A stretch of DNA of 64,000 nucleotides from an uncultured Acidobacteriota bacterium (GTDB lineage Bacteria > Acidobacteriota > Thermoanaerobaculia > UBA5066 > Gp7-AA6), in contig CAVRXJ010000007.1 in NCBI GenBank assembly GCA_963725095.1, positions 107,287 through 171,286 of the forward strand. Direction: 5' to 3'. Below the pieces are notes generated by a model. It made no database searches. It was given only the letters and a program-made list of their open reading frames with translations, and was not told the origin of the DNA. The translations under genes were made by a program, and so were the position numbers. Below, one piece after another: positions 1 through 64,000 of this stretch (positions within the stretch are counted from its first letter, which is position 1; every line of letters begins with the position of its first letter).

Positions 1-438
1 GTCTTCCAGACCCACGTCGTCTCGAAACGGCGCAGCGACGGCTACGAGCTGTTCGATCCCCTGGTCTTGAGGATCGCGACCCGGATCGATCGCCTGCCGC
101 CCCCGCAGCGCGTTCGCCTCCTGCTGCTCGCCGATTCCAAGGGGGAGGGCGCCGGCATCCCTCTGGTCCTGAACGTCTACGATCTGAAGGACGCCGCCGC
201 GCAGTTCTCCGAGATTCCGGCGCCCGAGGGCGTGCTCACGCCCGCCGACCGGAGCCGGGTCGCCGACCCGGCCCTGGCGGTCTTCGTCTCGCCGCGCCTC
301 GCTCCCGAGCGGCGCCAGCTCCTCGAGCGGGAGATCGCCGCCACCGGAAAGTCTCCCTGTTCCGTCCGCACGTCGACCGACGTGGAGCGCTTCAAGCTCT
401 GGACCTCCCGCGGCGTGCCCGACCTCTGCGCGGAGTAG
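1..438 (+). CDS. 3' end of a protein of unknown function (truncated by window edge)
   Basis: Frame 1 is open from base 1 to TAG at 436-438 with GC-biased third positions; no recognisable motif. Confidence 0.5.
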   Translation, partial: VFQTHVVSKRRSDGYELFDPLVLRIATRIDRLPPPQRVRLLLLADSKGEGAGIPLVLNVYDLKDAAAQFSEIPAPEGVLTPADRSRVADPALAVFVSPRLAPERRQLLEREIAATGKSPCSVRTSTDVERFKLWTSRGVPDLCAE

Positions 439-441
439 AAC

Positions 442-1798
442 CTAGGCCCGGAACACCTTCTCCGGAGTCCCGTCGACCCACCGGTCCGCCAGCTCGACGC
501 CCTGCATCAGCGAGTGGTCCTGGTTGCCGACTTCGTACTTCCAGGCGCCGAAACGGCCGCGCGAATAGATCTCCTTGGACTCGAGGTAGGGCTGGATCAC
601 GTCGAGGGCTTCGTTGCGGTCGAGGCTCGGGATCGGATACGCGTGGCCGGCATGGATCAGGAAGGCGGATTCGACGAGGTCGAGGTCCTTGCGTTCGAGG
701 ATCCCCTCCGCGACGAGGCCTTCGAGCGTCGCCTTCACGAAGTCGCCCTCCGGAAGCGGCCGGAACCCCGAGTACGTCGTCTCGGTGAGCAGCGAGCAAT
801 AGCGCGACGTGTCCCCGCCCGGGACGATGTCTGGCGAGTAGTTGGAGAGGTACGTCATCCGGTAGAACGGCGTCTTCGGGTTGGGAAAGTAGATCCAGTT
901 CTTGTCCGAAGGGGACGGGCGCTTCAGGCCGATGCCGACGGAAAAGAGGCGGTTGAAGAGCAGCTTCTTCGCCGCCTCGCGGACCCGATCCGGCGCGTGC
1001 TTGAGACGCGCCACGCAGGAGGTCAGTGGCAGGGTCGTGAGCAGCCGATCGTAGGAGCGTTTTGAACCGTCGGAGAACTCGATTTCCCGCTTCTCCTCGT
1101 CGATCGCGACGGCCCGTTTGCGGTAGCGGACACGGTCCCCGATGTGCGGAAGCACCGCGATCCAGAGTCCCAGGGTGCCGCGCGTCGCGGGATAGCCGAA
1201 GGTCGCGTTGGGGCCCCAGTCGGTCACCTTCTGCGAAAGCGCCGACTCGAGCGCCTTCTTCCAGTCGACCACCGCCACGCGCTCGGCGATCCAGTAGAAG
1301 CCCATGCGCGACAGCGGCGTCGACCAGACCTTCAGGTTGTAGGGAACCATGAAGTGCTTGGAGACGCCGGCCCCGAACTTGGCCTGCACCCACTCCTCGA
1401 AATTCGTGAAGGCCCGGTTGCGGTCGATCGTCTGGGACTCGATCAGGCCGGCGAGGCACTCGATCATCGCCTCCTCGGGGAGCGAGGAGAGGTGGTTCTG
1501 GAACGGGTATCGGACGTACCGGTCTTCGAACTTGATCCAGCTCTCCCGGTCGATGCGGCGCACACCGTCGGCTGCCGAGCATCTTGTCGAGGAAGGCGTT
1601 GAAATACGGGTATCCCGAAAAAATGATGTGGCCGGACACGTCCCAGGTGAAGCCCTTGTCGTCCTCGAAGCTCGTGGCGAGGCCGCCCACGCGGGGGGCC
1701 CGCTCGTAGATCTCGAAGTCCGTTTCCCCGCGCTCGGTCAGGCGGTACGCGGCGCCGAGGCCCGTCGGGCCCGCGCCCAGGATGACGGTTCCCCTCAT
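442..1798 (-). CDS. FAD-dependent oxidoreductase, UDP-galactopyranose mutase/amine oxidoreductase-like (frameshift ~1570)
   Basis: N-terminal VILGAGPTGL..ERAPRVGG..WDVSGH; C-terminal YSRGRFGAWKYEVGNQDHSLMQG; ATGA overlap with the upstream glycosyltransferase. Confidence 0.7.
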
Positions 1799-2549
1799 CG
1801 CGCGGCGACCACGCGCTTCAGGGCCTCGCTGCGGCGCATCTCCTCGCGCAGCGCGAAGAGGTAGCGCATCACCCGGGCGATCGTCCCCGCCATCTTCCAC
1901 GGGCGGTGGATCGACTGGCCCGCCTCGCGCGGGAAGTGCTGCACGACGACCTCCGACACCTTCCAGCCCGCGATCCGGCAGCGCGCGTAGATCTCGTCTC
2001 CCACGAAGTTGATCCGGTGCTTGATCTCGATGCGCCGGGCCACGGCCTGCCGAAAGGCCCGGCAGCCGCCGTTGATGTCGTGGAGCGGCGAGCCCAGGAG
2101 GAGCCCGCGAGAGGGTGTTGAGCCCCTTGGAGAGCACGAGCCGCACGAAGGGGTCGTGGCGCTCCTTCTTCCAGCCGAACACGACGTCGGCGCCCGCGTC
2201 GATCGCCGCGAGGAACTTCGGCGCATCCGCCAGCGTGTGCTGGCCGTCGCCGTCCACGACCATGACGACCTCGCCGGGCGTGCCGCGCAGCGCCGTCTCC
2301 GTCGCCACGGCGTAGCCCTTGTTGCCCTGGTGGTGGGCGACGAGGATGCGCGGCGTCCTCCTTCGCGAGGCGGTCGGCGATCTCCCCCGTGCGGTCCCTG
2401 CTGCCGTCGTCCACGATCAGGATCCGCCAGTCGAGGCCCGGGATCTGCGACAGGGCGGCGGCCGCGTCGCGCACCGTCTTCTCGATCAGTTCCTCCTCGT
2501 TGTAGGCGAGGAATGCCACGCCGAAGCGCGGCTGCTTTTCAGTGGCCAT
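1795..2549 (-). CDS. Glycosyltransferase family 2, polyprenol-phosphate sugar synthase-like (frameshifts ~2350, ~2110)
   Basis: AYNEEE, IVDDGSRDRTG, VDGDGQH and DINGGCRAF motifs spread over three frames. Confidence 0.85.
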
Positions 2550-3489
2550 AGATGATCACCCCCGCCGTCAGCACCCATCCCACGACGATCAGCAGGAGCA
2601 GCGGGTCGTCGATGAGCAGGGCCTGGGTCGGGTTTCCTCCTCCTCCGCGCCTGTAGACCAGGCGGACGTATCGGGCGATGCCGAGGACGACGAACGGGAT
2701 GGTCGGGGCGAAGCTTCGCCCGCCGTGCATCTGCTGGGTCGACGGGATGACGCTGTAAGCCGTGTAGGAGGCCACCGTCGTCAGCGCGCAGATGACGAAC
2801 AGAAAGTCGAGCCCCTCGGCGTGGTAGGAGGCCAGGGCGGGCCGGTGCTCCGCGGAGGAGCGGTGCCCCGCGTGCTGCAGCTCCCACTGCCGCTTGCCGA
2901 CGACGAGGAAGAGCGCGAGCAGGTACGCGCAGCCCATCAGAAAGAGCGACGGGGCGAGCCCCGCCAGCGCCGCGCCGGCGAGCGCCCGCAAGGGGCAGGC
3001 CCGCGGCCACGATCAGGGCTTCGAGAAACGGGACGCTCTTGAGCCAGAGCGAGTAGACCACCATCAGCGCCGCGTACAGGGCGCACCACTGCCCGAACCG
3101 GGGCTCCAGCGCAAACGCCGCGGCGAGCCCCCCGGCTCCGAGAACGGCGGCGGCGGCCACCGCCACCGAGGGCCGCAGCTCCCCCGCCGCGAGCGGGCCG
3201 GAGGCGCTTGACCGGGTGCGCGCTGTCGCGCTCCCGGTCCATGACGTCGTTGACGAGGTAGATCGCGCTCGAGACGCCGCAGAAGACGAGAAACCCCGCG
3301 GCGGCGAGCGCCCAGCCCGCGGCCCGTCCCCAGGGCTCCGCCGAAGAGAAAGGGCAGCGGAAGAACGAGGTTCTTGACCCACTGCGCGGGCCTGGCCGAG
3401 AAAAAAAGAGCGGAAAGGGCGCGGATTGCAGAATCCCCGACGGCCGCCGAGGGCTCGCCTGACGATGTGGCCGTCATTTTTTCCATCAT
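2539..3489 (-). CDS. UbiA-family decaprenyl-phosphate phosphoribosyltransferase-like membrane protein (frameshifted)
   Basis: RPAQWVKNL, YLVNDV.DRERD..HPVKR.RP, YSLWLK, KRQWEL and GGNPT motifs. Start could be 3489, 3486 or 3477. Confidence 0.8.
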
Positions 3490-3599
3490 TGTAACCGGAA
3501 TTCCTCCGCCGCAGGCCATCAAAGGTCCGGTCGGAACGCGGTCGGTTCGCCGCCGCCCCGGGACTACAATCGCGAGGATCTCGGGAGGTCACGAGCGCC

Positions 3600-5782
3600 T
3601 TGCAAGCAACCCGGAACCCTCCTCGAAGGCAAGTACGAGATCCTCGGAAAGATCCGCGAAGGCGGGATGGGGTCCATCTACCGGGTCCGTCACCGGCTTC
3701 TCGACGAGGTTCGGGTCGTGAAGGTGTTGCGCCCCCAGGTCGTCGAGGACCCGGAGATGAAGCGGCGCTTCCTCGAAGAGGCCAAGACGGCGATGCGCCT
3801 CAAGCACCCCTCGATCTGCGCGCACTACGATTTCGCGCTCGACGACGACGGCACCGCCTACCTCGTCATGGAGTACATCGACGGCGTCAACCTCGCCGAC
3901 CTGCTGCGGTCCCGCGGCCGTCCGGGCCTGCCGTTGACGCTGGAGATCGCGCACCAGGCCCTGCTCGCCCTGGCGTACCTCCACCGCCGGGGCGTGATCC
4001 ACCGCGACGTCGCGCCCGACAACCTCATGCTGACGAAGGACGAAGAGGGGCGCCCGCTCGTCAAGCTCATCGACCTCGGGATCGCGAAGGCGCTCGACCG
4101 GCCCGGCGAGATGACCGCCACGGGGGTCTTCCTCGGCAAGCTCAAGTACGCTTCGCCGGAGCAGTACGGGAAGCTCGCCGCGGGCGAGACGCTCGACGGC
4201 CGGAGCGACCTCTACAGCCTCGCCATCGTCCTCTACGAGCTGCTCACCGGCGACGCGGCCGTTCGCCGGCGAGACTCCGGCGGAGCTGCTCCAGGCGCAC
4301 CTGTTCGATGCCCCCCTGGCTTTCTCCCAGTCCGATCCGGACGGCAAGGTTCCCCCGGACCTGCGCGCGGCGGTTCTCAAGGCCCTCGAGAAGAAGCGCG
4401 AAGATCGGTACGCCTCGGCCGAAGAGTTCGACCGCGAGATCCTGGTCCTGCGGCATCAGTTCGTCGGCGCGGAGGAGCTCGAGGCCACCATGGCGATCCT
4501 CTCGTCGATCCCCAGCGCCGATCCGTCGTCCAAGAGCAACGTCACCCCGAGCGCGCAGGACCGCCTGAACCGGCAGTTCGGATCCCATCCGACTCCGCGC
4601 CCCTCTTCCGAGGGTCTGACGGTCGTTCCGACAGAAGCGTCGAAAGCCGCCGGCTCCGTACCGCCCGCGGGCACGGCCCGCACCGGCGCACGGCCGCCGG
4701 CGCCCCCTCTCGCGCCCCCTCCGTCACCGGCACCGCAGCGCCCCGCTTCCGAGTTGCGAGACACGCTGCCATTTCCCCCGCCGCCGCCACGGCGCTGGAC
4801 TCCCGTTATCTGGGCCGCCCTGGGAATCCTCCTGCTCGGAGCGGTTCTCGTCTGGAAACCCTGGGCATCCCGCTCGGCCGCGCCCGGCCCGATCCCCCTC
4901 GAGCCCAGACCGTCGCCCGTTGCCGCGACGGCGCCCCCTGCGGCCGCTCCCGCGGCGACGGTCGTACCCACGGCGGTGCCCACTCCGGAGCCCGCTCCGC
5001 AGACGGTCGGCGCGCCGGCGAACGCGGCGCCGACCGCCTCGGCGGCTCCCGAGCCGGACACGTCAACCCTTCGCCGCGAGGCAGAGAATGCCCAGACCGC
5101 GGCCGCGCGTGCGCGCCAGTCGGCCCTCCGGGCGCGAGCGCCGGAGCTTGCCGCGGCGCTCTACGACGTCGCGAGCCGCAGGGAGCGGGAGGCCCAGCAG
5201 CTGTTCGCGGACGGCGAATTCCGCCGGGCGCGCGCGACGTTCGAGCAGGCCGCCAGGGACTTTGCGGGTGCGACGTCCTGGATCGCGAGCCACCCCGAGC
5301 CGCGCCCCGCGCCTCCCGAGAAGGTTGCGGCACTGCCGGAGGCGACGCACGTCCCCCAGCCGACGCTCCGCATCGAGCCCACGGCGGCGCCCTCGGCCGC
5401 GCCTCCCACCGCCGAGGCTCGTCCGGACCGTGGCTCCCGCCGAGTCGCCGCCATTCCCTCCGACACGGAACGGATCCGCGGAGTGCTCGGCGACTACGAG
5501 CGGGCGCAGGACACGCTGGATGTCAACCTCTACGCGAGCGTCTATCCGTCGCTCGCCGGCGCACAGCGTCAGAACCTCGAGCGCGCCTGGCAGGGGCTGG
5601 CGAAGCAGCAGGTCGATCTCGAGATCCGGGACATCGACGTGAAGGGCACCCACGCCGTCGTGCGTGCCTTCCAGCGGCTCGTCGCGACGCCGAAGATCGG
5701 CTCCGACCTGCGCGACGCGCGGGAAAGGGTCTTCCGCTTCGAGAAGCGCGGCGACGCCTGGGTGATCGTCGGAATCGACTAG
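3600..5782 (+). CDS. Ser/Thr protein kinase with TM helix, Pro/Ala linker and extracytoplasmic C-terminal domain (frameshifts ~3610, ~4252)
   Basis: EGGMGSIY, VVKVL, HRDVAPDN, DLGIAK, YASPEQ, SDLYSL; TM VIWAALGILLLGAVLVW in the 4490-5782 frame. Confidence 0.9.
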
Positions 5783-5918
5783 CAGGCCGCAGGCGTTCGC
5801 TTCGCGAACGGCGGCCGAAAGTTTTCAAACCGGAGCCCGACCACAGAGAAAACCTTGCTTGCTCTCCGCGGCGTCCCACGTTGGCAACAGCCCCCCGTGA
5901 AGCCGGGCAAACGAACCC

Positions 5919-7288
5919 CTAGAAGCTGTAGTCGAGCGCGAAGAGGGGCGAGAGCGAGTCCTGCAGTCCCTTCCGGTTCAGGGAAAAGAGCACGTTGGCG
6001 GTGATCAGCAGGTTTCCGACCGGGTTGACCTTGAAGCCGATCGACCCCAAGCAGCGTGTCCAGGTTCGCCTCCGAGGAGGAGAGCCGCTGGAAGGTGCGG
6101 TGGATCGTCCTCGGCGGATTCTCTCCTTCGGGCTCGCAGAGGCAGGAGCCCCCGATGTTGTCCCCGGTCACCGCCGTGTACTCCTGGTTGACGAGCGTCA
6201 CCGTCTGGCTGTTCAAGTACGTCCGGCCGAGCACGTCCACGATGAACGTCACGCGCGGGTGAATCGCCCAGTCGAACCCCGCCGCGTAGGAAACCTGGTT
6301 CGGAATCGTCGAGGCTTCGACCGTCAGGGGCTCGTTGGGATCGGGCGCGTTGCTCGACCACGTGTAGCCCCCGTTGATGTGCGGCGAGAACGTCCCCAGC
6401 TGCAGGGATCCGATCAGGAACCCGCCGGCGAGCGTCGTCCCGGTTCCGAGCAGGTCCCGCTCCTCGCCGGTCGGGAGCCGGACGTCCGCCCCGAGGGCCA
6501 GGCCTCCGCCCGCCCTTCCCCGAAGGAACTGGTACTTCGCGCGGATCAGGATGTCGCCGAGGCCGCTGGCGCTCCCGCTCGTCTCGAACGTCTCCCGGGA
6601 AGAGCCGTCCAGGAACCGGTGGATGGTCGTGTTCTGCTGCGTCGCCAGGCGCTCCACGACGGCGTCCGTCTGGGCCGTGATGTCGACGCGCTCGATCGGG
6701 ATCGCGGCACCGATGTCGAGCCCATCGAACAGACCGTACGTCAGCACGAAGGCGGTCACGTCCGCGGTCACCCCGACGCGCAGCTCGGCCGTGATGACGT
6801 CGCCCTTGACGTACGAAGGCCACGTCCTGGTGCGTGAACACGAGCTTCAGATCGCCGCGCGACAGCGAGAGGTCGTCCACGCGGTCGAACGTGAAGTGGC
6901 TGTAGTTGATGCCGGCGTTGAACTTGCCCTTGCCGATCGTGTCGGCGCGCTCGGTGTAGATCGGACCGAAGCTCTGCGTGGCCCGGGTGAAGGTGCCGAG
7001 CGTCGGATCGTACTGGTAGGCGAACCCGCCCGCCGACGAGGCGAGCGGAAAGGTCGCGAGCTGTGTGGCGAGCTCGTTGTTGAACTGCCGGACGGCGATG
7101 AACTGCTCGGAGTTGGGGTCGATGAAGTGGGCCTCGTGGCTCACGACGACGCCCGCGGGCGGCGGCGCCAGCGTGATGCCCTCCCGCAGGAAATCGGTCA
7201 AGAGGTCGCGCAGGCCCGTCTGGCCATGGGCCGTCCGAGGGAGCATCGCCAGGATCGCGAGAACCAGGACGGCGCGGCGAGGGGTCAT
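5919..7288 (-). CDS. Putative outer-membrane beta-barrel protein, MetA-pathway-like transporter family (frameshifts ~6815, ~6050)
   Basis: Signal peptide, SGLGDILIRAKY, LPTGEERDLLGTG, and C-terminal ALDYSF* beta-signal. Confidence 0.6.
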
Positions 7289-7399
7289 GCGAGTCTCCTC
7301 CGTTGTTCCGGATTGGAAATTGCCGGAAGCCTACGGCCGCCGTGAGGGCCGGTCAAGCCCGCAGCACCGGAGCGTCGATCGCCGCGCGGCGGCTGCGTC

Positions 7400-8231
7400 C
7401 TATCGCCCGTCGCGCGTGAGCGCCCGATAGCGCTTCCAGTGCGCGAAGGCCGCTTCCGTGTCGCGCAGCCGCTCGCAGAGGTTGGCGGCGTTGAAATGCG
7501 CATCGGAGTCGACCGGATCGAGCGCGATCGCCCGCTCGTAGGCCGCGAGCGCCTCGCGTTCCCGGCCCAGGTCTTCCAGGGCCACGCCGAGATTGAACGC
7601 GGCCGTCGCGTCGTCCGGACGCGCGCGCGAGCGCGGCACGGTAGTGCTCCTGCGCCGCCGCCGGGTCTCCGCGCTCGTGGAGCAGCCGCCCGAGGTTCAC
7701 GTGCGCGTCGGCGAGGCCGCCGTCCAGGCGCAGGGCCCGTTCGTAGGCCTCGTGCGCCTCCTCCGGAGCGTCCGGCTCCAGCCCGCAGGCCATCTCGTAC
7801 CAGTCCTGCGCCGACCGGGCTTCCTCAGCGGGCGACCCTTCGAAGGCTTCGCTCGCGAGCGACGCCACCCGGGATTCGCTCTCGGCGACGCCGAAGTCGA
7901 AGACCGTCTGGCCCGACTCGGGCTGCCACCGCGAGGTGCCGTCCGCGGCGACGATCCGGCCGCCTTCCGCCGCGATGCGCACGTCGCGCAGTCCCTGGTC
8001 CGGCCGCTCGCGGGCGAGCTGGCGCAGCGCGCGCCGGATCCGGCGCGGCGGGATGCGGGCATCGAGGAGGCCGCGCGCCGTGCGCAGAAACACCAGATCG
8101 GGGAAGGAGAAGCGAAACTGCCCGCGCGGCCCGCGCTCGGGCGAAAGGAATCCCTCCCGCACGTACGAACGCACCTGGTAGGGGGAAAGGCCGAGGATCT
8201 GCCCGACCTCGCGGGTTCCGTAGCCGTTCAT
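7400..8231 (-). CDS. MerR-type HTH plus tetratricopeptide-repeat protein (frameshift ~7630)
   Basis: N-terminal YGTREVGQILGLSPYQVRSYVREG..FRFSFPDL; TPR units AHVNLGRLL, AAFNLGVAL, AHFNAANL. Confidence 0.8.
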
Positions 8232-8249
8232 CGGGGGCGGCCCGACGCG

Positions 8250-9131
8250 CTACTTCTTGGAGACGGTCTTCTTCTCGCCACCGTTGCCGGCCCGTTTGGC
8301 CGACTTGCCCTGCGCACCGGAGGCGGCCTTGCGGGCGGGCTTGGAACCCTTGGCCAGGCTCCGGCGGAGGGCCTCCATGAGATCGATGACCTCGCCGCTC
8401 TTGGGCCGCGGCGGAGCGGAAATCTCCTGCCCCGTCTCGATCTTCTTCTTCAACTGCTGCTGGATGCGCTTCTTGACGTCGTCTTCGTAGGCCTCGGGGC
8501 GAAACTCGTCGGAGGAAGCCTGGTCGACGAGCATCTTGGCGAGCTTCAGCTCCGCGTCCTTGACGTTCTCCCGGTCGAGGCCGACTTCGGAGATCGGCCG
8601 GATCTCGTCGGCATAGAGCAGCTGCTGCATGACGAGGCCCTTGTCCACGGCGCGCACCATCACCAGGTACTGCTTGCCGCGCGCCGCGTACTTGGCCAGC
8701 GCGACGCGCCCGGTCTCCTTGAGGACCTCGGCGAAGAGCCAGTACGCCTTCGAGCCGCCCCTGTCCGGGCCGAGGTAGTAGGCCTTGTCGAAGTAGACCG
8801 GGTCGATCGAGGACAGCGGCACGAACTCGGTGACGTCGACCGTCTGGGTGGACTGCTCCTCGAGCGCCTTCAGCTCTTCGTCGGTGAAGAGGACGTACTG
8901 GTCCTTGGCGAACTCGTACCCCTTGCGGATCTCGTCGCGCGGCACGACGACGTTGTCTTCCTTCGGGCAGACGTACTGCTGCTTGACGCGGCCGCCGCAC
9001 TTGCCGTGAAGCATGTTGAACGAGACGGCCGCCGCGGAGTTGCCCGCCGAGAACAGCTTGACGGGAATCGAGACGAGGCCAAACGAGATGTTGGCCGTCG
9101 CGATCGCCCTGCCGGTCGCTTCGCTCGCCAT
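8250..9131 (-). CDS. ku: Non-homologous end-joining protein Ku
   Basis: ISFGLVSIPVKLFSA, KGYEF, IDPVYFDKAYYLGP, VIDLMEALRRSL and a basic tail. Confidence 0.95.
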   Translation of the reverse strand: MASEATGRAIATANISFGLVSIPVKLFSAGNSAAAVSFNMLHGKCGGRVKQQYVCPKEDNVVVPRDEIRKGYEFAKDQYVLFTDEELKALEEQSTQTVDVTEFVPLSSIDPVYFDKAYYLGPDRGGSKAYWLFAEVLKETGRVALAKYAARGKQYLVMVRAVDKGLVMQQLLYADEIRPISEVGLDRENVKDAELKLAKMLVDQASSDEFRPEAYEDDVKKRIQQQLKKKIETGQEISAPPRPKSGEVIDLMEALRRSLAKGSKPARKAASGAQGKSAKRAGNGGEKKTVSKK

Positions 9132-9153
9132 GAGAGCCTAAGTCTAACAAAGA

Positions 9154-9861
9154 TCAGGCGGTTGCGGCCCCAAAAAACGCGGCGAAGTCGCGGGCGAGCG
9201 CCGGTCCCCTCCCCCGTCCTCGTGCTTGAAGAAGACGAAGAGCTCGTTCCAGGGCTGCTGCCGGTAGCTGCTCGGCCCGGCGGCGCAGATCTTCCGGCCC
9301 ATAGTCTTGTCGTCGCAGCCTCGCGTAGCCCCAACCCGTTGTGGCCCGGAGCGGCGTTGCGAGCTCCTCGTCCTCGGCCACGCAGAGGGCGGCGCCGCGG
9401 TCCGAGAGCGCCTGGAAGACGTCGTCCTCGAACCACGAGGCGTGGCGGAACTCGAAGGCCGCGCGGGCGCCCGCCGGCAGGAGCGCGAGGAAGTCCGTCA
9501 GCCGGGGAAGGTCCTTCTTCAGGTTCGGGGGAAGCTGCAGGAGCACGGGACCCAGCCGATCGCCCAGCGCCGCGGCCTGGCCGAAGAAGTAGTCCACCTC
9601 GCCGCCGGCGTCCTTCAGCCGCTTCTGGTGCGTGATCCGCTGCGAGGCCTTCAGCACGAAGACGAACCCCGCCGGGACCTGCTCGGCCCACTGGGCCAGC
9701 ATCGCCGCCTTCGGCATCCGATAGAACGTGTTGTTGATCTCGACGGCCGACAGGCGCTCCGCGTAGTAGCGCAGCATGTCGGAGGCCGGAAGGTCCTCCG
9801 GGTAGAAGCTCCCCTTCCATTCCTTGTACGAAAAGCCGCTCGTCCCGACGAAGAGCCGCAT
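9154..9861 (-). CDS. DUF72 family protein (C-terminus probably frameshifted)
   Basis: VGTSGFSYKEWKGSFYP, VEINNTFY, LLQLPP, FEFRHASW. Confidence 0.9.
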   Translation of the reverse strand: MRLFVGTSGFSYKEWKGSFYPEDLPASDMLRYYAERLSAVEINNTFYRMPKAAMLAQWAEQVPAGFVFVLKASQRITHQKRLKDAGGEVDYFFGQAAALGDRLGPVLLQLPPNLKKDLPRLTDFLALLPAGARAAFEFRHASWFEDDVFQALSDRGAALCVAEDEELATPLRATTGWGYARLRRQDYGPEDLRRRAEQLPAAALERALRLLQARGRGRGPALARDFAAFFGAATA

Positions 9862-9889
9862 GGGGAAGGATCTGCCGCGGATTCCAGCC

Positions 9890-12033
9890 CTAAGAGCCGG
9901 CGCCCACGGGCCTCAGCCGCTCCCGCGGGTCCTCGAAGAGGCCGACCTTGCGCTCCGCGGCCGGGACGTAGCAGAGCTCGAGGTACTCGGTCACCATCCT
10001 GCTCCGAGGAGAACTGGCGGCCGATGAGCGACGCGCTCTGGATCATCTTTCGCACCCACCCGCCGGGAACGCCGCTCTCGTCGCGGGCATGGAACAGCGG
10101 CAGCACCTGCTCCTCGAGGACCTGGTAGAGCGACGCCGCCACCTGGTCGTCGGTGTCGTAGTCGCTGGAGGTCCCGATCACGAAACCGGTCTCCTGATAC
10201 GGCGCCTCGTCCCACCAGCCGTCCAGGACCGACAGGTTCAGGCCTCCGTTCATCGCCGCCTTCATTCCGGAGGTCCCCGAGGCCTCGTGGGGCCGGATCG
10301 GGTTGTTGAGCCACACGTCGCAGCCGGCGACCAGCGCGCGCGCGAACGCCATGTCGTAGTCGGGTACCAGAACCACGCGCCCTCGAAATTCCGGGAGCTC
10401 GGCGTAGTGGGACACGGCGCGCAGCAGCTCCTTGCCGGCCTCGTCGCGCGGATGCGCCTTCCCGGCGAACAGGATCTGGACGGGTCCCGTCTGGAGGATG
10501 CGGCGAAGGCGCTCGGGGTCGCGGAAGAGGAGCGTCGCCCGCTTGTAGGTCGCAAAACGGCGCGCGAACCCGATCGTCAGCGCCCGCGGGTCGAGCAGGC
10601 CCGCGAGGGCCTCGACCTCGTCCGGCGGCGCACCCTGCTCGCGGCGCTCATCGACGAGGCGCCGCCGGCAAAGGCCGATGAGCCTTTCGCGCAGCCGCTC
10701 GTGCAGGCGCCAGAACACCGCCGGGTCCGCCGCCCGCGAGTTCTCCACGAGCGAGAGGCTCGCCACATCCGGATCGGTCCAGGTGGCGCGGTGGACACCG
10801 TTGGTGATCCCACGGATCTTGACGTCGTCGTCGGCGAGCTCGGGCAGCAGACCGAGCCACAGTCGCCGCGAGACCTTGCGCGTGAAGGCGGGAGACCGCG
10901 TTGGCGTGGCCCGAAAGCCGCAGCGCGAGAACGGCCATCGAGAAGGGCTCGTCCGGCTTGCCGGGCACCTCCTGGCCGAGCTTCAGGAAATCGTCGAACT
11001 GCAGTCCGGCGCCGGCGACCGACCCCTTGAGGTATTTCTCGAGCAACTCCGGAAGGAAGCGGTCGATCCCCGCGGGAACAGGCGTGTGCGTGGTGAAGAC
11101 GTTACCGGCCGCGGCGCGCTCGCGCGCCTCCGCGAAGGAGAGCCCCTCCTCGGCCACGATCTGCCGGATCCTCTCCAGGACCACGAAGGCGGCGTGCCCC
11201 TCGTTCAGGTGGCGGATCGTGGGGCGCCACTGCATCCTCTCGAGGGCCCGCAGCCCGCCGATGCCGAGAACGATCTCCTGGCGGATGCGCGTCTCCTGAT
11301 CGCCGCCGTACAGGCGCGCCGTCACCTCGCGATCTTCCGGGTGGTTGTCCTCGAGGTTCGTGTCGAGAAGCAGGAGCGGCACGCGGCCGACCGTCACGAG
11401 ACGGATCAGGACACGCACATCGCGCTCGCCGAGCGTGACGGTCACGATGGGCGGCCCGCCGTCGGGGGTCCGGGGAAGGCTCATCGGCAGCCGGTCGGGG
11501 TCGAGCACCGTCGTCGGCCTCGCGCTGGCCCTCCTCGCGGTGAAGCGACTGCCGGAAGTAGCCGTGTCCGTAGAAGAGACCGACGCCGACCAGAGGCAGC
11601 CCCAGGTCGCTCGCCGACTTCAGGTGGTCGCCCGCCAGGACGCCGAGCCCCCCCGCGTAGATCGGAAGCACCTCGGTGAGGCCGAACTCGGCCGAAAAGT
11701 AGGCGACCAGGTCGCCCCGCTGCCGCATCGCCCGGATCGCCGGGTGGGCCGGCTGCGCGTCGTCCTCGAGCCCGATCTCCGCACGGACGGCGGAAAGTTG
11801 CGCGAGGAAGACGGGGTCCGCGCCGCAGCCCGCGCGAGCCTCTCCGGAGGGCACTCCGCCAGGAGCGTGACGGGATTCCCGCGCGTTCGGTCCCAGCCTT
11901 CCGGATCCAGCGACGTGAAAAGCGCGCGCAGCGAGGGCCGCCAGGTCCAGCGAAGATCCCGGGCCAGTTCGTCGAGGGCCTGAAGGTTCTCGGGCAGCCG
12001 CGCTGCCGGAGGATGGGTCCCGAGAACTCGCAT
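9890..12033 (-). CDS. glgP: Alpha-glucan (glycogen) phosphorylase (several frameshifts)
   Basis: [48 protein letters not shown] and PLP site EASGTSGMK. Confidence 0.93.
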
Positions 12034-12105
12034 TCCGTGAGTTCCAAGGATAGCAGACAATTCGCGGGGCACCCCGTGGCGACAGGCCGTCTGCCGGCGA
12101 CGTCC

Positions 12106-13380
12106 CTAGATCTGTGGCGGTGACCTCCGGCTGCGTTCGCGGATCTTGAGAACGAGAGCCGCAATCGAAACGACGATCAACCCGAGAGACAGGAACAGCC
12201 CGCGCTGACGGTAGTCCCGCTCCTCGAGAGCCTGATCGGCTCCGCGCAGGGCGGAACGGGCGACGGCGAGCCCGGGGCCCGTGACGTCGCGGACGGCGGC
12301 GGCGCGGAACAGATGCACCTCCGCCCGCGCCTTGGTCAGCGCCTCGTCGGCCTGGAGCAGCTCGAAGCGGATGCGCGAGACTTCCATCCCCGCCTCGGCC
12401 GCGCGGCGGATCGTCTCCCGGGCGCGCGCGGTCTCCCGTGAGAGCTCGAGCAGATCCCGCTGCATGTCTCCCGCGGCCTTGCCGCCGGCGGAGTCGGGCT
12501 CGTGGCAGGAGGCGCATCGGCTGTCCTTGCCCGGTCCCAGGAAGGCCTCGGTCGGCTTCACGATCTCGTGATTCTCGTGGCAGGTCACGCAGGCGGGCAG
12601 ACCCATGTCCAGGAAGGCCTTCGCATGCGGGCTCTCCCGAAACTTGTCGGCGAAGGTCGCGTGGCAGGTGCCGCAGACATTGGCGACCGACCCCACCTCG
12701 GGCGGCGCCGCGCCGTGATTGCCGTGGCAGGAGTTGCACGTCGGCGCCGAAGCGTCTCCCTTCTCCCGGGCCTGAAAGTGGACGCTGCGGTGGTACTTGT
12801 CGTAGATGTCCGCCGGAAGCTTGTACGGCGTCCATCCGCGCGGCGTCTCCGTGGCAGCGATTGCAGGTCTTGGCGATCATGGACGAAGACACGGGGGACC
12901 GCATGTCCTTGACGGGGAGGATCCCGTGCGCGCCGTGGCAGCTCGCGCACTGGGCGACGAGGAGGTCTCCCCCGCGCAGCTTCTGGCCGTGCACGCTGGT
13001 CCAGTACTCCGAGAGCTGATCCACGCGGATCGACGGGTTGAAGCGCTTCATGAAGGCGGCGTCGGCATGGCACTTCCCGCAGAGCAGCGGGATTTCGGTC
13101 CCCGCCGGCTTGCCGAGAAATCCCTTCCGCCGATCGTGCGCCTTCTCCTGGTCCTCCTGCGAAGGGTCGCCGCCGTGGCAGGACGCGCAGGAAAGGCCGG
13201 TCTTGATGTGGATGTCATCCGCGGCCGCCCGGGCCGGCGGCGTGAGCCTCGCGTCGTCGAGCACGAGGTGGCATTCGAGACAGCGGTTGACCGGAGGCCG
13301 GCGGCGTCTCCGGGGGCGCCGCGAACATGCGGACCGTGCCGCAGAAGAAGGGCCAGAGCGCCGGCTCGCCGCAGCTTCAT
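12106..13380 (-). CDS. Multiheme cytochrome c (9 CXXCH) with C-terminal membrane anchor (frameshifted)
   Basis: CLECH, CASCH, CGKCH, CASCH, CNRCH, CNSCH, CGTCH, CVTCH, CASCH read across frames; signal peptide; [20 protein letters not shown]. Confidence 0.85.
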
Positions 13381-14500
13381 GATGGCGTCGTCCCGGGCGG
13401 AGGGAGGAGCGAAAGCACGGTCAGGACCGCCGCGCCGAGCAGCACCAGGATCGCCGCCGCGTTCCAGATCCGGGCGCGCCGGCGTCGCGAGGAACTCCGA
13501 TCGAGCAGCGGCACGATCGTCACGACCAGAGCGAGCCCGCCCAGAGCGAGAACGCCGATCGTCTCGCCCGGCACGCCGGCGATCTTGGCGGGAAGGTACT
13601 TGAGCGCCTGGAACATCCAGAGGAAGTACCACTCGGGCCGGATGCCGGCCGGCGCCGGAGCGAAGGGATCCGCCTTGACGCCGAGCTCCCACGGGAAGAA
13701 TGCCGACAGCGCCGCGAGCAGCCCCACGGCGCCGAGCCATCCGACCATGTCGCGCAGGAGAAAGTCGGGAAGAAACGGCATCGCGGGCCGGGGCCGCTCC
13801 TCGCTTCGGCGCCCGGGGGCACGCTCATGCCGTGACGCTGAACCAGCAGCAGATGGATGCCGAGCAGCGCCGTCGTCACCGCCGGCAGGATCGCCACGTG
13901 AATGCCGTAGAAGCGGGAGAGCGTGGCTCCCGTCACATCGGCGCCGCCCCGCAGGATCCGGGAGAGCAGGGGGCCGATCCAGGGAATCTGCGCGGGCACG
14001 TCGGTCCCGACCTTGGTCGCGAAGTAGGAGATCGTGTTCCACGGCAGCAGGTATCCCGAGAAGCCGAAACCGAGCGCCAGAAAGAGAAGGAGGGCTCCCG
14101 ACATCCACGTCACCTCGCGCGGAGCGCGGTACGCCTCGAGGAAGAAGACCGAGATCGCGTGGGCGAAGACGACCCCGATGAACAGGTTTGCGCCCCAGGC
14201 GTGGATCGAGCGGATGAGCCATCCGAAGGGAACTTCGGCCATCACGTACTGGACGCTCTCGAAGGCCTCCGCGGCGCTCGGCCGGTAGTAGAGCAAGAGC
14301 AGGATGCCGGTGGAGACCTGGATCAGGAAGAGGAAGAGCGCCATGCCCCCGAGGTAGTAGAAGACGGTGTGGCGGTGGACCGGAACCTCTTTCTTCGCCG
14401 CCAGCCTGGCGATCTCGTCCAGCCCGAGGCGATCCCCCGCCCACTGCCAGAGGCTCGCCCGCGCTCCGGACGGCCGGTCTCTAGACGCGCCGGAGGACAA
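13377..14500 (-). CDS. qcrB: Cytochrome b of a Rieske/cytochrome b complex (frameshift ~13810)
   Basis: [28 protein letters not shown] and canonical PEWY. Confidence 0.9.
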
Positions 14501-14959
14501 GCCTCTCTCCGCGGACCTTGACCTCGAGCGCCGTCAGCGGGCGCGGCGGCGGACCCGGAGACGTTCGCCCCCGTTCAGGTCGTAGGTCCCGTTGTGGCAG
14601 GCGCACCAGATGTCCGAGCGCGCCGGGCGGTACTGCACCGTGCAGTCCAGGTGCGTGCACTTGGCCGTCAGCGCCCGGAACTCCCCGTCGGCGGTCCGGA
14701 GCAGCAGCACCGGCTTTCCCCCGAGCGGGATGATCCGCCCGGAGTTCGGAGGAAAGTCGGAAGCCTTCATGTCGAGCTCGAATTCCGTCAGCGACGGCTC
14801 CGACGTGACGGGCGGAACGAGGTAGCGCAACACCGGATAGAGGAATGACACAAACGTCGCCCCGAAGCTGCCGCCGAGCAGCCAGGACACCCAGCTTCGG
14901 CGAGACACCTCCGCGCCGGCCCTTTGCGGCAAGTGACCTCCCTCGTCCGATCGCGTCAT
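14481..14959 (-). CDS. qcrA: Rieske [2Fe-2S] protein (frameshift near 3' end)
   Basis: Tat-like SRRSWV; CTHLDC and CACHNG. Confidence 0.9.
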
Positions 14960-15008
14960 CCGCGCTTCACGCGCAAGCGATTATTTCTCTGAGGGGCACC
15001 CGTGAAAT

Positions 15009-15024
15009 TGATGCGTTTATCTCA
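15009..15024. promoter_or_regulatory. Motif A site (TGATGCGTTTATCTCA), degenerate
   Basis: TGA-N10-TCA copy of the recurring 16-bp palindrome, between divergent Rieske and Hsp20 genes. Confidence 0.45.
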
Positions 15025-15085
15025 TGAACCGCCGAAGGCGCCGGTGAGATTATTTTCCGCTGGAGAAAGAACAAGGAGGGTCATC

Positions 15086-15572
15086 ATGAACTTCAATCTC
15101 ATTCGTCGCGAGCCCAATTTCCCGGTGTTCCGTCCGTTTGGGGAGACTCCGTTCTTCCGTGAAATGGAGGAGATGTCGGATCGCCTCAACCGCATCTTTC
15201 GCAACGACCCGTCCCTACGAGAAGGAGGCGTTGAAGGTGGCGGAGTGGGCGCCCGTCGTCGACATCCAGGAAACGGAGACGGAGTATCTGGTCAAGGCGG
15301 ATCTTCCGGAGGTCGAGAAGAAGGACGTGCAGGTGACGGTGCAGGAGGGCGTCCTCACCATCCAGGGAGAGCGGAAGCAGGAGAAGGAGGAGAAGGGCAG
15401 GAAGTTTCACCGGGTCGAGCGGTCCTACGGGACGTTCCTCAGAACATTCACCGTTCCCGAGGATGCGGAGGAAACCAAGGTCACCGCGGACTTCAAAGAC
15501 GGCGTCTTGAGGGTTCATCTTCCCAAGACGGAGAAACCGCGCTCCAAAGCCATCGAAGTCAAAGTGGTCTAG
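15086..15572 (+). CDS. Hsp20/alpha-crystallin small heat-shock protein (frameshift ~15215)
   Basis: WAPVVDIQET, ADLPEV, LTIQGERK, ERSYGTFLRTF, FKDGVLRVHLPK; RBS AAGGAGG. Confidence 0.93.
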
Positions 15573-16062
15573 GTCCTCGCCCCCGGGCAGTGCCGCCCTT
15601 CGCGGCGGCTCGAGCGGCCGGATCTTCCGGCCGCTCTTCCTTTTCCGGAGGATCCCTCCGGCCGGGCGCGATTCGAATCCGCCGCCGAGGACCTCGCCGC
15701 AGTGGCTGAGCCAGGTCCGCGTCGGAGAACTCCTCCCAGCCGCGGCAACCGCCGGCGCCGTTGCGCTGCGCGTCGCAGGCGAAGCCGACGCGGCGGCGGA
15801 TCTGCTCGGCGAGCTGCCAGACGTTGGCCAGTTCCTCCATTTGCGCGCGCGAGAGGTGCGTGCTGCGCCCGAGGGCGCCCTTCCACCGCCGGTCGAATTC
15901 CGAGGCGGGCCAGCGCTGGAATCCGTGACAGAAGATGCCCCGCTCGGCGGCGATCTGGCAAATCGAGTGCTCGTCGTCGGTGAGCTTCTGCAGGGCGACA
16001 CGCAGACGCGAGATCGCCTCCTCCCGCGTCCAGGTCTCCGGCTCGGGGCTTTCCCCGTTCAT
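15559..16062 (-). CDS. Cys-rich hypothetical protein, paralogue of 59788-60219
   Basis: MNGESPEPETWTREEA..EHSIC..GIFCHGF..CD..CRGW; ATGA overlap with upstream gene; two compensating indels near 15690-15710. Confidence 0.75.
   Translation of the reverse strand: MNGESPEPETWTREEAISRLRVALQKLTDDEHSICQIAAERGIFCHGFQRWPASEFDRRWKGALGRSTHLSRAQMEELANVWQLAEQIRRRVGFACDAQRNGAGGCRGWEEFSDADLAQPLRRGPRRRIRIAPGRRDPPEKEERPEDPAARAAAKGGTARGRGPRPL
15612..15644 (+). terminator. Probable intrinsic terminator after hsp20
   Basis: GAGCGGCCGGA-TCT-TCCGGCCGCTC (11-bp stem) followed by TTCCTTTT. Confidence 0.65.
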
Positions 16063-16631
16063 GCCGAGCGGGACCGCCGGGGCTCCGTGCGCAGCGGATC
16101 GTCCAGGACGAGGTCCGGATGGAGGGCCCGGAAGGACTCGGCCATGTGGCAGTTCCAGCAGACGCGGTAGTGGGTCTGAAGGACCTGCGGGAGGGTTTCC
16201 GGGGCGACCTCGTCCCATTCCATCCGGACGCGATCGGGGCTCATGAGGACGGGCTTGTGCTCGCTCCACTGGATCGGGCCGAACTCGACGCCGCAGAGCG
16301 CGCAGTGCTCGTCCTTGTACCAGTCGGTCAGCATCGTTCGGACGAGGCACTCTTCCGGCGCCGCCTCGATCTGGGCCAGGCACTCCTGGCCGCAGTCCTG
16401 GCGCTCCGGCCACCGGGAGCAGGACTGGAGACGCAGGTCGGCCTCTCCCGTCACGCCGGTCACGGCCGCATGCGCCGCGTCGAGCTCCACGGCGACCGGG
16501 CGCCGGGTTTCGGGGCAGGTGACCACCCGGGTTCCCCGAAAGCTTCCGGTAGGCGCGCAGGACGAGCCAGCGCCAGCGGAATGAGGGAAACGCACAAAGG
16601 CAATCGCGAAGATGACGAAGAGGGCATTCAT
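16059..16631 (-). CDS. Membrane-anchored Cys-rich hypothetical protein, probably metal-binding
   Basis: Hydrophobic N-terminus; TCPET, CSRWP..DC..EC, CALC, CWNCH; RBS GAGGTGAGG. Confidence 0.75.
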   Translation of the reverse strand: MNALFVIFAIAFVRFPHSAGAGSSCAPTGSFRGTRVVTCPETRRPVAVELDAAHAAVTGVTGEADLRLQSCSRWPERQDCGQECLAQIEAAPEECLVRTMLTDWYKDEHCALCGVEFGPIQWSEHKPVLMSPDRVRMEWDEVAPETLPQVLQTHYRVCWNCHMAESFRALHPDLVLDDPLRTEPRRSRSA

Positions 16632-16681
16632 GACCTCACCTCTGGATACTCAATTTCGGCCTGCGCGCGGCGCCTTTGCAA

Positions 16682-16697
16682 TGATGCAAACCCATCA
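16682..16697. promoter_or_regulatory. Motif A site (TGATGCAAACCCATCA)
   Basis: Intergenic, about 50 bp upstream of the 16631 start codon. Confidence 0.6.
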
Positions 16698-16725
16698 AGC
16701 CTCCTGCTCCGCCGTCTCCCGGCAG

Positions 16726-17378
16726 TCACCAGCCGAGCGCGGAGACGGCAATTCCGACGGACGCGATGACGCCGCCGGCGGCCGCATCGCCGTAGCGGTC
16801 CAGCCATGCCGCCCGAAAGCGTCGGGCGCCGCCGGCGGCCGGAAGGACGAGCGCCGCCATCGTTCCCAGTGTCGCCACTTCGTAGAGCAGGACGATCCCG
16901 AGCGTGGGGCCGGCACCGAGCGGTGCCGCCGCGAACAACAGCGGGATCACCGCGACGCACGGGTCCGCCGAGAAGAGGAGAAAGAGCGTCCAGACGGTCG
17001 TGCGGGACGGATCGTGGACGTGGTCGTAGTGCGCGTGGGCGTGCCCGTGGAGCTTGCGGCCCGCGGCCCGCCGAAGGCCCCAGAGTGCGTAGGCGAGCCC
17101 GAATCCGACGAGCAGAAGCAGCCGGCGATCCCCTCCATGCGGCGTCCGAAGGCCTCCACCATCCGCAGCCCGAAGAACAGGCCGGCGAGACCGAGGAGCG
17201 CCGACACGGTGACGTGGCCGAAGCCGCAGAGCAGCGTGATCCGCAGCGTCCGGCCGGCGGACCAGCCGCGGCTGCGCGCCAGCGCGGCAAAGGGCACCCA
17301 GTGATCCGGCGCGAGCGTGTGGAGGCTGCCGACCGTGACGGCGGCCAGGGCGAGCGCGCCAAACAGGGCCGAGTTCAT
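16726..17378 (-). CDS. Nickel permease-like membrane protein, UreH/NiCoT/RcnA-type (frameshift ~17120)
   Basis: HTLAPDH motif, GFGH, His-rich loop HGHAHAHYDHVH; last gene of the hyp operon. Confidence 0.7.
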
Positions 17379-18101
17379 CGGCCCGACCCGAACCGCATCG
17401 GCGGACTGCGGCGGCGTGGAGAACCGGCGCGCTCGAGCCACGCGATCCACTCGGAGAGGCCCTCGCCGCTCTCGCGCGGAGATCGGAAGGAGCGCCGGAA
17501 CCGGATTCACCCGCGCCAGCGCGTCGCGAACCGCGTCGAGGCGATAGCGGGAAAGGTGCGGCAGCAGGTCGGTCTTCGTCAGCAGCACGAGATCCGCCGT
17601 GCGGAACATGACGGGGTACTTGAGGGGCTTGTCCTCCCCTTCCGTCACCGAAAGCGCGACGACGTTGGCGGCCTGCCCGAGGTCGTAGATCGCGGGACAG
17701 ACCAGGTTTCCGACGTTCTCGATGAAGAGCAGGTCGAGATCCTGCCAGGGAAAGTCGTGGAGCGCCCGGTGCACGAGCTCGGCGTCCAGGTGGCAGGCCG
17801 AGCCGGTCGTGATCGCCACGGACGGAATGCCGGCCGCGCGCAGCCGCTGCGCGTCGCGGTCGGTCTCGAGGTCCCCGGCCACCGCTCCGATCCGCGCCCG
17901 CTCCCCGAGCCGACGCGCGGTCGCCTCGAGGATCGCCGTCTTGCCCGCGCCCGGCGAGCCCATCAGGTTGACGGCGAAGACCTTCCGATGCAAGAAATGC
18001 TCGCGGTTGTGTCCCGCCGTCCGATCGTTTCCCGCGAGGATACGGTCGTGCACCTCCACGGGAACCAGTTCCGGGTCTCCGCAGCCGCAGGTGCCGCACA
18101 T
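17375..18101 (-). CDS. hypB: Hydrogenase nickel-insertion GTPase HypB (frameshift ~17470)
   Basis: MCGTCGC, GSPGAGKT, CHLDA, ENVGNLVCP, EGEDKPLKYP, TKTD. Confidence 0.96.
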
Positions 18102-18448
18102 CACGCCACCTCCATCTCGATGCGCTCCAACACGATCTCGTCTCCCTCGGCCAGGCGCGCCGGCGCGCCGCACCGCGCGCACGCGAGGATCGCGCCGCGC
18201 GGGATCCCCTGCCGGCAGCGCGGGCAATCCCACCGCGCGGCGACCGGGAGGATCGTCAGCGGCGCCCCCTCGCAGACCGTCCGCTCGCGAAACGTGTCGT
18301 AGGCCGTGGCCAGCAGATCCGGCTCCACCCCGGCGAGCTCCCCGATCGAAACGAGCACGCCGCGAACGGCGGTCGCCTTCCGGTCCCGGGCGAGCTCCTC
18401 CACGCGTTCGATCAGCGCCTGAACGATCGAGTACTCGTGCATCCTCAT
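18101..18448 (-). CDS. hypA: Hydrogenase nickel metallochaperone HypA
   Basis: MHEYSI, GELAGVEP, CPRC..CARC, EGDE. Confidence 0.95.
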   Translation of the reverse strand: MRMHEYSIVQALIERVEELARDRKATAVRGVLVSIGELAGVEPDLLATAYDTFRERTVCEGAPLTILPVAARWDCPRCRQGIPRGAILACARCGAPARLAEGDEIVLERIEMEVA

Positions 18449-19275
18449 CTCCCCCGGAAATTCGCCGCGCGGCGCCCGAAGAACCCTTCGAGCCCCTCCG
18501 CGAAGTCGCTCGTGTCCGCGATCCGCGCGAGCTCCTCGAGCTCCCGGTCGAGGTGGTAGTCGAGCCGGTCGCCGCCGTCGGCCTGGTGCACGAGGCGCTT
18601 GGCGACGCCGAAGGCCTCCGTCGGCCCTTCCGCGAGCCGCCGCGCCACGGCGAGGACGTCCTGCGTGAAGGTCTCCTCCGGAAACACGCCGTTGATCAGG
18701 CCCATGCTGAGCGCGGTCTCGGCGTTCAGACGGGGATTCAGGAACACGAGCTCCATGGCGCGGCGCAGGCCCAGCAGGCGCGGCAGAAAGAACGTGGAGC
18801 TCTCCGCCCCGGTCAGGCCCGTCTTGCCGTAGGCCCATTCGAAGGAAGCGCGGGGCGTCGCGTACACGAGGTCGCACGCCATGGCGATGCCGAACCCCCC
18901 GGCCGCCGCGACGCCGTCGACCGCCGCGACGAAGGGCTTGGGCGCGCGCTGGATCTCGGAGATGGCGCTGTGGATGTACTCGAGGATCTGCTTGAAGATC
19001 TCGCCGTAGCCCGCGGGCGTCGCGCGGCTGCCCTGGAGGTAGGAGAGATCGGATCCCTCCCCTCCGGAGCGGATCGACTTCAGATCGGCGCCGCTGCAGA
19101 AGACGCCGGGCTGGCCGCGCAGCACGACCGCGCGCAGCTCCGCGTCGCGGGCGCAGAGCAGTCCCGCCTTGCGAAATTCCTGCGCGGTCTCGACGTCGAG
19201 CGCGTTGAAGCGTTCCGGACGCTGGATCGTGATGATCCCGACCGGCCCGTCCCGTTCGACGAGGATCGCGGTCAT
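18445..19275 (-). CDS. Enoyl-CoA hydratase/isomerase (crotonase) family protein; candidate HypX C-domain equivalent
   Basis: RPERFNALD, FCSGADL, VAAVDGVAAAGG, AYGKTGLTGAESSTFFLPRLLG; ATGA overlaps on both sides within the hyp operon. Confidence 0.88.
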   Translation of the reverse strand: MTAILVERDGPVGIITIQRPERFNALDVETAQEFRKAGLLCARDAELRAVVLRGQPGVFCSGADLKSIRSGGEGSDLSYLQGSRATPAGYGEIFKQILEYIHSAISEIQRAPKPFVAAVDGVAAAGGFGIAMACDLVYATPRASFEWAYGKTGLTGAESSTFFLPRLLGLRRAMELVFLNPRLNAETALSMGLINGVFPEETFTQDVLAVARRLAEGPTEAFGVAKRLVHQADGGDRLDYHLDRELEELARIADTSDFAEGLEGFFGRRAANFRGR

Positions 19276-20087
19276 GGGGCCACCTCGGGCGCGGCGGGAA
19301 AGGTTCGTGGAATCGCGAGGTTGGACTCGATCAGGGCTCCCTGATCCGAGAGGCTCCGGAGGGGCGGCCTCTCCCCCGCCGCCGACCTGCCGAGCGGGAT
19401 CCGGCCGGACGCCGCCAGTCGGACGACGCTCTTCCCGAGCGGCCCCCAGGCTTCGTGGAGCATCCATTCCTGATGCGCAAAGACATACGCCTTGAGCATC
19501 CGCTCGTCGCCCCGGGCGCGCGCCGCCTCCGCGAGCGGCGAGACCGGGAACGCGCGCGAGCGCAGGATCGGCGGGCCGTCATCCACGGAGGCTGTGACGA
19601 AGTGCGCCGTCGCGCGCGTCTCCCGCTCCCCGGCGAAGATCGCGTGCTCGACGGCCCGCAGGCCCGGATAACGCGGCTCGCCCGACGCGGTCGACACCGT
19701 CAGATCGCTCCCGTGGATGTTGACGATCCGGCGCGGATACGCCGCCAGCATCGGACGCGTCAGGATGAGCAGGTAGCCCGACAGAAGGACCAGATCGGGC
19801 CGAAAGGCTCGGAGCAATTCGGCCGTCTGCCGATCGTACTCGCATCGCGCCGCCAGATCGCGGAGGCCGAAGTGACCGCGCGCGCAGAACCGTCGGAACG
19901 GATGGACGGCGACCGGGACGCCGGCCTCCTCGATCGCCGCGGCGTCCCGGAAGTCCTCCTCCGACGCCAGCACGCCGGAGAGCACGAAGAGGCTGCCGCG
20001 CAACGGGTCGGACAGCAGATCGCGGATCCCCGGCGCCCGGTGGGACGCCAGCACGGCCACGCGCAGCGGTTGCCGGGTTCTCAACAT
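19272..20087 (-). CDS. N10-formyl-THF-dependent formyltransferase, PurN-like; candidate HypX N-domain equivalent
   Basis: RVAVLAS, PDLVLLSGYLLIL, RIVNIHGSD, TAHFVTASVDDGP (Asn-x-His and Asp catalytic set); start overlaps the hypE stop. Confidence 0.88.
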   Translation of the reverse strand: MLRTRQPLRVAVLASHRAPGIRDLLSDPLRGSLFVLSGVLASEEDFRDAAAIEEAGVPVAVHPFRRFCARGHFGLRDLAARCEYDRQTAELLRAFRPDLVLLSGYLLILTRPMLAAYPRRIVNIHGSDLTVSTASGEPRYPGLRAVEHAIFAGERETRATAHFVTASVDDGPPILRSRAFPVSPLAEAARARGDERMLKAYVFAHQEWMLHEAWGPLGKSVVRLAASGRIPLGRSAAGERPPLRSLSDQGALIESNLAIPRTFPAAPEVAP

Positions 20088-21119
20088 ATCCGCGGCAGCG
20101 GCTCGCCTTCCGGCTCCGCGAGCAGACGCCGGCCGAATCCGGTGTCCAGAATGACGTTGCCCGGGCGCTCGGTGACACACGTGCCAACGATCGCGGCGTT
20201 GCGCCCCAACGGATGGGACCGGAGAGCCTCGAGCACGCGCTCCGCGGCCTCCGGCCGCACGCCGAGGACGGCCTTGCCTTCGTTGGCCACGTGCACCGGG
20301 TCGATGCCCGTCAGCTCCGCCGCGGCGCGCACGGCCTCGGTGACCGGAATCGCCGGTTCCTCCAGAAGAATCCCCACACCGCTCTTGCCGGCCATCTCGT
20401 GCAGCGCCGAGGAGAGCCCGCCGCGGGTCGGGTCCTTCATGGCCACGATCGCGCCGGAGGCGGCGGCGAGCGCGCCGCGGATCAGGCCGTTGATCGGCGC
20501 CACGTCGGAGGCGAGATCCCCCTCGAGCTCGAGGCCGTGGCGCGCCGCGAGGATGGCGAAACCGTGGTCGCCGACCGTGCCCGTGACGAGGATGCGGTCG
20601 CCGGGCGAGAGGCCGGCGTCCGGGATCACCCGATCGGTCAGGCCCACGCCCGACGTGTTGAGAACGATGCCGTCGATCTCGCCGCGTCCCATCACCTTCG
20701 TGTCCCCGGTGACGACCCTCGCTCCGGCCTCGACGCAGGCCGGCGCGGATCGACTCCTGGATGCGCTCGAGGTCCGTGCGCGGGAATCCCTCTTCCAGGA
20801 TCGCCGCGCAGGTCAGCCCCAGAACCTCGGTCGCCCCCATCATCGCGAGGTCGTTGACCGTGCCGGACACCGAGAGGCGACCGATGTCGCCGCCCGGGAA
20901 GAAGATCGGGTGCACGACGTGCGAGTCGGTCGTGAGGACGAGCCAGCGGTCGCCGACCCGGATCGCGGCGCCGTCGTCCATCGCCGCGGGCCCGATCCCG
21001 TCGAAGGGCTCCTCCGTGAATCCCTTGAGGAACACCTCTTCGATCAGCGCGCGCATCGCCCTTCCGCCGGCGCCCTGCTTGAGCGTGACGCGCTCCTCGG
21101 CCACGAGCAGGCTCTTCAC
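20081..21119 (-). CDS. hypE: Carbamoyl dehydratase HypE (frameshift ~20740)
   Basis: GAGGRAM, TTDSHVV.PIFFPGGDIG, GTVNDLAM, DPTRGG, ANEG and C-terminal PRIC. Confidence 0.96.
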
Positions 21120-22259
21120 GCGCTGACCCCCAGGTCCGGATGTCCGCCGTACTGGTGCCAGATCTTGCAGGTCCCTTCCGAGGACACCATGCAGGCGCCC
21201 ACCGGGTTGTCGGGAATGCATTCCCTGCCGAAGAGCGCGCAGTCGTCCGGCGACGCGATGCCCGACATGATGTCGCCGCAGATGCAGCTCGAGACCAGCG
21301 CGGGCGGGCCGTAGTCCCAGAGCCCCGCGAGGTCGATCGGGAAGCGCCGCCGGGCGTCCCAGGACGCCCACTCCTCGCGCAGGCGCAGGTTGCCGTTGGG
21401 GACGTGCGCGATGCCCCGCCAGCGCCCCCCGACCGGCCGGAACACGCTCCAGAGTTGCTCCTGCGCGCGCAGGTTCCCCTCGCGGGTGACGCAGCGCGGG
21501 AACATGTTGACGACGCGCGGCGTCCGGTCGCGGACGAGCTCCACGAGCCTCGCCAGGCCCGCCAGGATGTCGAGCGGCTCGAAGCCGGCGACGACGACCG
21601 GAATGCCATGCCGCTCGACGAAGCGCTCGAAGATGCCCCAGCCCGTGATCGTCGCGGCGTGGCCGGCGGCCAGGAATCCTTCGACCCGCGTCTCGGGCAT
21701 CTCGGCGACGATTTCCATGACGGGCGGGATGTACTTGTGCGCCGAGAGGACCGAGAAGTTCTCGGGCGGGCCGGCCTTGAGGACCGCGGCGGTGGCGACC
21801 GCCGTCGTCTCGAAGCCCGTCGCGAAGAAGACGACCGGCTCCGTCGTGCCGCGGGCGAGCTCCACGGCCTGCGCCGCGCTGTAGACGACGCGGACGTCGG
21901 CCCCGTCGGCCTGCGCGTCGGCGAGCGACTGCACCGTTCCCCGCACCTTCACCATGTCGCCGTACGTGGCGATGGTCACTCCCTGCCGGGCGAGCACGAC
22001 GCCCTCGTCCACTTCCGGCACGTCCGTGATGCAGACCGGGCAGCCGGGGCCCATGATCACGTTCAGGTTCCTGGGGAAGGCGGCCCGCAGTCCGAACTTC
22101 GCGATCGCCTGCTCGTGGCTGCCGCAGACGTGCATGACCGAGACCGGCGAACGGCCGATCTCGTCGGTGACACGGGCGATCTGGTCCGGCGAGCCGTCGC
22201 GCCAGGTCCGGATCGCGGAAGCGAACCCGGGCCAACCCGGCCTCGGCCGCGCGGCTCAC
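21116..22259 (-). CDS. hypD: Hydrogenase maturation protein HypD (frameshift ~22190)
   Basis: HVCGSH, GPGCPVC, GFETT, GACMVSSEGTC. Confidence 0.96.
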
Positions 22260-22546
22260 GACGGCTCCTCCCGCTCCGTGCCTTCGATCTCGCCGCGAAC
22301 GTCCGAGGCCATGAGGTCGTCCTTCGACGCCTCGGCGAGCAGCGTCTCGTAGAGCGCGAGCGTCTCGCCGATTTCCGCCTCCGGTATGCGCCGGATCGCG
22401 AACCCGACGTGATTGAGGATGTAGTCGCCGGGCGCGACCGGCTGATCCACGATGTCCAGCCGCACCTGGCGGCGCACGCCGAAGAAGTCGACCGTGGCGC
22501 AGCTCCCGTCGACCGAGACGACCCGTCCCGGCACACCGAGGCACAT
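22256..22546 (-). CDS. hypC: Hydrogenase chaperone HypC
   Basis: MCLGVPG, GDYILNHVGFAI. Confidence 0.96.
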   Translation of the reverse strand: MCLGVPGRVVSVDGSCATVDFFGVRRQVRLDIVDQPVAPGDYILNHVGFAIRRIPEAEIGETLALYETLLAEASKDDLMASDVRGEIEGTEREEPS

Positions 22547-24850
22547 CAGAGGTCTCCTTCCGAGCCGGCGGCGACCGCCGACGCGACCAGGGCCTGGCCG
22601 ACCGCCAGGCCGCCGTCGCCCGGCGGGACCTCGCCGTGGAGGCGCACGGCAAAACCGTCCGCGGACAGGACACCGAGCGTTCGCTCGGCGAGCAGGGCGT
22701 TCTGGAAGCAGCCGCCGGTCAGGACGACCGGAAGGCGCCCCTGCCCGCCGGCGCACGCGCGCAGGAGTTCTCCGGTCGCGCGAGCGATCGTGTTGTGAAA
22801 GCGGGCCGAGATCGCGCCCGGGGACATCCGGCGGGAAAACGCCGCGACGGCCGCGCGCACGCTCGGGCGAAGATCGAGCGTCCAGAGCCCGCCGTCGCAT
22901 TCGATTTCGAACGGAAACACTCCGGTGTCGACCGGATCGGCGGCCGCGTTCCATTCGAGCGCCACCTGTCCCTCGAAGCGGGACTCGGAACGGCCGAGGA
23001 AGAGCGCGCCGAAAGCGTCGAAGTAGCGCCCCACGCCGCGCGCCAGGGGCGAACCGACTCCGGCGGCAGCCAGGGCCCGTGCGGCGGCGATTCGTTCGGG
23101 AGCGATCCCGTCGAAGAGCGCAAAGGCCCGCAGCGGCGGATCGTCGAAAGCGTCGTCGAGCAGGGCGAGCGCGATGCGCCAGACTTCGCGGATGGCCCTC
23201 TCGCCGCCCGGCAGGCGGATCGGGCGCCAGGTGGCGAGCCGCCGGAAGCTACCCGCCCGCGCGAGCAGGATCTCCCCTCCCCAGGCGGTCCCGTCGGTGC
23301 CGTACCCCGTGCCGTCATAGGCCACGCCGAGCACCGGCCCGCGGAGGCCATGCTCGGCCATCGCGCTCGCGACGTGGGCGTGGTGGTGCTGGACGCCGAT
23401 CCGTACGGCCTCCGCTCGGGTCCGCGCATAGAGCGTCGAGGCGTACTCGGGATGCAGATCGTGGGCGACGATCTCGGGCCGGATGCCGACGAAGCGCTCC
23501 AGCCGCGCCACGGCTTCCTCGAATGCCTCGCACCGTCTCGAGGCTCTCGAGATCTCCGATGTGGGGCCCCGGGTACAGCGAGTCCCCCGCGGCGAGGCAG
23601 AAGGTGTTCTTCAGGTGGCCCCCGCAGGCGAGGACGGGAACGGGAAACGGGTGCGGAGCCGGCACCGCACGGGGAACGTAGCCGCGGCTGCGGCGCAGCA
23701 CGGTCGGCCGGCCGGCGATGACGCGCGTGACCGAGTCGTCGCAGGGCGATTCGATCTCGCGGTCGTGGACGAGCAGGACATCGGCAATCGCGCCCAGACG
23801 CGCGAGAGCGCCGGCATTCGAGGCCACGATCGGGTCACCCGACAGGTTGCCGGAGGTCATCACCAGCGGGCGGTCCGTGTGCGCGAGCAGGAGGTGATGG
23901 AGCGGCGTGTAGGGCAGCAGCAGCCCGATCCAGGGGTTGCGCGGCGCGATCTCCGCGGCAACTCCCGCGGGCTCCCGCAACTGCGCGATGACGATGGGCC
24001 GCTCCGGCGACGCGAGGAGCCTCTCCTCTTCGGGCCCGAGGCGCGCCAGTCGGCGCGCGGCCTCGAGATCGCGCACCATGACCGCGAAGGGCTTTTCGTC
24101 GCGCCTCTTGCGCTCCCGCAGCCGCGTGACCGCCAGCGCCGAAGTCGCGTCGCAAGCCAGATGAAACCCGCCGAGCCCCTTGACCGCGACGATGAGCCCG
24201 GCCTCGAGGGCCCGCGCGGCCTGCCGGATCGGATCCTCCCAGTCGAGGTCTTCTCCCCCCGGCGCGACGGCGGACAGGCGCGGACCGCAGACGGGGCATG
24301 CATTCGGCTGGGCATGGAAGCGCCGGTCGAGCGGGATCGTCGTACTCGCGCTGGCAGGCTCGCGCACATGCGAAACGGCGCCATGGTCGTCGCGGGACGG
24401 TCGTAGGGCACGTCGCGTGGCGATGGTGAAGCGCGGCCCGCAGTTGGTGCAGTTCGTAAACGGATAGCGGTATCGCCGGTTGGCCGGATCGAAGATCTCG
24501 GCCAGGCAGTCTGCGCACGTCGGCAGATCCGGAGGGATCGAGACGCGGCGGCCCCCGATCTCGCGGCTTTCGACGATGACGAAGTCCGCCGCCGGTTCGG
24601 GCGGAATCGGCGTCCAGGCGAGGTCCCGGATCCGGGCCGCCGGCGGCGCAGAGCCCTGCAGCGACCCCACGAAGGCTTCCAGCGCGCCAGGCGATCCGAA
24701 GGCGTCGATGGTGACGCCCCGCGAGTCGTTGGAGACGCGGCCCGCGACGCCCTGTTGCCGGGCGAGGCGGTACACCCAGGGGCGGAAGCCGACGCCCTGC
24801 ACGGTTCCGCGCACCTCGATGCGGCGCCCGAGCCGATCCGCGGCCGTCAC
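22546..24850 (-). CDS. hypF: Carbamoyltransferase HypF (several frameshifts)
   Basis: GTVQGVGFRP, CADC..NCTNCGPRF, HAQPNACPVCGP, KGLGGFHL, QHHHAH, DGTGYG, PPGDGG. Confidence 0.96.
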
Positions 24851-25239
24851 GGCGCCACCGACCGCAGGAAGGCGACCAGATCCCACGTCTGTCCTTCGTC
24901 GAGCGCCTTCCAGGAGGGCATCGCCGTGCCCCGCACGCCCTCGCGGATCTCGAAGAACATCCGGCGGGGCGACGTCTTGCGGCGCAGCGACGGGTCGGTG
25001 AAGTCGCGCGGCGGCGACGAGAGGCCCTCGCGGCGCACGCCGCGGCCGTCGGCCCGCTCGCCGTGGCACAGGGCGCAGTGCTCGAGGAAGAGCCTGCGCC
25101 CCCGCTCCCGGGCGTCCGCCGAGGCGAGCCTCTCACCCGGCACCCGAATCGCCCGGTAGGACGGGGGAAGATCCCCGTCCGCCCTACAGGCCAAGAGCGG
25201 GAGGCTCATCAGCGAAAGGATCGTCAGCCAGCGGCTCAT
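24847..25239 (-). CDS. Monoheme cytochrome c lipoprotein
   Basis: Lipobox LLAC, CALCHG, GTAMPSW; coupled between the protease gene and hypF. Confidence 0.88.
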   Translation of the reverse strand: MSRWLTILSLMSLPLLACRADGDLPPSYRAIRVPGERLASADARERGRRLFLEHCALCHGERADGRGVRREGLSSPPRDFTDPSLRRKTSPRRMFFEIREGVRGTAMPSWKALDEGQTWDLVAFLRSVAP

Positions 25240-25734
25240 GACTCGCGCGTCGATGGAAAGGAAATCCCAGGCGGCGCGCCTCCTCGACGACGCGGCCAAC
25301 CAGATGCGGCAAGCTCGCCTCGACGGCCGGGGTTCGCTCGAGGCTCGAGATCGAGGGAGCCCGGAACCAGGCCGAGCAGGAGCACGATCCGGGGAGACCG
25401 TCCGAGCCAGCGGGCGCCCTCCAGCAGATCCGAGACGCCGATCTGATGGGGAGACAGCCGCGAGGCAACGGCCGGAGCGACGTCTTCCCCTTCCAGCCGA
25501 ACGAACGACGCGACCGGCGCGTCGTCGGAGATGGCGTCCACGAGGATGGCCCTCTCCGCGTCCTCGAGGTGCGGAAGCAGCGAAAGCCCGAGCGTGCCGC
25601 CGTCGAGCACCGCGACGCCCTCGGGCACCTCGTACTCCTCGAGCAGCCGCCGGACGGCGGCCACTCCCAGCCCGTCGTCGCCGCAGGAGCAGGTTTCCCA
25701 GCCCCAGGATCAGCAGCGGGGTCGGCTTATCCAC
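25236..25734 (-). CDS. hyaD: Hydrogenase maturation protease HyaD/HupD (frameshifted)
   Basis: LILGLGNLL.GDDGLG, DGGTLG, LVDA, SPHQ. Confidence 0.92.
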
Positions 25735-26536
25735 GTGGACGGCCGCCCTTTCGTCCCGAAGCGCCGCGCGGCAGAGGATCGGGCAGGGATTCGTCCCGCG
25801 AGACGAATCGGTAACCGGAGTAGATGACGTCCTCGTGCGGCACGAACTTGTAGCCGGAGAAGATCGACTCGACCGTCGCGTTGGCCTCGACCTGCGACAT
25901 GTAGATCGCGCTGTAGACGTGGTGAACGGCAAATCCCAGGATGAGCCACATCACGACGTGGTGAATCCAGTGCGCGGACTGCAGGCCGCCGCAGAGGGGA
26001 ACGAGGAACGCGAAGAAGCGGAACGGCGAGTGCACGCCCGCGCTGACGGAATACATCGCGAGGCCCGTCGCGATCATCAACGCGTAGAGGCCGAAGACGA
26101 TCGCGTAGGCCATTCCCGCCAGAGGGTTGTGGCCGACGAAGCCCGGCGGCTTGCGCAGCGCGAACAGATAGAACTTGACGGTCCCGAGGATGCCCTGGCG
26201 CCGGCGGCGGTGGACGGGGAGAAATTTGTCCCAGCGCGCGTACGTGTTCCCGAGGAACATCCAGATCAGCCGGGACACGACGGCCAGGGCGAAGGCGATG
26301 GCGGCGTAGAAATGGATCACCTTCATCGTGCCCATGACGAAGTGAAAGCGCGCCTCGCCGGGAACGACGAAGAAGGGGCGGCCGATGTAGATGCCCGTGA
26401 CCGAAAGGACCACGATGGAAAACGCAATGACCCAGTGCGTCAGGCGCACCGGCCACTCCCAGACGTAGACACGGATGAGTTCCATGTCGCTTCGGTGCGG
26501 AGGAATCGCTGCCAGCGGAAGGCCTGCGGCGCTCAT
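25727..26536 (-). CDS. hyaC: [NiFe]-hydrogenase b-type cytochrome subunit
   Basis: VYVWEWPVRLTHW, GHNPLA, WIHH, HHVY, SIFSGYK. Confidence 0.93.
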   Translation of the reverse strand: MSAAGLPLAAIPPHRSDMELIRVYVWEWPVRLTHWVIAFSIVVLSVTGIYIGRPFFVVPGEARFHFVMGTMKVIHFYAAIAFALAVVSRLIWMFLGNTYARWDKFLPVHRRRRQGILGTVKFYLFALRKPPGFVGHNPLAGMAYAIVFGLYALMIATGLAMYSVSAGVHSPFRFFAFLVPLCGGLQSAHWIHHVVMWLILGFAVHHVYSAIYMSQVEANATVESIFSGYKFVPHEDVIYSGYRFVSRDESLPDPLPRGASGRKGGRPRG

Positions 26537-28240
26537 ACGGCCCTCACCCGCGTGATCTCGCGCCGCCGCGCGTCCACGACGTGGACTCCGCAGGCCATGC
26601 AGGGATCGAAGGAGTGGACCGTTCGAAGAATCTCCACGGGCTTCTCGGGTTCCGCCACCGGCGTTCCCAGAAGCGCCTGCTCGTAAGGTCCGCGCTGGCC
26701 CGCGGCGTCGCGCGGCCCGGCGTTCCAGGTGCTCGGCACGACGCACTGGTAGTTGGCGATCGCGCCGTTCTGGATGTGCACCCAATGGCCGAGCGCGCCC
26801 CGCGGCGCCTCGTGGAAGCCGGCGCCCGTGGCGTCCGAAGGCCAGGTGTTGGGCTCCCACTTGGAGTTGTCCTGGATGCGCAGCTCCCGCCGGCCCATGT
26901 TGCCCGGCGAGCTCCGTGAGCCAGTCGCCCATCTTGTCGGCCAGGATCTGCGTCTCGATCCCGCGCGCCGCCACGCGGCCCAGCGTCGAGAACAGGGCCT
27001 CCGGCCCGACGCCGAGCTTGGCGAGGACCGCTCCCACCAGCGTCTTGACCTGCTCGTGTCCCGAAGCGTAGGCCACGAGCATGCGCGAGAGCGGCCCGAC
27101 CTCCATGGGAAGACCGTCGTACCGCGGAGACTTCAGCCAGCTGTACTTGCCGTCGGTGTTGAGCCTTTCGTACGGCGGAGCGGGCCCCGTGTACTTGGGC
27201 TTCGTCTCTCCCTCGAAGGGATGGAGCGCCTTCTTGTCGCCGCCGGCGTATTCGTACCAGGAGTGCGTGACCTGCTCGGTGATCTTCGCGGGGTCGAAGG
27301 CCTCGACCTTGGAGAGATCGCGATTGCGGATCACGCCCGAGGGAAGGAAGAGGTTCGGATGCGCCCCGTCGTCCTGCGGGTATTCGCCGTAGACCAGATA
27401 GTTGCCGACACCCTGGCCGTACCCCGCCCAGTCCTTGTAGAAGGACGCGATCGCGAGCAGGTCCGGGATGTAGACCTGGGTCACGAAGTCGCGCGCCTTC
27501 GCGACGAGCTCCTGCATCATCGCGATCGAACCGGCGTTCAGCGAGGCCTGCCGGTCGGGGTCCACGGGCGTCGCCATTCCGCCGACGAGGAAGCTCTGCA
27601 GGTGCGGGTTCTTCCCACCGAGCACCGCGTGAATCTCGATGAACTTGCGCTGCCACTCGAGCGCCTCGAGGTAGTGGGCGACCGCCATCAGATTCGCCTC
27701 GGGCGGAAGCTTGTAGGCCGGATGACCCCAATAGGCGTTGGCGAACGGGCCGAGCTGGCCCCGCTCGACGAACCCCTTCACGCGGTCCCGCACGCCGGCG
27801 AAGTACTTCTCCGAAGAGAGCGGCCAGTTCGAGATCGACTGCGCGAGCGCCGACGTCTTGCCCGGGTCGGCCGAGAGCGCCGAGACGATGTCGACCCAGT
27901 CGAGCGCGTGCAGATGGTAGAAGTGAATGACGTGGTCCTGCACGCACTGCGATGCGATGATCAGGTTCCGCAGCAGGCGGGCGTTGGGAGGGGGAACCGC
28001 GCCGATGGCGTTCTCGACGGCGCGGATCGACGCGATCGCGTGCACGGTCGTGCAGACGCCGCAGATGCGCTGGGTGAAGGCCCAGGCGTCGCGCGGGTCG
28101 CGCCCCTTCAGGATGAGCTCGATGCCCCGGAACATCGTCGAGGAGGACCAGGCGTCCCGGACCTGCCCGCCCTCGACTTCGGCTTCGATGCGAAGGTGAC
28201 CCTCGATCCGGGTCACGGGATCCACGACGACGTGAGTCAT
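26533..28240 (-). CDS. hyaB: [NiFe]-hydrogenase large subunit, group 1 (frameshift ~26905)
   Basis: DPVTRIEGH, L1 QRICGVC, EAPRGALGHW, L2 SFDPCMACGVH and a cleavable tail; RBS GGAGG. Confidence 0.97.
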
Positions 28241-29365
28241 GGCCGACCTCCCTTGTCCTCCGACGTCCCTCTCGGCGGGCGGAGGCGGTTCCGGCGGAGC
28301 CCCCGTCACCCCGCGTTTGAGCAGCGCGATGAGCCCGTGCGTCGCGAACGCGGCGCCCACTCCCGCCGTGGCCCAGAGGCCGACCTTGTCGATCGGCGTC
28401 GCCGTCTGGAACCCGGGAATGCCGGAGAGGTGCTGGTAGAAGGGCGTCATCTTGTCCCAGAAGTCCGGCTCGGCGCACCCGATGCACGGGTGGCCGCAGC
28501 CGATCGGCCAGTTGGTGCCCCCGTTCCAGCGCACGACGGGGCAGTTCTGGAAGGTCACCGGTCCCTTGCACCCCATCTTGTAGAGGCAGTAGCCGGTCCG
28601 GTGCGCCTCGTCTCCCCACATCTCGACGTACTGGCCGGCGTCGTAGTGGGCCCGGCGCTCGCAGCTGTCGTGAATCGACTTGCCGTAGGCGAAGAGCGGG
28701 CGGCGGTACCGGTCGAGCGGCGGCCAGCTCTTGAAGGTCAGGAAGTAGACGATCAGCGCCGTCAGGTTCTCGACGTTGGCGGGGCAGGCGGAGAGGTTGA
28801 TGAGATTGCGAACGCCCGGAACGGCGTCGGCGACTCCCAGGGCGCCGGTCGGATTCGGAGAGGCCGCCGGGAGGCCGCCGAACGACGCGCACGTTCCGAT
28901 CGCGATCGTGGCCATCGCTCCGCCGCAGACTTCACGGGCCATCTGAAGGGCGGACTTGCCGCCGATCGTGCAGTAGGCGCCGCCCTCGCCCGTCGGGATC
29001 GACCCCTCGACGACGGCGATGTACTTCCCGGCGTGATCGTGAACGGCCTTCGCGAGGTTTTCCTCGGCCTGGTGCCCCGCGGCCGCCATGATCGTCTCCT
29101 GGTAGTCGACCGAGAGCGTGTCGAGCACGATCTCGGCGACGGTCGGGCGGCTCGCCCGCAGGAAGGACTCGGTGTTGCCGGCGCAGTCCTGAAACTCGAG
29201 CCAGACCAGCACCGGCTTCTCCGTCTTCGCGATGGCGCTCGCGATCTTGACGCCGAACGTCTTGGGCAGCGCGAGCGCCGAGGCCATCACACCGCAGAAA
29301 CCCACGAACTCCCGCCGCGAGACCCCGCGGCTCTCGAGCTGCTCCAGGAAAGTTCTCTGGATCAT
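28237..29365 (-). CDS. hyaA: [NiFe]-hydrogenase small subunit with Tat signal and C-terminal anchor
   Basis: SRREFV; DCAGNTES, GTC, SACP; distal IHDSC..CLYKMGC; medial NCP..WP..HPCIGC. Stop inferred at the ATGA overlap, requiring one indel. Confidence 0.95.
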
Positions 29366-29608
29366 CGGCGATTCCCCCTTCTGTGCAATGGGGCGTCCGC
29401 CGCGGACGAAAGGAGCGGAGCCCCGCCTCGCGGGTCGAAGGATCTGGTCTCGATGTGTGCTTCGGAGGGTCTGCCCGGGCTCGAGGTGCGGCGGGCGGGT
29501 CGGAGGACGACGGCGGTTGCGACGAAAGCGGGTGGAGAGAGCCTCCTGATCCTCACGCTGCCTCCCGAATGATGCGCCCACCCTACGGTCCGGGGGGTCG
29601 CGCTTTCC

Positions 29609-29624
29609 TGATGCGGTCGCATCA
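29609..29624. promoter_or_regulatory. Motif A site (TGATGCGGTCGCATCA)
   Basis: Near-perfect palindrome upstream of the hydrogenase operon; an extra half-site TGATGC at 29570. Confidence 0.7.
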
Positions 29625-29643
29625 ATCTTTCCGCCCCCCGCCT

Positions 29644-30123
29644 CTACCGCGCCGCGCGCAGGTCCTTCTCGTTCATGCCCCCGCATCCGTTCTCGGAGAA
29701 CCTGCGCCCGCAGCCTCCGGACGTGTCGCAGGCGTTTCCGGTGAACGCCCGGGGATTCACGAAGGCAATCCACGCGCGGACGGCCCCCTCGACTTCCTTT
29801 GCGCCGGCGCCATCCCGCGCGATCAGGACGTTGGTGAGGCCCCAGATCGACTTGGCGAGATTGCACGGACAGCAGCAGGTTGCCGCGGAGTACTTGTCGC
29901 AGCAGGGCGCCGGGATTCCGGAGAGGATCCGCTGCCGCAGCTTCTCCTGTTCCGGCGTGAGCCGAACGGACCGCGCGTACGCGATGAATTCCGCCGCCTG
30001 GGCCGGGGCGTCGGAAAACCGAACCGGCGCCGCGATGTTTCGCACGGAGCGATCCGCCGCGAAGGCGCCACCGATCGAAGCGGCGACGAGAAGCATGATC
30101 GACCCCGAGATCCGACGTCTCAC
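29644..30123 (-). CDS. Exported Cys-rich hypothetical protein (9 Cys)
   Basis: Strong RBS GAGGAGG; signal peptide ending AFA; PCC, TCCCPC, C-x5-C, GCGGM. Confidence 0.75.
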   Translation of the reverse strand: MRRRISGSIMLLVAASIGGAFAADRSVRNIAAPVRFSDAPAQAAEFIAYARSVRLTPEQEKLRQRILSGIPAPCCDKYSAATCCCPCNLAKSIWGLTNVLIARDGAGAKEVEGAVRAWIAFVNPRAFTGNACDTSGGCGRRFSENGCGGMNEKDLRAAR

Positions 30124-30230
30124 GCCTTCCTCCTCACGGGCCGCGGGTGACGGCCTGCCCTCACACGCTAGGAGCCGGTCCGGGGTCTCGCCTGATCCAG
30201 ATTCACCAAACGGGGGACCGGTCGGAAAAA

Positions 30231-30246
30231 TGATTCAATTGCATCA
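30231..30246. promoter_or_regulatory. Motif A site (TGATTCAATTGCATCA)
   Basis: AT-rich palindrome between divergent genes at 30123(-) and 30294(+). Confidence 0.65.
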
Positions 30247-30293
30247 GCAACACCCGTCGGCCCGAAAGGCGACAATGCAGGACACGAGGAACT

Positions 30294-30512
30294 TTGGCTG
30301 ACACGCTCGATCTGACCGCGGAGCTTCTGCACGAGAGGTGGAGGCGGGCCGTGGACTTGCTGTGGCGCGAGGCCGTCGGCCGCCACAACGCGGCGTTTGG
30401 CGAGTGGGAACGACTGCGTTCGGCGCGGCGCCTGCGCAACCTCCAGAGGATCGTTCGCAAGGCCCTCTCGGACTACCACCGGATCGAGCTCGAGCGCCAG
30501 AACCGCGGGTAA
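30294..30512 (+). CDS. Small helical hypothetical protein (72 aa)
   Basis: RBS GAGGA before TTG; fills an intergenic gap downstream of a motif A site. Confidence 0.5.
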   Translation: MADTLDLTAELLHERWRRAVDLLWREAVGRHNAAFGEWERLRSARRLRNLQRIVRKALSDYHRIELERQNRG

Positions 30513-30549
30513 ACGCGCCTCCCGGCGGGCGCCTTCACTCGCCTTTCCT

Positions 30550-30563
30550 ATGACGCCCGTCAT
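30550..30563. promoter_or_regulatory. Motif B site, Crp/Fnr-type (ATGACGCCCGTCAT)
   Basis: 5-4-5 palindrome centred 41.5 bp upstream of the 30598 ATG. Confidence 0.75.
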
Positions 30564-30597
30564 GGGAGCCCGAAGCCATCCGGGTTGAAATCAGGGC

Positions 30598-32370
30598 ATG
30601 AGCCGCACCGCTTTCGACCCGACCCTTCCCGTCCGCGAGCTGATCTCCCGGTACGCCGTCGCGAGGTCGGTCCTTGCTTCCCACGGCCTGGACACCTGCT
30701 GCGGCGGCGAGCACCCCCTCGCCCAGGCCTGCGCCGCCAAGGGAGTGTCTTTGCCGCGGGTCCTCGCCGATCTGGAATCCGCGCAGCGCTTCGCCGAATC
30801 GACCAGCCTCGTGCCGCCGACGATGTCGATCCGGGAGCTGCGCCGGCGCTTTCCCGCCACGATCCCCGTGCTCGCGCGCTACGGACTCGGCGACTGCGGG
30901 GGCGAGGAGGGTCCCGATGAGCCGCTCGCCTGGTTTGCGACGGTGCACCAGCTCCCCTTGGACGAGTTCCTCCGCGAGGTGCGGGAGGCGGCCTCTCGAG
31001 AGGTCTCGTCGGCGCCGCCGGCCGCCACGGCGGGGTCTTCCCTTCCCTTCGCGCCGCACTTCATCCTGGGATCGCTCTTCCTGACGCTGACGCTCGGCGC
31101 CACGACCGGCATGGTGAACCTGCTGCGGATCGCGGCCGGGGGCGACGTTCCGATCTCGCACCGCCAGATCCACGGTCACACACAGGTGCTCGGGTTCGCG
31201 GCGCTGTTCCTGATGGGGATCGCCTTTCACGCGCTGCCGCGCATCCTCGGGATCGGAAGCGAACGCCCGCGCGCCGCGCGGCCGGCCTTCTGGCTCATGT
31301 TCCTGGGCGTGATCCTGCGCAACGTCGGCCAGCCGTACAACGTCGACGCCGCGGGGCGCCTGCTCAGCCTGGCTTCCGCGGCGATGGAAGGCGTCGCCGG
31401 TTTTCTCTTCGCACGCTTCGTCTTCGCGGCCCTTTCCCGCGCGCGCTCGGGAAAGTACGGGCCTGCCGATCCGCTCCTGCGGTTCGTCCGGGCCGGAACG
31501 GTCTATTTCCTCGTCGCGCTCGGATGGAACGCCGCTCAGGGAATCTGGCTGGCCGGCCACTTCGAGACGGCGCTGCCGGTCTCGTTGACCGAGCCGTTCT
31601 ACTTCGTGTCGCTCTACGGATTCCTGCTCGCGTGGGTCTTCGGCTTCGGCAACCGCGTCGTCTCACTCTTCCTCGGCGTCGGTCCGGCCCGCAAGGGATC
31701 GCCGGACGCGGCTCTCCTCCTGCAGGCCGCGGGCGTCGCGCTCTTCCTGGCGTCGGCCGCACCGGGAATCACTCTGTCTTGGGCCCTCGTGCTGCGCGAC
31801 GCCGGTCTCACCGCCGTGTCCCTCTCCGCGCTCGCCTTCCTCGCCGGCCACGGCTTCCTCTGGCGCCGCTCGAACCTGCCCGCGCTGCGCACGCCCGGTC
31901 ACCCGACCCTCGCGATCCGGGCGGCCTTCGGCTGCCTCGGGCTCTGGGCGGTCCTGGAGGTCGCGGCCGTGACCGTCTCCCGGGCGACGAGCTTGCCCGC
32001 GCAGAACCTCTGGTGGTCCGATGCCGCCCGACATGTCTTCACCGTGGGTTTCGTGACCCTCTTGATCGTCGGCATGAGCCTGCGGATCCTTCCGGTCTTC
32101 TCGGGGAAGGCCCTCTGGTCTCCGCGGCTGGCGCTCGCAACCTACGCGCTCCTGCTCGCCGGCGTCGCGCTGCGCCTCCTGCAGTACCCAGGAGCCTTCT
32201 GGCCGGTCTTCTACAAGGCGGGGTCCTTCATGGGAATCCCCGTCGTGCTGGCGCTCCTGCTCTTCACCTTCAACCTCTTCCGGACCATGCGGGGGGGCGC
32301 CCGGCCGCCCTCGCGAGCGCCCCGCTCGCCGGCCGCGCCGGCCTTCCTTTCGACGCTTCCCGTGCGCTAG
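30598..32370 (+). CDS. NnrS-family membrane protein with N-terminal ScdA_N (DUF542)-like domains
   Basis: GLDTCCGG..L..AC and a second GLGDCGG domain; QIHGHTQVLGF, DAARHVFTVGF, GMSLRILP; many TM helices. Confidence 0.8.
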   Translation: MSRTAFDPTLPVRELISRYAVARSVLASHGLDTCCGGEHPLAQACAAKGVSLPRVLADLESAQRFAESTSLVPPTMSIRELRRRFPATIPVLARYGLGDCGGEEGPDEPLAWFATVHQLPLDEFLREVREAASREVSSAPPAATAGSSLPFAPHFILGSLFLTLTLGATTGMVNLLRIAAGGDVPISHRQIHGHTQVLGFAALFLMGIAFHALPRILGIGSERPRAARPAFWLMFLGVILRNVGQPYNVDAAGRLLSLASAAMEGVAGFLFARFVFAALSRARSGKYGPADPLLRFVRAGTVYFLVALGWNAAQGIWLAGHFETALPVSLTEPFYFVSLYGFLLAWVFGFGNRVVSLFLGVGPARKGSPDAALLLQAAGVALFLASAAPGITLSWALVLRDAGLTAVSLSALAFLAGHGFLWRRSNLPALRTPGHPTLAIRAAFGCLGLWAVLEVAAVTVSRATSLPAQNLWWSDAARHVFTVGFVTLLIVGMSLRILPVFSGKALWSPRLALATYALLLAGVALRLLQYPGAFWPVFYKAGSFMGIPVVLALLLFTFNLFRTMRGGARPPSRAPRSPAAPAFLSTLPVR

Positions 32371-32382
32371 ACCGACAATCGC

Positions 32383-32417
32383 GATTTGCGATTCGAGATT
32401 TCCGATCTACGATTCGC
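32383..32417 (+). repeat. Five degenerate tandem heptamers (GATYYNN)
   Basis: GATTTGC GATTCGA GATTTCC GATCTAC GATTCGC. Confidence 0.6.
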
Positions 32418-32424
32418 CTTGCCG

Positions 32425-33621
32425 ATGTCCCCCATAGCGGATGAGGCGATCCACATCGTCGGGGCGGGGCCGGCCGGGCTGGCCGCGGCTGTGACCGTCG
32501 CGCGCGGCGGTCGGCGCGCGGTCGTTCACGAGCAGCGGCAGGACGTCGGCAGCCGGTTTCACGGCGATCTGCAGGGCATCGAAAACTGGACGACCCGGGA
32601 CGACGCCTTGGACGAGCTGCGCGCCTCGGGCATCGATCCCGCGTTCGGCGGACATCCGTTCCGTGAGGCCGCCTTCTACGACCCGGAAGGGCGCGAGTAC
32701 ACCTGCCGCTCGCCCACACCCATGTTCTATCTCGTCCGCCGGGGGCGCGAGCCGGACACGCTCGACCAGCGGCTCAAGACGCAGGCGCTCGCGGCCGGCG
32801 TCGAGATCCGGTTTCAGGACCCCGTTCGCCGGCTGCCCCAGGGCGGGATCGTGGCCGGCGGGCCGCGCGGATCCGACGCGATCGTCGTCGGCTACGTCTT
32901 CGAGACCCCCCGCGCCGACGGCGTCTTCGCCGTTCTCTCCGACCACCTCGCCCCTCGCGGCTACGCCTACCTTCTGGTTTCCCGCGGGCGCGGGACCGTG
33001 GCCACGTGCATCTTCGAAGACTTCCATCGCGAGAAGCTCTACCTGGAGCGAACCATCGCCTTCTTCCAGAAGAGGGCCGGCCTCGCAATGCGCCACCCCG
33101 TGCGCTTCGGCGGAACGGGCAACGTCCTGCTGCCCTCCACGGCACGGCACGGGAACATCCTGTTCGCCGGCGAGGCGGCGGGCTTTCAGGACGCGCTGTG
33201 GGGGTTCGGAATCCGCATCGCGATGCTTTCGGGCCATCTCGCGGCCCAGGCCCTGCTCGCCGGTGCGCCCGGCGACTACGACCGGCTCTGGCGCCGCCGA
33301 CTGGGCGACCTGGTGCGGGTCTCGATCGTCAACCGGTACCTGTTCGACCGGATGGAGGACCGCGGCTACGCGAGGCTCATGCGCTCGATCGGGCGCGCGG
33401 GCGACACGCGGCAGTGGTTGCACCGCCACTATGCACCGTCGCTCGGAAAGCGGCTGCTCCTCGCCCTCGCGCGCCGCGCCGCGCGTCCCCGGCGCGACCC
33501 GCCGGGGTGCACCGTTTCCGGATGCGACTGCACCTGGTGCCGCGAGCACCCGCAGGCGGACGTCCGCGTGCCGTCGCAGCGGGAAGCCCGGCTCGCATCG
33601 GCGGCCGGCACGCTCCTCTAG
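32425..33621 (+). CDS. Geranylgeranyl-reductase-like FAD-dependent oxidoreductase
   Basis: IVGAGPAGL, APRGYAY, FAGEAAGFQD.LWGFGI..A..SG; C-terminal CTVSGCDCTWC. Confidence 0.75.
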   Translation: MSPIADEAIHIVGAGPAGLAAAVTVARGGRRAVVHEQRQDVGSRFHGDLQGIENWTTRDDALDELRASGIDPAFGGHPFREAAFYDPEGREYTCRSPTPMFYLVRRGREPDTLDQRLKTQALAAGVEIRFQDPVRRLPQGGIVAGGPRGSDAIVVGYVFETPRADGVFAVLSDHLAPRGYAYLLVSRGRGTVATCIFEDFHREKLYLERTIAFFQKRAGLAMRHPVRFGGTGNVLLPSTARHGNILFAGEAAGFQDALWGFGIRIAMLSGHLAAQALLAGAPGDYDRLWRRRLGDLVRVSIVNRYLFDRMEDRGYARLMRSIGRAGDTRQWLHRHYAPSLGKRLLLALARRAARPRRDPPGCTVSGCDCTWCREHPQADVRVPSQREARLASAAGTLL

Positions 33622-33637
33622 CCCCGCGCCGGGGGCT

Positions 33638-35268
33638 TCAGGCGCGAAACGTGATCCGGCCGTCCTCGCCGAGGTCGAACCCCGACGCCAGCGGCGCCTT
33701 GGGCAGGCCGGGCATGCGCAGGATCTCGCCCGTGATCGGGATGACGAAACCCGCGCCCGCGGCGAGCTGGATCTCGCGGACCGTGACGAGGAAGTCCTTC
33801 GGGCGGCCGAGCAGCGCGGGGTTGTCCGAGAGCGACTGCTGGGTCTTCGCGATGCAGACCGGCAGCGACCCGAAGCCGAGCCGCTCGAGCTGGGCCCGGT
33901 CGCGCCGGGCGCGCGGCGCGTAGTCGACCGCCTCGGCGCCGTACATCTCCTGGGCGATCACGCGGATCTTCTCCTCGATCGGCGCGGTCCAGTCGTAGAG
34001 CGGCCGGAACGCCGCGGGCGCGTCCTGCGGTCACGGCGCGGACGACCTCGGCGAGCGCGACGCAGCCGGCGCCGCCCTCGGAGAACGGCCGGGCGGCGAC
34101 GGCCTCGAGTCCGAGCGCCGCGCAGCGCCGTCGGACCACCTCGGTCTCCTCCGGGGTGTCGGTCGGGAAGTGGTTGATCGCGACGACGCACCGCTGCTCG
34201 AACTTGCGGATGTTCTCGACGTGCTTCTCGAGGTTCTCGAGCCCGCGCTCCAGCGGCCGGCACGTCGGGCGCCGTCACCTCGGGCAGCGGCACGCCGCCG
34301 TGCATCTTGAGCGCGCGCACGGTGGCGACGAGCACCGTCGCGCTCGGCGCGAAGCCGCCGTAGCGGCAGTTGATGTCGAAGAACTTCTCGGCGCCGAGCT
34401 CGAAGGCGAAGCCGGCCTCGGTGACCACGAAGTCGGCGTACGCGAGCGCCGCGCGCGTCGCGGTGATCGAGTTGGTGCCGTGCGCGATGTTCGCGAACGG
34501 GCCGCCGTGGACGAACGCCGGCACGCCCTCGGTCGTCTGCACCAGGTTCGGCTTGATCGCGTCCCGCAGCAGCGCCGCCATCGCGCCGACCGCGCCGAGG
34601 TCGGAAGCCGTCACCGGCGAGCCGTCCGGCCGGTAGCCGACGACGATCCGGGCGAGCCGCTCCTTGAGGTCCGCGATGCCCGTCGCGAGGCACAGGATCG
34701 CCATCACCTCGCTCGCGGCCGTGATGTCGAAGCCGGTCTCGCGCGGGACGCCTTCGCCTGCCCGCCGAGGCCGATGACGATGTCGCGCAGCGCGCGGTCG
34801 TTCATGTCCATCACGCGCTTCCAGATCACGCGCCGCGAGTCGAGGCCGAGCGCGTTGCCGTGGTGCAGGTGGTTGTCCAGCAGCGCCGCCAGCAGGTTGT
34901 GCGCGCTCGAGACGGCGTGGATGTCGCCGTTGAAGTGCAGGTTGATGTCGTCGGACGGCACGACCTGCGACGCGCCGCCGCCGGTGCCGCCGCCCTTCAT
35001 GCCGAGGTACGGGCCCAGCGACGGCTCGCGCAGCGCCACGGCGGACGCGCACGCCGAGCAGCGCGAGGCCCTGCGCCAGCCCGATCGAGGTCGTCGTCTT
35101 GCCCTCGCCGGCCGGTGTCGGCGTGATCGCGGAGACGAGCACCAGCTTGCCGCGGGCGGGACGGCCGGCCAGAACGCCCGGTCGCAGCTTCGCCTTGTCG
35201 TTTCCGTAGAGTTCGAGGTCTTCCGCGTTCAGATCCAGTGCGCGGGCCACTTCGAGAATCGGTTTCAT
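33638..35268 (-). CDS. fhs: Formate--tetrahydrofolate ligase (several frameshifts)
   Basis: [54 protein letters not shown]. Confidence 0.96.
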
Positions 35269-35276
35269 GGGCGCGC

Positions 35277-35319
35277 ACTATAGAGGATGCCGGCTCCCGA
35301 GCGGCGCCGCTCCTATAAT
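35277..35319. promoter_or_regulatory. Back-to-back -10 elements for fhs (TATAGT, minus) and the Crp/Fnr gene (TATAAT, plus)
   Basis: TATAAT at 35314-35319, 6 nt before GTG 35326; ACTATA at 35277-35282, 8 nt before the fhs ATG; no RBS on either side. Confidence 0.6.
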
Positions 35320-35325
35320 CGCGCC

Positions 35326-36009
35326 GTGCCGGAGCGCCCACCGGTCCCCTTCGACGCGATCCCGAGCCTGTCGCTGCTGACCCGGGACGAGCGCAGCAAC
35401 CTGGCGCCCCTGTGCGAGCTGACCGCCTGCGAGAAGGGCGCGACGATCTTCTCCGAGGGCGATCCGGCCGAGCGCATCTACTTCCTCTTCCTCGGCCGCG
35501 TCAAGATCGTGAAGGCCGGCCCCGAACGGGACCTCATCCTCGAGATCCTGGGCCCGGGCGAGCCCGTCGGGGCCGTGGCCGCCTTCGAGCGCCGTCCCTT
35601 TCCGGCGACCGCCGTCGCGCTCGAGCCCTGCGGTCTCGTGTCGATCCCGGAGAAGGCGTTCTTTCAGCTCATCGAGAAGCACCCCGAGATCACGCGCCGC
35701 CTGCTCGCGGGCCTGACGCTGCGCCTGATGGCCCTGAACCGCCGCCTCGCCGACATGACGGGAAACGTCGAGTACCGCGCCGCCCGGCTCTTCGAAACCC
35801 TCGCCGCGCGTCTGGGCAAGGAGGGCGCCGGCGGCGTCTTCGTGCCGCTGCCCCTTTCGCGGCAGGAAATCGCGGACCTCGTCGGAACCACCGTCGAAAC
35901 GGCGATCCGCATCATGAGCCGCTGGCAGAAGGAGGCCCTGGTGGAGACCGATCCGAAGGGGTTTCTGATCCGCGACCGCGCCGCCCTCCGGGCCATCGCA
36001 CCGGAGTGA
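35326..36009 (+). CDS. Crp/Fnr-family transcriptional regulator
   Basis: IFSEGDP, GRVKI, GPGEPVG; HTH LSRQEIADLVGTTVETAIRIMS. Alternative start at 35287. Confidence 0.95.
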   Translation: MPERPPVPFDAIPSLSLLTRDERSNLAPLCELTACEKGATIFSEGDPAERIYFLFLGRVKIVKAGPERDLILEILGPGEPVGAVAAFERRPFPATAVALEPCGLVSIPEKAFFQLIEKHPEITRRLLAGLTLRLMALNRRLADMTGNVEYRAARLFETLAARLGKEGAGGVFVPLPLSRQEIADLVGTTVETAIRIMSRWQKEALVETDPKGFLIRDRAALRAIAPE

Positions 36010-36028
36010 CCCGGGGCGGCCAGAAGCG

Positions 36029-37259
36029 CTAGGCCGCCCGCGGCCTCTTCTTCCAGGCCACGTAGGGGCGGGCGAGCTGGCGCAGGGACGCGAGCTTCCA
36101 CGCGTAGAGCTGCGACGCGAAGCTGCGGGGCGCCAGGTCCCTCGCCTCCTCCGGCTGCACGACGAGCGACACTTCGATCGGAAGCACGCCGACCGGAAGC
36201 CCCGCCCGGCGACACGCGTCCCACACGTGCGCGAAGACGTCTTTCATCGCCTCCGGGTCCGGGGGTTGCTCGTTCTCGAGCTCGCTGCCGATCGTCGGCC
36301 GGAAGATGCACACGGTCGGAAACGCGCCCGCCGCGACGATCCGGTCGATGCCGCGCTTGGTCGCGGCGATCGGCTCGAGACCGGCGATGATTTCACCGGA
36401 GACGCGGCCGCGTCCGAGCCGGCGCGCCGTGTATTCCATCGCGTCGAAGAATCCCCGCTGCCCAAGCGTCGCCGCCTTTCCCGGGCAGAGGCGGGCGAAC
36501 ACCGCGGGATCCTCGAACTCGTAGCAGAAGGAGAAGTGGTCGGCACCGGCCTCGATCAGGGCGTCGTACTCGAAGAACTTGTGGCGCGGCACGGGCATGC
36601 ACTGCACGCCGATGAACCCGCCGACCTGCTCGCCGCAGCGCCTTCACGAAGGGTTCGCACTGCCGCAGCCCGTGGATCGCCTCGAGCTTGTCCACTTCCT
36701 CGTAGTGGTATCCCGTGTTCAGGTGCGTGAAGATCGCGCCTGAACCGTCGCGGGCCGCCTGCGCCACCTCGACCACGTCTTCGACCTTCTTGCGAGCCTG
36801 CTCCGACACGCCCAGGTTCTTGCCGGTCGTGCAGAACTTGCAGGCGAGCGACGGCGTCGAGGCCCAGTAGAGACACCGGTTGGAGACGTAGACGCCGAGA
36901 TAGTTTCCCTGCAGCACGCCGATGCGGCTCATCTCCGCCCCCGAGGAGGTGCGCCGCGAGTACCAGTCGGGCTCCTTCGGGATCTGAACCGGATAGGCGT
37001 CGCCGTGGCCCTCGTCCAAAACTTCGTAGGCCTCGCCGGACTTGACGAGACGAAACGGTGACGCGGCGGCGAAACGCTCGACGACCGGCACGTTGACCCA
37101 GATCGGTTTGCGGGGAGCCGGGATCACGATCTCGAGCCCCGAGCCGAGCCCCGCGCGTGTGCGCGATATCCGGCGGCCGTCCTCGCCGACTTCGCAGGAG
37201 GCGTCGATCCGGATTCCGCGGCAGAACAACTCGATCTCGAGCTCGACCGGCGCCAGCAT
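36029..37259 (-). CDS. Radical SAM protein with CX10CX2C motif (frameshift ~36635)
   Basis: RTRAGLGSGL, CLYWASTPSLACKFC, LCPGK, IIAGLEP, CIFRP; resembles MSMEG_0568/biotin-synthase-related groups (from memory). Confidence 0.8.
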
Positions 37260-37295
37260 CACCGGAAGGCTAACCGGAGCCCCTGCGGTGCCGCC

Positions 37296-37309
37296 ATGAT
37301 GCAGATCAC
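37296..37309. promoter_or_regulatory. Fnr-type / motif B variant site (ATGATGCAGATCAC)
   Basis: TGAT-N4-ATCA core centred about 43 bp upstream of the radical SAM ATG; TAGCCT -10 present. Confidence 0.6.
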
Positions 37310-37331
37310 CCAGAAGGCCACCCGTTCCATT

Positions 37332-37347
37332 TGATGGATTTGCCTCA
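37332..37347. promoter_or_regulatory. Motif A site (TGATGGATTTGCCTCA)
   Basis: Degenerate copy in the divergent radical SAM / nos-operon spacer. Confidence 0.5.
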
Positions 37348-37435
37348 GGCGCCGCCCCGGCGCAGTCCGCTGAAGTAGAGACCGAAGCGGGGCAAATCGA
37401 CCGAACGGCGAAAACAGCGAAAACCGATCGAGGGC

Positions 37436-37449
37436 ATGACGCCCGTCAT
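37436..37449. promoter_or_regulatory. Motif B site (ATGACGCCCGTCAT)
   Basis: Identical to 30550-30563; upstream of the operon leading to nosZ. Confidence 0.75.
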
Positions 37450-37490
37450 ACGCGTCGCCGCGCCGCGGCGAGATCGTCTCGGGAGGAAAG

Positions 37491-37727
37491 ATGAGCGGCC
37501 ATCGAAACAAGGCAGCATCCCAACCCAACGCGCCGGGGACCGATTTTCTCTCTCGCGGCGATGTCGCCCGGCTCTTCGGTGTGTCCGTGTCGACCGTGAC
37601 GCGATGGGCACGACTGGGGCTGCTGAAGACCGTCCGCACGCCGGGCGGCCACTACCGCTTCCCCGCGGAGGAAACCCGCCGCGCGGCGGGCCGCCCGGGG
37701 GCCGCCGAGCTGGTGAGGCTCGACTGA
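37491..37727 (+). CDS. Small BldC/excisionase-like DNA-binding protein
   Basis: LSRGDVARLFGVSVSTVTRWARLG..RTPGGHYRF; RBS GGAGG. Confidence 0.88.
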   Translation: MSGHRNKAASQPNAPGTDFLSRGDVARLFGVSVSTVTRWARLGLLKTVRTPGGHYRFPAEETRRAAGRPGAAELVRLD

Positions 37728-37729
37728 GC

Positions 37730-39664
37730 ATGGCGATTCCGATTCGGCTTCCGGACCTCGCGCACTGGAAGGCGCAGGTGAAGTGCCAGGTGGCCTGCCC
37801 CGTCCTGACCGACGCGGGGCGCTACGTCCAGCTGATCGCCGAAGGCCGCGACGAAGACGCCTTCCTGGTCGCGCGCGCGCCGAATCCCTTCGCCTCGGTC
37901 TGCGGCCGCGTCTGCGCCGCGCCGTGCGAAGACGCCTGCCGCCGCGGGGTGATCGATGCGCCGATCGCCATCCGCGCGCTCAAGCGATTCGTCACGGAGG
38001 GCTACGGCGTCGAATCCGTGCGCCCCGATACGCAGAACCGCCTGCGGGAGTCGTTGGTCGCCGAGGGAAATCGGTACCCCGGCCATCTGCCCGTTTACGG
38101 AGGGGCCGCGGCCGCCCCGGCCAGCTCCGGAAGGAAGGTCGCCGTGATCGGCGCGGGACCGGCGGGCCTCTCGGCTGCGCACGACCTGGCCCTGCTCGGG
38201 TACGCCGTCACGGTCTTCGAGGCGTCCGAAGAGCCGGGCGGCATGATGCGGTTCGGCATCCCCGAATACCGGCTGCCCCGCACGCTGATCCGCGCCGAGA
38301 TCGACAAGATCCTCTCGCTCGGCGTCGACCTGAAGCTGAAGACCCCGCTCACTCCCGAATTCGGCCTGGCGCAACTTCGCGCGCAGGGGTTCGTTTCGGT
38401 CTTTCTCTCGATCGGCGTCTCCAAGGGGCGCGACCTCCAGGTGCCGGGCGTCGAGCTGGACGGCGTCGTCAAGGCGGTCGACTACCTCTTGAACGTCAAT
38501 CGCGGGTACCGCATGGACATGGGCCAGCGGGTCGTCGTGATCGGCGGAGGGTTCGTGGCTTTCGACGCCGCCCGCACCGCGCTGCGACTCGGACGAAAGG
38601 ATCTCGGGGCGGATCTCGAGCGCATCGACGCCCTGGGCGATCACAACCTCAAGGAGGCGCTCGACTCCGCCCGCGCGGCCCTGCGCGGCGGAGCCACCGA
38701 GGTCACGATCGTCTCCCTCGAGAGCTTCGACGAAATGCCCGTTTTGAAGACGACTCAGGGGCACGAAGAGTTCGAGGAAGCCCAGAAGGAAGGGGTCGCC
38801 TTCGTTCCCCGCCGCGGGCCGCACCGCTTCCTCGGGGACGGGAAGCTGTCGGCCGTGGAGTTGAAGAGCGTCGTCTCCGTCTTCGACGCAAACGGCCGCT
38901 TCGCGCCGGCCTACGACGAGCAGGATGTGACGCGCATCGCGTGCGATGCGTGCATCCTGGCGATCGGCCAGCAGCCCGACCTCTCGTTCCTCAAGCCGGA
39001 GGACGGCGTCGCCCTGACGCCCGGAGGGACGATCCGGGTCGATCCGGTCACGCTGGCCGCGTCGGCTCCGGGCGTCTTCGCCGGGGGCGATGTCGCCTTC
39101 GGGCCGCGCAACCTCATCGAGGCCGTCGCCAACGGCAAGCGGGCCGCCCGCTCGATCCACGAGCACCTCTCGCGCCCGGCGGCTGCGCTCACGACGCTGC
39201 TCGAGATCGAGAAACTGCCCACCGCGGGTTACCGGATGATCGCGGGGTTCGAAGTGTCCGACCGCGAGGCGGCGCCCACGCTCGACCTCGGGCGCCGCAC
39301 GGGAATCGCGGAAGTCGAAACGGGCTACGGGCCGGAGCAGGCGCGGCAGCAGGCCGCGCGGTGCCTGGTCTGCCACGTCCAGACGATCTACGACCCCGAG
39401 GCCTGCGTCCTCTGCAACCGCTGCGTCGATGTGTGCCCGGAGTACTGCCTGGCGATCGTCCCCTTCGAGGCGTTGGACTTGCCCGAGACCGAGCGGGAGA
39501 TCCTCGCCGCGCGCGCCCAGGCCGATGGACTTCCCCTGTCCGCCATGGTCAAGGACGACGACCGCTGCATCCGGTGCGGGCTCTGCGCCATCCGCTGCCC
39601 GACCGACGCCATGACGATGGAACGCTTCACGATCACGGAACGATTTGCCGCCGCGGCCGGGTGA
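37730..39664 (+). CDS. GltD/NfnB/DsrL-like Fe-S flavoprotein, NAD(P)H oxidoreductase with C-terminal 2x[4Fe-4S] domain
   Basis: CQVACP, CGRVCAAPCEDAC, GAGPAG, GIPEYRLP, GGGFVA, FAGGD, RCLVC, CVLCNRCVDVCP, CIRCGLCAIRCP. Confidence 0.9.
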   Translation: MAIPIRLPDLAHWKAQVKCQVACPVLTDAGRYVQLIAEGRDEDAFLVARAPNPFASVCGRVCAAPCEDACRRGVIDAPIAIRALKRFVTEGYGVESVRPDTQNRLRESLVAEGNRYPGHLPVYGGAAAAPASSGRKVAVIGAGPAGLSAAHDLALLGYAVTVFEASEEPGGMMRFGIPEYRLPRTLIRAEIDKILSLGVDLKLKTPLTPEFGLAQLRAQGFVSVFLSIGVSKGRDLQVPGVELDGVVKAVDYLLNVNRGYRMDMGQRVVVIGGGFVAFDAARTALRLGRKDLGADLERIDALGDHNLKEALDSARAALRGGATEVTIVSLESFDEMPVLKTTQGHEEFEEAQKEGVAFVPRRGPHRFLGDGKLSAVELKSVVSVFDANGRFAPAYDEQDVTRIACDACILAIGQQPDLSFLKPEDGVALTPGGTIRVDPVTLAASAPGVFAGGDVAFGPRNLIEAVANGKRAARSIHEHLSRPAAALTTLLEIEKLPTAGYRMIAGFEVSDREAAPTLDLGRRTGIAEVETGYGPEQARQQAARCLVCHVQTIYDPEACVLCNRCVDVCPEYCLAIVPFEALDLPETEREILAARAQADGLPLSAMVKDDDRCIRCGLCAIRCPTDAMTMERFTITERFAAAAG

Positions 39665-39678
39665 AGGAGGCACACGCG

Positions 39679-40179
39679 ATGACCAAGGACCGAAGGGAAT
39701 TCCTGGTGAGGCTCGGAATCGGCAGCGGCATCGCGGCCCTCGGCGCGCAGACCGTCGCCTCGATGCGTTCGCTCGTGCCCAATGTCTCCTACGACGCGCC
39801 GACGACGGTGAAAATCGGCATGCCGAACGATTTTCCGGACGGCCTGCAGTTTCTCCCGGACCAGCGCCTCTACGTTTTCCGCGAGGGCCGAACCTTCTAC
39901 GCCATTTCCGCTGTCTGCACCCACCTCGGATGCACCGTCCGCGCGGAGGCCCTTTCGCAGGTCGAGACGAAGACCATCGACGGAAAGCCGCTGCGCCTGA
40001 CGCACCGGTTCCTCTGCCCGTGCCACGGCTCGAAGTACAACGGTGACGGAACCAACGTCTCGGGTCCGGCCCCGCGCCCGCTCACCTGGTACCACCTCTC
40101 GGTCGCGCCGGAGGACGGTCAGCTGGTCGTCGACCTGGTGCGCCCCGTGGACCGTGACTTTCGCCTGACGGTCGCGTGA
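39679..40179 (+). CDS. Rieske [2Fe-2S] protein
   Basis: Tat DRREFL, CTHLGC, CPCHGS; RBS AAGGAGG. Confidence 0.93.
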   Translation: MTKDRREFLVRLGIGSGIAALGAQTVASMRSLVPNVSYDAPTTVKIGMPNDFPDGLQFLPDQRLYVFREGRTFYAISAVCTHLGCTVRAEALSQVETKTIDGKPLRLTHRFLCPCHGSKYNGDGTNVSGPAPRPLTWYHLSVAPEDGQLVVDLVRPVDRDFRLTVA

Positions 40180-40189
40180 AGGAGACCGC

Positions 40190-41533
40190 ATGAGACCGAA
40201 CCCCGAGAACTCGACCCCTCCCGCCGCTCCCGGCGTGCACCCGAAGCGCTGGTGGAGCTTTCGACCCGCCTCCGACCGGCAGGCGGGCGACGCGATCGTC
40301 TCCAACTTCCTGCTCCACTGGTTCCCCGCCAAGAGCTACAAGCCGTCGCTCGCCTGGAGCTACTCGCTGTGGCTCGGCACGGTCTCGGCCGCCCTGCTCT
40401 TCCTGCTGATCCTCTCCGGCCTTCCGCTGCTCTTCCTCTACATCCCCTCCGTCGAGCGAGCCTACGCCTCGGTCAAGGACATCGAGTACGTCATCACCTT
40501 CGGCTCCTGGATCCGCGCCGTTCACCGGGTCTCGGCCCACCTGATGGTCGCCGCCGTGTTCCTGCACCTGGTGCGCGTGTTCCTGACAGGCGCCTACAAG
40601 AACGGCGTCGGCCAGAACCAGCGGCGCGAATGGAACTGGGTCTTCGGCGTCGCCATGCTCCTCCTGACGCTCTTCCTCTCCTTCACCGGATACCTCCTGC
40701 CCTGGGATCAGCTCGCCTACTGGGCGGTCACCGTCGGCACGAACATCGCGTCCTCGGTGCCGTTCGTCGGCCCGACGGCGCGCGAGCTGCTCATCGGCGG
40801 ACGGACGATCGAGCAGGCGACGCTCATCCGCTTCTACGTCCTCCACATCCTCTTCCTGCCCATGCTGATCGGCGCGCTCTTCGGCTACCACATGTGGCGG
40901 GTGCGCAAGGACGGAGGGCTCGCCCGCGCCGACGCCGCGAAGCTCGCCGCGGAAAGGGCGGAACGACCGGCGTCGAAGTCGAAGACCTACACCCTGCTCG
41001 GCATCGCGCGGGGGACCTCGCCGCAGGTCCGGGCTTCTTCGCTCGAGGCCCAGGGCATGACGGTGAACTCGGTTCCGGACCTGACCCGGCGCATCGCGAT
41101 CGCGATCCTGGGGACGATCGCGCTGGTCGGGATCCTGTCCGTCTTCGTCCGGTCGCCTCTCGAGGAGCCGGCCAATCCGCTCATCACGCCCAACCCGGCC
41201 AAGGCGCCCTGGTACTTCCTGTGGCTGCAGGAGATCGTCACCGACACGACGGTCCACCTGGGCTCCGTCACCATCAACGGAGCCTTCCTCGGCGGCGTCG
41301 TGCTGCCGGGCGTGCTCCTCGTGCTCTTGACCGTCTGGCCCTGGCTCGACAAGAGCCCGGCCGGCGCGGCGGGCATCTGGTTCGCGGGCAGCCGGCGTCG
41401 GCAGAACACCGTGTTCCTGCTCCTCGTCGCGGGCGTCCTCATCCTGACCGTCGTGGGCACCTTCCTGCGCGGCCCGTACTGGCACTTCTACTGGCCCTGG
41501 CAGCCGTGGCCGCAACTTCCGTCGAGGATCTGA
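40190..41533 (+). CDS. Cytochrome b/b6 (fused subunit IV) with APWY in place of PEWY
   Basis: RAVH..LH, FTGYLLPW, RFYVLH-x14-H, NPAKAPWYF. Confidence 0.92.
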   Translation: MRPNPENSTPPAAPGVHPKRWWSFRPASDRQAGDAIVSNFLLHWFPAKSYKPSLAWSYSLWLGTVSAALLFLLILSGLPLLFLYIPSVERAYASVKDIEYVITFGSWIRAVHRVSAHLMVAAVFLHLVRVFLTGAYKNGVGQNQRREWNWVFGVAMLLLTLFLSFTGYLLPWDQLAYWAVTVGTNIASSVPFVGPTARELLIGGRTIEQATLIRFYVLHILFLPMLIGALFGYHMWRVRKDGGLARADAAKLAAERAERPASKSKTYTLLGIARGTSPQVRASSLEAQGMTVNSVPDLTRRIAIAILGTIALVGILSVFVRSPLEEPANPLITPNPAKAPWYFLWLQEIVTDTTVHLGSVTINGAFLGGVVLPGVLLVLLTVWPWLDKSPAGAAGIWFAGSRRRQNTVFLLLVAGVLILTVVGTFLRGPYWHFYWPWQPWPQLPSRI

Positions 41534-41534
41534 C

Positions 41535-42775
41535 ATGGAACAGAGAACCGACTCCCCATATCCGAAGAAAGACCGGCCCGTCCTGGCGGTCATCGGCCTG
41601 CTGCTGGTCCTGTCGACGGTCCTCTTTGCGTGGAGCGACCGCAAGCACGACTGGCGCTACTACCAATACGCGTTCCGATCGCAGGTCGTCGAGAAGCTCG
41701 GGGCGGAGAAAGCGAAGACGCTCCCCAAGGGCGTCCAGCAGATCTGGGTCTCGGAGATGCGGCGGGCCGACCGCTGCGTCACCTGCCACCAGGCGATGCT
41801 GTGGAAGGGGTTCGAGAAGGCGGAGAATCCCTTCCGGACCCACCCGACGGAGCCCCTCCGCCACCACCCGATCGAGAAGTTCGGCTGCACCTCCTGCCAT
41901 GGCGGGCAGGGCTGGGCGATCGACGCCGCGGCCGCGCACGGTCCGGTCGAGCACTGGGAAGAGCCGCTCTTGGGCTCGCAGCTCGGCGAGGAATACACGC
42001 TCGCGGCGAACAAGACGGCGCTGATGCAGATGAACTGCAACGTCTGCCATCGCTACGACCGCCAGACGAAGGGCGCCGACGAGATCAACCTCGCCAAGGC
42101 GCTCGTTCTGGAGAAAGGCTGCCGGGCCTGCCATGTCATCAACGGCCGCGGCGGGACGATCGGTCCGGACCTGACCTGGGTCGGCGACAAGGCGCCCGAG
42201 CAGTACGAGTACGGCCGCCTCTCGGGGCAGATGAGCGCGTTTGCCTGGCACGTCGCGCACTTCAAGGATCCGCGCGCGCTGGTTCCGGAAACCGTCATGC
42301 CGAACTTCCACTTCACGACGCGCGACGCGCAGGCGCTCTCCATGCTTGCGCTGTCCTGGCGGCGCGCGCCCATCCCCGCCGACTACCGGCCGGGCCTCCC
42401 CCGCACGGATCCGCAGACGCCCGAAGAGGTCGCCGAGGAACAGCGGATGAAGACCGGGCCGGGCGCCTGGTTCGTCAAGACCGGCTGTTTCGTCTGTCAC
42501 TCGATCCAGGCTCTCGGCGTCAAGAGCCCGGCGCAGATCGGACCCGACCTTTCGACCGCCGTCGAGGACACGCAGGCGCGCTTCGGCCGCACCGTCGACG
42601 ACTTCCTCCGCGAGCCCCGACAGGCACGATGGCGGTCGTCCTTTCGCGGCAGATCGTTCTGACCCCGGAGGAGAAAGCGATCGCCGTGCAAAAACTCCGC
42701 GAAGCCTTCGCGGAGTATCAGAAACAGAAGGCCGAGGGCCACAACACGCCGGCCGGCGAGGCCGGAAGACACTGA
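41535..42775 (+). CDS. Membrane-anchored pentaheme cytochrome c (frameshift ~42618)
   Basis: N-terminal TM; CVTCH, CTSCH, CNVCH, CRACH, CFVCH; GPDL and MP motifs. Confidence 0.9.
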
Positions 42776-42788
42776 AGGAGGATTCTCC

Positions 42789-44722
42789 ATGAGCAGCCCA
42801 AGCGGTGGATGACAGCAGGCGCGGTCGCGGCCCTTGCGATCTCGATCGCACTCGCCGGCCGTTGCGCGCCGAGTGCGCCCAAGGCCGGAGCGAAGAAGGG
42901 CGGCGCGGCGGGCGCCTCCGACATGGCCGTCGCAGCGCAGAAGGTCTATGTCGCGCCGGGAGACCTCGACGAGTTCTACCTGTTCGCCTCGGGAGGCCAC
43001 TCGGGCCAGATCTACGTCTACGGCGTCCCGTCGATGCGCCACCTCTCGACGATCCCCGTCTACACGCCCTACCCCGCCACCGGCTACGGCTTCGACGACG
43101 AATCGAAGGCCATGCTCGGCAACCTCACCTGGGGAGACGTTCACCACCCGTCGCTCTCGGAGACCAACGGTGATTACGACGGGCGATGGCTCTTCGTCAA
43201 CGACATGAACGGGCGGGTCGCGCGCGTCGACCTGCGCGACTTCAAGGTGAAGCAGATCTTCGGTCCCATGCCCAACATCTCCGGAAACCACGGTTCCGCG
43301 TTCGTCACGCCGAACACCGAATACTCCGTCCTCTCGTCGCGCTTCTCGATCCCGATTCCCAAGGGCACGACCGCGCCCATCGACAAGTACGCGACCGATT
43401 ACAAGGGCGTGATCGCCGCCGTGAAGATCGACCCCAAGACCGGAGAGATGACGCAGGGCTTCCAGATCCTCATGCCGCCCTTCGACTACGACCTCGGCGA
43501 CGCGGGCAAGAAGGTCTCGGACGGCTGGATGTTCTTCACGTGCTACAACTCCGAGCGGGCCACCGGAAAGCTCGAGGTGACCTCGACGCAACGGGACCGC
43601 GACTACATCGCCGCCATCGACTGGAAGGCCGCCGAGAAGGCGATCGCCGAGGGCAAGGGCGACATGATCGGCGGGGTCAAGGTCCTCGACCCGAAGAAGG
43701 TTCCCGGCATCGTGTACCTGATGCCCTGCGGCAAGTCGCCGCACGGTGTCGACGTGTCACCCGACGGCAAGTACATCATCGGGTCGGGCAAGCTGCAGGG
43801 CGTCACGACCGTCTTCAACTTCGAGAAGATCCAGACGGCCATCCGCAACAAGGACTTCACCGGCGACGAGGACGGGATTCCGGTTCTCAAGTACGAGTCG
43901 ATCAAGGACGCGGAGGTCCCGGTCGGGCTCGGCCCGCTCCACACGCAGTTCGGCCCGAACGGCGATGCTACACCTCGCTCTTCGTCGACAGCGCCATCGC
44001 CAAGTGGAAGCTCGGCACCTGGGAGGTCATCGACAAGGTTCCGATGTCCTACTCGATCGGGCACCTCAGCGCCGCGGAGGGCGACACCTGCTCCCCGAAG
44101 GGCAAGTACCTCGTCGGCCTGAACAAGCTCTCGCACGGCCGGCACCTGTCGGTCGGACCGTCGCAGCCGGAGTCGTCGCAGCTCGTGGACATCTCCGAAG
44201 AGAAGATGAAGCTCCTCTACGACGCCTTCACGGAGCCCGAGCCGCACTACGCGCAGATGATCAAGGCGGACAAGCTCCAGCCGATCGAGGTCTACCCGAA
44301 GGACGAGAACAAGAACCCGCTCGCGATCTGGGACGTCAAGGACGCCGGCGTCACGCGCAAGGGAAACGACGTCCTCGCGAAGGTCGTCCTCGTGCGCTCC
44401 ACGATCACGCCGACCGTCGATCGAGGTCGAGCAGGGCGACACGGTCAAGGTCGCCATCACCAACATCGAGCAGACGACCGACGAGCTCCACGGCTTCGGC
44501 CTGCTCGACTACAACATCAACATCGTCTGCGATCCGGGCGAGACCAAGACGGTCACGTTCAAGGCCGACAAGCCGGGCGTGTTCCCGTACTACTGCACGA
44601 ACTTCTGCTCGGCGCTCCACCAGGAGATGCAGGGCTACCTGATCGTCAAACCGAAGAAGGGGTACAACGCGACCGGGCGGCGGCGCGCCGCGCCGGAACC
44701 CCGGCCGAGGAGACTCACATGA
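42789..44722 (+). CDS. nosZ: Nitrous-oxide reductase, clade II, Sec-type signal (frameshifts ~42800, ~43968, ~44418)
   Basis: SGGHSGQ, DVHH, NHG, PHG, GPLH, GHL, EPH (CuZ); LHG..CTNFCSALHQEM (CuA); no twin-arginine signal. Confidence 0.97.
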
Positions 44723-45352
44723 AGGCCTTCTTCGACAGAAGCAACCGGTTCCTCGACCGGCCGCTCGACGCTCCGGGCCGCGGCGCCTGCTCGTTCGGCG
44801 GCCTTCCTGCTTCTGATCCCGACGTATCTTCTTCCGCTCTGGAAAATGACGATGTTCGCGCCGCAGTACCCGGACGGCCTGCGGATGGAGATCTACAGCT
44901 ACAAGCTCGAGGGCGGCAACGGGGGCCAGGACGTCAGGGAGATCAACATTCTCAACCACTACATCGGCATGCGCGACCTCACGGCGTCGGACTTCACGGA
45001 GTTCAAGTGGATTCCGTTCGTCGTGGGCGTGCTCGCTCTCCTCTTCCTGCGCGCCGCGGTGCTCGGAAAGGTGGGCACGCTCGATCGATCTCTTCGTGCT
45101 CTACGTCTATTTCGGGCTCTTCTCGCTCTGGTCGTTCGGATACAAGCTCTACTCCTACGGCCACACCCTCGCGCCGACGGCGTCGGTCAAGGTGGCGCCC
45201 TTCATGCCGCCCGCTGTTCGGCCACAAGAAACTCGCCAACTTCGAGGTGTACTCCTATCCCGCGGCGGGCTCCTATGCGCTGGCCGCTGGTCGCGGTCGT
45301 GATCTCCTCGTCGCTCTCGTGCTGCGCGCTGGCGCGAAGGACGCGCCGATGA
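44719..45352 (+). CDS. nosB: NosB-type membrane protein (frameshifted; 3' end uncertain)
   Basis: PLWKMTMFAPQYPDGL, INILNHYIGM, YGH.L, PPLFGHKKLANF; position directly after clade II nosZ. Confidence 0.82.
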
Positions 45353-45377
45353 CGCCGCGGAGGCCCGGTCCGGCGGG

Positions 45378-46718
45378 ATGATCTTCGCGGCGCTGCCTTC
45401 TGCTGGTCAGGTCTCGGAGGGGCCCGGCCGCGTCGCGGCCTCGAGGGCCGCGGCGACGTCCGCCTCGCCCCTCCAGGCTCGGATCGACGCGCGCGCCCGG
45501 GCTCGACGGTCGAGGTCGGGCCCGGCACCTACGCCGGCGACCTCGTCATCGACCGCCCGCTTCAGCTCGTGCCGGCCGCGGCAGACCGCGACTCCGGGCT
45601 CGGGCGAGGGAGCGGTCGTGCGCGTGCGCGCCGACGACGTCCTCCTCGAGGGCTTCGACATCGACGGCCGGGGGGGCGGCGACCTCGGCCGCGACTCCTC
45701 CGGGTGCATGTCGCCGGGCGGCGGGCGACGATCCGCGACTGCCGCATCGATCGCGCGCTCTTCGGCGATCTACCTCGCCGCGGCGGACGGCTCGGTCGTC
45801 GAGCGCTGCCGCGTTCGGGGGATCCCGGGAAAGGACGCCGGAGAGAAGGGATCGGGATTCCACGTCTGGAACACGAACGGGTTCCGCCTCGCCGGCAACA
45901 CCGCCGTCGACGTGCGCGACGGTTTCTACATCCAGTCCTCCTCGCACGGAACCATTTCGGGCAACACGGCCCGCGACCTGCGCTATGGCCTCCACTACAT
46001 GTTCTCGGACGACAACGTCTTCGAGGACAACCTGTTCGAGAACGGCGCGGCGGGCACGGCGATCATGTACTCCCGGCGGATCGTCTTCCGTCGCAACCGC
46101 TTCCTGCACAATCGCGGCTTCGCCTCGGTCGGCCTGCTGTTCAAGGCCTGCGAGGACGTCCTCGCCGAGTCCAACCTCATCGCGGACAACGCCCGCGGCA
46201 TCTTCCTGGAGGGCTCCTACCGCAACCTCTTTCGCGAGAATGTCGTGGCCGAGTCGGACACGGCGATCGTCCTCTACGATTCCTGCGGCGACAACCGCTT
46301 CGAGCGCAACTCGTTCGTCGGCAATCTGACGCCGCTCGTTCTGGTCGGCCGCCGGACGGACACACGGTTCGACGGCAACTACTGGTCCGACAACGACGAG
46401 CCGGACCTCGACGGCGACGGACGGGCCGACCGGCCCTACCGGCTCTCGTCGGTCTTCGACCACTTCCGCGGCAACCTGACCGCGGCGGACCTCTTCACGC
46501 AAGGGTTCGCGGCCGCCGCGCTCGGGATCGCCGAACAGACGTTTCCGGTTCTGGAGCCGACGACCGTCGAAGATCACGCGCCGCTGGCCCGGCCGCCCGT
46601 GCTTCCGTTGGTGCCACGCGCCCCGGATCCCGTGCGTGGGCTTGCCCTGGCCGGCGTCCTCGGGTCCGCCGCCGCCGTCGGCGTCGGCACGATCGCGCTG
46701 CTCAAGGGAAGGCGATGA
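45378..46718 (+). CDS. nosD: NosD periplasmic maturation protein (5' part frameshifted; start uncertain)
   Basis: RDGFY, LRYGLHYMFS, IMYS, GNYWS..DLDGDG. Confidence 0.92.
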   Translation: MIFAALPSAGQVSEGPGRVAASRAAATSASPLQARIDARARARRSRSGPAPTPATSSSTARFSSCRPRQTATPGSGEGAVVRVRADDVLLEGFDIDGRGGGDLGRDSSGCMSPGGGRRSATAASIARSSAIYLAAADGSVVERCRVRGIPGKDAGEKGSGFHVWNTNGFRLAGNTAVDVRDGFYIQSSSHGTISGNTARDLRYGLHYMFSDDNVFEDNLFENGAAGTAIMYSRRIVFRRNRFLHNRGFASVGLLFKACEDVLAESNLIADNARGIFLEGSYRNLFRENVVAESDTAIVLYDSCGDNRFERNSFVGNLTPLVLVGRRTDTRFDGNYWSDNDEPDLDGDGRADRPYRLSSVFDHFRGNLTAADLFTQGFAAAALGIAEQTFPVLEPTTVEDHAPLARPPVLPLVPRAPDPVRGLALAGVLGSAAAVGVGTIALLKGRR

Positions 46719-47623
46719 TCCGCTTCGAGCAGTTCGGGAAGTCCTACGCCGGCCGGCGCGCCGTCGGGTCGTTCTCGCTCTCGGTCGAGCCCGGTGAGGC
46801 GGTCGCTTTGCTCGGGCCCAACGGCTCGGGAAAATCGACGACACTCAAGGCTGCGGCCGGCCTGATCCGCCCGACGACCGGCCGGGTCGTGATCGGCGAG
46901 CCGGCCCGCGACGCGGCCGATCCTGAGGCGCGCCGCGCCATTTCCTACCTGCCGCAGCGGGTGCTTTTCCCGGATTCGTTGACGGGAGCAGAGGTGCTGG
47001 AGTTCTACCGGGGCCTGCGCCACGCCCCCCGGGAGCGCATCCCGAAGGTCCTGGGCTTTGCGTTGTTAAACGGCGCCTCCCGCAGGCCCATCGGGACCTA
47101 CTCGGGGGGCATGGTTCAGCGTCTGGGTCTGGCCGTGGCGCTCCTGCCGGATGCTCCCATCCTCCTGCTCGACGAGCCGACGGCCGCGCTCGATCCCGAC
47201 GGCCTCTGCGCCTTCTACGGCCTCGTCGAACGCCGGCGGCGCGAGGGGCATACGCTGTTCTTCACCTCGCACCACCTCGGGGACGTCGAGCGGCTCGCGG
47301 ACCGGTTCGCGCTCCTCGTCGAGGGGCGCCTGGCCGCGCACCTGACGCAGACCGAGCTCGCCGACCGGCTCTCCGCGCGCGGCGTGATGCGGCTCCGGCT
47401 CGATCGCCGGGTTCCCTCCCTGCTCGAAACGCTTCGCGCGATCTCTCCTGCCTCGAGCTGGGCGGGCAACGAGCTGATCGTTCCCGGACCGGCGGCGGAC
47501 CGGCCGCGGGTCCTGGACGCCGTTCGGGCCGCCGGGGCGGAAATCCGCGGCCTCGCCGCCGAAGAAGGCCGTCTGGACGTTCTGTACCGGGAGCTGGTCG
47601 GGGCCGAGGAGAAGGCGCAATGA
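46715..47623 (+). CDS. nosF: ABC ATPase NosF
   Basis: GPNGSGKST, YSGGMVQR, LLLDEPT. Confidence 0.9.
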   Translation: MIRFEQFGKSYAGRRAVGSFSLSVEPGEAVALLGPNGSGKSTTLKAAAGLIRPTTGRVVIGEPARDAADPEARRAISYLPQRVLFPDSLTGAEVLEFYRGLRHAPRERIPKVLGFALLNGASRRPIGTYSGGMVQRLGLAVALLPDAPILLLDEPTAALDPDGLCAFYGLVERRRREGHTLFFTSHHLGDVERLADRFALLVEGRLAAHLTQTELADRLSARGVMRLRLDRRVPSLLETLRAISPASSWAGNELIVPGPAADRPRVLDAVRAAGAEIRGLAAEEGRLDVLYRELVGAEEKAQ

Positions 47624-48108
47624 CGGCAACCGGGAGGTCCGCATCGCGAGCGCGCGCGCGGGCTGCCCTTCTGGCGGCGGCCGCCGTGGCTTTCGGATCC
47701 TGCACCGGGACCGAGCCGGCTCCGGCCGCGCTCGATCCGGCGACGGAGCTTTGCGCCTCCTGCCGGATGCCGGTCTCCGACCCGCGCCTGGCCGCCCAGA
47801 TCGTCGCCCCCGGGGAGGAGCCACGATTCTTCGACGACATCGGGTGCCTGCGCGACTACCTCGCCGGAAACCACCCCCTCCCCGAGCGCGCCGCCCTGTA
47901 CGTCGCCGATCACCGAACCAAAAAGTGGATACCGGCGGCCCGGGCCCGGTACACAATCTGTCCCACCGTCGCGACACCAATGGGCTCTCATTTGCTGGCT
48001 CACACGGACGAAGCCTCCCGCGCGCAAGACGCGGCGTCCCGTGCCGGCACCCCGGTGGCTGTGGAGGAAGCGCTCGGCACGACCCGAGCAGAAGGAGGAG
48101 CACGTTGA
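47620..48108 (+). CDS. nosL: Copper chaperone lipoprotein NosL
   Basis: Lipobox-like FGSC; CASCRM, FDDIGC, TPMG. Confidence 0.9.
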   Translation: MTATGRSASRARARAALLAAAAVAFGSCTGTEPAPAALDPATELCASCRMPVSDPRLAAQIVAPGEEPRFFDDIGCLRDYLAGNHPLPERAALYVADHRTKKWIPAARARYTICPTVATPMGSHLLAHTDEASRAQDAASRAGTPVAVEEALGTTRAEGGAR

Positions 48109-48560
48109 GGGAAGCGAATGTCCCGGAAGCGCTCCAGATCGAACACGAGGAACTCCGCGACGAGCTCCAGAAGGCCGCGGCCGCCGGGGGCAAGACGGGC
48201 GAGGCCGCCCGAGGCGTCATGAAAGTCCTTCACCCGCACATCCTTCTCGAAGAGGAGTTCGCCATCCCGCCGCTGTGCCTGCTGCCGCGCCTCGCACGCG
48301 GCGAGGTCACCGCCGACATGCGCCGCGCTCTGACTCAGAGCCAGATGCTGAAGACACAGCTGCCCCGGATGCTCGAGGAGCACAAGCTCATCGTGGAAGC
48401 GTTGCGGCGCCTGATGCAGGCGGCCCAGGAGGAGGGGCTTCCCGGGTTCGCCCGCCTGGCCCGGAAGATGATCGTCCACGCCCAGGCCGAGGAGGAGATT
48501 CTCTATCCGGCGTCGATCCTCATCGGGGAGTACTTGAAGTGGAAGCTCGAGCAATCGTGA
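48105..48560 (+). CDS. Hemerythrin-like (HHE) protein
   Basis: EHEEL, HILLEEE, EEHK, HAQAEEEILYP; RBS AAGGAGGAG; overlaps nosL and nosY. Confidence 0.8.
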   Translation: MREANVPEALQIEHEELRDELQKAAAAGGKTGEAARGVMKVLHPHILLEEEFAIPPLCLLPRLARGEVTADMRRALTQSQMLKTQLPRMLEEHKLIVEALRRLMQAAQEEGLPGFARLARKMIVHAQAEEEILYPASILIGEYLKWKLEQS

Positions 48561-49402
48561 GCCGGTTCCAGGACTCCTCCCCGCTCCTCCTGTGCGCGCG
48601 GCAGGAGCTTCGCCTGGCCGTCCGCTCGCGCTGGACACAGATCTTCGCCGCCGTATTCGGGGCGCTGTCGCTCGCCGTCGCCGCCTCGGGCTACGTCCTT
48701 TCGGGGGGAGAGGGCGTTCAGGACTTCGCCCGCACCGCCGCGTCGCTGGTCCAACTCGTTCTCCTTCTCGTGCCGCTGACCTCTCTCACGATAGGGGTTC
48801 TGGCGCTCACGCCCGAGCGGGGCGCGGCGGAGCTGCTCTACTCTCAACCGGTGCCGCGGCGATCGATTCTCCTCGGCCAGCTCCTGGGGCTCTTCGTAGC
48901 GCTCGCCGCCGCGGAGGCGATCGGACTCGGCGGGGCGGGGCTGGTCATCTTTGCCCGATCCGGTCCGATCGGCGCGGCAGCCTACGCGCTCCTCTTTGCG
49001 GCCTCCCTGGCGACGACGGCGATTTTCCTCGGCCTCGCCGCGCTGCTGGCGGCGGGCGGGCCGGGCCGCCGGGCGCGGTCGCTCGCCCTGGCGGTGATCG
49101 TCTGGTTCGCGGCCGTCGTGCTGTTCGACGTTGCGGCGCTCGGGATCGCCTCGCTCCTGCCGTCGGGGGCGGCCTCGCGCACCTTGATCCTCGCCGTCCT
49201 CGTCAATCCGGTCGACGCCGTGCGGACGGGAACGCTTCTCGGGATCCAGGGCACGACGGCCTTCGGCGCCGCTTCCCTCGCCCTGCTGCGGTTCACGAAA
49301 GGCCCGGTCGGAGCGGCCGTCCTGCTCAGCCTCTCCGCCCTCCTGTGGGGGGCCCTTCCGCCGGCCCTGGCCATCCGGCGGCTCAAGAAGGCAGACCTCT
49401 AA
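48557..49402 (+). CDS. nosY: ABC permease NosY
   Basis: ELRLAVRSRW, LVPL, ELLYSQP..R, NPVDAVR. Confidence 0.9.
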   Translation: MSRFQDSSPLLLCARQELRLAVRSRWTQIFAAVFGALSLAVAASGYVLSGGEGVQDFARTAASLVQLVLLLVPLTSLTIGVLALTPERGAAELLYSQPVPRRSILLGQLLGLFVALAAAEAIGLGGAGLVIFARSGPIGAAAYALLFAASLATTAIFLGLAALLAAGGPGRRARSLALAVIVWFAAVVLFDVAALGIASLLPSGAASRTLILAVLVNPVDAVRTGTLLGIQGTTAFGAASLALLRFTKGPVGAAVLLSLSALLWGALPPALAIRRLKKADL

Positions 49403-49411
49403 CCGGCCTCT

Positions 49412-50116
49412 TCAGGCGCCGTAGAGCTGGATTCGCGAGACGAGCTCGTCGGCCTTTTCCGCGCCGAGCAGATCGTCCGTCGTCGGGTAGAGGATCTGCT
49501 CCTCCTTGAGATTGTGATCCGCAAGAACCGCGCGGAATCGACGGCGCAGTTCTTCAACGGGGGCCACTTCGTCGGCGATCCCCGCCTCAATGCGGTCGAG
49601 CAGATCGCGGATCTCCCGATGCTCGGAGCGCATGACCGCCGTAGGCCCCAACGTCGGCGGCATTCCGGTCCCCTGCTCGAAGGCCGGAAACAAGAGCTCC
49701 TCTTCGAAGCCGATGTGCCGACGCAGGCCCGCGGCGAAGGCGGCATAAAGCTCGCGAGACGCTTCACGATCTCCCTTCGCCCGGCTCTGGAATGCCGCTT
49801 CCTCCAGGGCGTCGAGCCGGTCGTGATCCCAGGCGAGCGCTTCGAACACCGCGCGCTTCCCTCCTGTGGGAGCTTCCCGACGAGCGATCTCGACACGCCA
49901 AACGGGGGGCCCCGATCCCAGCAGCGACCACTCGAAGAGACCCCGACGCTCCGACTGCAGCCGCCGGAGCAGGTTCCCGCCCGGATTGCCTACGAGGAGA
50001 AACAGTTTCTCGCCGGCCAAAAGCGAGTCGAACGCGGTGAAGAGCGTCGTGCCCGTCTGCGCGAGGTCGATTCCCCGCAGGTCGAGCTGTGAAGCGGCGG
50101 CGACGGTGGAACTCAC
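49412..50116 (-). CDS. DUF2249-like plus hemerythrin domain protein
   Basis: LDLRGI..FDSLLAGE..FEW..GPPVWRV; DHDRLD, HIGFEEELLFP, MRSEH, HNLKEEQILYP. Confidence 0.85.
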   Translation of the reverse strand: MSSTVAAASQLDLRGIDLAQTGTTLFTAFDSLLAGEKLFLLVGNPGGNLLRRLQSERRGLFEWSLLGSGPPVWRVEIARREAPTGGKRAVFEALAWDHDRLDALEEAAFQSRAKGDREASRELYAAFAAGLRRHIGFEEELLFPAFEQGTGMPPTLGPTAVMRSEHREIRDLLDRIEAGIADEVAPVEELRRRFRAVLADHNLKEEQILYPTTDDLLGAEKADELVSRIQLYGA

Positions 50117-50179
50117 TGGCGGCCTCCCTTTCCGGAAATTCCTCACGGCAAGGCTCGCACGGTCTTCCGCCAGGGTCCT

Positions 50180-50193
50180 ATGATCTCGGTCAT
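50180..50193. promoter_or_regulatory. Motif B variant (ATGATCTCGGTCAT)
   Basis: ATGAY-N4-RTCAT palindrome upstream of the hemerythrin gene. Confidence 0.55.
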
Positions 50194-50354
50194 CCCTCGG
50201 CACGGTCCGGACTAGCCCGGAAGGAGATCATGGTCGAGTCGCCGCGCCGCCGTGCACTTTTACGAGTGCTGACGCCCGCGCTGACAATCGGCTGCACGGG
50301 ACGCGTCGCCGCCCGTGAACCGGACGTCAGGCGAGCGCAGGAACGGCTCGCTTC

Positions 50355-50831
50355 ATGAGCTCTAGGTCGCTCAAGGCAGCGCTTGAACGCGTCCCTCCGC
50401 CGGTGTTCTTCTTCGCCTGCCTCCTGCTGGGGTGGGCTCTCGGCTTCGCCTGGCCCCTGTCACTCGGCCTCGAGACGCTTCCCGTCCGGCTGACACTAGC
50501 TCTACCCTTGTTTCTCTTGGCGGTTTCCATCGGCGTCTGGGCTCTCCACACCTTCAGGCGGGGGCACACTTCTCCCATGCCGTTCGGCACACCCGCCGAG
50601 CTGCTCACATCGGGCCCCTTTCGGCTGTCGCGCAATCCTCTCTATGTGGCTCTCATCCTTTCACTCACGGCATTCAGCACACTCCTCGACGCCGCATGGG
50701 TTCTCGCGTCGGTCCCCGTCCTGGCCCTCGCACTCGATCACTTCATCATTCCGGGCGAGGAGGCTCGGCTTCGGGAAGTCTTCGGAGACCGGTACGCCGC
50801 CTATTCCGAAAGGGTCCGGCGTTGGCTATGA
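50355..50831 (+). CDS. Isoprenylcysteine carboxyl methyltransferase / PEMT-family membrane protein
   Basis: LLTSGPFRLSRNPLY, EEARL..FG..Y..Y...VRRWL. Confidence 0.88.
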   Translation: MSSRSLKAALERVPPPVFFFACLLLGWALGFAWPLSLGLETLPVRLTLALPLFLLAVSIGVWALHTFRRGHTSPMPFGTPAELLTSGPFRLSRNPLYVALILSLTAFSTLLDAAWVLASVPVLALALDHFIIPGEEARLREVFGDRYAAYSERVRRWL

Positions 50832-50860
50832 GTCCAAGGGGACAGCGCCGAGACCCTGCT

Positions 50861-51328
50861 CTATTTCGAGATCGTGCGCAGGTCCAGCTCCAGAACGAGA
50901 CGCGGCGCGGGGGCGAAGCCCCGGCGTCCGAGGAACTGGTTCAGGTCGTGCTCGTCCCAGGCGACCTCCGTGCGGAGGCGCTCGATCCCGAAGGCCTGGA
51001 GGTTCTTCACGAGCTGGTCGACCAGGGCCGTCCCGACGCCGTGCCGCGCCTGGCCGGGGTCGACCAGGATCGTGTCCAGAACGGCGATCGGCTCGGGCAG
51101 GCCGAACTCGCCGTAGTGAAGCGAGCCCAGGACCGCGCCCACGAGGCAGCCGTCCACTTCGGCGCCGAGCGAGATGTTGAGGTCCGACTCCGCGAGCGCG
51201 CGCTTCAACTTCCCCTCGTACCACGCCGTCCGGTTGCGCCCCGTGATGGCATGGTCCATCCGGACGAGGCGCGCGGCGTCCTCCGGTCTCAGGCTGCGGA
51301 CGAGGATGTTCTCGGGCTCGCCGTCCAT
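50861..51328 (-). CDS. GNAT acetyltransferase at the end of the bcr operon
   Basis: ILVDP..ARHGVGTAL, GEFG, GFAPAP. Confidence 0.85.
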   Translation of the reverse strand: MDGEPENILVRSLRPEDAARLVRMDHAITGRNRTAWYEGKLKRALAESDLNISLGAEVDGCLVGAVLGSLHYGEFGLPEPIAVLDTILVDPGQARHGVGTALVDQLVKNLQAFGIERLRTEVAWDEHDLNQFLGRRGFAPAPRLVLELDLRTISK

Positions 51329-52159
51329 GCGGCACCTCCCATTCCGAGCTTCTCGCGGCGGAAACCGCCCCAGATCGCCGCGCCGATCGCGCCCGCGAAA
51401 GCCGAGAGCGGATGGCGAACGACCTCCACCGGCCGGACCCCGCCGCCCGCCTCCGGAGCCAGCGCGCGCGCGATCGCGGCGGCCAGGCCGTCGTCCGCCG
51501 CCAGGCCGCCGCTGACGAAGACGGCGCCCTCGACGCCGATCGACTGGAGCAGCCGGGCGAAACGTCCCGCCATGCTCTCGTGGATCCCGCGCAGGATGTT
51601 CGCGGCGGAGAGCCCTCGCGAGACCATGTTGATGACGTCGGTCTCGGCCAGCACCGCGCAGATCGAGCTGACGGTCTCCGGTTTCTCGGCACCGAGGGAG
51701 AGCGGCCCGATGTCCGCCTGCGAGACGCCGAGGTAGCGCGCGATGTTCTCGAGGAACTGGCCCGAGCCGGACGCGCACTGGCTCGTCATCTTGTAGCCGA
51801 GCACCTTGCCGCGCGCGTCCATCGCGACGGCGCGCGCGTGGAGCGCGCCGACGTCGAGAACCGCCCGCGCCCGCGGCTCGAGGAAGAGGGCACCGCGCGC
51901 GTGCGTCGTCATCCCGTAGAAGTGGCCCGTGGCGAACGGCGCGTCCTCGCCCTCCCCGGTCGTGGCGACGTAGTCGAGCTCGCGCGCCCCGGCTCCGGCG
52001 ACCGCCCCGGCAAACGCCTCGTCCACCACGTCGCCGATGCTGCGCCGCCGGACGCGCGCGACGCGTGTGGGAGAGAACCCGGTCGTCGCCCTCGCCGACC
52101 CGCATGACGACCGCCTTGACGGCGGCGGAGCCGACGTCGACGCCGGCCGTGACGCTCAC
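51289..52159 (-). CDS. bcrD: Benzoyl-CoA reductase subunit D (frameshift ~52060)
   Basis: AGVDVGS, YVATTGEG, GHFYGMTTHARGA, YKMTSQCASGSGQF, SSICAVLAETD. Confidence 0.92.
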
Positions 52160-53433
52160 GCCGCGGCTCCCCGGCGCGCGAAGTGCGCGGCGCCGAGCGC
52201 CCCCGTGTAGATGCTGTCGGCCGAGATGTTGATCGTGCGCTTCCCGTAGTTCTCGGCGACGAGCCCTTCGAGGGCCCGGACGGCAGCCGGGTTGCGCGCC
52301 ACGCCGCCCGTGAAGGTGAACTCGTCCGAGATCCCGCCCGAGCGCGCGAGCAGGCTCATCGCGCGCAGGATCACCGCGCGGTGAAGCCCCGCCAGGATGT
52401 CCTCGCGCTTCTCGCCGAGCGAAAGGCGCTCGCGCAGCTCTGCCCCCGCGAACACGGTGCAGGTGGAGCTGATCTTGACGGGGCGGCGGCTCGTCAAGGC
52501 GAGCGGCCCCAGCTCGTGCAGCCCCATGTTCATTTCGTCGGCGATGTAGCCGAGGTAGCGGCCGCAGCCGGCGGCGCACCGGTCGTTCATCTGAAAGCTG
52601 GTGACGATTCCCTGCGGGTCGACCTGGATCGCCTTGGTGTCCTGGCCGCCGATGTCGAGGACCGTCCGCGTGCTCGGGAAGAGGATGTGGGCCCCGAGGC
52701 CGTGGCAGAGGATCTCGGAGCGGATCTGCTCCTTGGGAAACGGCAGGCGCGCCCGGCCATATCCCGTGCCGACCGTGGCGCCAACCGGAAGCTCCGCCCC
52801 GACGGCCGCCTCGACGGCGGCCCGCACGGGGCTCTGCCCGCCCGCGCGCGAGAGGGCCTTGCCGATGTGCTCGCGAAAGCCGAGCTCCAGGGGCTCGTTC
52901 TCGACCCGGACGATGCACTTGTCGTAGAGGCCGATGAGCAGGTCGAAGGTGACGCCGCCCTCCTCCGCGAGCTCCTCGGCCAGGCGCGCGTACGCCGAGC
53001 CGGCCGCGTCACGGAAAAAGTCGGACCGCGCGGGCGGATCCGGGTCCGCGAAGCGCAGCTCCTCCTCGGCCGCGAAGCGCCGGAAGATCTCGCCGACCGA
53101 TTCGCCCGCCGCCCGGCGAAGGCCGGGGGCAACGCTCCGGCCGACTTCCTCCGCGATGCCCGCCTCGAGGCTCGCCAGCTGCACGAGCATCTGCTCGAGA
53201 CGAAAGGCGGCGAGGAGCCGCGACAGCGCTGCGCCACCCGCCGTCCTCTCGACCTCCCGCTGCAGGAGCCGGAAGCGCGCCGACACGAACGCCTCCGTGC
53301 GGGCCAGCTCGGCCGCCAGGTCGTAGTTCGAGCGCGAGTTCGTGATCCCCCGGCCCAGGACCTCTCCGCCCTCGTCCAGGACGACCGCCTTCGTGGTCGT
53401 CGAGCCGAGGTCGATGCCGACAAAGCAGTTCAC
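52156..53433 (-). CDS. bcrA: Benzoyl-CoA reductase subunit A
   Basis: FVGIDLGSTTTK, GITNSRSNY, IRSEILCHGLGAH, MNDRCAAGCGRY, SSTCTVFA. Confidence 0.93.
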   Translation of the reverse strand: MNCFVGIDLGSTTTKAVVLDEGGEVLGRGITNSRSNYDLAAELARTEAFVSARFRLLQREVERTAGGAALSRLLAAFRLEQMLVQLASLEAGIAEEVGRSVAPGLRRAAGESVGEIFRRFAAEEELRFADPDPPARSDFFRDAAGSAYARLAEELAEEGGVTFDLLIGLYDKCIVRVENEPLELGFREHIGKALSRAGGQSPVRAAVEAAVGAELPVGATVGTGYGRARLPFPKEQIRSEILCHGLGAHILFPSTRTVLDIGGQDTKAIQVDPQGIVTSFQMNDRCAAGCGRYLGYIADEMNMGLHELGPLALTSRRPVKISSTCTVFAGAELRERLSLGEKREDILAGLHRAVILRAMSLLARSGGISDEFTFTGGVARNPAAVRALEGLVAENYGKRTINISADSIYTGALGAAHFARRGAAA

Positions 53434-54713
53434 GCCGGCGCTCCCGCGCCCTGCGCGCCGGGCCTCGAGCATCTGGAAGTAGCTCTCCAGCCGGTTCTTC
53501 AGGTTCGCTGCCGAGAAGTAGCGCGCGTCGACGAGATCCGACTCGATGAAGGCTCCCGGCACGCCCGTCCGCCGCTCGACCTCGCGCAGGATCGGGAGCT
53601 GCCCCGCCGAGAACGAGTTGCACGACTTGACGGAGTGGATGAGGAAGCCGTCGGCCCGATATTCCTTCACGTAGGCCTCGAGCATCGCGACGCGCGAAGG
53701 CAGGTTCAGGTTCGTGTAGCAGCCGCTGCAGTAGTCGGCGAGCGTTCCGAGCGGATCGGCCGGGTCGTGGCGGAAGCCGAAGTCGTAGGTGCCGCCGACC
53801 TTGGAGTAGGTCGAAGCGACGGCCACCGCGCCCTCGTCGGCGAACATCCTCCAGAACTCGCGGAAGTGCGTCCAGTTGGGCGGCCCCTCGACGACGAGGC
53901 GGTACTTCTGGCGGTCGAGGCGTCCGGCGGGCGTTACGGGCCCCTCGCCGCGGGCGGCCCGCTCCTCGACCTCCTCGCGCAGCGCCCGGTAGTAGGCGGC
54001 CCCCTCGGGCGTCCCGCGGAACGCGGAGAAGATCGGCCCGACGTAGTAGACGGCGCCGAAGTAGGCGTCGATCGGGGATAGGCGTCTTCTTCGCCGACTG
54101 CAGGACCGCCACGAGGTCATCCTCGGCGGCCGCGGAGAGCGCGAGGCTCTCGCGCAGCTTCTCTTCGTCGTAGCGCCGGCCGGTGGCCTTCTCGAGGGCC
54201 GGGATCAGGGTCTCGCGGATCTGCCGGGCGACGTAGGCGCGCTGCGCCGGCGTCTGCCTCCCGTCCCCCTGGTAGGGAACCTGCAGGAACACCGTCGGGC
54301 AGCCGTACTCCTCGCGCAGGAGCTCGAACCACTTCATGAAGGTGTAGCAGCCGGTGTAGGAGAGCAGCAGCAGGTCGGGCTTCGGCAGCCGCGTGCCGGT
54401 CGGACCGATGTTGCCGGCCTTCGACATCCCGATGTCGCACTTGACGTAGGAGCAGACGTCCTCCGAGTGGCCCGCCTTCTCCGCCGCCGCGATGTAGGCC
54501 TGGCTCTTGCCGCGCATCGCCGACTGCAGCGCGTTGATCTCGGGCAGCACGGGCAGCGCGCCGAAGGAGCGCACCAGCTCCGTCAGGTTACCCGGAACGA
54601 ACGTGTAGACGACCGGCTCGCCCGTCTCCGGGGCCGCTTCGAGCCGCCGGAAATGCTCCGCCAGCATCTCCTTCTGCAGCTCCATCGATCGGTCCTTCTC
54701 GACGTCGGACCAT
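53430..54713 (-). CDS. bcrB: Benzoyl-CoA reductase subunit B (frameshifted)
   Basis: TFVPGNL, HSEDVCSYVKCDIG, SYTGC, EGPPNW, CYTNL, SVKSCNSFSAGQ. Confidence 0.92.
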
Positions 54714-55891
54714 CAGACGCCTCCCCAGAGCTTGATCGAGTCGGCGAAGGTCCCCGCCTGCTCGCGGAACTGCTGGAACTGCCCGGTGTTCTCGGCGAAC
54801 TGGAAGGCGATGCAGGGGATGCCCGCCTCCTCGGCGCCCGCCCGCAGCATCGGCCGGTCGAGCAGCGCCGGATCGCAGAAGCTCGCCGCGGCGAAGATGA
54901 CGCCGTCCGCCTGCGCGGCGGCGACCCGCTCCCGGAGCAGGCGGCGCTTGCCCTCCGGATCCCCTTCGTAGAGCGTCGAGGTCTTCACGCGCGTGGCGGA
55001 CGAAGGCGCGCGCGAGGTTCTCGAGCGGATCGCCCTCCAGCGGGACGTCCGCACCGATCATCCGGTTGCCGAGCAGGAAGTCGTCGTCCACGATGAAGCA
55101 GCCGGCCCTCTCGATCGTCTTGATCAGGCCGAGCGGCGGCTGCTCGCAGAAGGCGCCCGACGACGATGACGCGGGCCCGGTCCCGCACGCGCGCCAGGCT
55201 CGTCTCCGGTGGCGGCCAGGTAGGCGCGCGCTTGCGTCGACGAACGTCCTCGAGCGGCACGACCTCGCCGGCGCGCATCAGCAGGTAGAGCTCCTCGGTC
55301 GGCACGCGCCACGGCGTCTCGCGGCGGACGCGGTAGAGCTCCCGCACGAGCGCGGCGCGCCTCGTTGTAGACGGCGATCGCCTCGCGCAGGCTCTCGGGC
55401 GTCGCGGGCGAGCCCGAGACCTCGGAGAGGTCGCGCCGCGAGCACCTCGAGCTCCTCCCGCCAGAACGCCGCCGCGAGGTCCGACGTCCGGCACCTGCGG
55501 CAGGTCGAGGTAGCGAACGTAGGTCTTCGGGTACGCGCAGCTGCCAGACTCCCGAGAGGTTGCGGATGACGTCGCAGGTCGCCGGAAAGAGCATCGCCGA
55601 CAGGAAGGCGAGGCGGCCGCGACTCCGCCAGCTCGACGACCGAGCGCGGGAGGTGGCAGATGTAGGACTGGTAGAAGGCGTCGCCGCGGATGATCTCGAG
55701 GCGATCGCCGCCGCCGTGGATGCCGACCGGAAGCATCCCGGCCGCGCGAATGACCTCGCGCGGGGCGTAGACGGGCAGGTAGCCGGCGGCCTTCCGGCCG
55801 GGGGCCTCCGTCGAGCCAGCGGCGGGCCTGCGTGAACTCGAGGTCGTCGCTGACGTTCGGCGCCCAGTCGACGATCTCGCGTCCGCGTCAT
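54713..55891 (-). CDS. bcrC: Benzoyl-CoA reductase subunit C (many frameshifts)
   Basis: GDAFYQSYICHLPRS, CDVIRNLSG, FCEQPP, SFCDPALLD, FREQAGTFADSIKLW. Confidence 0.92.
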
Positions 55892-56665
55892 GCGTCGCTC
55901 CAGACGGGCTGGCGTCGCTCGAGGAAGGCGGTCAGGCCCTCGACCGGGTCCCGGTGCGCCATCAGGTCCTCGAGATAGAGCCTCTCGAGCTCGGGCAGAT
56001 CGACCGCGAGCGACCGCGCGAGCAGCCTGCGCGACGCTTTCCACGCGATCCGGACGGCGACGGCGGACTTTCCCGCCAGCGCTCGTCGAACCACTCTAGG
56101 AGCAGCGCGGCGGCCACGTCGTTCGTGCATCGGTCGGCGAGACCCCAGGCCACCGCGCCCTGCGCGTCGTAGGTATCGCCCGAAAGGATGATCTGCGTGG
56201 CGCGAGCCCCCGACACACGCCAGGGCAGGGCGATCGCCGCGACCGGCGGAAACACGCCGAGCTTGGTCTCCGGCACGCCGAACCGCGCCGACGGCTCGCA
56301 GAGGATCAATCCGCACCAGAGCGCCAGCTCGAACGCCCCGCCCAGACACTGCCCGCGCACCAGAGCGGCCGTCGGCACGCCGAGCGCCTCGAGATCGCGA
56401 AAGAGGCCGTGAAAGGCGGAGCAGCAGCTCCACCCACATGTCCCGGCAGATGCTCGCCGACGGAGGCTCCGAAGCTGAAATGCTCCCCCGCGCCCTCGAA
56501 GACGACGAGCTTCACGGGCCCCGGATGCGCGCGGAGATCTCCGCCAGCCGCGCGCGAATCGCCGTGATCATTTCGAGGTCGAGCACGTTGCCCTTGGGCC
56601 GGTCGAGCAGGATCCGCTGGATCTGGCCCCCGCGTTCTGCGACTGCATCGGATCGGAGTCGTCAC
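55888..56665 (-). CDS. dch: Cyclohexa-1,5-diene-1-carbonyl-CoA hydratase (frameshifted)
   Basis: Crotonase fold RPKGNVLD, HFSFGASV.EH, GQCLGG..EL, PETKLGVFPP; directly upstream of bcrC. Confidence 0.85.
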
Positions 56666-57763
56666 GCAGCCTCCTTTCCCGGCACGAGCACCGATGCGCC
56701 GGTCGACCCGATGCGCGCGGACCTCCTCGAGGACCGCCGCGACGTCGGATAGCGGACGCAGGATGGCGTGCGACACGACGTCGATGCGGCCGGCGAGCAC
56801 CTTTTCGAGCAGCGCCGGGTAGAGCCCGGGCGCGCAGCCCCAGTTCCCGAGCGCCCGGGCGTCGAACGCCATCAGGTTCGAGAGCCGCAGCGACGCCGCC
56901 TCGAGCGTGAAGCCGACGACCGACAGCGTCGCGCCGTAGCCGAGCAAGGCCCAGGCCGTCTGCTGTCCGGCGACTGTTCCCGAGCATTCGAAAATGGACC
57001 AACCCGTATCGGGCGCGCCGGCCGACTGCGCAAATTCGGCGATCCGGGCGCGCAGCTCCTTGCCCGGCAGGGTCCGCGGATCGAGGGAAAGGCCCACTCC
57101 CATCGCGGGAGCCGCTCCGAGGCGCCGGGCGTCGACGTCGAGACCCACGACCGCCGCGCCCACGTCGGCCGCGACCTGCGCGGCGAAGGTCCCGACGCCC
57201 CCGAGGCCGACGACGATCGCGAGGCTCCCCGGGAGAGGCCCGAGCGCTGGACGGCCTGGAAGGCCGTCGAGACGGCGTCGGCGACGACGGCGAGGTGCCG
57301 CAGCGTCAACCCGCTCGACGCGTGGAGCGGCGCGTCCGGGTCCTCCCCCGCCCCCGGCACCGCGCACAGGAACCGCCCCGGCAGCACGACGCGCGTCGCA
57401 AAGCCGCCGTCGCGGTCGTTGCCCGGCATGATCTGCGACCGGCAGATCGTTTCCCGGCCGGAGCGGCACAGCGCGCACTCCCCGCACGGCAGCACGGCGG
57501 GCACGACGACGGCGCGCCCGACGAGCGCCGCTGTGTCGCGACCCGGCGTCTTCGACGTGGCCGCTGATCTCGTGGCCGAGGATCAGGGGCGGCGGATGCC
57601 GTGTGCGAACCCCATCGTGGAGGAAACCGACGTCGGTGTGGCAGACGCCGCAGCCAGCGACTCGGATCAGCACGTCGTCGGCCGAGAGACGCGCGACGTC
57701 CCGCGAGACCGGGCGCAACGGCGCGCCCGCCTCCACCATCTCCCAGCCGGCGATCGTCGCCAC
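56662..57763 (-). CDS. had: 6-hydroxycyclohex-1-ene-1-carbonyl-CoA dehydrogenase (frameshifted)
   Basis: Zn-ADH GCGVCHTD, GHEISG, CGECALC, MPGNDRDGGFA, RLSNLMAFDARALGNWGC. Confidence 0.88.
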
Positions 57764-57767
57764 GGTC

Positions 57768-58514
57768 CTATGCCCCCATGGCCTGCCCGCCGTCGACGGC
57801 GAGTGCCTGACCCGTGACGTGCGCCGCACCGGGGCCGGCGAAGAACGCCACCGCCTCGGCGACGTCCTCGGGCCGCGCCACGCGGCCCATCGGCGTCTCC
57901 GCGATCGCCCGTCGCCGGACCTCCTTCGGCAGAGAGGCCGTCATGGCCGTGTCGTGAACCCGGGCTCGACGAGGTTGACGGTCACACCGCTCCGCGCGAG
58001 CTCTTTCGCTGCGGAACGGGCGAGCCCGAGCAGGCCCGCCTTGGCCGCGGCGTAGTTCGCCTGGCCGAACTTGCCGCGCCGGCCGTTGATCGACGAGACG
58101 ATCACGACGCGCCCCGAGCGTTGCCGGCGGAACGCCGGCGCCGCGGCGCGTAGATAGTGGGCGGCTCCGGACAGATCGACCGCAACGACCCGATCCCACT
58201 GCGCGTCCGTCATCTTCCAGAGCACCGCGTCCTGGCAGATCCCCGCGGCCACGACCAGCAGGTCCAGGCGCCCGCGCCTGGCAACGAGGTCCGCAACGGT
58301 CCGGCGCGCCGCGGCGGCGTCCGAGACGTCGACGCCGTACAGGTCGGCCGAAGCGAAGCGTTCTCCGAAGTCGCGCGAGGCGCCGGGCGTCCGCGTCGGC
58401 AATCGCCACGAGCGCCCCCGCCGCCGCGAGCCGGCGGGCGCAGGCGAGACCGATCCCGCCTGCCCCTCCCGTGACGAGCGCGACCCGGCCGGAGAGCTCG
58501 CGTTGCCTCGTCAC
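57768..58514 (-). CDS. Short-chain dehydrogenase/reductase, FabG-like (frameshifted)
   Basis: VTGGAGGIG, SSING, YAAAK, VTGQ..VDGG. Confidence 0.85.
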   Translation of the reverse strand: MTRQRELSGRVALVTGGAGGIGLACARRLAAAGALVAIADADARRLARLRRTLRFGRPVRRRRLGRRRGAPDRCGPRCQARAPGPAGRGRGDLPGRGALEDDGRAVGSGRCGRSVRSRPLSTRRGAGVPPATLGARRDRLVDQRPARQVRPGELRRGQGGPARARPFRSERARAERCDRQPRRARVHDTAMTASLPKEVRRRAIAETPMGRVARPEDVAEAVAFFAGPGAAHVTGQALAVDGGQAMGA

Positions 58515-59569
58515 TCGAACGCGGCTCCGCAGAGGCCGCAGTGCGTGAAGGAGGCGGGCAACCCCGCGCCGCCGCACTTGCCGCACGAGCGAACGTGCGC
58601 CCCCCAGGGCGTCTCGGGCGAGCCTCCCGGCTCGACGGCGCGCCGGCGCACCGAAGCGAAATCGACCGGACGCTTCTCGGCGAAAGCGCGCATCCCCTCG
58701 AACGGCTCGTAGTCGGTGTAGTGGAGCGCGAGCCAGTCCTGCGCGTGCCGCACGGTCAGGGCCCACGAGAAGTCCTTCCAGAAGTTTGCCTGCTGCTTCG
58801 TGTAGCGCACACATTCCGGGAACGTGCGCAGCAGCTCCTGCGCCAGCCGGTCCACCTCCTCATCGAGGCGGGACAGGTCGATCGTGAACCCGTCCACCCC
58901 CTTCTGTGCCTTCTCGATCTGCTCCCCCGTGGCGTTCTCGAGGAACGAGCCGCCTCGCTTGACCGACGGAGCAACGCGGTTGACGAGTCCCCACTCCAGG
59001 GCGAGCCGCGCCGGAATGGGCCGGTTGGTGAAAAGCATCTCGCGCGCCCGCTTGTCTCCCACCGTGATCGGAAGCCATTGCGTGGCGCCACCACAGGCGA
59101 CCGAGCCGACGCGGACGCCGACCTGCCCGACGGAGGCATGTTCGGCCATCACGGCGAGATCGCACGCCAGCACAGACTCGTTGCCTCCGCCGACGGCGAC
59201 ACCGTTGATGCGCGCTACGACGGGCTTGCCGGTCGAGAGGATCGCGTCGATGTAGGCGCGGAAGAGGGCCATGTACTTCCAGTAGTCACGCGGCGCACCG
59301 ATGTAGGTTTCGGCGTACTCCTTGACGTCCCCTCCGGTGCAGAACGCCCGGTCGCCGGCCCCGGTCAGGACGATGACGCCAACCGAATCGTCGAAGGACG
59401 CGTCCTTGAGCGCCGACGCCAACTCCTCCAGACACGCCGTCGAGTAGGCGTTGTAGCGGAAAGGGCGGTTGATCGTGATCCGGGCGACGCCAGACCGCTT
59501 TTCATACAGGATCTCGCGGAACGAGAAGCTCTCGCCGGGGCGGGGCTCGAAGGCGGGAGGCCGACTCAT
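58511..59569 (-). CDS. oah: 6-oxocyclohex-1-ene-1-carbonyl-CoA hydrolase
   Basis: YNAYST, AFCTGGDVKEYAE.Y, GGGNE, GGATQWLP, C-terminal CGKC..CGLC; first gene of the bcr operon. Confidence 0.85.
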   Translation of the reverse strand: MSRPPAFEPRPGESFSFREILYEKRSGVARITINRPFRYNAYSTACLEELASALKDASFDDSVGVIVLTGAGDRAFCTGGDVKEYAETYIGAPRDYWKYMALFRAYIDAILSTGKPVVARINGVAVGGGNESVLACDLAVMAEHASVGQVGVRVGSVACGGATQWLPITVGDKRAREMLFTNRPIPARLALEWGLVNRVAPSVKRGGSFLENATGEQIEKAQKGVDGFTIDLSRLDEEVDRLAQELLRTFPECVRYTKQQANFWKDFSWALTVRHAQDWLALHYTDYEPFEGMRAFAEKRPVDFASVRRRAVEPGGSPETPWGAHVRSCGKCGGAGLPASFTHCGLCGAAFE

Positions 59570-59604
59570 CGAAACCAACCTAGCCCCCCGGGTCGGCCGA
59601 GGAC

Positions 59605-59618
59605 ATGACGGGCGTCAT
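59605..59618. promoter_or_regulatory. Motif B site (minus strand ATGACGCCCGTCAT)
   Basis: Exact reverse complement of 30550 and 37436; centred 42.5 bp upstream of the oah ATG, with a TAGGTT -10. Confidence 0.75.
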
Positions 59619-59653
59619 GCCGCAATGAGAACGCCGGCGCGCCATCACCGTCC

Positions 59654-59669
59654 TGATGCAATCGCCTCA
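59654..59669. promoter_or_regulatory. Motif A site (TGATGCAATCGCCTCA)
   Basis: One mismatch from the 61464 copy. Confidence 0.65.
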
Positions 59670-59745
59670 GATCGCGGGTCTCGGCAAACGACCCCGGGTG
59701 GCGGCAAGGGACGCCTCAGGCCAGCGAGCGCCCGGCGGATGAAAA

Positions 59746-59761
59746 TGATGCGTTCGGATCA
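59746..59761. promoter_or_regulatory. Motif A site (TGATGCGTTCGGATCA)
   Basis: Upstream of the Cys-rich hypothetical gene. Confidence 0.6.
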
Positions 59762-59787
59762 GGCTCGCCATCCCACTGAGGACGAGA

Positions 59788-60219
59788 GTGATTCGCATGG
59801 GGACCGGCAGCGGCGGCTCAGGGCCTGAAACGGGCGAAAGGATGGAAAGTCTGTCCCGTCCGAAGGCGCTCGAACGGATCCGGGAAAAGCTCACCATGAT
59901 GACCGATGAGGAGCACTGCATGTGCTCGGTCGCGGGACGCTTCGGCATCTTCTGCGGCGGCTTCCGCAACCTCTCGGACGCGGAGCTTCGACGTCGGTTC
60001 GATTGGATCGCCCTCCGCCGTCCGCAGGCCTCTCGCCAGGAACTCGAAAAGCTGATCAGCCTGTATCACGTCGGTCGCCAGCAGGTCGCCGGCGCCGCCC
60101 TGTGCTGCGACGTCGAGACGCGGGAACACTGCGCCTGCGACGGATGGAACGCCTTCGACAACCGCGCGCTCGAAAAGCTGTGCCTCGAGCTGACGGGCCG
60201 GCCCATTCGCATCGATTGA
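59788..60219 (+). CDS. Cys-rich hypothetical protein, paralogue of 15559-16062 (start may be 59797 or 59842)
   Basis: EHCMC, GIFCGGF, CCD, CACDGW, LCLELTGRPIRI. Confidence 0.8.
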   Translation: MIRMGTGSGGSGPETGERMESLSRPKALERIREKLTMMTDEEHCMCSVAGRFGIFCGGFRNLSDAELRRRFDWIALRRPQASRQELEKLISLYHVGRQQVAGAALCCDVETREHCACDGWNAFDNRALEKLCLELTGRPIRID

Positions 60220-60253
60220 CGCCCCTCCCGGAACTGCCGCGCCACGGCGGGCG

Positions 60254-60916
60254 CTAGATCAGGTGGTGCTGGTAGGCGAAGACCACGGCCGCGAGCTTGG
60301 TGTGGACGTCGAGCTTGTGCAGGATGTTCTGGATGTGGTTGCGCACCGTCACGGGCGCGATGAAGAGCCGCTTGGCGATCGCCCCCGTCGTCAGACCCTC
60401 GGATAGGCACCGGAGGATCTCCTTCTCACGCGCGGTGAGCTCGACTGGTTGACCCTCGGACGTGGTCATCGGCCAGAGGGGCTCTCGCGCGTCCGCCTCG
60501 CCGGCGAGATGCCGCTCGAGCGGGGAAGGCTTCTGTTTTTCCTCGCGCAACACGTGGACAACCGTGGAAAGGGCCGGATGGTACGAGGGGATCGAGAACA
60601 GCGAGACCTCGAACCACCTGTGTCCCTGTTTGCCGATCTCGATCGACAGCGGAAACCGCCGCACGGGGTCCTTGGGCGTCTCGCGCGCCTGATGGGCGAC
60701 CGGGCAGTTGCGGAAGCAATAGACGTTTCCCTGGCTATCCCGGCCGCCGAGGACGTCGTAGCAGTGCTTTCCGAGCACGCTGCGCGCCGGGCGCTGGAGC
60801 AGCGCCTCGATCTTCTTGTTCCAGAGGATGATCCGATCCGCAGAGTCGATCGCGAAGACCGCCTCGTCGCTGCGGGCAATCCGGTCGAGTGCGTCGGAGG
60901 CGTTGGGCACGGCCAT
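60254..60916 (-). CDS. PAS-domain LuxR-family one-component regulator
   Basis: EAVFAID..RIILWN..VLGKHCY; CFRNCP; HTH LTAREKEILRCLSEG..IAKRLFIAPVTVRNH. Confidence 0.92.
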   Translation of the reverse strand: MAVPNASDALDRIARSDEAVFAIDSADRIILWNKKIEALLQRPARSVLGKHCYDVLGGRDSQGNVYCFRNCPVAHQARETPKDPVRRFPLSIEIGKQGHRWFEVSLFSIPSYHPALSTVVHVLREEKQKPSPLERHLAGEADAREPLWPMTTSEGQPVELTAREKEILRCLSEGLTTGAIAKRLFIAPVTVRNHIQNILHKLDVHTKLAAVVFAYQHHLI

Positions 60917-60987
60917 CCTCACAACGTTAGCACCGCTGCCCCGGCGCGGCAAACCGCCAGACGGGTCTTTGCTGTGTCGGAGGGCTT

Positions 60988-61425
60988 CTAGGCCGATTTC
61001 CGGCGGCGCGGGGGGCGCACCACCGCCACGGGACGGCGGGAGACGTAGACAAGCCGCAGGGCGACGCCGCCCAGGACCCACTCCGTCAGGGAGTCCCGGC
61101 CCTCGCTTCCGACGACGACCAGGTCCGCCTTGAGCCGATCGGCCTCCCGGGAGATGGTCTCCGGAACGGGGGCGGTCGATCGCGGAGAAACCAGATGAAA
61201 AGCCATACGAACCGGCTGCCCATGCATCCGGCGCGCGGCCAACTCGAGAATCCTTTCGGCACGCCGCCGGAGCCGATCGGGCTTTTCGTCCGCATGTCCC
61301 GGAGCGGGTCGAGCAACAGTCAATACGATCAACTCCCCGCCCGGGGAGCCTGCCACCAGCCGTGCCGCGAACCGAAGCGCCGCGATCCCACCGCGAGAGC
61401 CATCCGTTGCCGCCAGAATCCGCAT
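60988..61425 (-). CDS. Universal stress protein
   Basis: RILAATDGS, ADLVVVGSEGR..LGGVA..PVAVV. Confidence 0.92.
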   Translation of the reverse strand: MRILAATDGSRGGIAALRFAARLVAGSPGGELIVLTVARPAPGHADEKPDRLRRRAERILELAARRMHGQPVRMAFHLVSPRSTAPVPETISREADRLKADLVVVGSEGRDSLTEWVLGGVALRLVYVSRRPVAVVRPPRRRKSA

Positions 61426-61463
61426 CGCAGAGAGAAGTTAATGCCGGAGACGGAGTGTCCAAA

Positions 61464-61479
61464 TGATGCAATCGCATCA
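61464..61479. promoter_or_regulatory. Motif A site (TGATGCAATCGCATCA)
   Basis: Near-perfect palindrome centred 46.5 bp from both divergent ATGs (61425 and 61518). Confidence 0.75.
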
Positions 61480-61517
61480 AAAGCGTGCAGCACGGCCCGC
61501 GCAGACTCGAATCCGTC

Positions 61518-61967
61518 ATGCTGGGCGAGTTGAGCCCCGCTCGGATCGAACGTCTCCTTCGGCGTGAAGTGATCGGGCGTATCGGGTGCCATGCGGACGC
61601 GAGGACGTACGTCGTGCCCGTCACGTACGCCTACCAAGAGGGAACCGTCTACGGGCACACGGCCGATGGGCTGAAGGTCCGGATGATGCGAAGCAACCCC
61701 GACGTCTGCTTCGAGGTCGATCGCATCGAGAATCTCGCCAACTGGGAAAGCGTGATCGCCCGAGGGACCTTCGAGGAGCTTCGGGGCGAGGCGGCGCTGC
61801 GGGCCATGGACCTGCTCATCGAGCGGCTGCGCCCGCTCACGACCAGCGCGACCGGGCCATCCCTCCTCGACCGCGCGCCACAGGGCACGCGGCGGGAGAC
61901 GGACGGCGGGTTGTTGACCTACCGGATCGTGTTGACGGAAAAGAGCGGCCGGTTCGAGAGAACGTAG
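61518..61967 (+). CDS. Pyridoxamine 5'-phosphate oxidase-like flavin-binding protein
   Basis: IGRIGC, YVVPVTY, GLKVRMMRSNPDVCFEVD, WESVIARG. Confidence 0.88.
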   Translation: MLGELSPARIERLLRREVIGRIGCHADARTYVVPVTYAYQEGTVYGHTADGLKVRMMRSNPDVCFEVDRIENLANWESVIARGTFEELRGEAALRAMDLLIERLRPLTTSATGPSLLDRAPQGTRRETDGGLLTYRIVLTEKSGRFERT

Positions 61968-61973
61968 CCCCCG

Positions 61974-63224
61974 CTACCAGCCCCCGGCGAGAAGAGCGCC
62001 GGCCCACGCCGCCAGGACCACGAGCACCAGCCCGGGGATCGTCTGCATGGCGAAACGCCGCCCGCCGGCCGTCGCCGCCACGATCGCCTTGGTGACCGCG
62101 TTGGTGGTGAACCCTGCCAGAATCGGCAGGACGGCCTCGGCCGCCGTCGTCTTTCCCGCCGCGACGAGGGAAGACGCCGAGATCGCGGCCGCGTGCGTGT
62201 CGGCGAATCCCGCCAGCGCGACGGCGATCAAGAGCCCCCGCGGACCGCTCCATTGGTTGACCGCTGCGGACAGGAGGAGGACGGCGGAGACCGTCGCGGC
62301 GAAGATCACCGAGGTCCTCAGGTCGAACGCGCGCCCCGGCGAGACCTCCGCCGCACCGGGGCCACGGGCCAGTCGGAATGCGAAGAGCAGCCCGTAGCCG
62401 GCGGCCGCGACGCCCGCAAAGAGCAGCGGCATCTTCATCGCCTCCAGCGTCGCCCGGCTCGTGGCCGCAAGGACGATCACCATCTGCACCACCGTGGCGA
62501 CGGTCGAAAGGACCGCGCCCGCCACCGCCGCCCGGCGAAGCTCGGGCTGTCTGGCGGCACGCTGCCCCATCGCTCCGATCGTCGCGGCGCTCGACACGAA
62601 CCCGGACGCCAGGCCCGAGAGGGGAAGCCCCAGGCGAGGCCCCAGCATCCGCAGGGCAACGTACCCCGAAGCCGAGATTCCCATGACCAGGATCGCGAGC
62701 TTCCAGAGAACGCGTGGATTCAGCGCGCCGAACGGCCCGACGTTGCGGTCCGGGGTCAGTGGAAGCACGACGAGGGCCGCGGCGGCGAACAGCAGCGCGT
62801 CGTGCAGCTCCTGCTCGGTGAGAATCCTCCGGACGAACCGGTGCAGCCCCGTCCGCGCCGCCAGGAGGATCGCGACGACGACGGCCAGACCGGCGGCCAG
62901 CGCGGGCTGGCGGACCGCCAGCGCGCCGAGCAGGAACGTCGTCAACAATGCGACCTCGGTCGTCAGACCCGGGTCCGCCCCGCGGCTGCGAAAATAGGCA
63001 ACCGCCGCGAGGGCTCCGACGGCGAGGACCGCGGCCACGAGGACCGTCTCCCCGCCGATCGAAAGGCTCACGCCGCCGGCCAGCGCCACGAGCGCGAAGG
63101 TCCGGATGCCCGCCACCCCTCGCTTGGCCCCGCTTCCCTTGCGCCGCTCGCGCTCGGCGCCGATCAGGAGCCCGATCCCGAGCGAGACCGCCAGCCGCAC
63201 CCAGAGCGCCTCGGTCCAGGCCAT
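61974..63224 (-). CDS. MgtC/SapB plus DUF4010 membrane protein
   Basis: IGLLIGAERE, AGIRTF, GLTTE, GFVSSAAT, GFAD.HA. Confidence 0.88.
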   Translation of the reverse strand: MAWTEALWVRLAVSLGIGLLIGAERERRKGSGAKRGVAGIRTFALVALAGGVSLSIGGETVLVAAVLAVGALAAVAYFRSRGADPGLTTEVALLTTFLLGALAVRQPALAAGLAVVVAILLAARTGLHRFVRRILTEQELHDALLFAAAALVVLPLTPDRNVGPFGALNPRVLWKLAILVMGISASGYVALRMLGPRLGLPLSGLASGFVSSAATIGAMGQRAARQPELRRAAVAGAVLSTVATVVQMVIVLAATSRATLEAMKMPLLFAGVAAAGYGLLFAFRLARGPGAAEVSPGRAFDLRTSVIFAATVSAVLLLSAAVNQWSGPRGLLIAVALAGFADTHAAAISASSLVAAGKTTAAEAVLPILAGFTTNAVTKAIVAATAGGRRFAMQTIPGLVLVVLAAWAGALLAGGW

Positions 63225-64000
63225 CACCGCCCCCCCGCTGGCACCCCGTCTCCCCGCGACAGGATCTCGCGCGCGCGTTCGAGAGCTTCATCCAGGTCGT
63301 CGGCCAGGTTCTGCCTTCCGTAGCGGTCGAGCCTCCCGGCCCGCTCGAGGGCGACCAGCGGCTGCGCCTGCAGCCCCGCGATCAGGAAGGCCACACGGTG
63401 CTTGACCGAGCTCTCGTAGAGGTCGTCCAGCACCCGGATCCCCGTCGCGTCGATCGCGGGGACGTTGCGCATGCGCAGGACGAAGACTTTCGGACGCCGC
63501 GCGACAAACGAGAGAACGTCCTTGAGCTTCTCCGCCGCCGCGAAGAAGAACGGGCCGTTGATCTCGTATACCTCGACCCCGGCGGGAATCTCGCGCCGTG
63601 CGACACCGCCCGGATCCTGGAGCATCGTGCCGTCGGTGCCCTCGCGGAACTCGCGCGTCACCGTCTCGACGTTGGTCACCTCGGCCATACGGCGGATGAA
63701 GAGGAACGCCGCCAGGACGATGCCGACCTGGACCGCGACGGAGAGGTCCACCAGAACCGTCAGGAGGAACGTGGCGAGAAGGACGCTCACGTCGCTCTTG
63801 GGCGAGCGGAAGAGCGTCGCGAAGGACCTCCACTCGCTCATGTGGTACGCCACGACGGTCAGGATCGCCGCCAGGGTCGCGAGCGGCACCAGGCTGACCC
63901 AGCGGCCGAGCAGGAGGAGAACGAGGAGGACCGTCAGCGCATGCGCCATGCCGGCCACCGGGGTGCGCCCGCCGTTCTTGACGTTGGTCGCCGTGCGGGC
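63224..64000 (-). CDS. SulP-family anion permease with STAS domain (5' part outside window)
   Basis: ARTATNVKNGGRTP, IVLAAFLFIRRM, YEINGPFFF, MRNVPAIDATG. Confidence 0.92.
   Translation of the reverse strand, partial: ARTATNVKNGGRTPVAGMAHALTVLLVLLLLGRWVSLVPLATLAAILTVVAYHMSEWRSFATLFRSPKSDVSVLLATFLLTVLVDLSVAVQVGIVLAAFLFIRRMAEVTNVETVTREFREGTDGTMLQDPGGVARREIPAGVEVYEINGPFFFAAAEKLKDVLSFVARRPKVFVLRMRNVPAIDATGIRVLDDLYESSVKHRVAFLIAGLQAQPLVALERAGRLDRYGRQNLADDLDEALERAREILSRGDGVPAGGR

Follow-up and report, generated by a model that had tools for sequence, protein, structure and literature searches.

The 64,000-nucleotide stretch of DNA analyzed here (the window), from an uncultured soil acidobacterium, carries eight copies of a palindromic motif with the refined consensus TGATGC-RWWY-GCATCA, which is strongly enriched in the genome, occupies promoter positions upstream of stress and respiratory genes, and is conserved across a bacterial order. 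The best candidate for the activator that would act at this motif is a receiver-less PAS-LuxR protein, probably working as a dimer, whose gene lies at positions 60254-60910. The initial annotation had reported eight 16-bp palindromes located between genes; each was found where it had been placed, with 0-3 mismatches to TGATGC-N4-GCATCA, and the intergenic location is true of all eight (Table 1).

Table 1. Predicted operator boxes and associated genes in the window
Feature	Position	Strand	Mismatches	Matrix score	Remark
Degenerate box	15009..15024	.	3	14.2	
Box	16682..16697	.	1	22.9	58.5 bp 5' of 190-residue Cys-rich gene
Box	29609..29624	.	0	24.4	
Box	30231..30246	.	1	27.7	
Box	37332..37347	.	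2	19.5	
Box	59654..59669	.	1	23.6	5' of enoyl-CoA hydratase gene (-)
Box	59746..59761	.	1	23.2	5' of 143-residue Cys-rich gene
Box	61464..61479	.	0	28.3	TGATGCAATCGCATCA
Rieske and cytochrome b genes	13520..14959	-			Rieske 14534-14959; cytochrome b 13520-14500
Hsp20	15086..15572	+			
190-residue Cys-rich protein	16059..16631	-			No family assignment
[NiFe] hydrogenase small subunit, large subunit, cytochrome b	25727..29365	-			
159-residue Cys-rich exported protein	29644..30123	-			No family assignment
ScdA_N-DUF1858-NnrS fusion	30598..32370	+			Nitric-oxide-stress type
Crp/Fnr-family regulator	35287..36009	+			Considered as binder, rejected
Pyr_redox_2/4Fe-4S oxidoreductase, Rieske, cytochrome b, multihaem cytochrome c operon	37436..42662	+			
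Enoyl-CoA hydratase	58511..59578	-			
143-residue Cys-rich protein	59788..60219	+			No family assignment
Receiver-less PAS-LuxR (GerE HTH)	60254..60910	-			218 residues; candidate regulator
USP	60988..61425	-			First gene of USP-PAS-LuxR operon
PNPOx-like (Pyridox_ox_2)	61518..61967	+			

The full motif occurs in the 4.0-Mb genome in 9 perfect and 15 one-mismatch copies, compared with about 0.1 perfect copies expected by a composition-based estimate and none in a reversed-pattern control. A genome-wide matrix scan yielded 41 matches with a score of at least 16 (6 in the reversed-genome control) and 32 matches with a score of at least 18 (1 in the control). The matches are concentrated between genes: the centres of all 32 matches scoring at least 18 (p ~2e-18) and of 38 of the 41 scoring at least 16 fall outside called genes, that is, in 28% of the genome, whereas weak matches (score 8-10) are no more frequent there than the background predicts (41/148). 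Most relatives from the same order are likewise enriched in the motif. The short consensus boxes of FNR, CRP, and Rex show no enrichment in the genome, the canonical FNR box occurring once and the CRP box not at all. In the window itself, the loose pattern TGA-N10-TCA is weakly enriched, with 10 matches versus 5.46 +/- 2.11 in shuffles (5 of 100 shuffles reach 10 matches); the matches at 30148 and 60053, which are extra to the eight, are not sites.

The box at 61464, the top-scoring box of the genome (28.3), is common to the divergent promoters of the USP-PAS-LuxR operon and the PNPOx gene; its symmetric placement, claimed previously, is confirmed by a centre 46.5 bp from both ATG 61425 (-) and ATG 61518 (+). 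The 37332 box precedes the Pyr_redox_2/Fer4 - Rieske - cytochrome b - cytochrome c operon by 96.5 bp and has an equivalent scoring at least 12 in 6 of 7 orthologous loci of relatives. The 30231 box is flanked by the 159-residue Cys-rich gene (-) on one side and by a 72-residue ORF and the ScdA-DUF1858-NnrS gene (+) on the other. The 29609 box falls inside a long ORF, yet upstream of the real hydrogenase start, ATG 29365. Assembly frameshifts make the small subunit, large subunit, and cytochrome b of the hydrogenase read as a single ORF. The 29609 box is located 251.5 bp upstream of the small-subunit start and is followed after 23 nt by TAGGGT, and boxes likewise precede the hydrogenase small-subunit gene in G013. 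Of 11 same-genus loci, at least 7 have a strong counterpart of the 16682 box (19.7-25.3) at the corresponding distance. The weakest of the eight sites, at 15009, separates the Rieske/cytochrome b operon (-) from Hsp20 (+), whose likely start codon is ATG 15086, a frameshift intervening before the 15138 reading frame; the orthologous position is occupied in 11/11 same-genus relatives, with a score of at least 18 in 9 of them.

Genome-wide, the targets are stress and respiratory genes scattered over at least 12 contigs. They include at least five USP genes, two BON proteins, CBS proteins, PfkB, a phosphoribosyltransferase, Hsp20, the PNPOx-like protein, [NiFe] hydrogenase, Rieske/cytochrome b, NnrS-ScdA, POR, and OsmC. 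The flanking genes named in the initial annotation are as it described them, except that the three small Cys-rich proteins, two of which had been taken for paralogs, are not detectably paralogous (BLASTP E >=0.076). Its proposal of a DosR-like hypoxia/dormancy regulon with an unrecognized operator is borne out by the targets, the cross-order conservation, and the distinct operator; low oxygen is a putative signal suggested by gene content.

Three regulators had been put forward as candidates, and the PAS-LuxR protein fits best by box position and co-occurrence, whereas the Crp/Fnr protein fits poorly, its orthologue not tracking the motif, and no BldC-like protein was found, the 72-residue ORF at 30294-30512 having no Pfam match. 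PAS-LuxR matches the Pfam families GerE (5.7e-17) and PAS (1.6e-5) and has no REC domain; its fold model (pLDDT 77.8) shows a PAS sheet and, after it, an HTH of four helices, with the PAS/LOV-HTH regulators VqmA and EL222 as best full-length structural matches. Four residues of the PAS domain, arranged as C50-x14-C65-x3-C69 plus H119, are invariant in 15/15 sequences, and the recognition helix TVRNH is invariant among homologues of 34-84% identity. Besides preceding the USP-PAS-LuxR operon as the best box of the genome, the 61464 box has orthologues flanking the PAS-LuxR orthologue in 12/12 loci (L021-L032), and boxes also flank it in G016, G017, G019, G024, G028, G036, G041, G043, and G050; no box was found beside the orthologue in G046. 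Among 79 species loci with a PAS-LuxR homologue, 59 have at least one box (score >=16) within 2 kb, and the box density at these loci (143 in 342 kb, 0 in the reversed control) compares with 41 in 4 Mb genome-wide.

The presence of PAS-LuxR tracks motif enrichment, even within one genus. Counting copies with at most one mismatch in family f1 genomes at least 90% complete, we found 9-39 copies (controls 1-10) in 16 genomes with the orthologue and 1-9 copies (controls 5-8) in 7 genomes without it. Within genus g12, PAS-LuxR is present in G043, which has 22 copies versus 8 in the control, and absent from G022 (5 vs 5), G048 (5 vs 6), and G052 (5 vs 5). Enrichment is weak in family f3, which has 59-63% identical orthologues (54 vs 19 summed over 7 genomes), and G007 and G021 possess the orthologue with 9 vs 8 and 9 vs 7 copies, respectively. 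The genomes compared are related and thus not independent, and the same co-occurrence is expected of any gene belonging to regulon islands.

The box could also be bound by some other regulator, PAS-LuxR being a conserved regulon member whose operon happens to bear the best box; joint gain and loss of regulon members and regulator would mimic the observed co-occurrence. In G013, G014, and G049, the motif is enriched (24 vs 3, 19 vs 7, and 11 vs 3) together with typical targets (hydrogenase, USP, CBS, OsmC, Hsp20, multihaem cytochromes), and full-length PAS-LuxR was not found in the assemblies, profile search included; however, these assemblies are only 86%, 85%, and 85% complete, short contigs and contig ends are frequent locations of the PAS-LuxR locus, and several G014 boxes lie at contig edges. 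The enriched genomes of family f2 encode homologues of only 38-40% identity. Seven of these homologue loci were scanned: none has a strong box (score >=20) within ~3 kb, and three have a box with a score of 15-19 at a distance of ~1-2.5 kb. The recognition helix is nevertheless unchanged in these homologues, and no second regulator gene recurs beside boxes. We regard binding by another regulator as rather unlikely and binding of the box by PAS-LuxR as rather likely.

The geometry of the promoters bears on the mode of regulation. A -10-like TANNNT hexamer begins 21-24 nt past the box 15 times in G000, versus 13 times over 57 other offsets examined, and across 141 boxes of other species the corresponding counts are 33 and 25; at this fixed offset the strict hexamer accompanies only 15 of 41 boxes. 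The spacing puts the box centre near -42, as with a class II activator, and most box centres are 40-65 bp away from a start codon. We propose that the palindrome is the operator of a transcription activator and, at promoters of the sigma-70 type, stands in for the -35 element; in this class II geometry, its centre would precede the transcription start by ~42 bp. Since the box overlaps the promoter, and repression from a comparable site is usual for many LuxR-type and redox regulators, PAS-LuxR or another protein might instead occlude the -35 region until stress de-represses the regulon. Such repression seems improbable given the rigid spacing to the -10-like hexamer and the box in the -35 place, which are a class II activator signature, and given that the characterized PAS-LuxR regulators are activators binding in the -35 region (PMC9774167). 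The putative box-binding protein thus probably activates rather than represses, and a PAS-LuxR dimer acting as activator would also switch on its own USP-PAS-LuxR operon.

The Crp/Fnr protein at 35287-36009 is very unlikely to bind the box, although FNR typically acts from about -41.5 on genes of the anaerobic type found here, the lack of an enriched canonical FNR/CRP box leaves this protein with no assigned motif of its own, and a box lies ahead of an Hsp20-Crp gene pair in three f2 genomes. Its orthologue was not found in G012, G013, G019 (98% complete, 2 contigs), and G025, all of which are motif-enriched, no box precedes the Crp/Fnr gene in the f1 loci examined, and motif-less genomes still have 1-3 Crp-type regulators. 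In addition, its helix keeps the Glu and Arg by which CRP and FNR read TGA-N6-TCA, whereas the motif has its conserved G/C pairs at spacings of 7 and 13 bp instead of 9. A DosR-like response regulator of the NarL type, the REC-GerE protein on contig C29, adjoins a PAS-HisKA_3 kinase in a pair resembling DosS/DosR, with a perfect box 42.5 bp upstream of the kinase start; its role as binder is nonetheless highly improbable, as an orthologue (E 1e-40 or better) was found in only 1 of 11 same-genus genomes while the motif occurs in all 11, its recognition helix is unlike that of PAS-LuxR, and its closest relative (89% identity) belongs to another family, which suggests horizontal transfer. A sigma-54 enhancer-binding protein using the palindromes as its upstream sites, as their likeness to NifA-type sites (16 bp, conserved outer triplets) might suggest, has next to no probability, since boxes 40-65 bp from start codons with a TANNNT element 22-23 nt downstream leave no room for a -24/-12 promoter ~100 bp away.

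Like the boxes of FNR and FixK, the acidobacterial palindrome would replace the -35 element near -41.5 before low-oxygen genes; the box sequence and half-site spacing differ, and the motif has no TGA-N6-TCA core. Relative to the commonly known gene list of the DosR/DevR regulon, the likeness in content spans USPs, Hsp20, CBS protein, PfkB, phosphoribosyltransferase, PNPOx-like, and respiratory genes. The DosR protein of Mycobacterium tuberculosis is a NarL-family response regulator with a phosphorylated receiver domain, fed by the haem GAF kinases DosS and DosT, whereas the acidobacterial candidate has no receiver and its sensor is fused to the HTH. Both systems would share a LuxR/GerE-type HTH on a promoter-near palindrome and autoregulation, and both have tandem boxes at some promoters (PMC3177182); however, the Dev half-site is GGGACT rather than TGATGC, and every DevR promoter carries two or more tandem boxes, whereas most acidobacterial promoters have one.

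The Streptomyces PAS-LuxR regulators (archetype PimM; PteF, AmphRIV, NysRIV) are activators whose target, a 16-bp palindrome centred on WW, lies in the -35 region (PMC9774167). They resemble the acidobacterial protein in having an N-terminal PAS domain, a C-terminal LuxR-type HTH, and no receiver, and an A/T-centred 16-bp palindrome in the -35 region would be a further likeness if PAS-LuxR binds it. Their operator, given there as CTVGGGAWWTCCCBAG, is different from TGATGC-RWWY-GCATCA; regulators of the PimM type each serve one pathway inside an antibiotic gene cluster, whereas the acidobacterial one apparently controls a genome-wide stress regulon and differs also in its Cys3-His PAS signature, phylum, and putative autoregulation. 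Two one-component regulators of solved structure, EL222 (LOV-HTH) and VqmA (PAS-HTH), share the architecture of the PAS-LuxR model at 12-18% identity; the former senses blue light via flavin and the latter the autoinducer DPO, and both lack the Cys3-His signature and a regulon of this kind. In NreB/NreC of Staphylococcus and Bacillus, clustered PAS cysteines hold an iron-sulphur cluster sensing O2 or sulphide, with output via a LuxR-type HTH protein (PMC13478379); NreB is a histidine kinase with CX2CX11C(X2C) and a separate response regulator, whereas the acidobacterial C-x14-C-x3-C plus distant His, with its putative cofactor, is fused directly to the HTH. The operator, which the initial annotation did not recognize, differs in consensus from the GGGACT Dev box and the PimM-class, FNR, CRP, and Rex boxes, and literature searches found no published description.

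We propose that, in this Thermoanaerobaculia (Acidobacteriota) genome, the operator would co-ordinate ~35-45 promoters that make up a regulon for stress, dormancy, and respiratory flexibility. The invariant Cys3-His set in the PAS pocket may hold a metal or iron-sulphur cofactor, as its conservation suggests, that would report the oxygen, nitric oxide, or redox state; that the signal is one of these three is a tentative reading. It is a more speculative proposal still that the PAS-LuxR protein, through an iron-sulphur or metal centre on its Cys3-His set, senses O2, NO, or redox directly and is the sole-polypeptide master activator of a DosR-like regulon throughout uncultured Thermoanaerobaculia. 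If true, a single component acting on a new operator would here replace what the DosS/DosT-DosR and NreB-NreC relays do elsewhere.

The eight palindromic sites described in the initial annotation as TGA-N10-TCA or TGATGC-N4-GCATCA lie at the positions it reported and differ from the latter pattern by zero to three mismatches. In the window, TGA-N10-TCA by itself shows scant enrichment (10 occurrences versus 5.46 +/- 2.11 in shuffles). The longer pattern occurs in the source genome (G000; 4.0 Mb, 31 contigs, approximately 69.5% G+C) as 9 perfect and 15 one-mismatch copies; a base-composition estimate predicts about 0.1 perfect copies by chance and the reversed-pattern control contains none. Alignment of the 24 best copies yielded the consensus TGATGC-RWWY-GCATCA and a symmetric weight matrix, with which we carried out the genome-wide scan proposed at the outset, using the reversed genome as a control. 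We identified 41 matches scoring at least 16 (6 in the reversed genome) and 32 scoring at least 18 (1 in the reversed genome), counts that include at least one non-independent copy owing to the duplicated contig C8. This whole 10.35-kb contig is an 89-91.5%-identical copy of part of the window; it holds a counterpart of the 37332 box together with the Pyr_redox-Rieske-cytochrome b-cytochrome c operon, most of the Crp/Fnr gene, and the beginning of the nos cluster.

The intergenic placement noted for the window extends to the genome: all 32 matches scoring at least 18 fall outside called genes (p ~2e-18), compared with 41 of 148 weak matches, which is the background rate. The ORF-based gene calls cover just 72% of the genome because the assembly is rich in frameshifts, visible as GC3 phase switching within ORFs, and they served solely as a conservative mask. 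The box at 29609 is inside a long ORF, yet upstream of the true start of the [NiFe] hydrogenase small subunit, which is followed by a Tat-type SRREF motif. For the box at 61464, the symmetric spacing of 46.5 bp to both divergent start codons was correct. The weakest site, at 15009 (score 14.2), would be ambiguous taken singly; a site is found at the orthologous position upstream of Hsp20 in 11 out of 11 same-genus relatives, scoring at least 18 in nine of them. The position matching 16682 holds a strong site in at least seven of the same 11 loci, and an equivalent of 37332 scoring at least 12 is present in six out of seven orthologous loci in relatives. We conclude that the operator and its regulon are real and conserved in an uncultured class.

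Boxes and other features of the analyzed genome (window coordinates unless a contig is named; boxes by first base)
Feature	Position	Strand	Genes behind the box, or remark
Box	15009		Rieske/cytochrome b; Hsp20
Box	16682		190-residue Cys-rich protein
Box	29609		[NiFe] hydrogenase
Box	30231		159-residue Cys-rich protein; ScdA-DUF1858-NnrS fusion
Box	37332		Pyr_redox/4Fe-4S - Rieske - cytochrome b - cytochrome c operon
Box	59654		Enoyl-CoA hydratase
Box	59746		143-residue Cys-rich protein
Box	61464		USP-PAS-LuxR operon; PNPOx-like gene
Ser/Thr kinase gene	near 4200		Frame change
Hsp20 start	15086-15138		Gene seems to begin at ATG 15086, in a frame differing from the rest
Cys-rich protein	16059-16631		
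[NiFe] hydrogenase ORF	25727-29866	-	Single ORF of 1379 codons
Hydrogenase small-subunit start	29365		ATG
Cys-rich protein	29644-30123		
ORF	30294-30512		No Pfam match
Formate-tetrahydrofolate ligase gene	33638-35039	-	Broken into three ORFs
Crp/Fnr regulator	35287-36009		
Segment copied in contig C8	35971-46417		
nos cluster	42809-49402		
Cys-rich protein	59788-60219		
PAS-LuxR regulator	60254-60910	-	218 residues
Inverted copy, C7 end	60604-64000 (C7:167890-172254)		
Inverted copy, C30 end	C30:30982-35344		
PAS-HisKA_3 kinase and REC-GerE	C29:531000-535235		Locus L002
Boxes in repeated element	C25:4272 and C25:9074		Locus L008

The genes downstream of the window boxes agree with those initially listed (Hsp20, USP, PNPOx-like protein, hydrogenase, Rieske/cytochrome b, and Cys-rich proteins). 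Outside the window, the boxes precede at least four further USP genes and genes for two BON proteins, CBS proteins, a PfkB kinase fused to DUF5335, phosphoribosyltransferase, ADP-forming acyl-CoA synthetase, pyruvate:ferredoxin oxidoreductase, OsmC, DUF3300, molybdopterin oxidoreductase, cupin, and a PAS-HisKA_3 kinase with a REC-GerE response regulator. In genomes G013 and G014 from two other genera, the same matrix marks hydrogenase, USPs, CBS proteins, OsmC, multihaem cytochromes, acetyl-CoA synthetase, malic enzyme, superoxide dismutase, and FeoB; the Hsp20 gene there is located approximately 650 bp from the closest box and was left out of the target list. This set of stress, dormancy, and respiratory flexibility genes is much like the mycobacterial DosR regulon, as originally suggested. 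The three Cys-rich proteins, each encoded directly downstream of a box, belong to no Pfam family, and the view that they are paralogues was not borne out, as they lack mutual similarity (BLASTP E >=0.076). Two boxes precede the gene for the 143-residue protein, for which an atlas search returned no usable match. The window also contains a nitrous-oxide reductase cluster (nos propeller protein, NosD, ABC ATPase, ABC-2 permease, and hemerythrin-like protein), which does not seem to belong to the regulon since no box scoring at least 14 precedes it.

The hydrogenase ORF appears to fuse cytochrome b to both hydrogenase subunits, small and large. Past the large subunit comes an Arg-rich nonsense stretch, and the profile match of this subunit covers only positions 1-402 of 508; thus at least part of this fusion is an assembly frameshift. 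The completeness estimate of 67.6% for the genome is explained by the many indel errors. The last 4.4 kb of contig C7 (which carries the window) recurs in inverted orientation, at 96.5% identity, as the last 4.4 kb of C30. The repeated segment spans MgtC/DUF4010, PNPOx, USP, and the beginning of the PAS-LuxR gene, and is either a genuine inverted duplication or the product of co-assembling two strain variants. In C30, the counterpart of the 61464 box is degraded and scores 14.9.

The box centers are mostly located 40-65 bp from the start codon. A -10-like TANNNT element begins 21-24 nt past the box 15 times in the source genome, versus 13 times at the 57 other offsets together, and among 141 boxes of other species 33 times versus 25 at other offsets, although the strict element at the fixed offset accompanies only 15 of the 41 boxes in the source genome. 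This offset places the box center approximately 42 bp upstream of the expected transcription start, at the -35 position, which is a class II activator arrangement. Such geometry leaves no space for a sigma-54 promoter with a remote enhancer; a sigma-54 upstream activator site was rejected by the box distances and the -10-like element. Only 38 nt separate the box from the ATG of both the USP and PNPOx genes, implying very short leaders. Each of the two C25 boxes lies in a ~100-bp repeated element whose two copies are separated by 4.8 kb and match each other at 90 to 95%; both boxes are followed by TAGCTT at 22 nt, and the surrounding GC3 is below that of the rest of the genome.

As candidates for the binder, we weighed three regulators whose genes lie behind or close to boxes: PAS-LuxR, the REC-GerE response regulator on contig C29, and Crp/Fnr. 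Judging from sequence and genome comparison, PAS-LuxR is the best fit of the three and is rather likely to bind the box. Its operon is preceded by the highest-scoring box in the genome, and boxes flank its orthologue in 12 out of 12 loci (two from the unpublished genomes G005 and G020), as well as orthologues or paralogues in G016, G017, G019, G024, G028, G036, G041, G043, and G050; however, the copy in G046 has no flanking box. Of 79 species loci with homologues, every one from a MAG whose record title names Thermoanaerobaculia or Acidobacteriota, 59 have at least one box scoring at least 16 inside 2 kb, and the loci hold 143 boxes in 342 kb (reversed control 0), compared with 41 in 4 Mb genome-wide. 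The distribution of motif copies at up to one mismatch follows the same trend: among genomes of family f1 that are at least 90% complete, those with the orthologue (n=16) have 9-39 copies (controls 1-10), and those without it (n=7) have 1-9 (controls 5-8). Within genus g12, G043 encodes PAS-LuxR and has 22 copies versus 8 in the control, whereas in G022 (unpublished), G048, and G052, where the protein is missing, the counts are 5 versus 5, 5 versus 6, and 5 versus 5, respectively. The recognition helix TVRNH is invariant across 34 to 84% identity, including homologues of the type found in family f2. The characterized PAS-LuxR activators of Streptomyces recognize a palindrome of 16 bp that has a WW center and is located in the -35 region (PMC9774167), an architecture equal to that of the present box, which differs in sequence. 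A second PAS-LuxR paralogue is often preceded by tandem boxes 20-21 bp, or two helical turns, apart (L066 in G019, L067 in G024, L068 in G017, and L072 in G041), which recall the tandem Dev boxes of DevR promoters (PMC3177182). In addition, locus L177 from a Holophagales MAG encodes a 44%-identical homologue outside Thermoanaerobaculia with a box (score 20.7) starting 67 bp upstream of the match, thus the box-regulator pair may extend to another Acidobacteriota class.

Other observations argue against PAS-LuxR. The motif is enriched in G013 (24 versus 3), G014 (19 versus 7), and G049 (11 versus 3), but no full-length PAS-LuxR was found in these genomes (86, 85, and 85% complete, respectively), even by profile search. 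Assembly gaps are a plausible but unproven cause, since the locus is often on short contigs or at contig ends and several G014 boxes are at contig edges. G006 (80% complete) has an f2-type paralogue only. At the seven homologue loci scanned in family f2, no box scoring at least 20 was found within ~3 kb, and three have a box scoring 15-19 at a distance of ~1-2.5 kb. Enrichment is weak in family f3 despite the presence of orthologues, and motif counts are near background in G007 and G021, which encode PAS-LuxR. Finally, the co-occurrence is drawn from related rather than independent genomes, and any member of the regulon island would share the pattern. Because of this contrary evidence, our confidence in PAS-LuxR as the binder is moderate.

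The REC-GerE regulator, encoded with a frameshifted PAS-HisKA_3 kinase and a perfect box 42.5 bp upstream of the latter, was rejected along with this kinase since it lacks conservation within the genus: among 11 same-genus genomes, all of them carrying the motif, only one yielded an orthologue with an E value of 1e-40 or better. The nearest relative of the regulator (89% identity) comes from another family of the same order, suggesting that it recently entered the regulon by horizontal transfer. Crp/Fnr was rejected on three grounds: its distribution, half-site geometry, and the absence of autoregulation. No orthologue was detected in G012, G013, G019 (98% complete, 2 contigs), and G025, all four with an enriched motif, and motif-less genomes still encode one to three Crp-type regulators; no box was found upstream of the Crp/Fnr gene in the f1 loci examined. 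The helix keeps the Glu and Arg that read a TGA-N6-TCA core in CRP and FNR; the conserved G/C pairs of the motif are 7 and 13 bp apart. Comparison with known operators covered the FNR, CRP, and Rex consensus boxes and the boxes of the cited papers; the canonical FNR, CRP, and Rex boxes have 1, 0, and 0 copies in the genome and are not enriched. The small Pfam-less proteins beside boxes were rejected as hidden regulators, giving no HTH signal up to E 1, and the BldC-like protein of the initial annotation could not be found.

The favored regulator, PAS-LuxR, is modeled as a PAS domain linked with an HTH of the LuxR type (mean pLDDT 77.8, pTM 0.56), with VqmA and EL222 as the best full-length structural matches; in a sequence search against solved structures, the HTH alone finds relatives, namely VraR, LiaR, NarL, GerE, and DevR. 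Besides HTH residues, C50, C65, C69, and H119 are invariant in fifteen homologues. By our reading of the predicted secondary structure, these four would lie on the helices and last strand that line the cofactor pocket in other PAS domains, and we infer a redox-active cofactor. PMC13478379 describes NreB as having a PAS domain with an iron-sulphur cluster on three or four cysteines; however, its cysteine motif is different and NreB is a kinase.

The present system resembles DosR and FNR in what is controlled and in binding position, and the PimM-type PAS-LuxR activators in protein architecture and box shape, but by operator sequence, sensor chemistry, and scope it is a member of none of them. 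A search of the open-access literature found no paper on this box or regulon, which are apparently undescribed, and text matches to the two hexamers were confined to primer tables. The candidate regulator is specific and testable. Thermoanaerobaculia are common soil and sediment Acidobacteria represented in these data solely by metagenome-assembled genomes, and the operator gives them a sequence-defined regulon of ~40 promoters, directly readable in related genomes, that spans hydrogenase, alternative respiratory complexes, stress proteins, and several conserved Cys-rich proteins. The fixed spacing between the box and the -10 element makes promoter and start-site prediction possible in this group. 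The operator also singles out one protein, small and easy to express, as the candidate switch; if its Cys3-His PAS domain binds a redox-active cofactor, it would provide a new sensor chemistry for the PAS-LuxR class and a single-protein counterpart to the dormancy switch of mycobacteria, relevant to how Thermoanaerobaculia survive shifts in oxygen and energy supply.

Follow-up and report, generated by a model that had tools for sequence, protein, structure and literature searches.

A PurN-type formyltransferase and a crotonase-type protein in the hypX slot of an Acidobacteriota hyp operon: a putative two-protein analogue of HypX

The window, the whole 64,000-nt stretch of DNA analysed here, comes from an uncultured Acidobacteriota bacterium and carries a minus-strand operon in the order hypF-hypC-hypD-hypE-FT-ECH-hypA-hypB, where FT is a formyltransferase and ECH a crotonase-type protein. 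On that strand hypF lies at 22549..25021, hypC at 22259..22546, hypD at 21119..22258, hypE at 20084..21119, FT at 19272..20087 (271 aa), ECH at 18445..19275 (276 aa), hypA at 18104..18442 and hypB at 17460..18101. The gene order and identities given by the initial annotation were borne out by Pfam (HypF domains, HypC, HypD, AIRS_C in HypE, HypA, and cobW in HypB), which also placed PF00551 in FT and PF00378 in ECH. Nearby on the minus strand are genes for a hydrogenase maturation protease of the HycI/HyaD family (25187..25703) and for the small and large subunits of a group-1 [NiFe] hydrogenase (26536..29440), whose large subunit has 3myr as its closest solved structure. The genome contains two COX1 genes, indicating that the organism is able to respire oxygen.

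Frameshifts in this assembly affect hyaB, hyaD, hypF, hypD, hypE and hypB. The large subunit gene is split near 26905 and the protease gene near 25346; a shift near 23525 in hypF interrupts the Pfam HypF_C domain (99 positions) at position 41; about 25 N-terminal codons of hypD lie in another frame (shift near 22185); hypE occupies two frames, with the shift near 20740; and the C-terminal end of hypB passes into another frame near 17470. FT and ECH are each intact within one frame. Overlapping stop and start codons had been claimed for every junction. The claim held at six of seven, but ECH and hypA are separated by a 2-nt spacer. The overlaps are of 1 nt at hypF/hypC (TGATG) and hypA/hypB, GTGA at both hypC/hypD and hypD/hypE, 7 nt at hypE/FT (ATGTTGA), and ATGA at FT/ECH (19272..19275, minus strand), where the stop of FT and the start of ECH share the junction CCCCATGACC. 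No public sequencing run shared more than 0.15 of the words sampled from the stretch, and only short contigs of related strains from such runs fit it, at 90–99% alike, the uncovered parts being uninformative. Across the hypE/FT junction runs a 247-nt contig that came from an RNA library; neither it nor the 184-nt contig described below is proof of transcription or of habitat.

With frameshifts in the neighbouring genes of an indel-prone assembly, FT and ECH could be the two pieces into which a frameshift or an assembly error has broken a canonical hypX. The separate ATG and the ATGA overlap had been read as arguments against a frameshifted fusion, and related loci agree with that reading: of 46, 44 have a stop between FT and ECH, short-read MAGs among them. 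The other two (L046 and L049) do show FT and ECH in a single open frame, as a broken hypX would lead one to expect, but a frameshift artefact accounts for L049, and in L046 ECH contains two or more shifts. No FT-ECH fusion turned up when longer FT proteins were sought; the long cluster representatives were read-through chimeras with HypE or HypA fragments. A single related-strain contig of 184 nt (depth 2.2, hence weak evidence) reaches across the FT/ECH junction with an in-frame gap of only 3 nt. FT, moreover, has no significant likeness to the HypX N-domain (see below). Together with the stop in 44 of 46 loci, this speaks firmly against a split canonical hypX, an explanation that we rejected and to which we assign a very small probability.

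Linkage to hyp genes was surveyed by scanning for FT motifs in one genome per species across 185,579 species genomes. The scan yielded 47 FT loci, every one of them hyp-linked. All 47 have hypE directly upstream of FT, 46 have ECH directly downstream (in the exception, L021, the contig ends just past FT), and in 36 hypA-hypB follow. Homologous pairs are thus adjacent inside hyp operons, as the initial annotation had proposed to verify, in 46/47 of these loci and in a further 6/7. L059 and L060 have the gene order of the window, while three further genomes from a second phylum have hypD-hypE-FT-ECH with the ECH motif FEWAY.KTGLTGAES. One record gives this phylum as Gemmatimonadota. L058 has a rearranged operon, hypC-hypD-FT-ECH-hypE-hypA-hypB-hypF, in which the pair is still together; its FT is 36% identical, evidence that the motif scan missed divergent members. 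In L061, a decayed cluster, FT is present without ECH. The hydrogenases adjoining these loci are of group 1 and differ from one another (HyaB identity of ∼50% to 94%), and at some of the loci ∼2.3 kb separate the small from the large subunit gene; the module thus keeps company with hyp genes beside varied hydrogenases.

FT is a stand-alone formyltransferase of the PurN/PurU type. It had been described as PurN-like rather than like the N-domain of HypX, and we reached the same view: its best matches in both sequence and fold are PurN/PurU, with PurN (GAR transformylase; PDB 3AUF, 1C2T) foremost, and similarity to the HypX N-domain was not significant (BLASTP E 0.24; hhalign probability 35%). 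The HypX profile matches FDH and Fmt, whereas FT matches PurN and PurU. The motifs quoted earlier for FT, as well as the ECH segment, were all located in the translations. NIHGSD (residues 123–128; 19704..19721, minus strand) supplies the Asn and His of folate-formyl transfer, and VDDGP (residues 168–172; 19572..19586, minus strand) supplies D169, the catalytic Asp of the formyltransferase triad, so that the Asn-x-His...Asp triad of PurN is present. N123, H125, S127, D128 and D169 were invariant in 17/17 family members. In the same hhalign alignment of 35% probability, H125 falls opposite HypX His74 and D169 opposite Asp109, and HypX Asp80 has no evident FT counterpart; FT has the Asn123 of the classical triad.

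Several features set FT apart from PurN. It scores 73.9 bits against the 150.1-bit cut-off of TIGR00639 (PurN, GAR transformylase). The SGxGSN loop near the N terminus of PurN, which has a role in binding the GAR phosphate, is replaced: the genome's own PurN reads LLSGRGSN, FT reads LASHRAPG and the L058 FT reads MVGPRGEG. FT also carries eight inserted residues behind the NxH motif and, at its C terminus, an additional family-specific helix with AHQEWM, and it is encoded in a hyp operon. The genome's own purN is a separate gene on contig C6, whose pieces score 95.6 and 123.1 bits on TIGR00639. FT homologues are nonetheless named 'phosphoribosylglycinamide formyltransferase PurN' in source records, and an Atlas search with FT matched only clusters called 'Formyl transferase domain-containing protein'.

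ECH has a crotonase fold (Pfam ECH_1, PF00378, 160.1 bits versus a gathering score of 27; predicted model pLDDT 86, top fold match 3p5m at TM 0.84) and the FxSGADL CoA/oxyanion motif. Its closest ordinary relatives are PaaG, alternative oxepin-CoA hydrolase and PaaG-like enoyl-CoA hydratases (PDB 2EJ5, 3HRX, 4FZW) at ∼40% identity; the match to 2ej5 (E 1e-35) is far closer in sequence than that to HypX, and HypX was not among the top fold matches listed for either the FT or the ECH model. Yet ECH falls below the PaaG and oxepin-CoA hydrolase equivalog cut-offs of NCBIfam (169.8 versus 300 and 156.6 versus 345), and both FT and ECH are below every such cut-off shown. ECH further differs from these relatives by an insertion at residues 73–108 and by being always hyp-linked.

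The segment AYGKTGLTGAESSTFFLPR (residues 148–166; 18778..18834, minus strand) forms the putative active site of ECH, with Y149, A157 and E158 placed as A-Y149-GKTGLTG-A157-E158-SSTFFLPR. HypX-like catalytic Tyr and Glu residues had been suspected there, and Y149/E158 do align with HypX Tyr439/Glu449 (Re), equivalent to Tyr416/Glu426 (Aa). The correspondence appeared in two alignments, by BLASTP (E 7e-10) and by profile-profile hhalign (probability 98.6%), with 27% identity to the HypX C-domain over 161 residues. Y149, A157 and E158 were invariant in 42/42 hyp-linked ECH sequences. Since the Tyr149 equivalent also occurs in 86 of the 118 nearest ordinary crotonases, Tyr149 alone does not discriminate. 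Position 157, by comparison, is Asp in 102/118 of the nearest full-length cluster representatives, the Asp of Pro-Asp-Gly, and position 158 is Glu in only 8/118; Y149 and E158 occur together in 8/118, all within or beside the hyp-linked clade. Judged from the alignments, the telling change in ECH is that from Pro-Asp-Gly to Gly-Ala-Glu, which it shares with HypX. A deep-branching crotonase with the Tyr/Glu pair (P0136) had metagenome matches of only 24–30% identity. The name attached to another cluster, P0133, is Candidatus Binatia, enoyl-CoA hydratase family.

Profile scores and trees bear on the relation to HypX. On an HMM of the HypX C-domain, the median score was 54.8 bits for 44 hyp-linked ECHs, against 35.8 for 109 other representatives and 26.9 for six paralogues from the genome itself, while the best solved crotonase reached 42.3 bits against the HypX profile; the distributions overlap, with other representatives scoring up to 57.1 bits. 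In the trees, HypX C-domains and hyp-linked ECHs lie to the same side of a branch whose SH-aLRT support was 96 and 99; the sample is biased towards ECH relatives, and the branch leading to HypX is long (2.5 changes per column). ECH, the putative decarbonylase half, thus appears related to the HypX C-domain.

These comparisons also bear on the plainest explanation, an ordinary purN of purine synthesis and an echA/paaG of fatty-acid or phenylacetate metabolism that sit in the operon by chance. The PurN names in source records and the generic domains, the only ones that Pfam reports, would fit it. We rejected such hitch-hiking genes as very improbable, given the scores below every equivalog cut-off shown, the separate purN, the replacement of the acceptor loop known from PurN and of the Asp known from PaaG (Ala in 42/42 hyp-linked sequences, followed by Glu), and hyp linkage of 47/47 motif matches.

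The pair and canonical HypX were not found together. In a sample of 401 genomes of the phylum, 190 had HypD, 11 had FT, 2 had canonical HypX and none had both FT and HypX. The expectation that the pair occurs in genomes lacking hypX was thereby upheld, with a HypX match in 0/11 FT-positive genomes of the sample; five more genomes with FT and ECH likewise gave no match to canonical HypX, and in the window's own genome nothing matched HypX better than ECH itself, at 28.8 bits. Neither FT nor HypX was present in 178 of the 190 HypD-positive genomes, indicating that the module is dispensable for many relatives. The slot after hypE is occupied by FT-ECH here and by hypX in Cupriavidus necator (pHG1) and two Acidobacteriota genomes; in pHG1 and in L056 hypX directly follows hypE.

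HypX is a single chain with a formyltransferase N-domain and a crotonase C-domain that converts N10-formyl-THF by way of formyl-CoA to CO, and hydrogenase maturation under air requires it. To our knowledge it is the only enzyme known for synthesis of the CO ligand of [NiFe] hydrogenase. As the aerobic CO-ligand synthase of C. necator H16 and Aquifex aeolicus (PDB 6J0P), HypX (HoxX) resembles FT-ECH in several ways: a formyl-THF enzyme is paired with a crotonase-fold enzyme in identical order, the crotonase-part Tyr and Glu and the formyltransferase-part His and Asp have aligned counterparts in ECH and FT, and ECH outscores the other crotonases tested, by group median, on the HypX C-domain profile. 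There are also differences. HypX is one polypeptide of ∼560–600 aa, whereas FT and ECH are two; its N-domain is of Fmt/FDH type with Asp80 and a C-terminal subdomain, whereas FT is of PurN/PurU type, has the Asn-His-Asp triad in its classical form and carries a helical extension at the C terminus. The hydrolase domain of 10-formyl-THF dehydrogenase (FDH) belongs with the HypX N-domain in the Fmt-like branch, and FT belongs to the PurN branch. PMC6802093 reports that Aa HypX mutants of Tyr416 and Glu426 behave as HypX-minus, and describes CoA in HypX as a bound prosthetic group swinging through the cavity inside the protein that lies between its two domains; an internal CoA tunnel of this kind should not be assumed for FT and ECH. 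The same paper offers the FDH hydrolase domain, a His/Asp formyltransferase that moves the formyl group of N10-formyl-THF to a phosphopantetheine thiol, as a precedent.

We propose that FT and ECH are a two-protein counterpart of HypX, generating CO from N10-formyl-THF through formyl-CoA, a reading drawn from sequence comparison to which we give a probability of roughly 60%. FT would bind N10-formyl-tetrahydrofolate at its PurN-type Asn123/His125/Asp169 site and pass the formyl group to coenzyme A, whose thiol is the assumed acceptor, instead of to glycinamide ribonucleotide. ECH, as an acyl-CoA enzyme of crotonase fold with Gly-Ala-Glu in place of the usual catalytic Asp, would then take formyl-CoA, possibly in a complex with FT, and decarbonylate it to CO and CoA, with Tyr149 and Glu158 serving as base in the way of HypX Tyr416 and Glu426. 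The CO would be picked up by iron on the HypC-HypD scaffold, which is encoded next door. FT-ECH would in this manner stand in for HypX in aerobic Acidobacteriota and the second phylum. ECH would share ancestry with the HypX C-domain, while FT would have been recruited from another branch of its superfamily, PurN/PurU rather than Fmt/FDH.

The main competitor, unlikely though far from negligible, keeps the pair as a true hydrogenase-maturation accessory and gives it a chemistry other than that of HypX. FT might hydrolyse formyl-THF to formate or formylate another acceptor, the substrate of ECH might be another acyl-CoA or an intermediate bound to a Hyp protein, and the two might feed a HypX-independent CO route or another maturation step. 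The hyp linkage is equally strong on either account. Known members of the PurN/PurU branch formylate an amine or hydrolyse formyl-THF, PurU being a hydrolase, and FT is PurN/PurU-like. A 2025 review (PMC12134894) also treats the source of CO in organisms without HypX as a main open question, which leaves room for such alternatives. What favours the HypX reaction, and makes it the simplest reading, is the combination of a formyl-THF enzyme and a crotonase in the HypX slot, the Tyr/Glu pair, the Gly-Ala-Glu change and the lack of a HypX match.

More tentatively, with the odds somewhat against us, we suggest that the formyl-CoA route to the CO ligand has an older origin and a more modular make-up than one would gather from HypX. 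Its conserved core would be a free-standing crotonase-type decarbonylase, coupled at least twice to different formyltransferases: to a separate PurN-type enzyme here and to a fused Fmt/FDH-type domain in HypX. If this is true, formyl-CoA in the two-protein form would be either released and diffusible or handed over in a transient complex. FT and ECH would then be the first stand-alone pair of formyl-CoA synthase and decarbonylase, and a simple means of providing heterologously expressed hydrogenases with CO.

We found no description of a split or two-gene HypX in full-text literature; supplementary files, or the homologue list in reference 26 of PMC6802093, could mention such forms. Should the two-protein HypX analogue prove real, the half-reactions would be divided between individually purifiable proteins, so that the formyl-CoA intermediate and the roles of Tyr and Glu could be addressed directly. 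The present source names, purN and enoyl-CoA hydratase, would be corrected. The CO-ligand pathway would have been put together from parts more than once, and enzymatic CO-ligand synthesis would extend to Acidobacteriota and a second soil phylum, both considered relevant to the uptake of H2 in soil.

On the minus strand of the window, Pfam families mark a [NiFe] hydrogenase small subunit, a HycI-type maturation protease, HypF, HypC, HypD, HypE (AIRS_C), HypA and HypB. Between hypE and hypA on this strand lie a formyltransferase gene (FT, 20087–19272, 271 aa) and, directly after it, a crotonase-type gene (ECH, 19275–18445, 276 aa), the FT stop and ECH start sharing an ATGA overlap. The motifs quoted in the initial annotation were found in these two sequences. 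Its description of overlaps at every hyp junction holds for six of the seven hypF-to-hypB junctions, the exception being a 2-nt spacer between ECH and hypA.

G+C content of the window is ~70%, hence many open frames are spurious. One stop-free frame of 1148 codons (19272–22718, minus strand) crosses FT, hypE and hypD as an artefact of the high G+C content; real coding sequence in it is confined to the terminal 271 codons, those of FT, and to certain shifted parts of hypE and hypD. Minus-strand frame changes occur in the large subunit gene hyaB (~26905), the maturation protease gene hyaD (~25346), hypF (~23525), hypD (~22185), hypE (~20740) and hypB (~17470). They are probably residual indel errors of a long-read assembly rather than marks of pseudogenes, because the genes are intact in close relatives. 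The purN gene of this genome (G000) is also split (G000:C6:6790–7354), and genome completeness scores only 67.6%. Despite their frameshifted neighbors, FT and ECH are each one uninterrupted gene.

Other candidate genes nearby were recognized from their translations. A short ORF (24847–25250, minus strand) separating the protease gene from hypF probably encodes a c-type cytochrome, based on its signal-like N-terminus and CxxCH haem-binding motif (CALCH). Downstream of hypB (16726–17450, minus strand), a membrane protein divided over two frames, with the His-rich stretch HGHAHAHYDHVHD, is probably a nickel/cobalt transporter. Translations from 11102–14980 (minus strand) look like a Rieske protein, cytochrome b and multi-haem cytochrome c, and one from 15090–15572 (plus strand) like an Hsp20-type small heat-shock protein.

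We scanned 185,579 species, one genome apiece, for two FT hallmark motifs, yielding 47 FT loci, and read their gene context by tblastn with the window's proteins. As the initial annotation had anticipated, homologous pairs stay adjacent within hyp operons: hypE was immediately upstream of FT at all 47 loci and ECH immediately downstream at 46, with the contig ending at the exception, L021. The pair was followed by hypA-hypB at 36 of the 47. We see little likelihood that FT and ECH are chance neighbors or an artefact. Searching 401 genomes of the phylum with a profile brought out divergent FT members not picked up by the motifs. One, at L058 (G006:C1:336000–355000), is 36% identical with AHREWM in place of AHQEWM, so the scan under-counts the family; there the pair is intact within a different order, hyaA-hyaB-protease-hypC-hypD-FT-ECH-hypE-hypA-hypB-hypF. 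At L059 and L060 the gene order is that of the window. L061 (G083:C2:158000–177000) is a decayed cluster of hypF, FT with an internal TGA, and hypB; no hypC, hypD, hypE or ECH was found in the 19 kb covered there, nor any HypD match in its genome. In the phylum of L033, a locus titled Gemmatimonadaceae, 4 of 301 genomes carried FT, and the three new ones have the order hypD-hypE-FT-ECH.

The hydrogenase genes beside the module vary, with HyaB identity from ~50% to 94% and, at some loci, a ~2.3 kb gap between small and large subunit genes. Nine loci have a different hydrogenase type, its large subunit ~50–54% identical to the window's and its subunit genes ~2.3 kb apart wherever the stretch analyzed covers both. 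These genes are on the hyp strand in seven of the nine (L024, L028, L032, L037, L038, L044 and L049) and on the opposite strand in L005 and L006. The module therefore travels with hyp genes, not with one hydrogenase.

FT contains PF00551 alone. In NCBIfam it comes closest to PurN (73.9 bits; cut-off 150.1), with PurU ranking next. Its 24 matches among solved structures all belong to PurN, PurU or Fmt proteins (3auf best), and the fold nearest to its predicted model (pLDDT 86.7) is that of PurN, with PurU, Fmt and FDH/ArnA behind. The family is tight: a word-indexed search gave 408 matches, and the 120 relatives listed are 193–299 aa with PF00551 only. Among matches listed, sources give the name PurN, and five carry the taxon names Acidobacteriota, Vicinamibacteria, Thermoanaerobaculia (two) and Gemmatimonadota. 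As a lead, the third-nearest language-model cluster to FT in the Atlas (PF00551, 284 aa) consists largely of archaeal sequences (Promethearchaeota). Family hallmarks are S15/R17/P19/G20, N123-x-H125-x-S-D-L, D169 and a C-terminal AHQEWM motif. Where PurN has its SGRGSN loop, which binds GAR, FT has ASHRAPG, and FT differs further by an 8-residue insertion after the NxH motif.

For canonical HypX, the single-polypeptide CO-ligand synthase, our reference was that of C. necator pHG1 (L051:13681–15474), encoded directly after hypE. BLASTP found no significant similarity between it and FT (E 0.24), and its profile matched FDH and Fmt through the N-domain, with PurN absent among the best 60 of 86 matches. 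The pair is therefore not a broken hypX. Judged from these comparisons, FT derives from a branch of the formyltransferase superfamily other than that of the HypX N-domain, in keeping with the PurN-like character first ascribed to it. Nor is the pair a frameshifted fusion: a stop precedes ECH at 44 of 46 loci, short-read MAGs among them, often in a 4-base overlap. The remaining two loci are L049, a frameshift artefact in which FT runs on in another frame, and L046, where ECH contains at least two shifts. When longer relatives of FT were sought, one unrelated PurN fusion turned up, which is weak evidence, and long ECH cluster representatives were read-through chimeras with HypE or HypA fragments.

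ECH is a PF00378 protein. It matched 73 NCBIfam families and stays under the threshold of each of the best 25, which are headed by 'oxepin-CoA hydrolase, alternative type' and PaaG; its predicted model (pLDDT 86.2) has a generic crotonase fold. The active site bears on whether the pair serves hyp through some other chemistry, a reading we consider rather unlikely. The HypX structure paper (PMC6802093) gives the catalytic residues as His74/Asp80/Asp109 and Tyr416/Glu426; in R. eutropha numbering the latter are Tyr439 and Glu449, at which mutants are reported to be HypX-minus. In FT, His125 lines up with His74 and Asp169 with Asp109, and the alignment offers no partner for Asp80. HypX and ECH share 27% identity over 161 residues (BLASTP, E 7e-10), and both BLASTP and profile-profile alignment place ECH Tyr149 and Glu158 on Tyr439 and Glu449, with spacing one residue shorter in ECH, upholding the proposed catalytic match.

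The block F-E-W-A-Y149 ... G156-A157-E158-S is invariant in 42 ECH sequences (the window and 41 loci with a near-full-length match). For ordinary crotonases we took the 150 nearest 50%-identity cluster representatives, of which 118 were full-length after 32 fragments or long chimeras were removed by length. Tyr149 was common (86/118) and position 157 was usually the PaaG-type Asp (102/118), whereas Glu158 was rare (8/118); Tyr and Glu occurred together in eight, all inside or beside the hyp-linked clade. In these sequences the informative change is thus Pro-Asp-Gly to Gly-Ala-Glu, matching Gly-Ser-Glu of HypX. Two further PF00378 matches in the window (minus strand, 58961–59503 and 56124–56414; G000:C7:166247–166789 and 163410–163700) are unrelated to the hyp cluster and, by tree position, fall among ordinary crotonases.

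We computed two trees in IQ-TREE (quick search, LG+G4), of which the second comprised 15 hyp-linked ECHs (13 of the 42, plus L058 and L060), 53 of the 117 cluster representatives (the leading 20 and every third one after them; P0176 excluded as garbled), three HypX C-domains, and six of the 11 PF00378 matches of G000, omitting ECH itself and four short pieces. In both trees a branch (SH-aLRT 96 and 99) separated hyp-linked ECHs, the Tyr/Glu representatives, representative P0133 and HypX from all other crotonases. Against a HypX C-domain HMM, scores ran from 40.5 to 71.5 bits for hyp-linked ECHs (median 54.8, n=44) and from 16.6 to 57.1 for other representatives (median 35.8, n=109); for G000 paralogues the median was 26.9 (n=6). 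With the full HypX profile, the best solved crotonase reached 42.3 bits. This signal suggests that the putative decarbonylase half and the HypX C-domain share ancestry, but a long HypX branch, biased sampling and overlapping score ranges keep it from being decisive.

Within the 401-genome sample, HypD was present in 190, FT in 11 (G000 among them) and canonical HypX in two (G010 and G242), and no genome had both FT and HypX; these tallies take in unpublished genome G024, positive for HypD and negative for FT and HypX. Five further FT+ECH genomes gave no HypX match at E 1e-10, with a query that detects HypX in the phylum sample. No HypX was found in G000, an incomplete genome whose top match was ECH itself at 28.8 bits. 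Two haem-copper oxidase subunit I genes in G000 indicate that the host can respire oxygen, and the window's large hydrogenase subunit is closest to 3myr, the A. vinosum membrane-bound enzyme.

We came across no description of this module in full-text searches of main articles or in the parts consulted of a 2025 review (PMC12134894). The most economical reading, to which we assign a probability of roughly 60%, is that FT and ECH form a two-protein HypX analogue. FT would convert N10-formyl-THF to formyl-CoA, which ECH would decarbonylate, yielding CO for the HypCD scaffold.

Follow-up and report, generated by a model that had tools for sequence, protein, structure and literature searches.

An altered Fnr-type operator predicted to place NO-defence and N2O-respiration promoters under one regulator in uncultured soil Acidobacteriota

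We analysed a 64,000-nucleotide stretch of DNA (hereafter the window), and the most likely reading is that an altered Fnr-type operator in uncultured soil Acidobacteriota lets one regulator switch on promoters for NO defence and N2O respiration. Specifically, we propose, with a probability of about 0.75, that ATGAY-N4-RTCAT is the site of the Crp/Fnr-superfamily regulator encoded at 35326..36009 (+), that this protein is a class II activator of a small local regulon, and that the oah-bcr operon was recruited to it within one genus. In this mechanism, the regulator would bind its site as a dimer centred near -41.5, overlap a weak -35 region and recruit RNA polymerase in the manner of a class II activator. 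The regulon would contain the ScdA/DUF1858/NnrS fusion, a variant radical SAM gene, the bldC-like/gltD-like/Rieske-cytochrome/nosZDFL operon and a DUF2249-hemerythrin gene, with oah-bcr added in this genus alone.

The 14-nt palindrome ATGACGCCCGTCAT (motif 1) occurs exactly at three places in the window, 30550..30563 (+), 37436..37449 (+) and 59605..59618 (-), as a sequence-only reading had noted, and not once in any of 100 dinucleotide shuffles. The first copy lies in the promoter of a 590-aa fusion of ScdA_N, DUF1858 and NnrS (30598..32370, +; Pfam, NCBIfam), a gene that is probably leaderless; a -10-like TGAAAT (30586..30591, +) lies between the site and the ATG, 22 nt from the former and 6 nt from the latter. 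A FAD-dependent, geranylgeranyl-reductase-like oxidoreductase gene (32386..33621, +) possibly belongs to the same transcript, judging only by the 15-nt gap. The copy at 37436 had been assigned to the nos operon, which does lie downstream, but the gene directly after it (37491..37724, +; SD GGGAGG) encodes a 77-aa BldC-like small MerR/excisionase-type HTH protein, and nosZ begins 5.4 kb further on. This site has a -10-like GATCGT at +23 to +28, and the genes that follow encode a gltD-like NAD(P)-binding Fe-S flavoprotein, a Rieske protein, a cytochrome b and a multihaem cytochrome c (37730..42662, +), a Sec-type (clade II) nosZ with a frameshift near residue 387 and TIGR04246 matched in two frames (42809..45381, +), and nosD, a nosF-like ABC ATPase, a nosL-like gene and further ORFs (45378..49402, +), among which nosY was not identified. 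The third copy precedes the benzoyl-CoA pathway genes oah, SDR, had, dch, bcrC, bcrB, bcrA and bcrD (51289..59569, -; several frameshifted), called by TIGR02259-02263, TIGR03189, TIGR03200 and TIGR03201, with TAGGTT at +23 to +28 and the ATG at +36.

Two variant sites, also reported earlier, are present: ATGATCTCGGTCAT (50180..50193, one mismatch) before a RIC-like DUF2249 and hemerythrin-domain gene (49412..50146, -), and ATGATGCAGATCAC (37296..37309, three mismatches) before the variant radical SAM (rSAM) gene (NF045502-like; 36029..37262, -), which is split by a frameshift in the assembly. Taken alone, the score of the latter (14.0 by matrix) is not unusual, as 90 matches genome-wide score at least 14.0. 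Site centres lie 41.5 nt from the NnrS-fusion ATG (30598) and 42.5 nt from the oah ATG (59569), in agreement with the earlier values; the rSAM distance, previously given as about 43, is 40.5 or 43.5 nt depending on whether the GTG (37262) or the ATG (37259) is the start (at +34 and +37, after a TAGCCT at +24 to +29).

A scan of the whole 4.0-Mb assembly for motif 1 inside and between genes, suggested earlier as a check, favoured the exact pattern ATGAC-N4-GTCAT, for which five of seven occurrences are intergenic under a rough gene model that leaves 24% of bases intergenic, but not its one-mismatch copies, for which 17 of 97 are intergenic; we count this lack of enrichment against our proposal. 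A fourth identical copy of ATGACGCCCGTCAT is found on contig C8, where the rSAM-to-nosZ region is present a second time at 89-91% identity. This duplicated promoter region raises the question of whether the three 14-mers are identical by chance, or as remnants of a duplicated promoter or mobile repeat, with no regulatory role, and the same central four bases in one orientation would be unusual for independent sites (about 0.003 for one tetramer common to three sites, from a post hoc calculation on tetramer frequencies of 46 relatives' sites). We regard this explanation as exceedingly improbable: the flanks of the three sites are alike in nothing outside the 14 bases, the shuffles contain no copy, and it is contradicted by sites that persist before orthologs in other genera while their centres and flanks change. 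The uniform orientation with the downstream gene that the sequence-only reading described applies to the central GCCC of the three window sites, but this orientation is not conserved and the central bases vary in relatives; we take the functional unit to be ATGAY-N4-RTCAT, with the middle four bases variable.

Conservation was assessed in up to 40 related Thermoanaerobaculia genomes (including the unpublished G005, G020, G022 and G030), which are kin, so that the counts below overstate independence. Motif 1 is kept before NnrS-fusion orthologs in 20 of 21 relatives (no more than 130 nt from the start; about 270 nt upstream in the remaining one, G026), before the gltD-like/nos operon in 15 of 16, and before the hemerythrin gene in 9 of 13, and the upstream conservation expected from the earlier reading was thus found. 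The search pattern placed no constraint on the outer bases, yet 44 of the 46 sites have A at the left end and all 46 have T at the right end. As a negative control, the 420 nt upstream of 12 paralogous gltD-like genes contained no motif 1 (0/12). When 20 further pattern matches in G002 and G016 were fetched, 19 lay inside ORFs and had no -10 pair; the sole exception precedes a gltD-like paralog. In family f1, the pattern occurs on average 13.5 times per genome with the regulator (n=19) and 8.7 times without it (n=6), means not normalised for genome size, and a reversed-pattern control gave 0-6 per genome. Counted against our proposal, each genome's genes contain 6-12 exact pattern matches, including in genomes that yielded no regulator. 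The NnrS fusion, rSAM, gltD-like/nos and hemerythrin genes would form the conserved regulon. Just 3 of 10 relatives have a motif-1 site before the oah-bcr operon, and all 3 belong to this genus (4 of 11 counting G000). The idea that one regulator co-activates electron-donor and electron-acceptor modules may therefore hold in one genus but does not extend beyond that sub-lineage, and the donor-acceptor link appears to be lineage-specific.

A second, wider palindrome, TGATGCnnnnGCATCA (motif 2), is found upstream of oah in 11 of 11 genomes, where every oah ortholog has a site within 260 nt (up to 2 mismatches allowed), and also at nos/rSAM and hydrogenase promoters. In the window, this different operator appears as TGATGGATTTGCCTCA (37332..37347) and, upstream of oah, as TGATGCAATCGCCTCA (59654..59669), with a second site at 59746-59761. 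The broader anaerobic set (hydrogenase, POR, USPs and bcr) has motif 2 and not motif 1, and motif 2 would link bcr, nos and hydrogenase more generally than motif 1 does. Four genomes that lack the regulator (G013, G019, G020 and G021) each contain two perfect motif-2 sites. As a lead, a PAS and LuxR(GerE) one-component regulator encoded at 60254..60952 (-), a conserved neighbour of oah, is a candidate binder of motif 2.

The placement of motif 1 supports the earlier assignment of the 5-4-5 palindrome to the class II Crp/Fnr-type sites. When 52 promoters are lined up by their motif-1 sites, an A at +24 (34 promoters) and a T at +28 (42 promoters) stand out from a G+C-rich background; with the site centre at -41.5, this pair would correspond to -11 and -7 of a -10 box, the class II geometry. 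A value of -41.5 measured from start codons makes sense only because the -10-like signal is correctly spaced and the transcript is predicted to begin at the ATG itself, and several motif-1 mRNAs would thus be leaderless. In 14 of 21 NnrS-fusion orthologs the first in-frame ATG lies exactly 35 nt beyond the site, and in 2 more it lies 36 nt beyond; in two family-f3 genomes the -10 spacing is retained but an SD leader has been added. The -35 hexamers are poor (e.g. TGGACG, TAGGAC, TGTCCT).

This geometry also bears on the direction of control. The same regulator at the same sites could be a repressor whose dimer, covering -48 to -35, blocks polymerase until a signal arrives; the motif-1 site lies next to or over the -35 position, Crp/Fnr proteins can repress, and HcpR sites that overlap promoter boxes are read as repression in the available text of PMC545781. 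However, the distance from the site to the -10 signal is constant, to single-base precision, in four gene families, which fits an activator that touches polymerase, where a repressor would tolerate variable placement, and the poor -35 hexamers suggest dependence on an activator. We therefore consider repression unlikely and infer that the regulator, which is predicted to bind the sites, activates.

The regulator gene probably starts at GTG 35326 (the ORF opens at 35287), as homologs are mostly 227-229 aa. Its product has a cNMP_binding plus HTH_Crp_2 architecture and scores above the cut-offs of PF00027 (72 bits), PF13545 (57) and PF00325 (35), placing it in the Crp/Fnr superfamily. It is not a CRP, which has cAMP phosphate contacts (Glu, then Arg-Ser/Thr) and an Arg as first contact of the helix: relative to M. 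tuberculosis CRP, GELSIF/PRTSSA is replaced by GAVAAF/PFPATA and the R of RETV by V, and the CRP model NF008732 gave 66.7 bits against a cut-off of 266. Nor is it an FNR, as four cluster ligands, three N-terminal cysteines and a central one, are required and only one cysteine, C43, is conserved (29 of 30 orthologs), with C48 and C115 variable and no conserved histidine in the 30 orthologs; the FNR family model NF008365 gave 46.8 bits against a cut-off of 228. These two results, and the presence of motif 2 rather than motif 1 at hydrogenase, POR, USPs and bcr, make it rather improbable that the protein is an FNR-type oxygen sensor and the regulon a plain anaerobic switch, a view favoured by its anaerobic targets (N2O respiration, benzoyl-CoA reductase, a radical SAM enzyme) and by a helix that retains the Glu and Arg of FNR.

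The recognition helix, TTVETAIRIMSRW, contains VETAIRIM, confirming the ETAIR noted earlier, and TT[IV]ET[AS]IR is invariant in 30 orthologs. FNR, DNR and FixK combine an E-x-x-S-R helix with a TTGAT-type half-site; here an E-T-A-I-R helix accompanies ATGAY. Among 36 loci that encode a relative of the regulator (36-82% identity), 33 have an A-type box within 6 kb and none has a T-type TTGAY-N4-RTCAA box. The titles of these loci name Thermoanaerobaculia, Vicinamibacterales, Binatia and others, and some come from the same genomes as our G-numbered relatives; the Binatia homologs have the helix ETVIR, and some JGI automatic names read 'nitrogen oxide reductase regulator'. This pairing supports the view that the Ser-to-Ile change goes hand in hand with A in place of T at the outermost position, and it lends support to the sequence-only explanation of ATGAC over TTGAT by ETAIR in place of ExxSR. 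The helix would thus keep the Glu and Arg of FNR and carry Ile for Ser, together with an outer A instead of T in each half-site.

The regulator and the NnrS fusion are both present in 22 relatives and both absent from 9 (families f1, f3), and their genes are adjacent in G002 and G003. In G002 and G016 (each 97% complete), the regulator is the only match above the HTH_Crp_2 cut-off; two other cNMP-domain genes were read, one in G028 and one of eight in G002. These observations support the neighbouring regulator as the only credible binder found for the palindrome. Alternatively, the palindrome could belong to the BldC-like HTH protein, the PAS-LuxR protein or an unrecognised factor, with the Crp/Fnr gene a mere neighbour. 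The radical SAM promoter gives this some weight: its element, ATGATGCA(A/G)ATCA(C/T), recurs in relatives and is conserved over about 20 bases, centre included, unlike an ordinary Crp/Fnr site; the left half TGATGC of the rSAM variant site is a motif-2 half-site; and G028 (98% complete), in which no HTH_Crp_2 match was found, retains ATGATGCAAATCAT before its rSAM gene, together with the -10 TAGTCT. We count the extended conservation and the G028 results against our proposal. Another binder is nevertheless quite improbable, as the TGA-N6-TCA core has Crp/Fnr geometry, family-f2 genomes without the bldC-like gene retain the site directly before the gltD-like gene, motif 2 is spaced differently and is present in the four regulator-free genomes, and the A-type box accompanies E-x-x-I-R regulators down to 36% identity.

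Under the preferred reading of the neighbouring regulator as activator, the absence of an Fe-S cysteine cluster and of cAMP contacts points to a small ligand or cofactor as the probable signal; like those of DNR, NnrR, HcpR and Nss, it would report nitrogen-oxide stress or anoxia, and the choice of NO or anoxia is suggested by regulon content only. We found no nirK, nirS or hcp in G000 (67.6% complete), G002, G016 and G017, so any NO would have to be of external origin. A broader and more tentative reading, which we hold to be possible but doubtful, is that E-x-x-I-R proteins form a separate, phylum-spanning Crp/Fnr branch whose Ile reads the outer A:T and which senses external NO or N2O, a master switch of the acidobacterial N2O sink alongside a low-oxygen operator, TGATGCnnnnGCATCA. 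The sensor domain has neither an Fe-S cluster nor cAMP contacts, and the hosts mostly lack nitrite reductase. If this reading were true, the branch would have its own recognition code and govern the N2O sink in soils, and motif 2 would set the general low-oxygen programme.

Among known systems, E. coli FNR shares the 14-bp 5-4-5 palindrome centred at -41.5 (predicted here) and the helix pattern V-E-T-x-x-R. Ser212 of FNR contacts the outer T of the half-site. The regulator described here differs in having ATGAY rather than TTGAT and no [4Fe-4S] cysteines, and it matches the FNR structure at an E value of only 1e-10. HcpR1 of delta-proteobacteria, with sites wyTTGACnnnnGTCAArw (Rodionov et al. 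2005, PMC1274295), is similar, as far as that account is available, in being FNR-like without a Cys cluster, in having a 5-4-5 box with C at position 5, and in its small regulon (for HcpR1, nitrosative stress) with the gene often beside its targets. It differs in its outer T, which is A here; our regulator also has Ile in place of the Ser of the FNR group. Its predicted targets are the NnrS fusion, nos and hemerythrin genes, and a search for the hybrid cluster protein gene hcp (PF03063), which HcpR controls, gave nothing in G000 (67.6% complete), G002, G004, G016 or G017.

In the same source, as available, nnrS and nos are members of DNR, NnrR and NsrR regulons, and DNR and NnrR are NO-responsive Crp/Fnr activators of nir, nor, nos and nnrS (PMC1274295). 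DNR of Pseudomonas is a PDB relative of our regulator (E 1e-16), and the sites here likewise precede an NnrS-fusion gene and an operon ending in nosZDFL, although nir and nor were not seen among motif-1 targets. The boxes of DNR, TTGATnnnnATCAA, and of alpha-proteobacterial NnrR, TTGcgnnnncgCAA, differ from the site here, and our genomes mostly lack nirK and nirS. As regards the haem-dependent NO response of DNR and NnrR, orthologs of our regulator have a single conserved cysteine and no conserved histidine. In Wolinella succinogenes, a non-classical denitrifier, the Nss Crp/Fnr proteins control clade II nos (Kern and Simon 2016, cited in PMC11539149) and raise clade II NosZ on nitrate, NO or N2O; Nss belongs to another phylum and has the consensus TTGA-N6-TCAA, and we liken it to our regulator by the description in the part of PMC11539149 available, not by sequence. 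Finally, AadR of Rhodopseudomonas palustris and AcpR of Azoarcus sp. CIB are Fnr-family proteins that, in the available text of PMC4424350, are required for benzoyl-CoA pathway genes to be expressed anaerobically; they are oxygen-dependent, whereas the predicted link to oah-bcr here, in 4 of 11 genomes, would run through the regulator of a nitrogen-oxide module.

The exact 14-mer ATGACGCCCGTCAT occurs in the window at 30550 (+), 37436 (+) and 59605 (-), just as the sequence-only reading had stated, and was absent from all of 100 shuffled versions of the window. It is an instance of a 5-4-5 palindrome, ATGAY-N4-RTCAT, which we call motif 1. The first copy precedes a gene (30598-32370, +) for a 590-aa fusion of ScdA_N, DUF1858 and NnrS; this arrangement of NnrS with N-terminal ScdA_N (RIC-type) and DUF1858 domains is common to two families of the order. 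The second precedes a gene for a BldC-like HTH protein of 77 aa (37491-37724, +) that has a Shine-Dalgarno (SD) sequence and is followed, in order, by genes for a gltD-like Fe-S flavoprotein, a Rieske protein, cytochrome b, a multihaem cytochrome c, Sec-type (clade II) nosZ, nosD, an ABC ATPase and a nosL-like protein. In family f1 the nos-containing operon begins with the BldC-like gene; family f2 lacks this gene, and its site directly precedes the gltD-like gene. The third copy, on the minus strand, precedes oah, SDR, had, dch and bcrCBAD. The two variant sites proposed in the same reading were also present, at 37296 before a variant radical SAM gene (rSAM; 36029-37262, -) and at 50180 before a DUF2249-hemerythrin gene. 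At the rSAM promoter about 20 bases, ATGATGCARATCAYCCAGAA, are conserved with the centre included (window 37296-37315; loci L184 at 2583, L185 at 2316 and L186 at 2546). This element is retained with a TAGTCT -10 in G028, a relative in which a Crp/Fnr HTH was not found, and it also starts variable short ORFs beginning MMQI.

The source bin, G000, is 67.6% complete with 69.4% G+C, and its assembly contains numerous frameshifts: splits or fusions affect nosZ, bcrB, bcrC, rSAM, FTHFS and the hydrogenase genes (window 25727-29866, 33638-35268, 36029-37262, 42809-45381 and 52156-56378). FTHFS is spread over three frames, and the hydrogenase small subunit, large subunit and cytochrome b are joined in a single frame of 1379 aa. 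These splits and fusions look more like assembly indels than decay; because they are so many, we read start codons by hand. A further G000 contig, C8 (locus L161), aligns collinearly over its whole 10.35 kb to window 35971-46417, with a nucleotide identity of 89-91%. This contig carries a second version of the rSAM-to-nosZ stretch in which the 14-mer is retained, the fourth identical copy, and either stems from a related strain binned together with G000 or represents a genuine second copy of this region.

The regulator and four target genes were sought in 40 related genomes, drawn from three families of a single order (the unpublished G005 and G030 contribute to the counts), and the upstream DNA was then read with the pattern NTGAY-N4-RTCAN, in which both outer bases are left free. 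Conservation in relatives, which had been put forward as a check, was found upstream of the NnrS fusion (20/21 relatives, 130 nt searched), the gltD-like gene of the nos operon (15/16, 330 nt) and hemerythrin (9/13, 160 nt); oah has a site in 3/10 relatives, all of the source genus (130 nt). The sole NnrS exception, G026, has a site ~270 nt upstream, and the sole gltD-like exception, G011, has a one-mismatch copy. The free outer bases were A in 44 and T in 46 of 46 sites, and paralogous gltD-like genes elsewhere in these genomes (45-54% identity) had no motif in the 420 nt upstream (0/12). As the central four bases differ among relatives, the GCCC identity and orientation shared by the sites of the source genome is not itself conserved; the relatives' tetramer frequencies put its chance at ~0.003. 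By these comparative criteria, we conclude that the predicted operator is real and functional.

To describe promoter geometry, we aligned 52 promoters on the site, including 5 from G000 with the C8 copy among them, and counted nucleotides after the 14-bp site. An A stands at +24 in 34/52 and a T at +28 in 42/52, with 6-35% A+T at the positions around them. With the site centre at -41.5, these two positions become -11 and -7, where the sigma-70 -10 hexamer is most strongly conserved. The first in-frame ATG of NnrS promoters lies at +35 in 14/21 and at +36 in 2, with no SD-like word between the site and this codon, so the transcript would start at the start codon and the NnrS mRNA is predicted to be leaderless. 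By reading, oah (TAGGTT as -10-like hexamer, ATG at +36) and rSAM (TAGCCT, GTG/ATG at +34/+37) have the same layout in the window; short SD-containing leaders follow the nos and hemerythrin promoters. Two family-f3 genomes have added a leader with GGAGG while the -10 spacing is unchanged, which shows that the site keeps its position relative to the promoter rather than to the start codon. Of 643 G000 genes with unambiguous ATG starts, 202 have an SD-like word between -18 and -5, in a rough set from crude gene calls that hints at low SD use; the 441 SD-less genes have a weak A(-11)/T(-7) excess (6% vs 3%) on the same crude calls.

The candidate binder is the Crp/Fnr-superfamily protein encoded at 35326-36009 (+), which has cNMP_binding and HTH_Crp_2 domains and the helix TTVETAIRIMSRW. 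The recognition helix ETAIR reported from the sequence is present, and TT[IV]ET[AS]IR is invariant in 30 orthologs. Its closest solved structures are CRP of M. tuberculosis (E 2e-24), DNR (1e-16) and FNR (1e-10), and curated NCBIfam models score far below their cut-offs (CRP 66.7 of 266, FixK 53.9 of 300, Fnr 46.8 of 228). Since only one Cys is conserved in the 30 orthologs and Ala, Phe and Pro stand in place of the cAMP-holding residues of CRP, the regulator is, on residue content, not an oxygen sensor of the FNR type and not a receptor for cAMP. A large protein collection contains 1726 homologs at E <= 1e-20, mostly of 227-229 aa, a length that favours GTG 35326 as the predicted start. Among relatives of families f1 and f3, 22 yielded both the regulator and the NnrS fusion and 9 yielded neither; in G002 and G003 the regulator gene lies 8 nt behind the fusion gene and would thus be autoregulated there.

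We also considered other proteins as binders of motif 1. In G002 and G016 (both 97% complete) the regulator is the only HTH_Crp_2 match over the cut-off. Two other cNMP-domain genes that we read, judged by eye to have a TPR-like N-terminus in one case and an FHA-type C-terminus in the other, both lack a Crp-type HTH, and a weak HTH_Crp_2 match on contig C29 of G000 proved to be an Lrp/AsnC-type protein, not a second Crp/Fnr.

ATGAC-N4-GTCAT occurs seven times in the whole G000 assembly, five of them intergenic under a rough, codon-usage based gene model in which 24% of bases fall between genes. The objection that the motif might be equally common inside genes was not borne out for this form and did hold for matches with one or two mismatches, which have no intergenic enrichment; we dropped the idea of a large regulon. 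Intergenic perfect matches in G000 comprise five in or copied from the window and one 190 nt before a HEAT-repeat gene, with no others. Apart from those five there are six perfect matches: the one before the HEAT-repeat gene, one without a clear placement, and four inside ORFs (a MacB-like permease, an ABC permease, T2SS protein F and an ORF whose family is unknown). When 20 further matches were fetched from G002 and G016, 19 lay inside ORFs without the -10 pair, and the single exception precedes a gltD-like paralog. As the pattern also occurs 6-12 times per genome where the regulator was not found, the bare pattern is not diagnostic; the pattern with its promoter context is. The predicted regulon is small and devoted to nitrogen oxides; its signal and mode of action we infer.

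Whether one regulator co-activates aromatic degradation and N2O respiration, as initially claimed, depends on lineage. Motif 1 stands at the oah-bcr promoter in G000, G003, G004 and G005 only, with a decayed copy in G002 and none in other genera; the claim would hold for these four genomes and fails beyond the genus. The aromatic-degradation link is a recent, local addition. Fnr-type control of benzoyl-CoA genes by AadR and AcpR is known from the available text of PMC4424350. The sole nirK among five genomes searched (G004:C126:3348-4250) lies ~1.4 kb upstream of a motif-1-bearing oah.

A wider palindrome, motif 2 (TGATGCnnnnGCATCA), lies upstream of oah in 11/11 genomes (up to 2 mismatches), between rSAM and the nos operon, and ahead of the hydrogenase operon. 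By our own sum, perfect copies number 104 in 41 genomes vs 2 for the reversed control. The ~20 sites in G000 (window 16682, 29609, 37332, 59654, 59746 and 61464, and ~14 on other contigs) are nearly all intergenic and neighbour genes for universal stress proteins, BON-domain proteins, Pyridox_ox_2, pyruvate:ferredoxin oxidoreductase, cytochrome c peroxidase and a PAS-HisKA_3 kinase, which looks like a general low-oxygen or dormancy programme under another factor. A one-component PAS-LuxR(GerE) regulator (60254-60952, -) is a conserved oah neighbour in G002, G003, G004, G016, G017 and G024; in G017 and G024, motif-2 sites directly precede its copies. The occurrence of this regulator does not follow perfect-site counts: G013 and G014, with two sites each, lack an ortholog, and in family-f2 genomes, which have sites, the homologs are only 38-40% identical. 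We keep it as a candidate lead for the motif-2 binder, not as an established one.

The pairing of regulator and motif 1 extends across the phylum. In a scan of one genome per species, 36 loci encode relatives of the regulator at 36-82% identity; an ATGAY-N4-RTCAT box lies within 6 kb in 33/36 and a TTGAY-N4-RTCAA box in 0/36. The most distant loci, Binatia-titled, have helix ETVIR and boxes ATGACAACCGTCAT and ATGACAATCGTCAT.

A recent paper (PMC13122619), whose text in the part available makes no mention of regulators or promoters, proposed that Acidobacteriota carrying clade II nosZ are widespread sinks for N2O in soil, and it gives Luteitalea pratensis as an N2O reducer; no mention of Acidobacteria was found in Matsui 2013 (PMC3590769). 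The predicted regulator-operator pair offers a direct handle on when these bacteria turn on N2O reduction, a marker for co-regulated genes in metagenomes and a clean natural test of one helix residue re-tuning Crp/Fnr specificity. The benzoyl-CoA operon, captured in one lineage, would illustrate a small regulon growing through gain of a single promoter site.

Rodionov et al. 2005 (PMC1274295), in the portion available, describe co-variation of Crp/Fnr helix residues with box positions, place nnrS in several NO regulons and give boxes for DNR (CTTGATnnnnATCAAG), NnrR (ctTTGcgnnnncgCAAag) and HcpR1 (wyTTGACnnnnGTCAArw). Our literature searches yielded TTGAC-type boxes and not the motif-1 box, and an E-x-x-I-R branch may appear in the figures or supplements of PMC1274295; hcp was not found in the genomes searched. 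Motif 1 differs from the HcpR1 box, as given in that portion of PMC1274295, at the outer base only. In the helix of the Acidobacteriota regulator, the change falls on the Ser. In FNR, the outer T is read by Ser212. We propose that this system is a new class II variant of the FNR type with a small nitrogen-oxide regulon.
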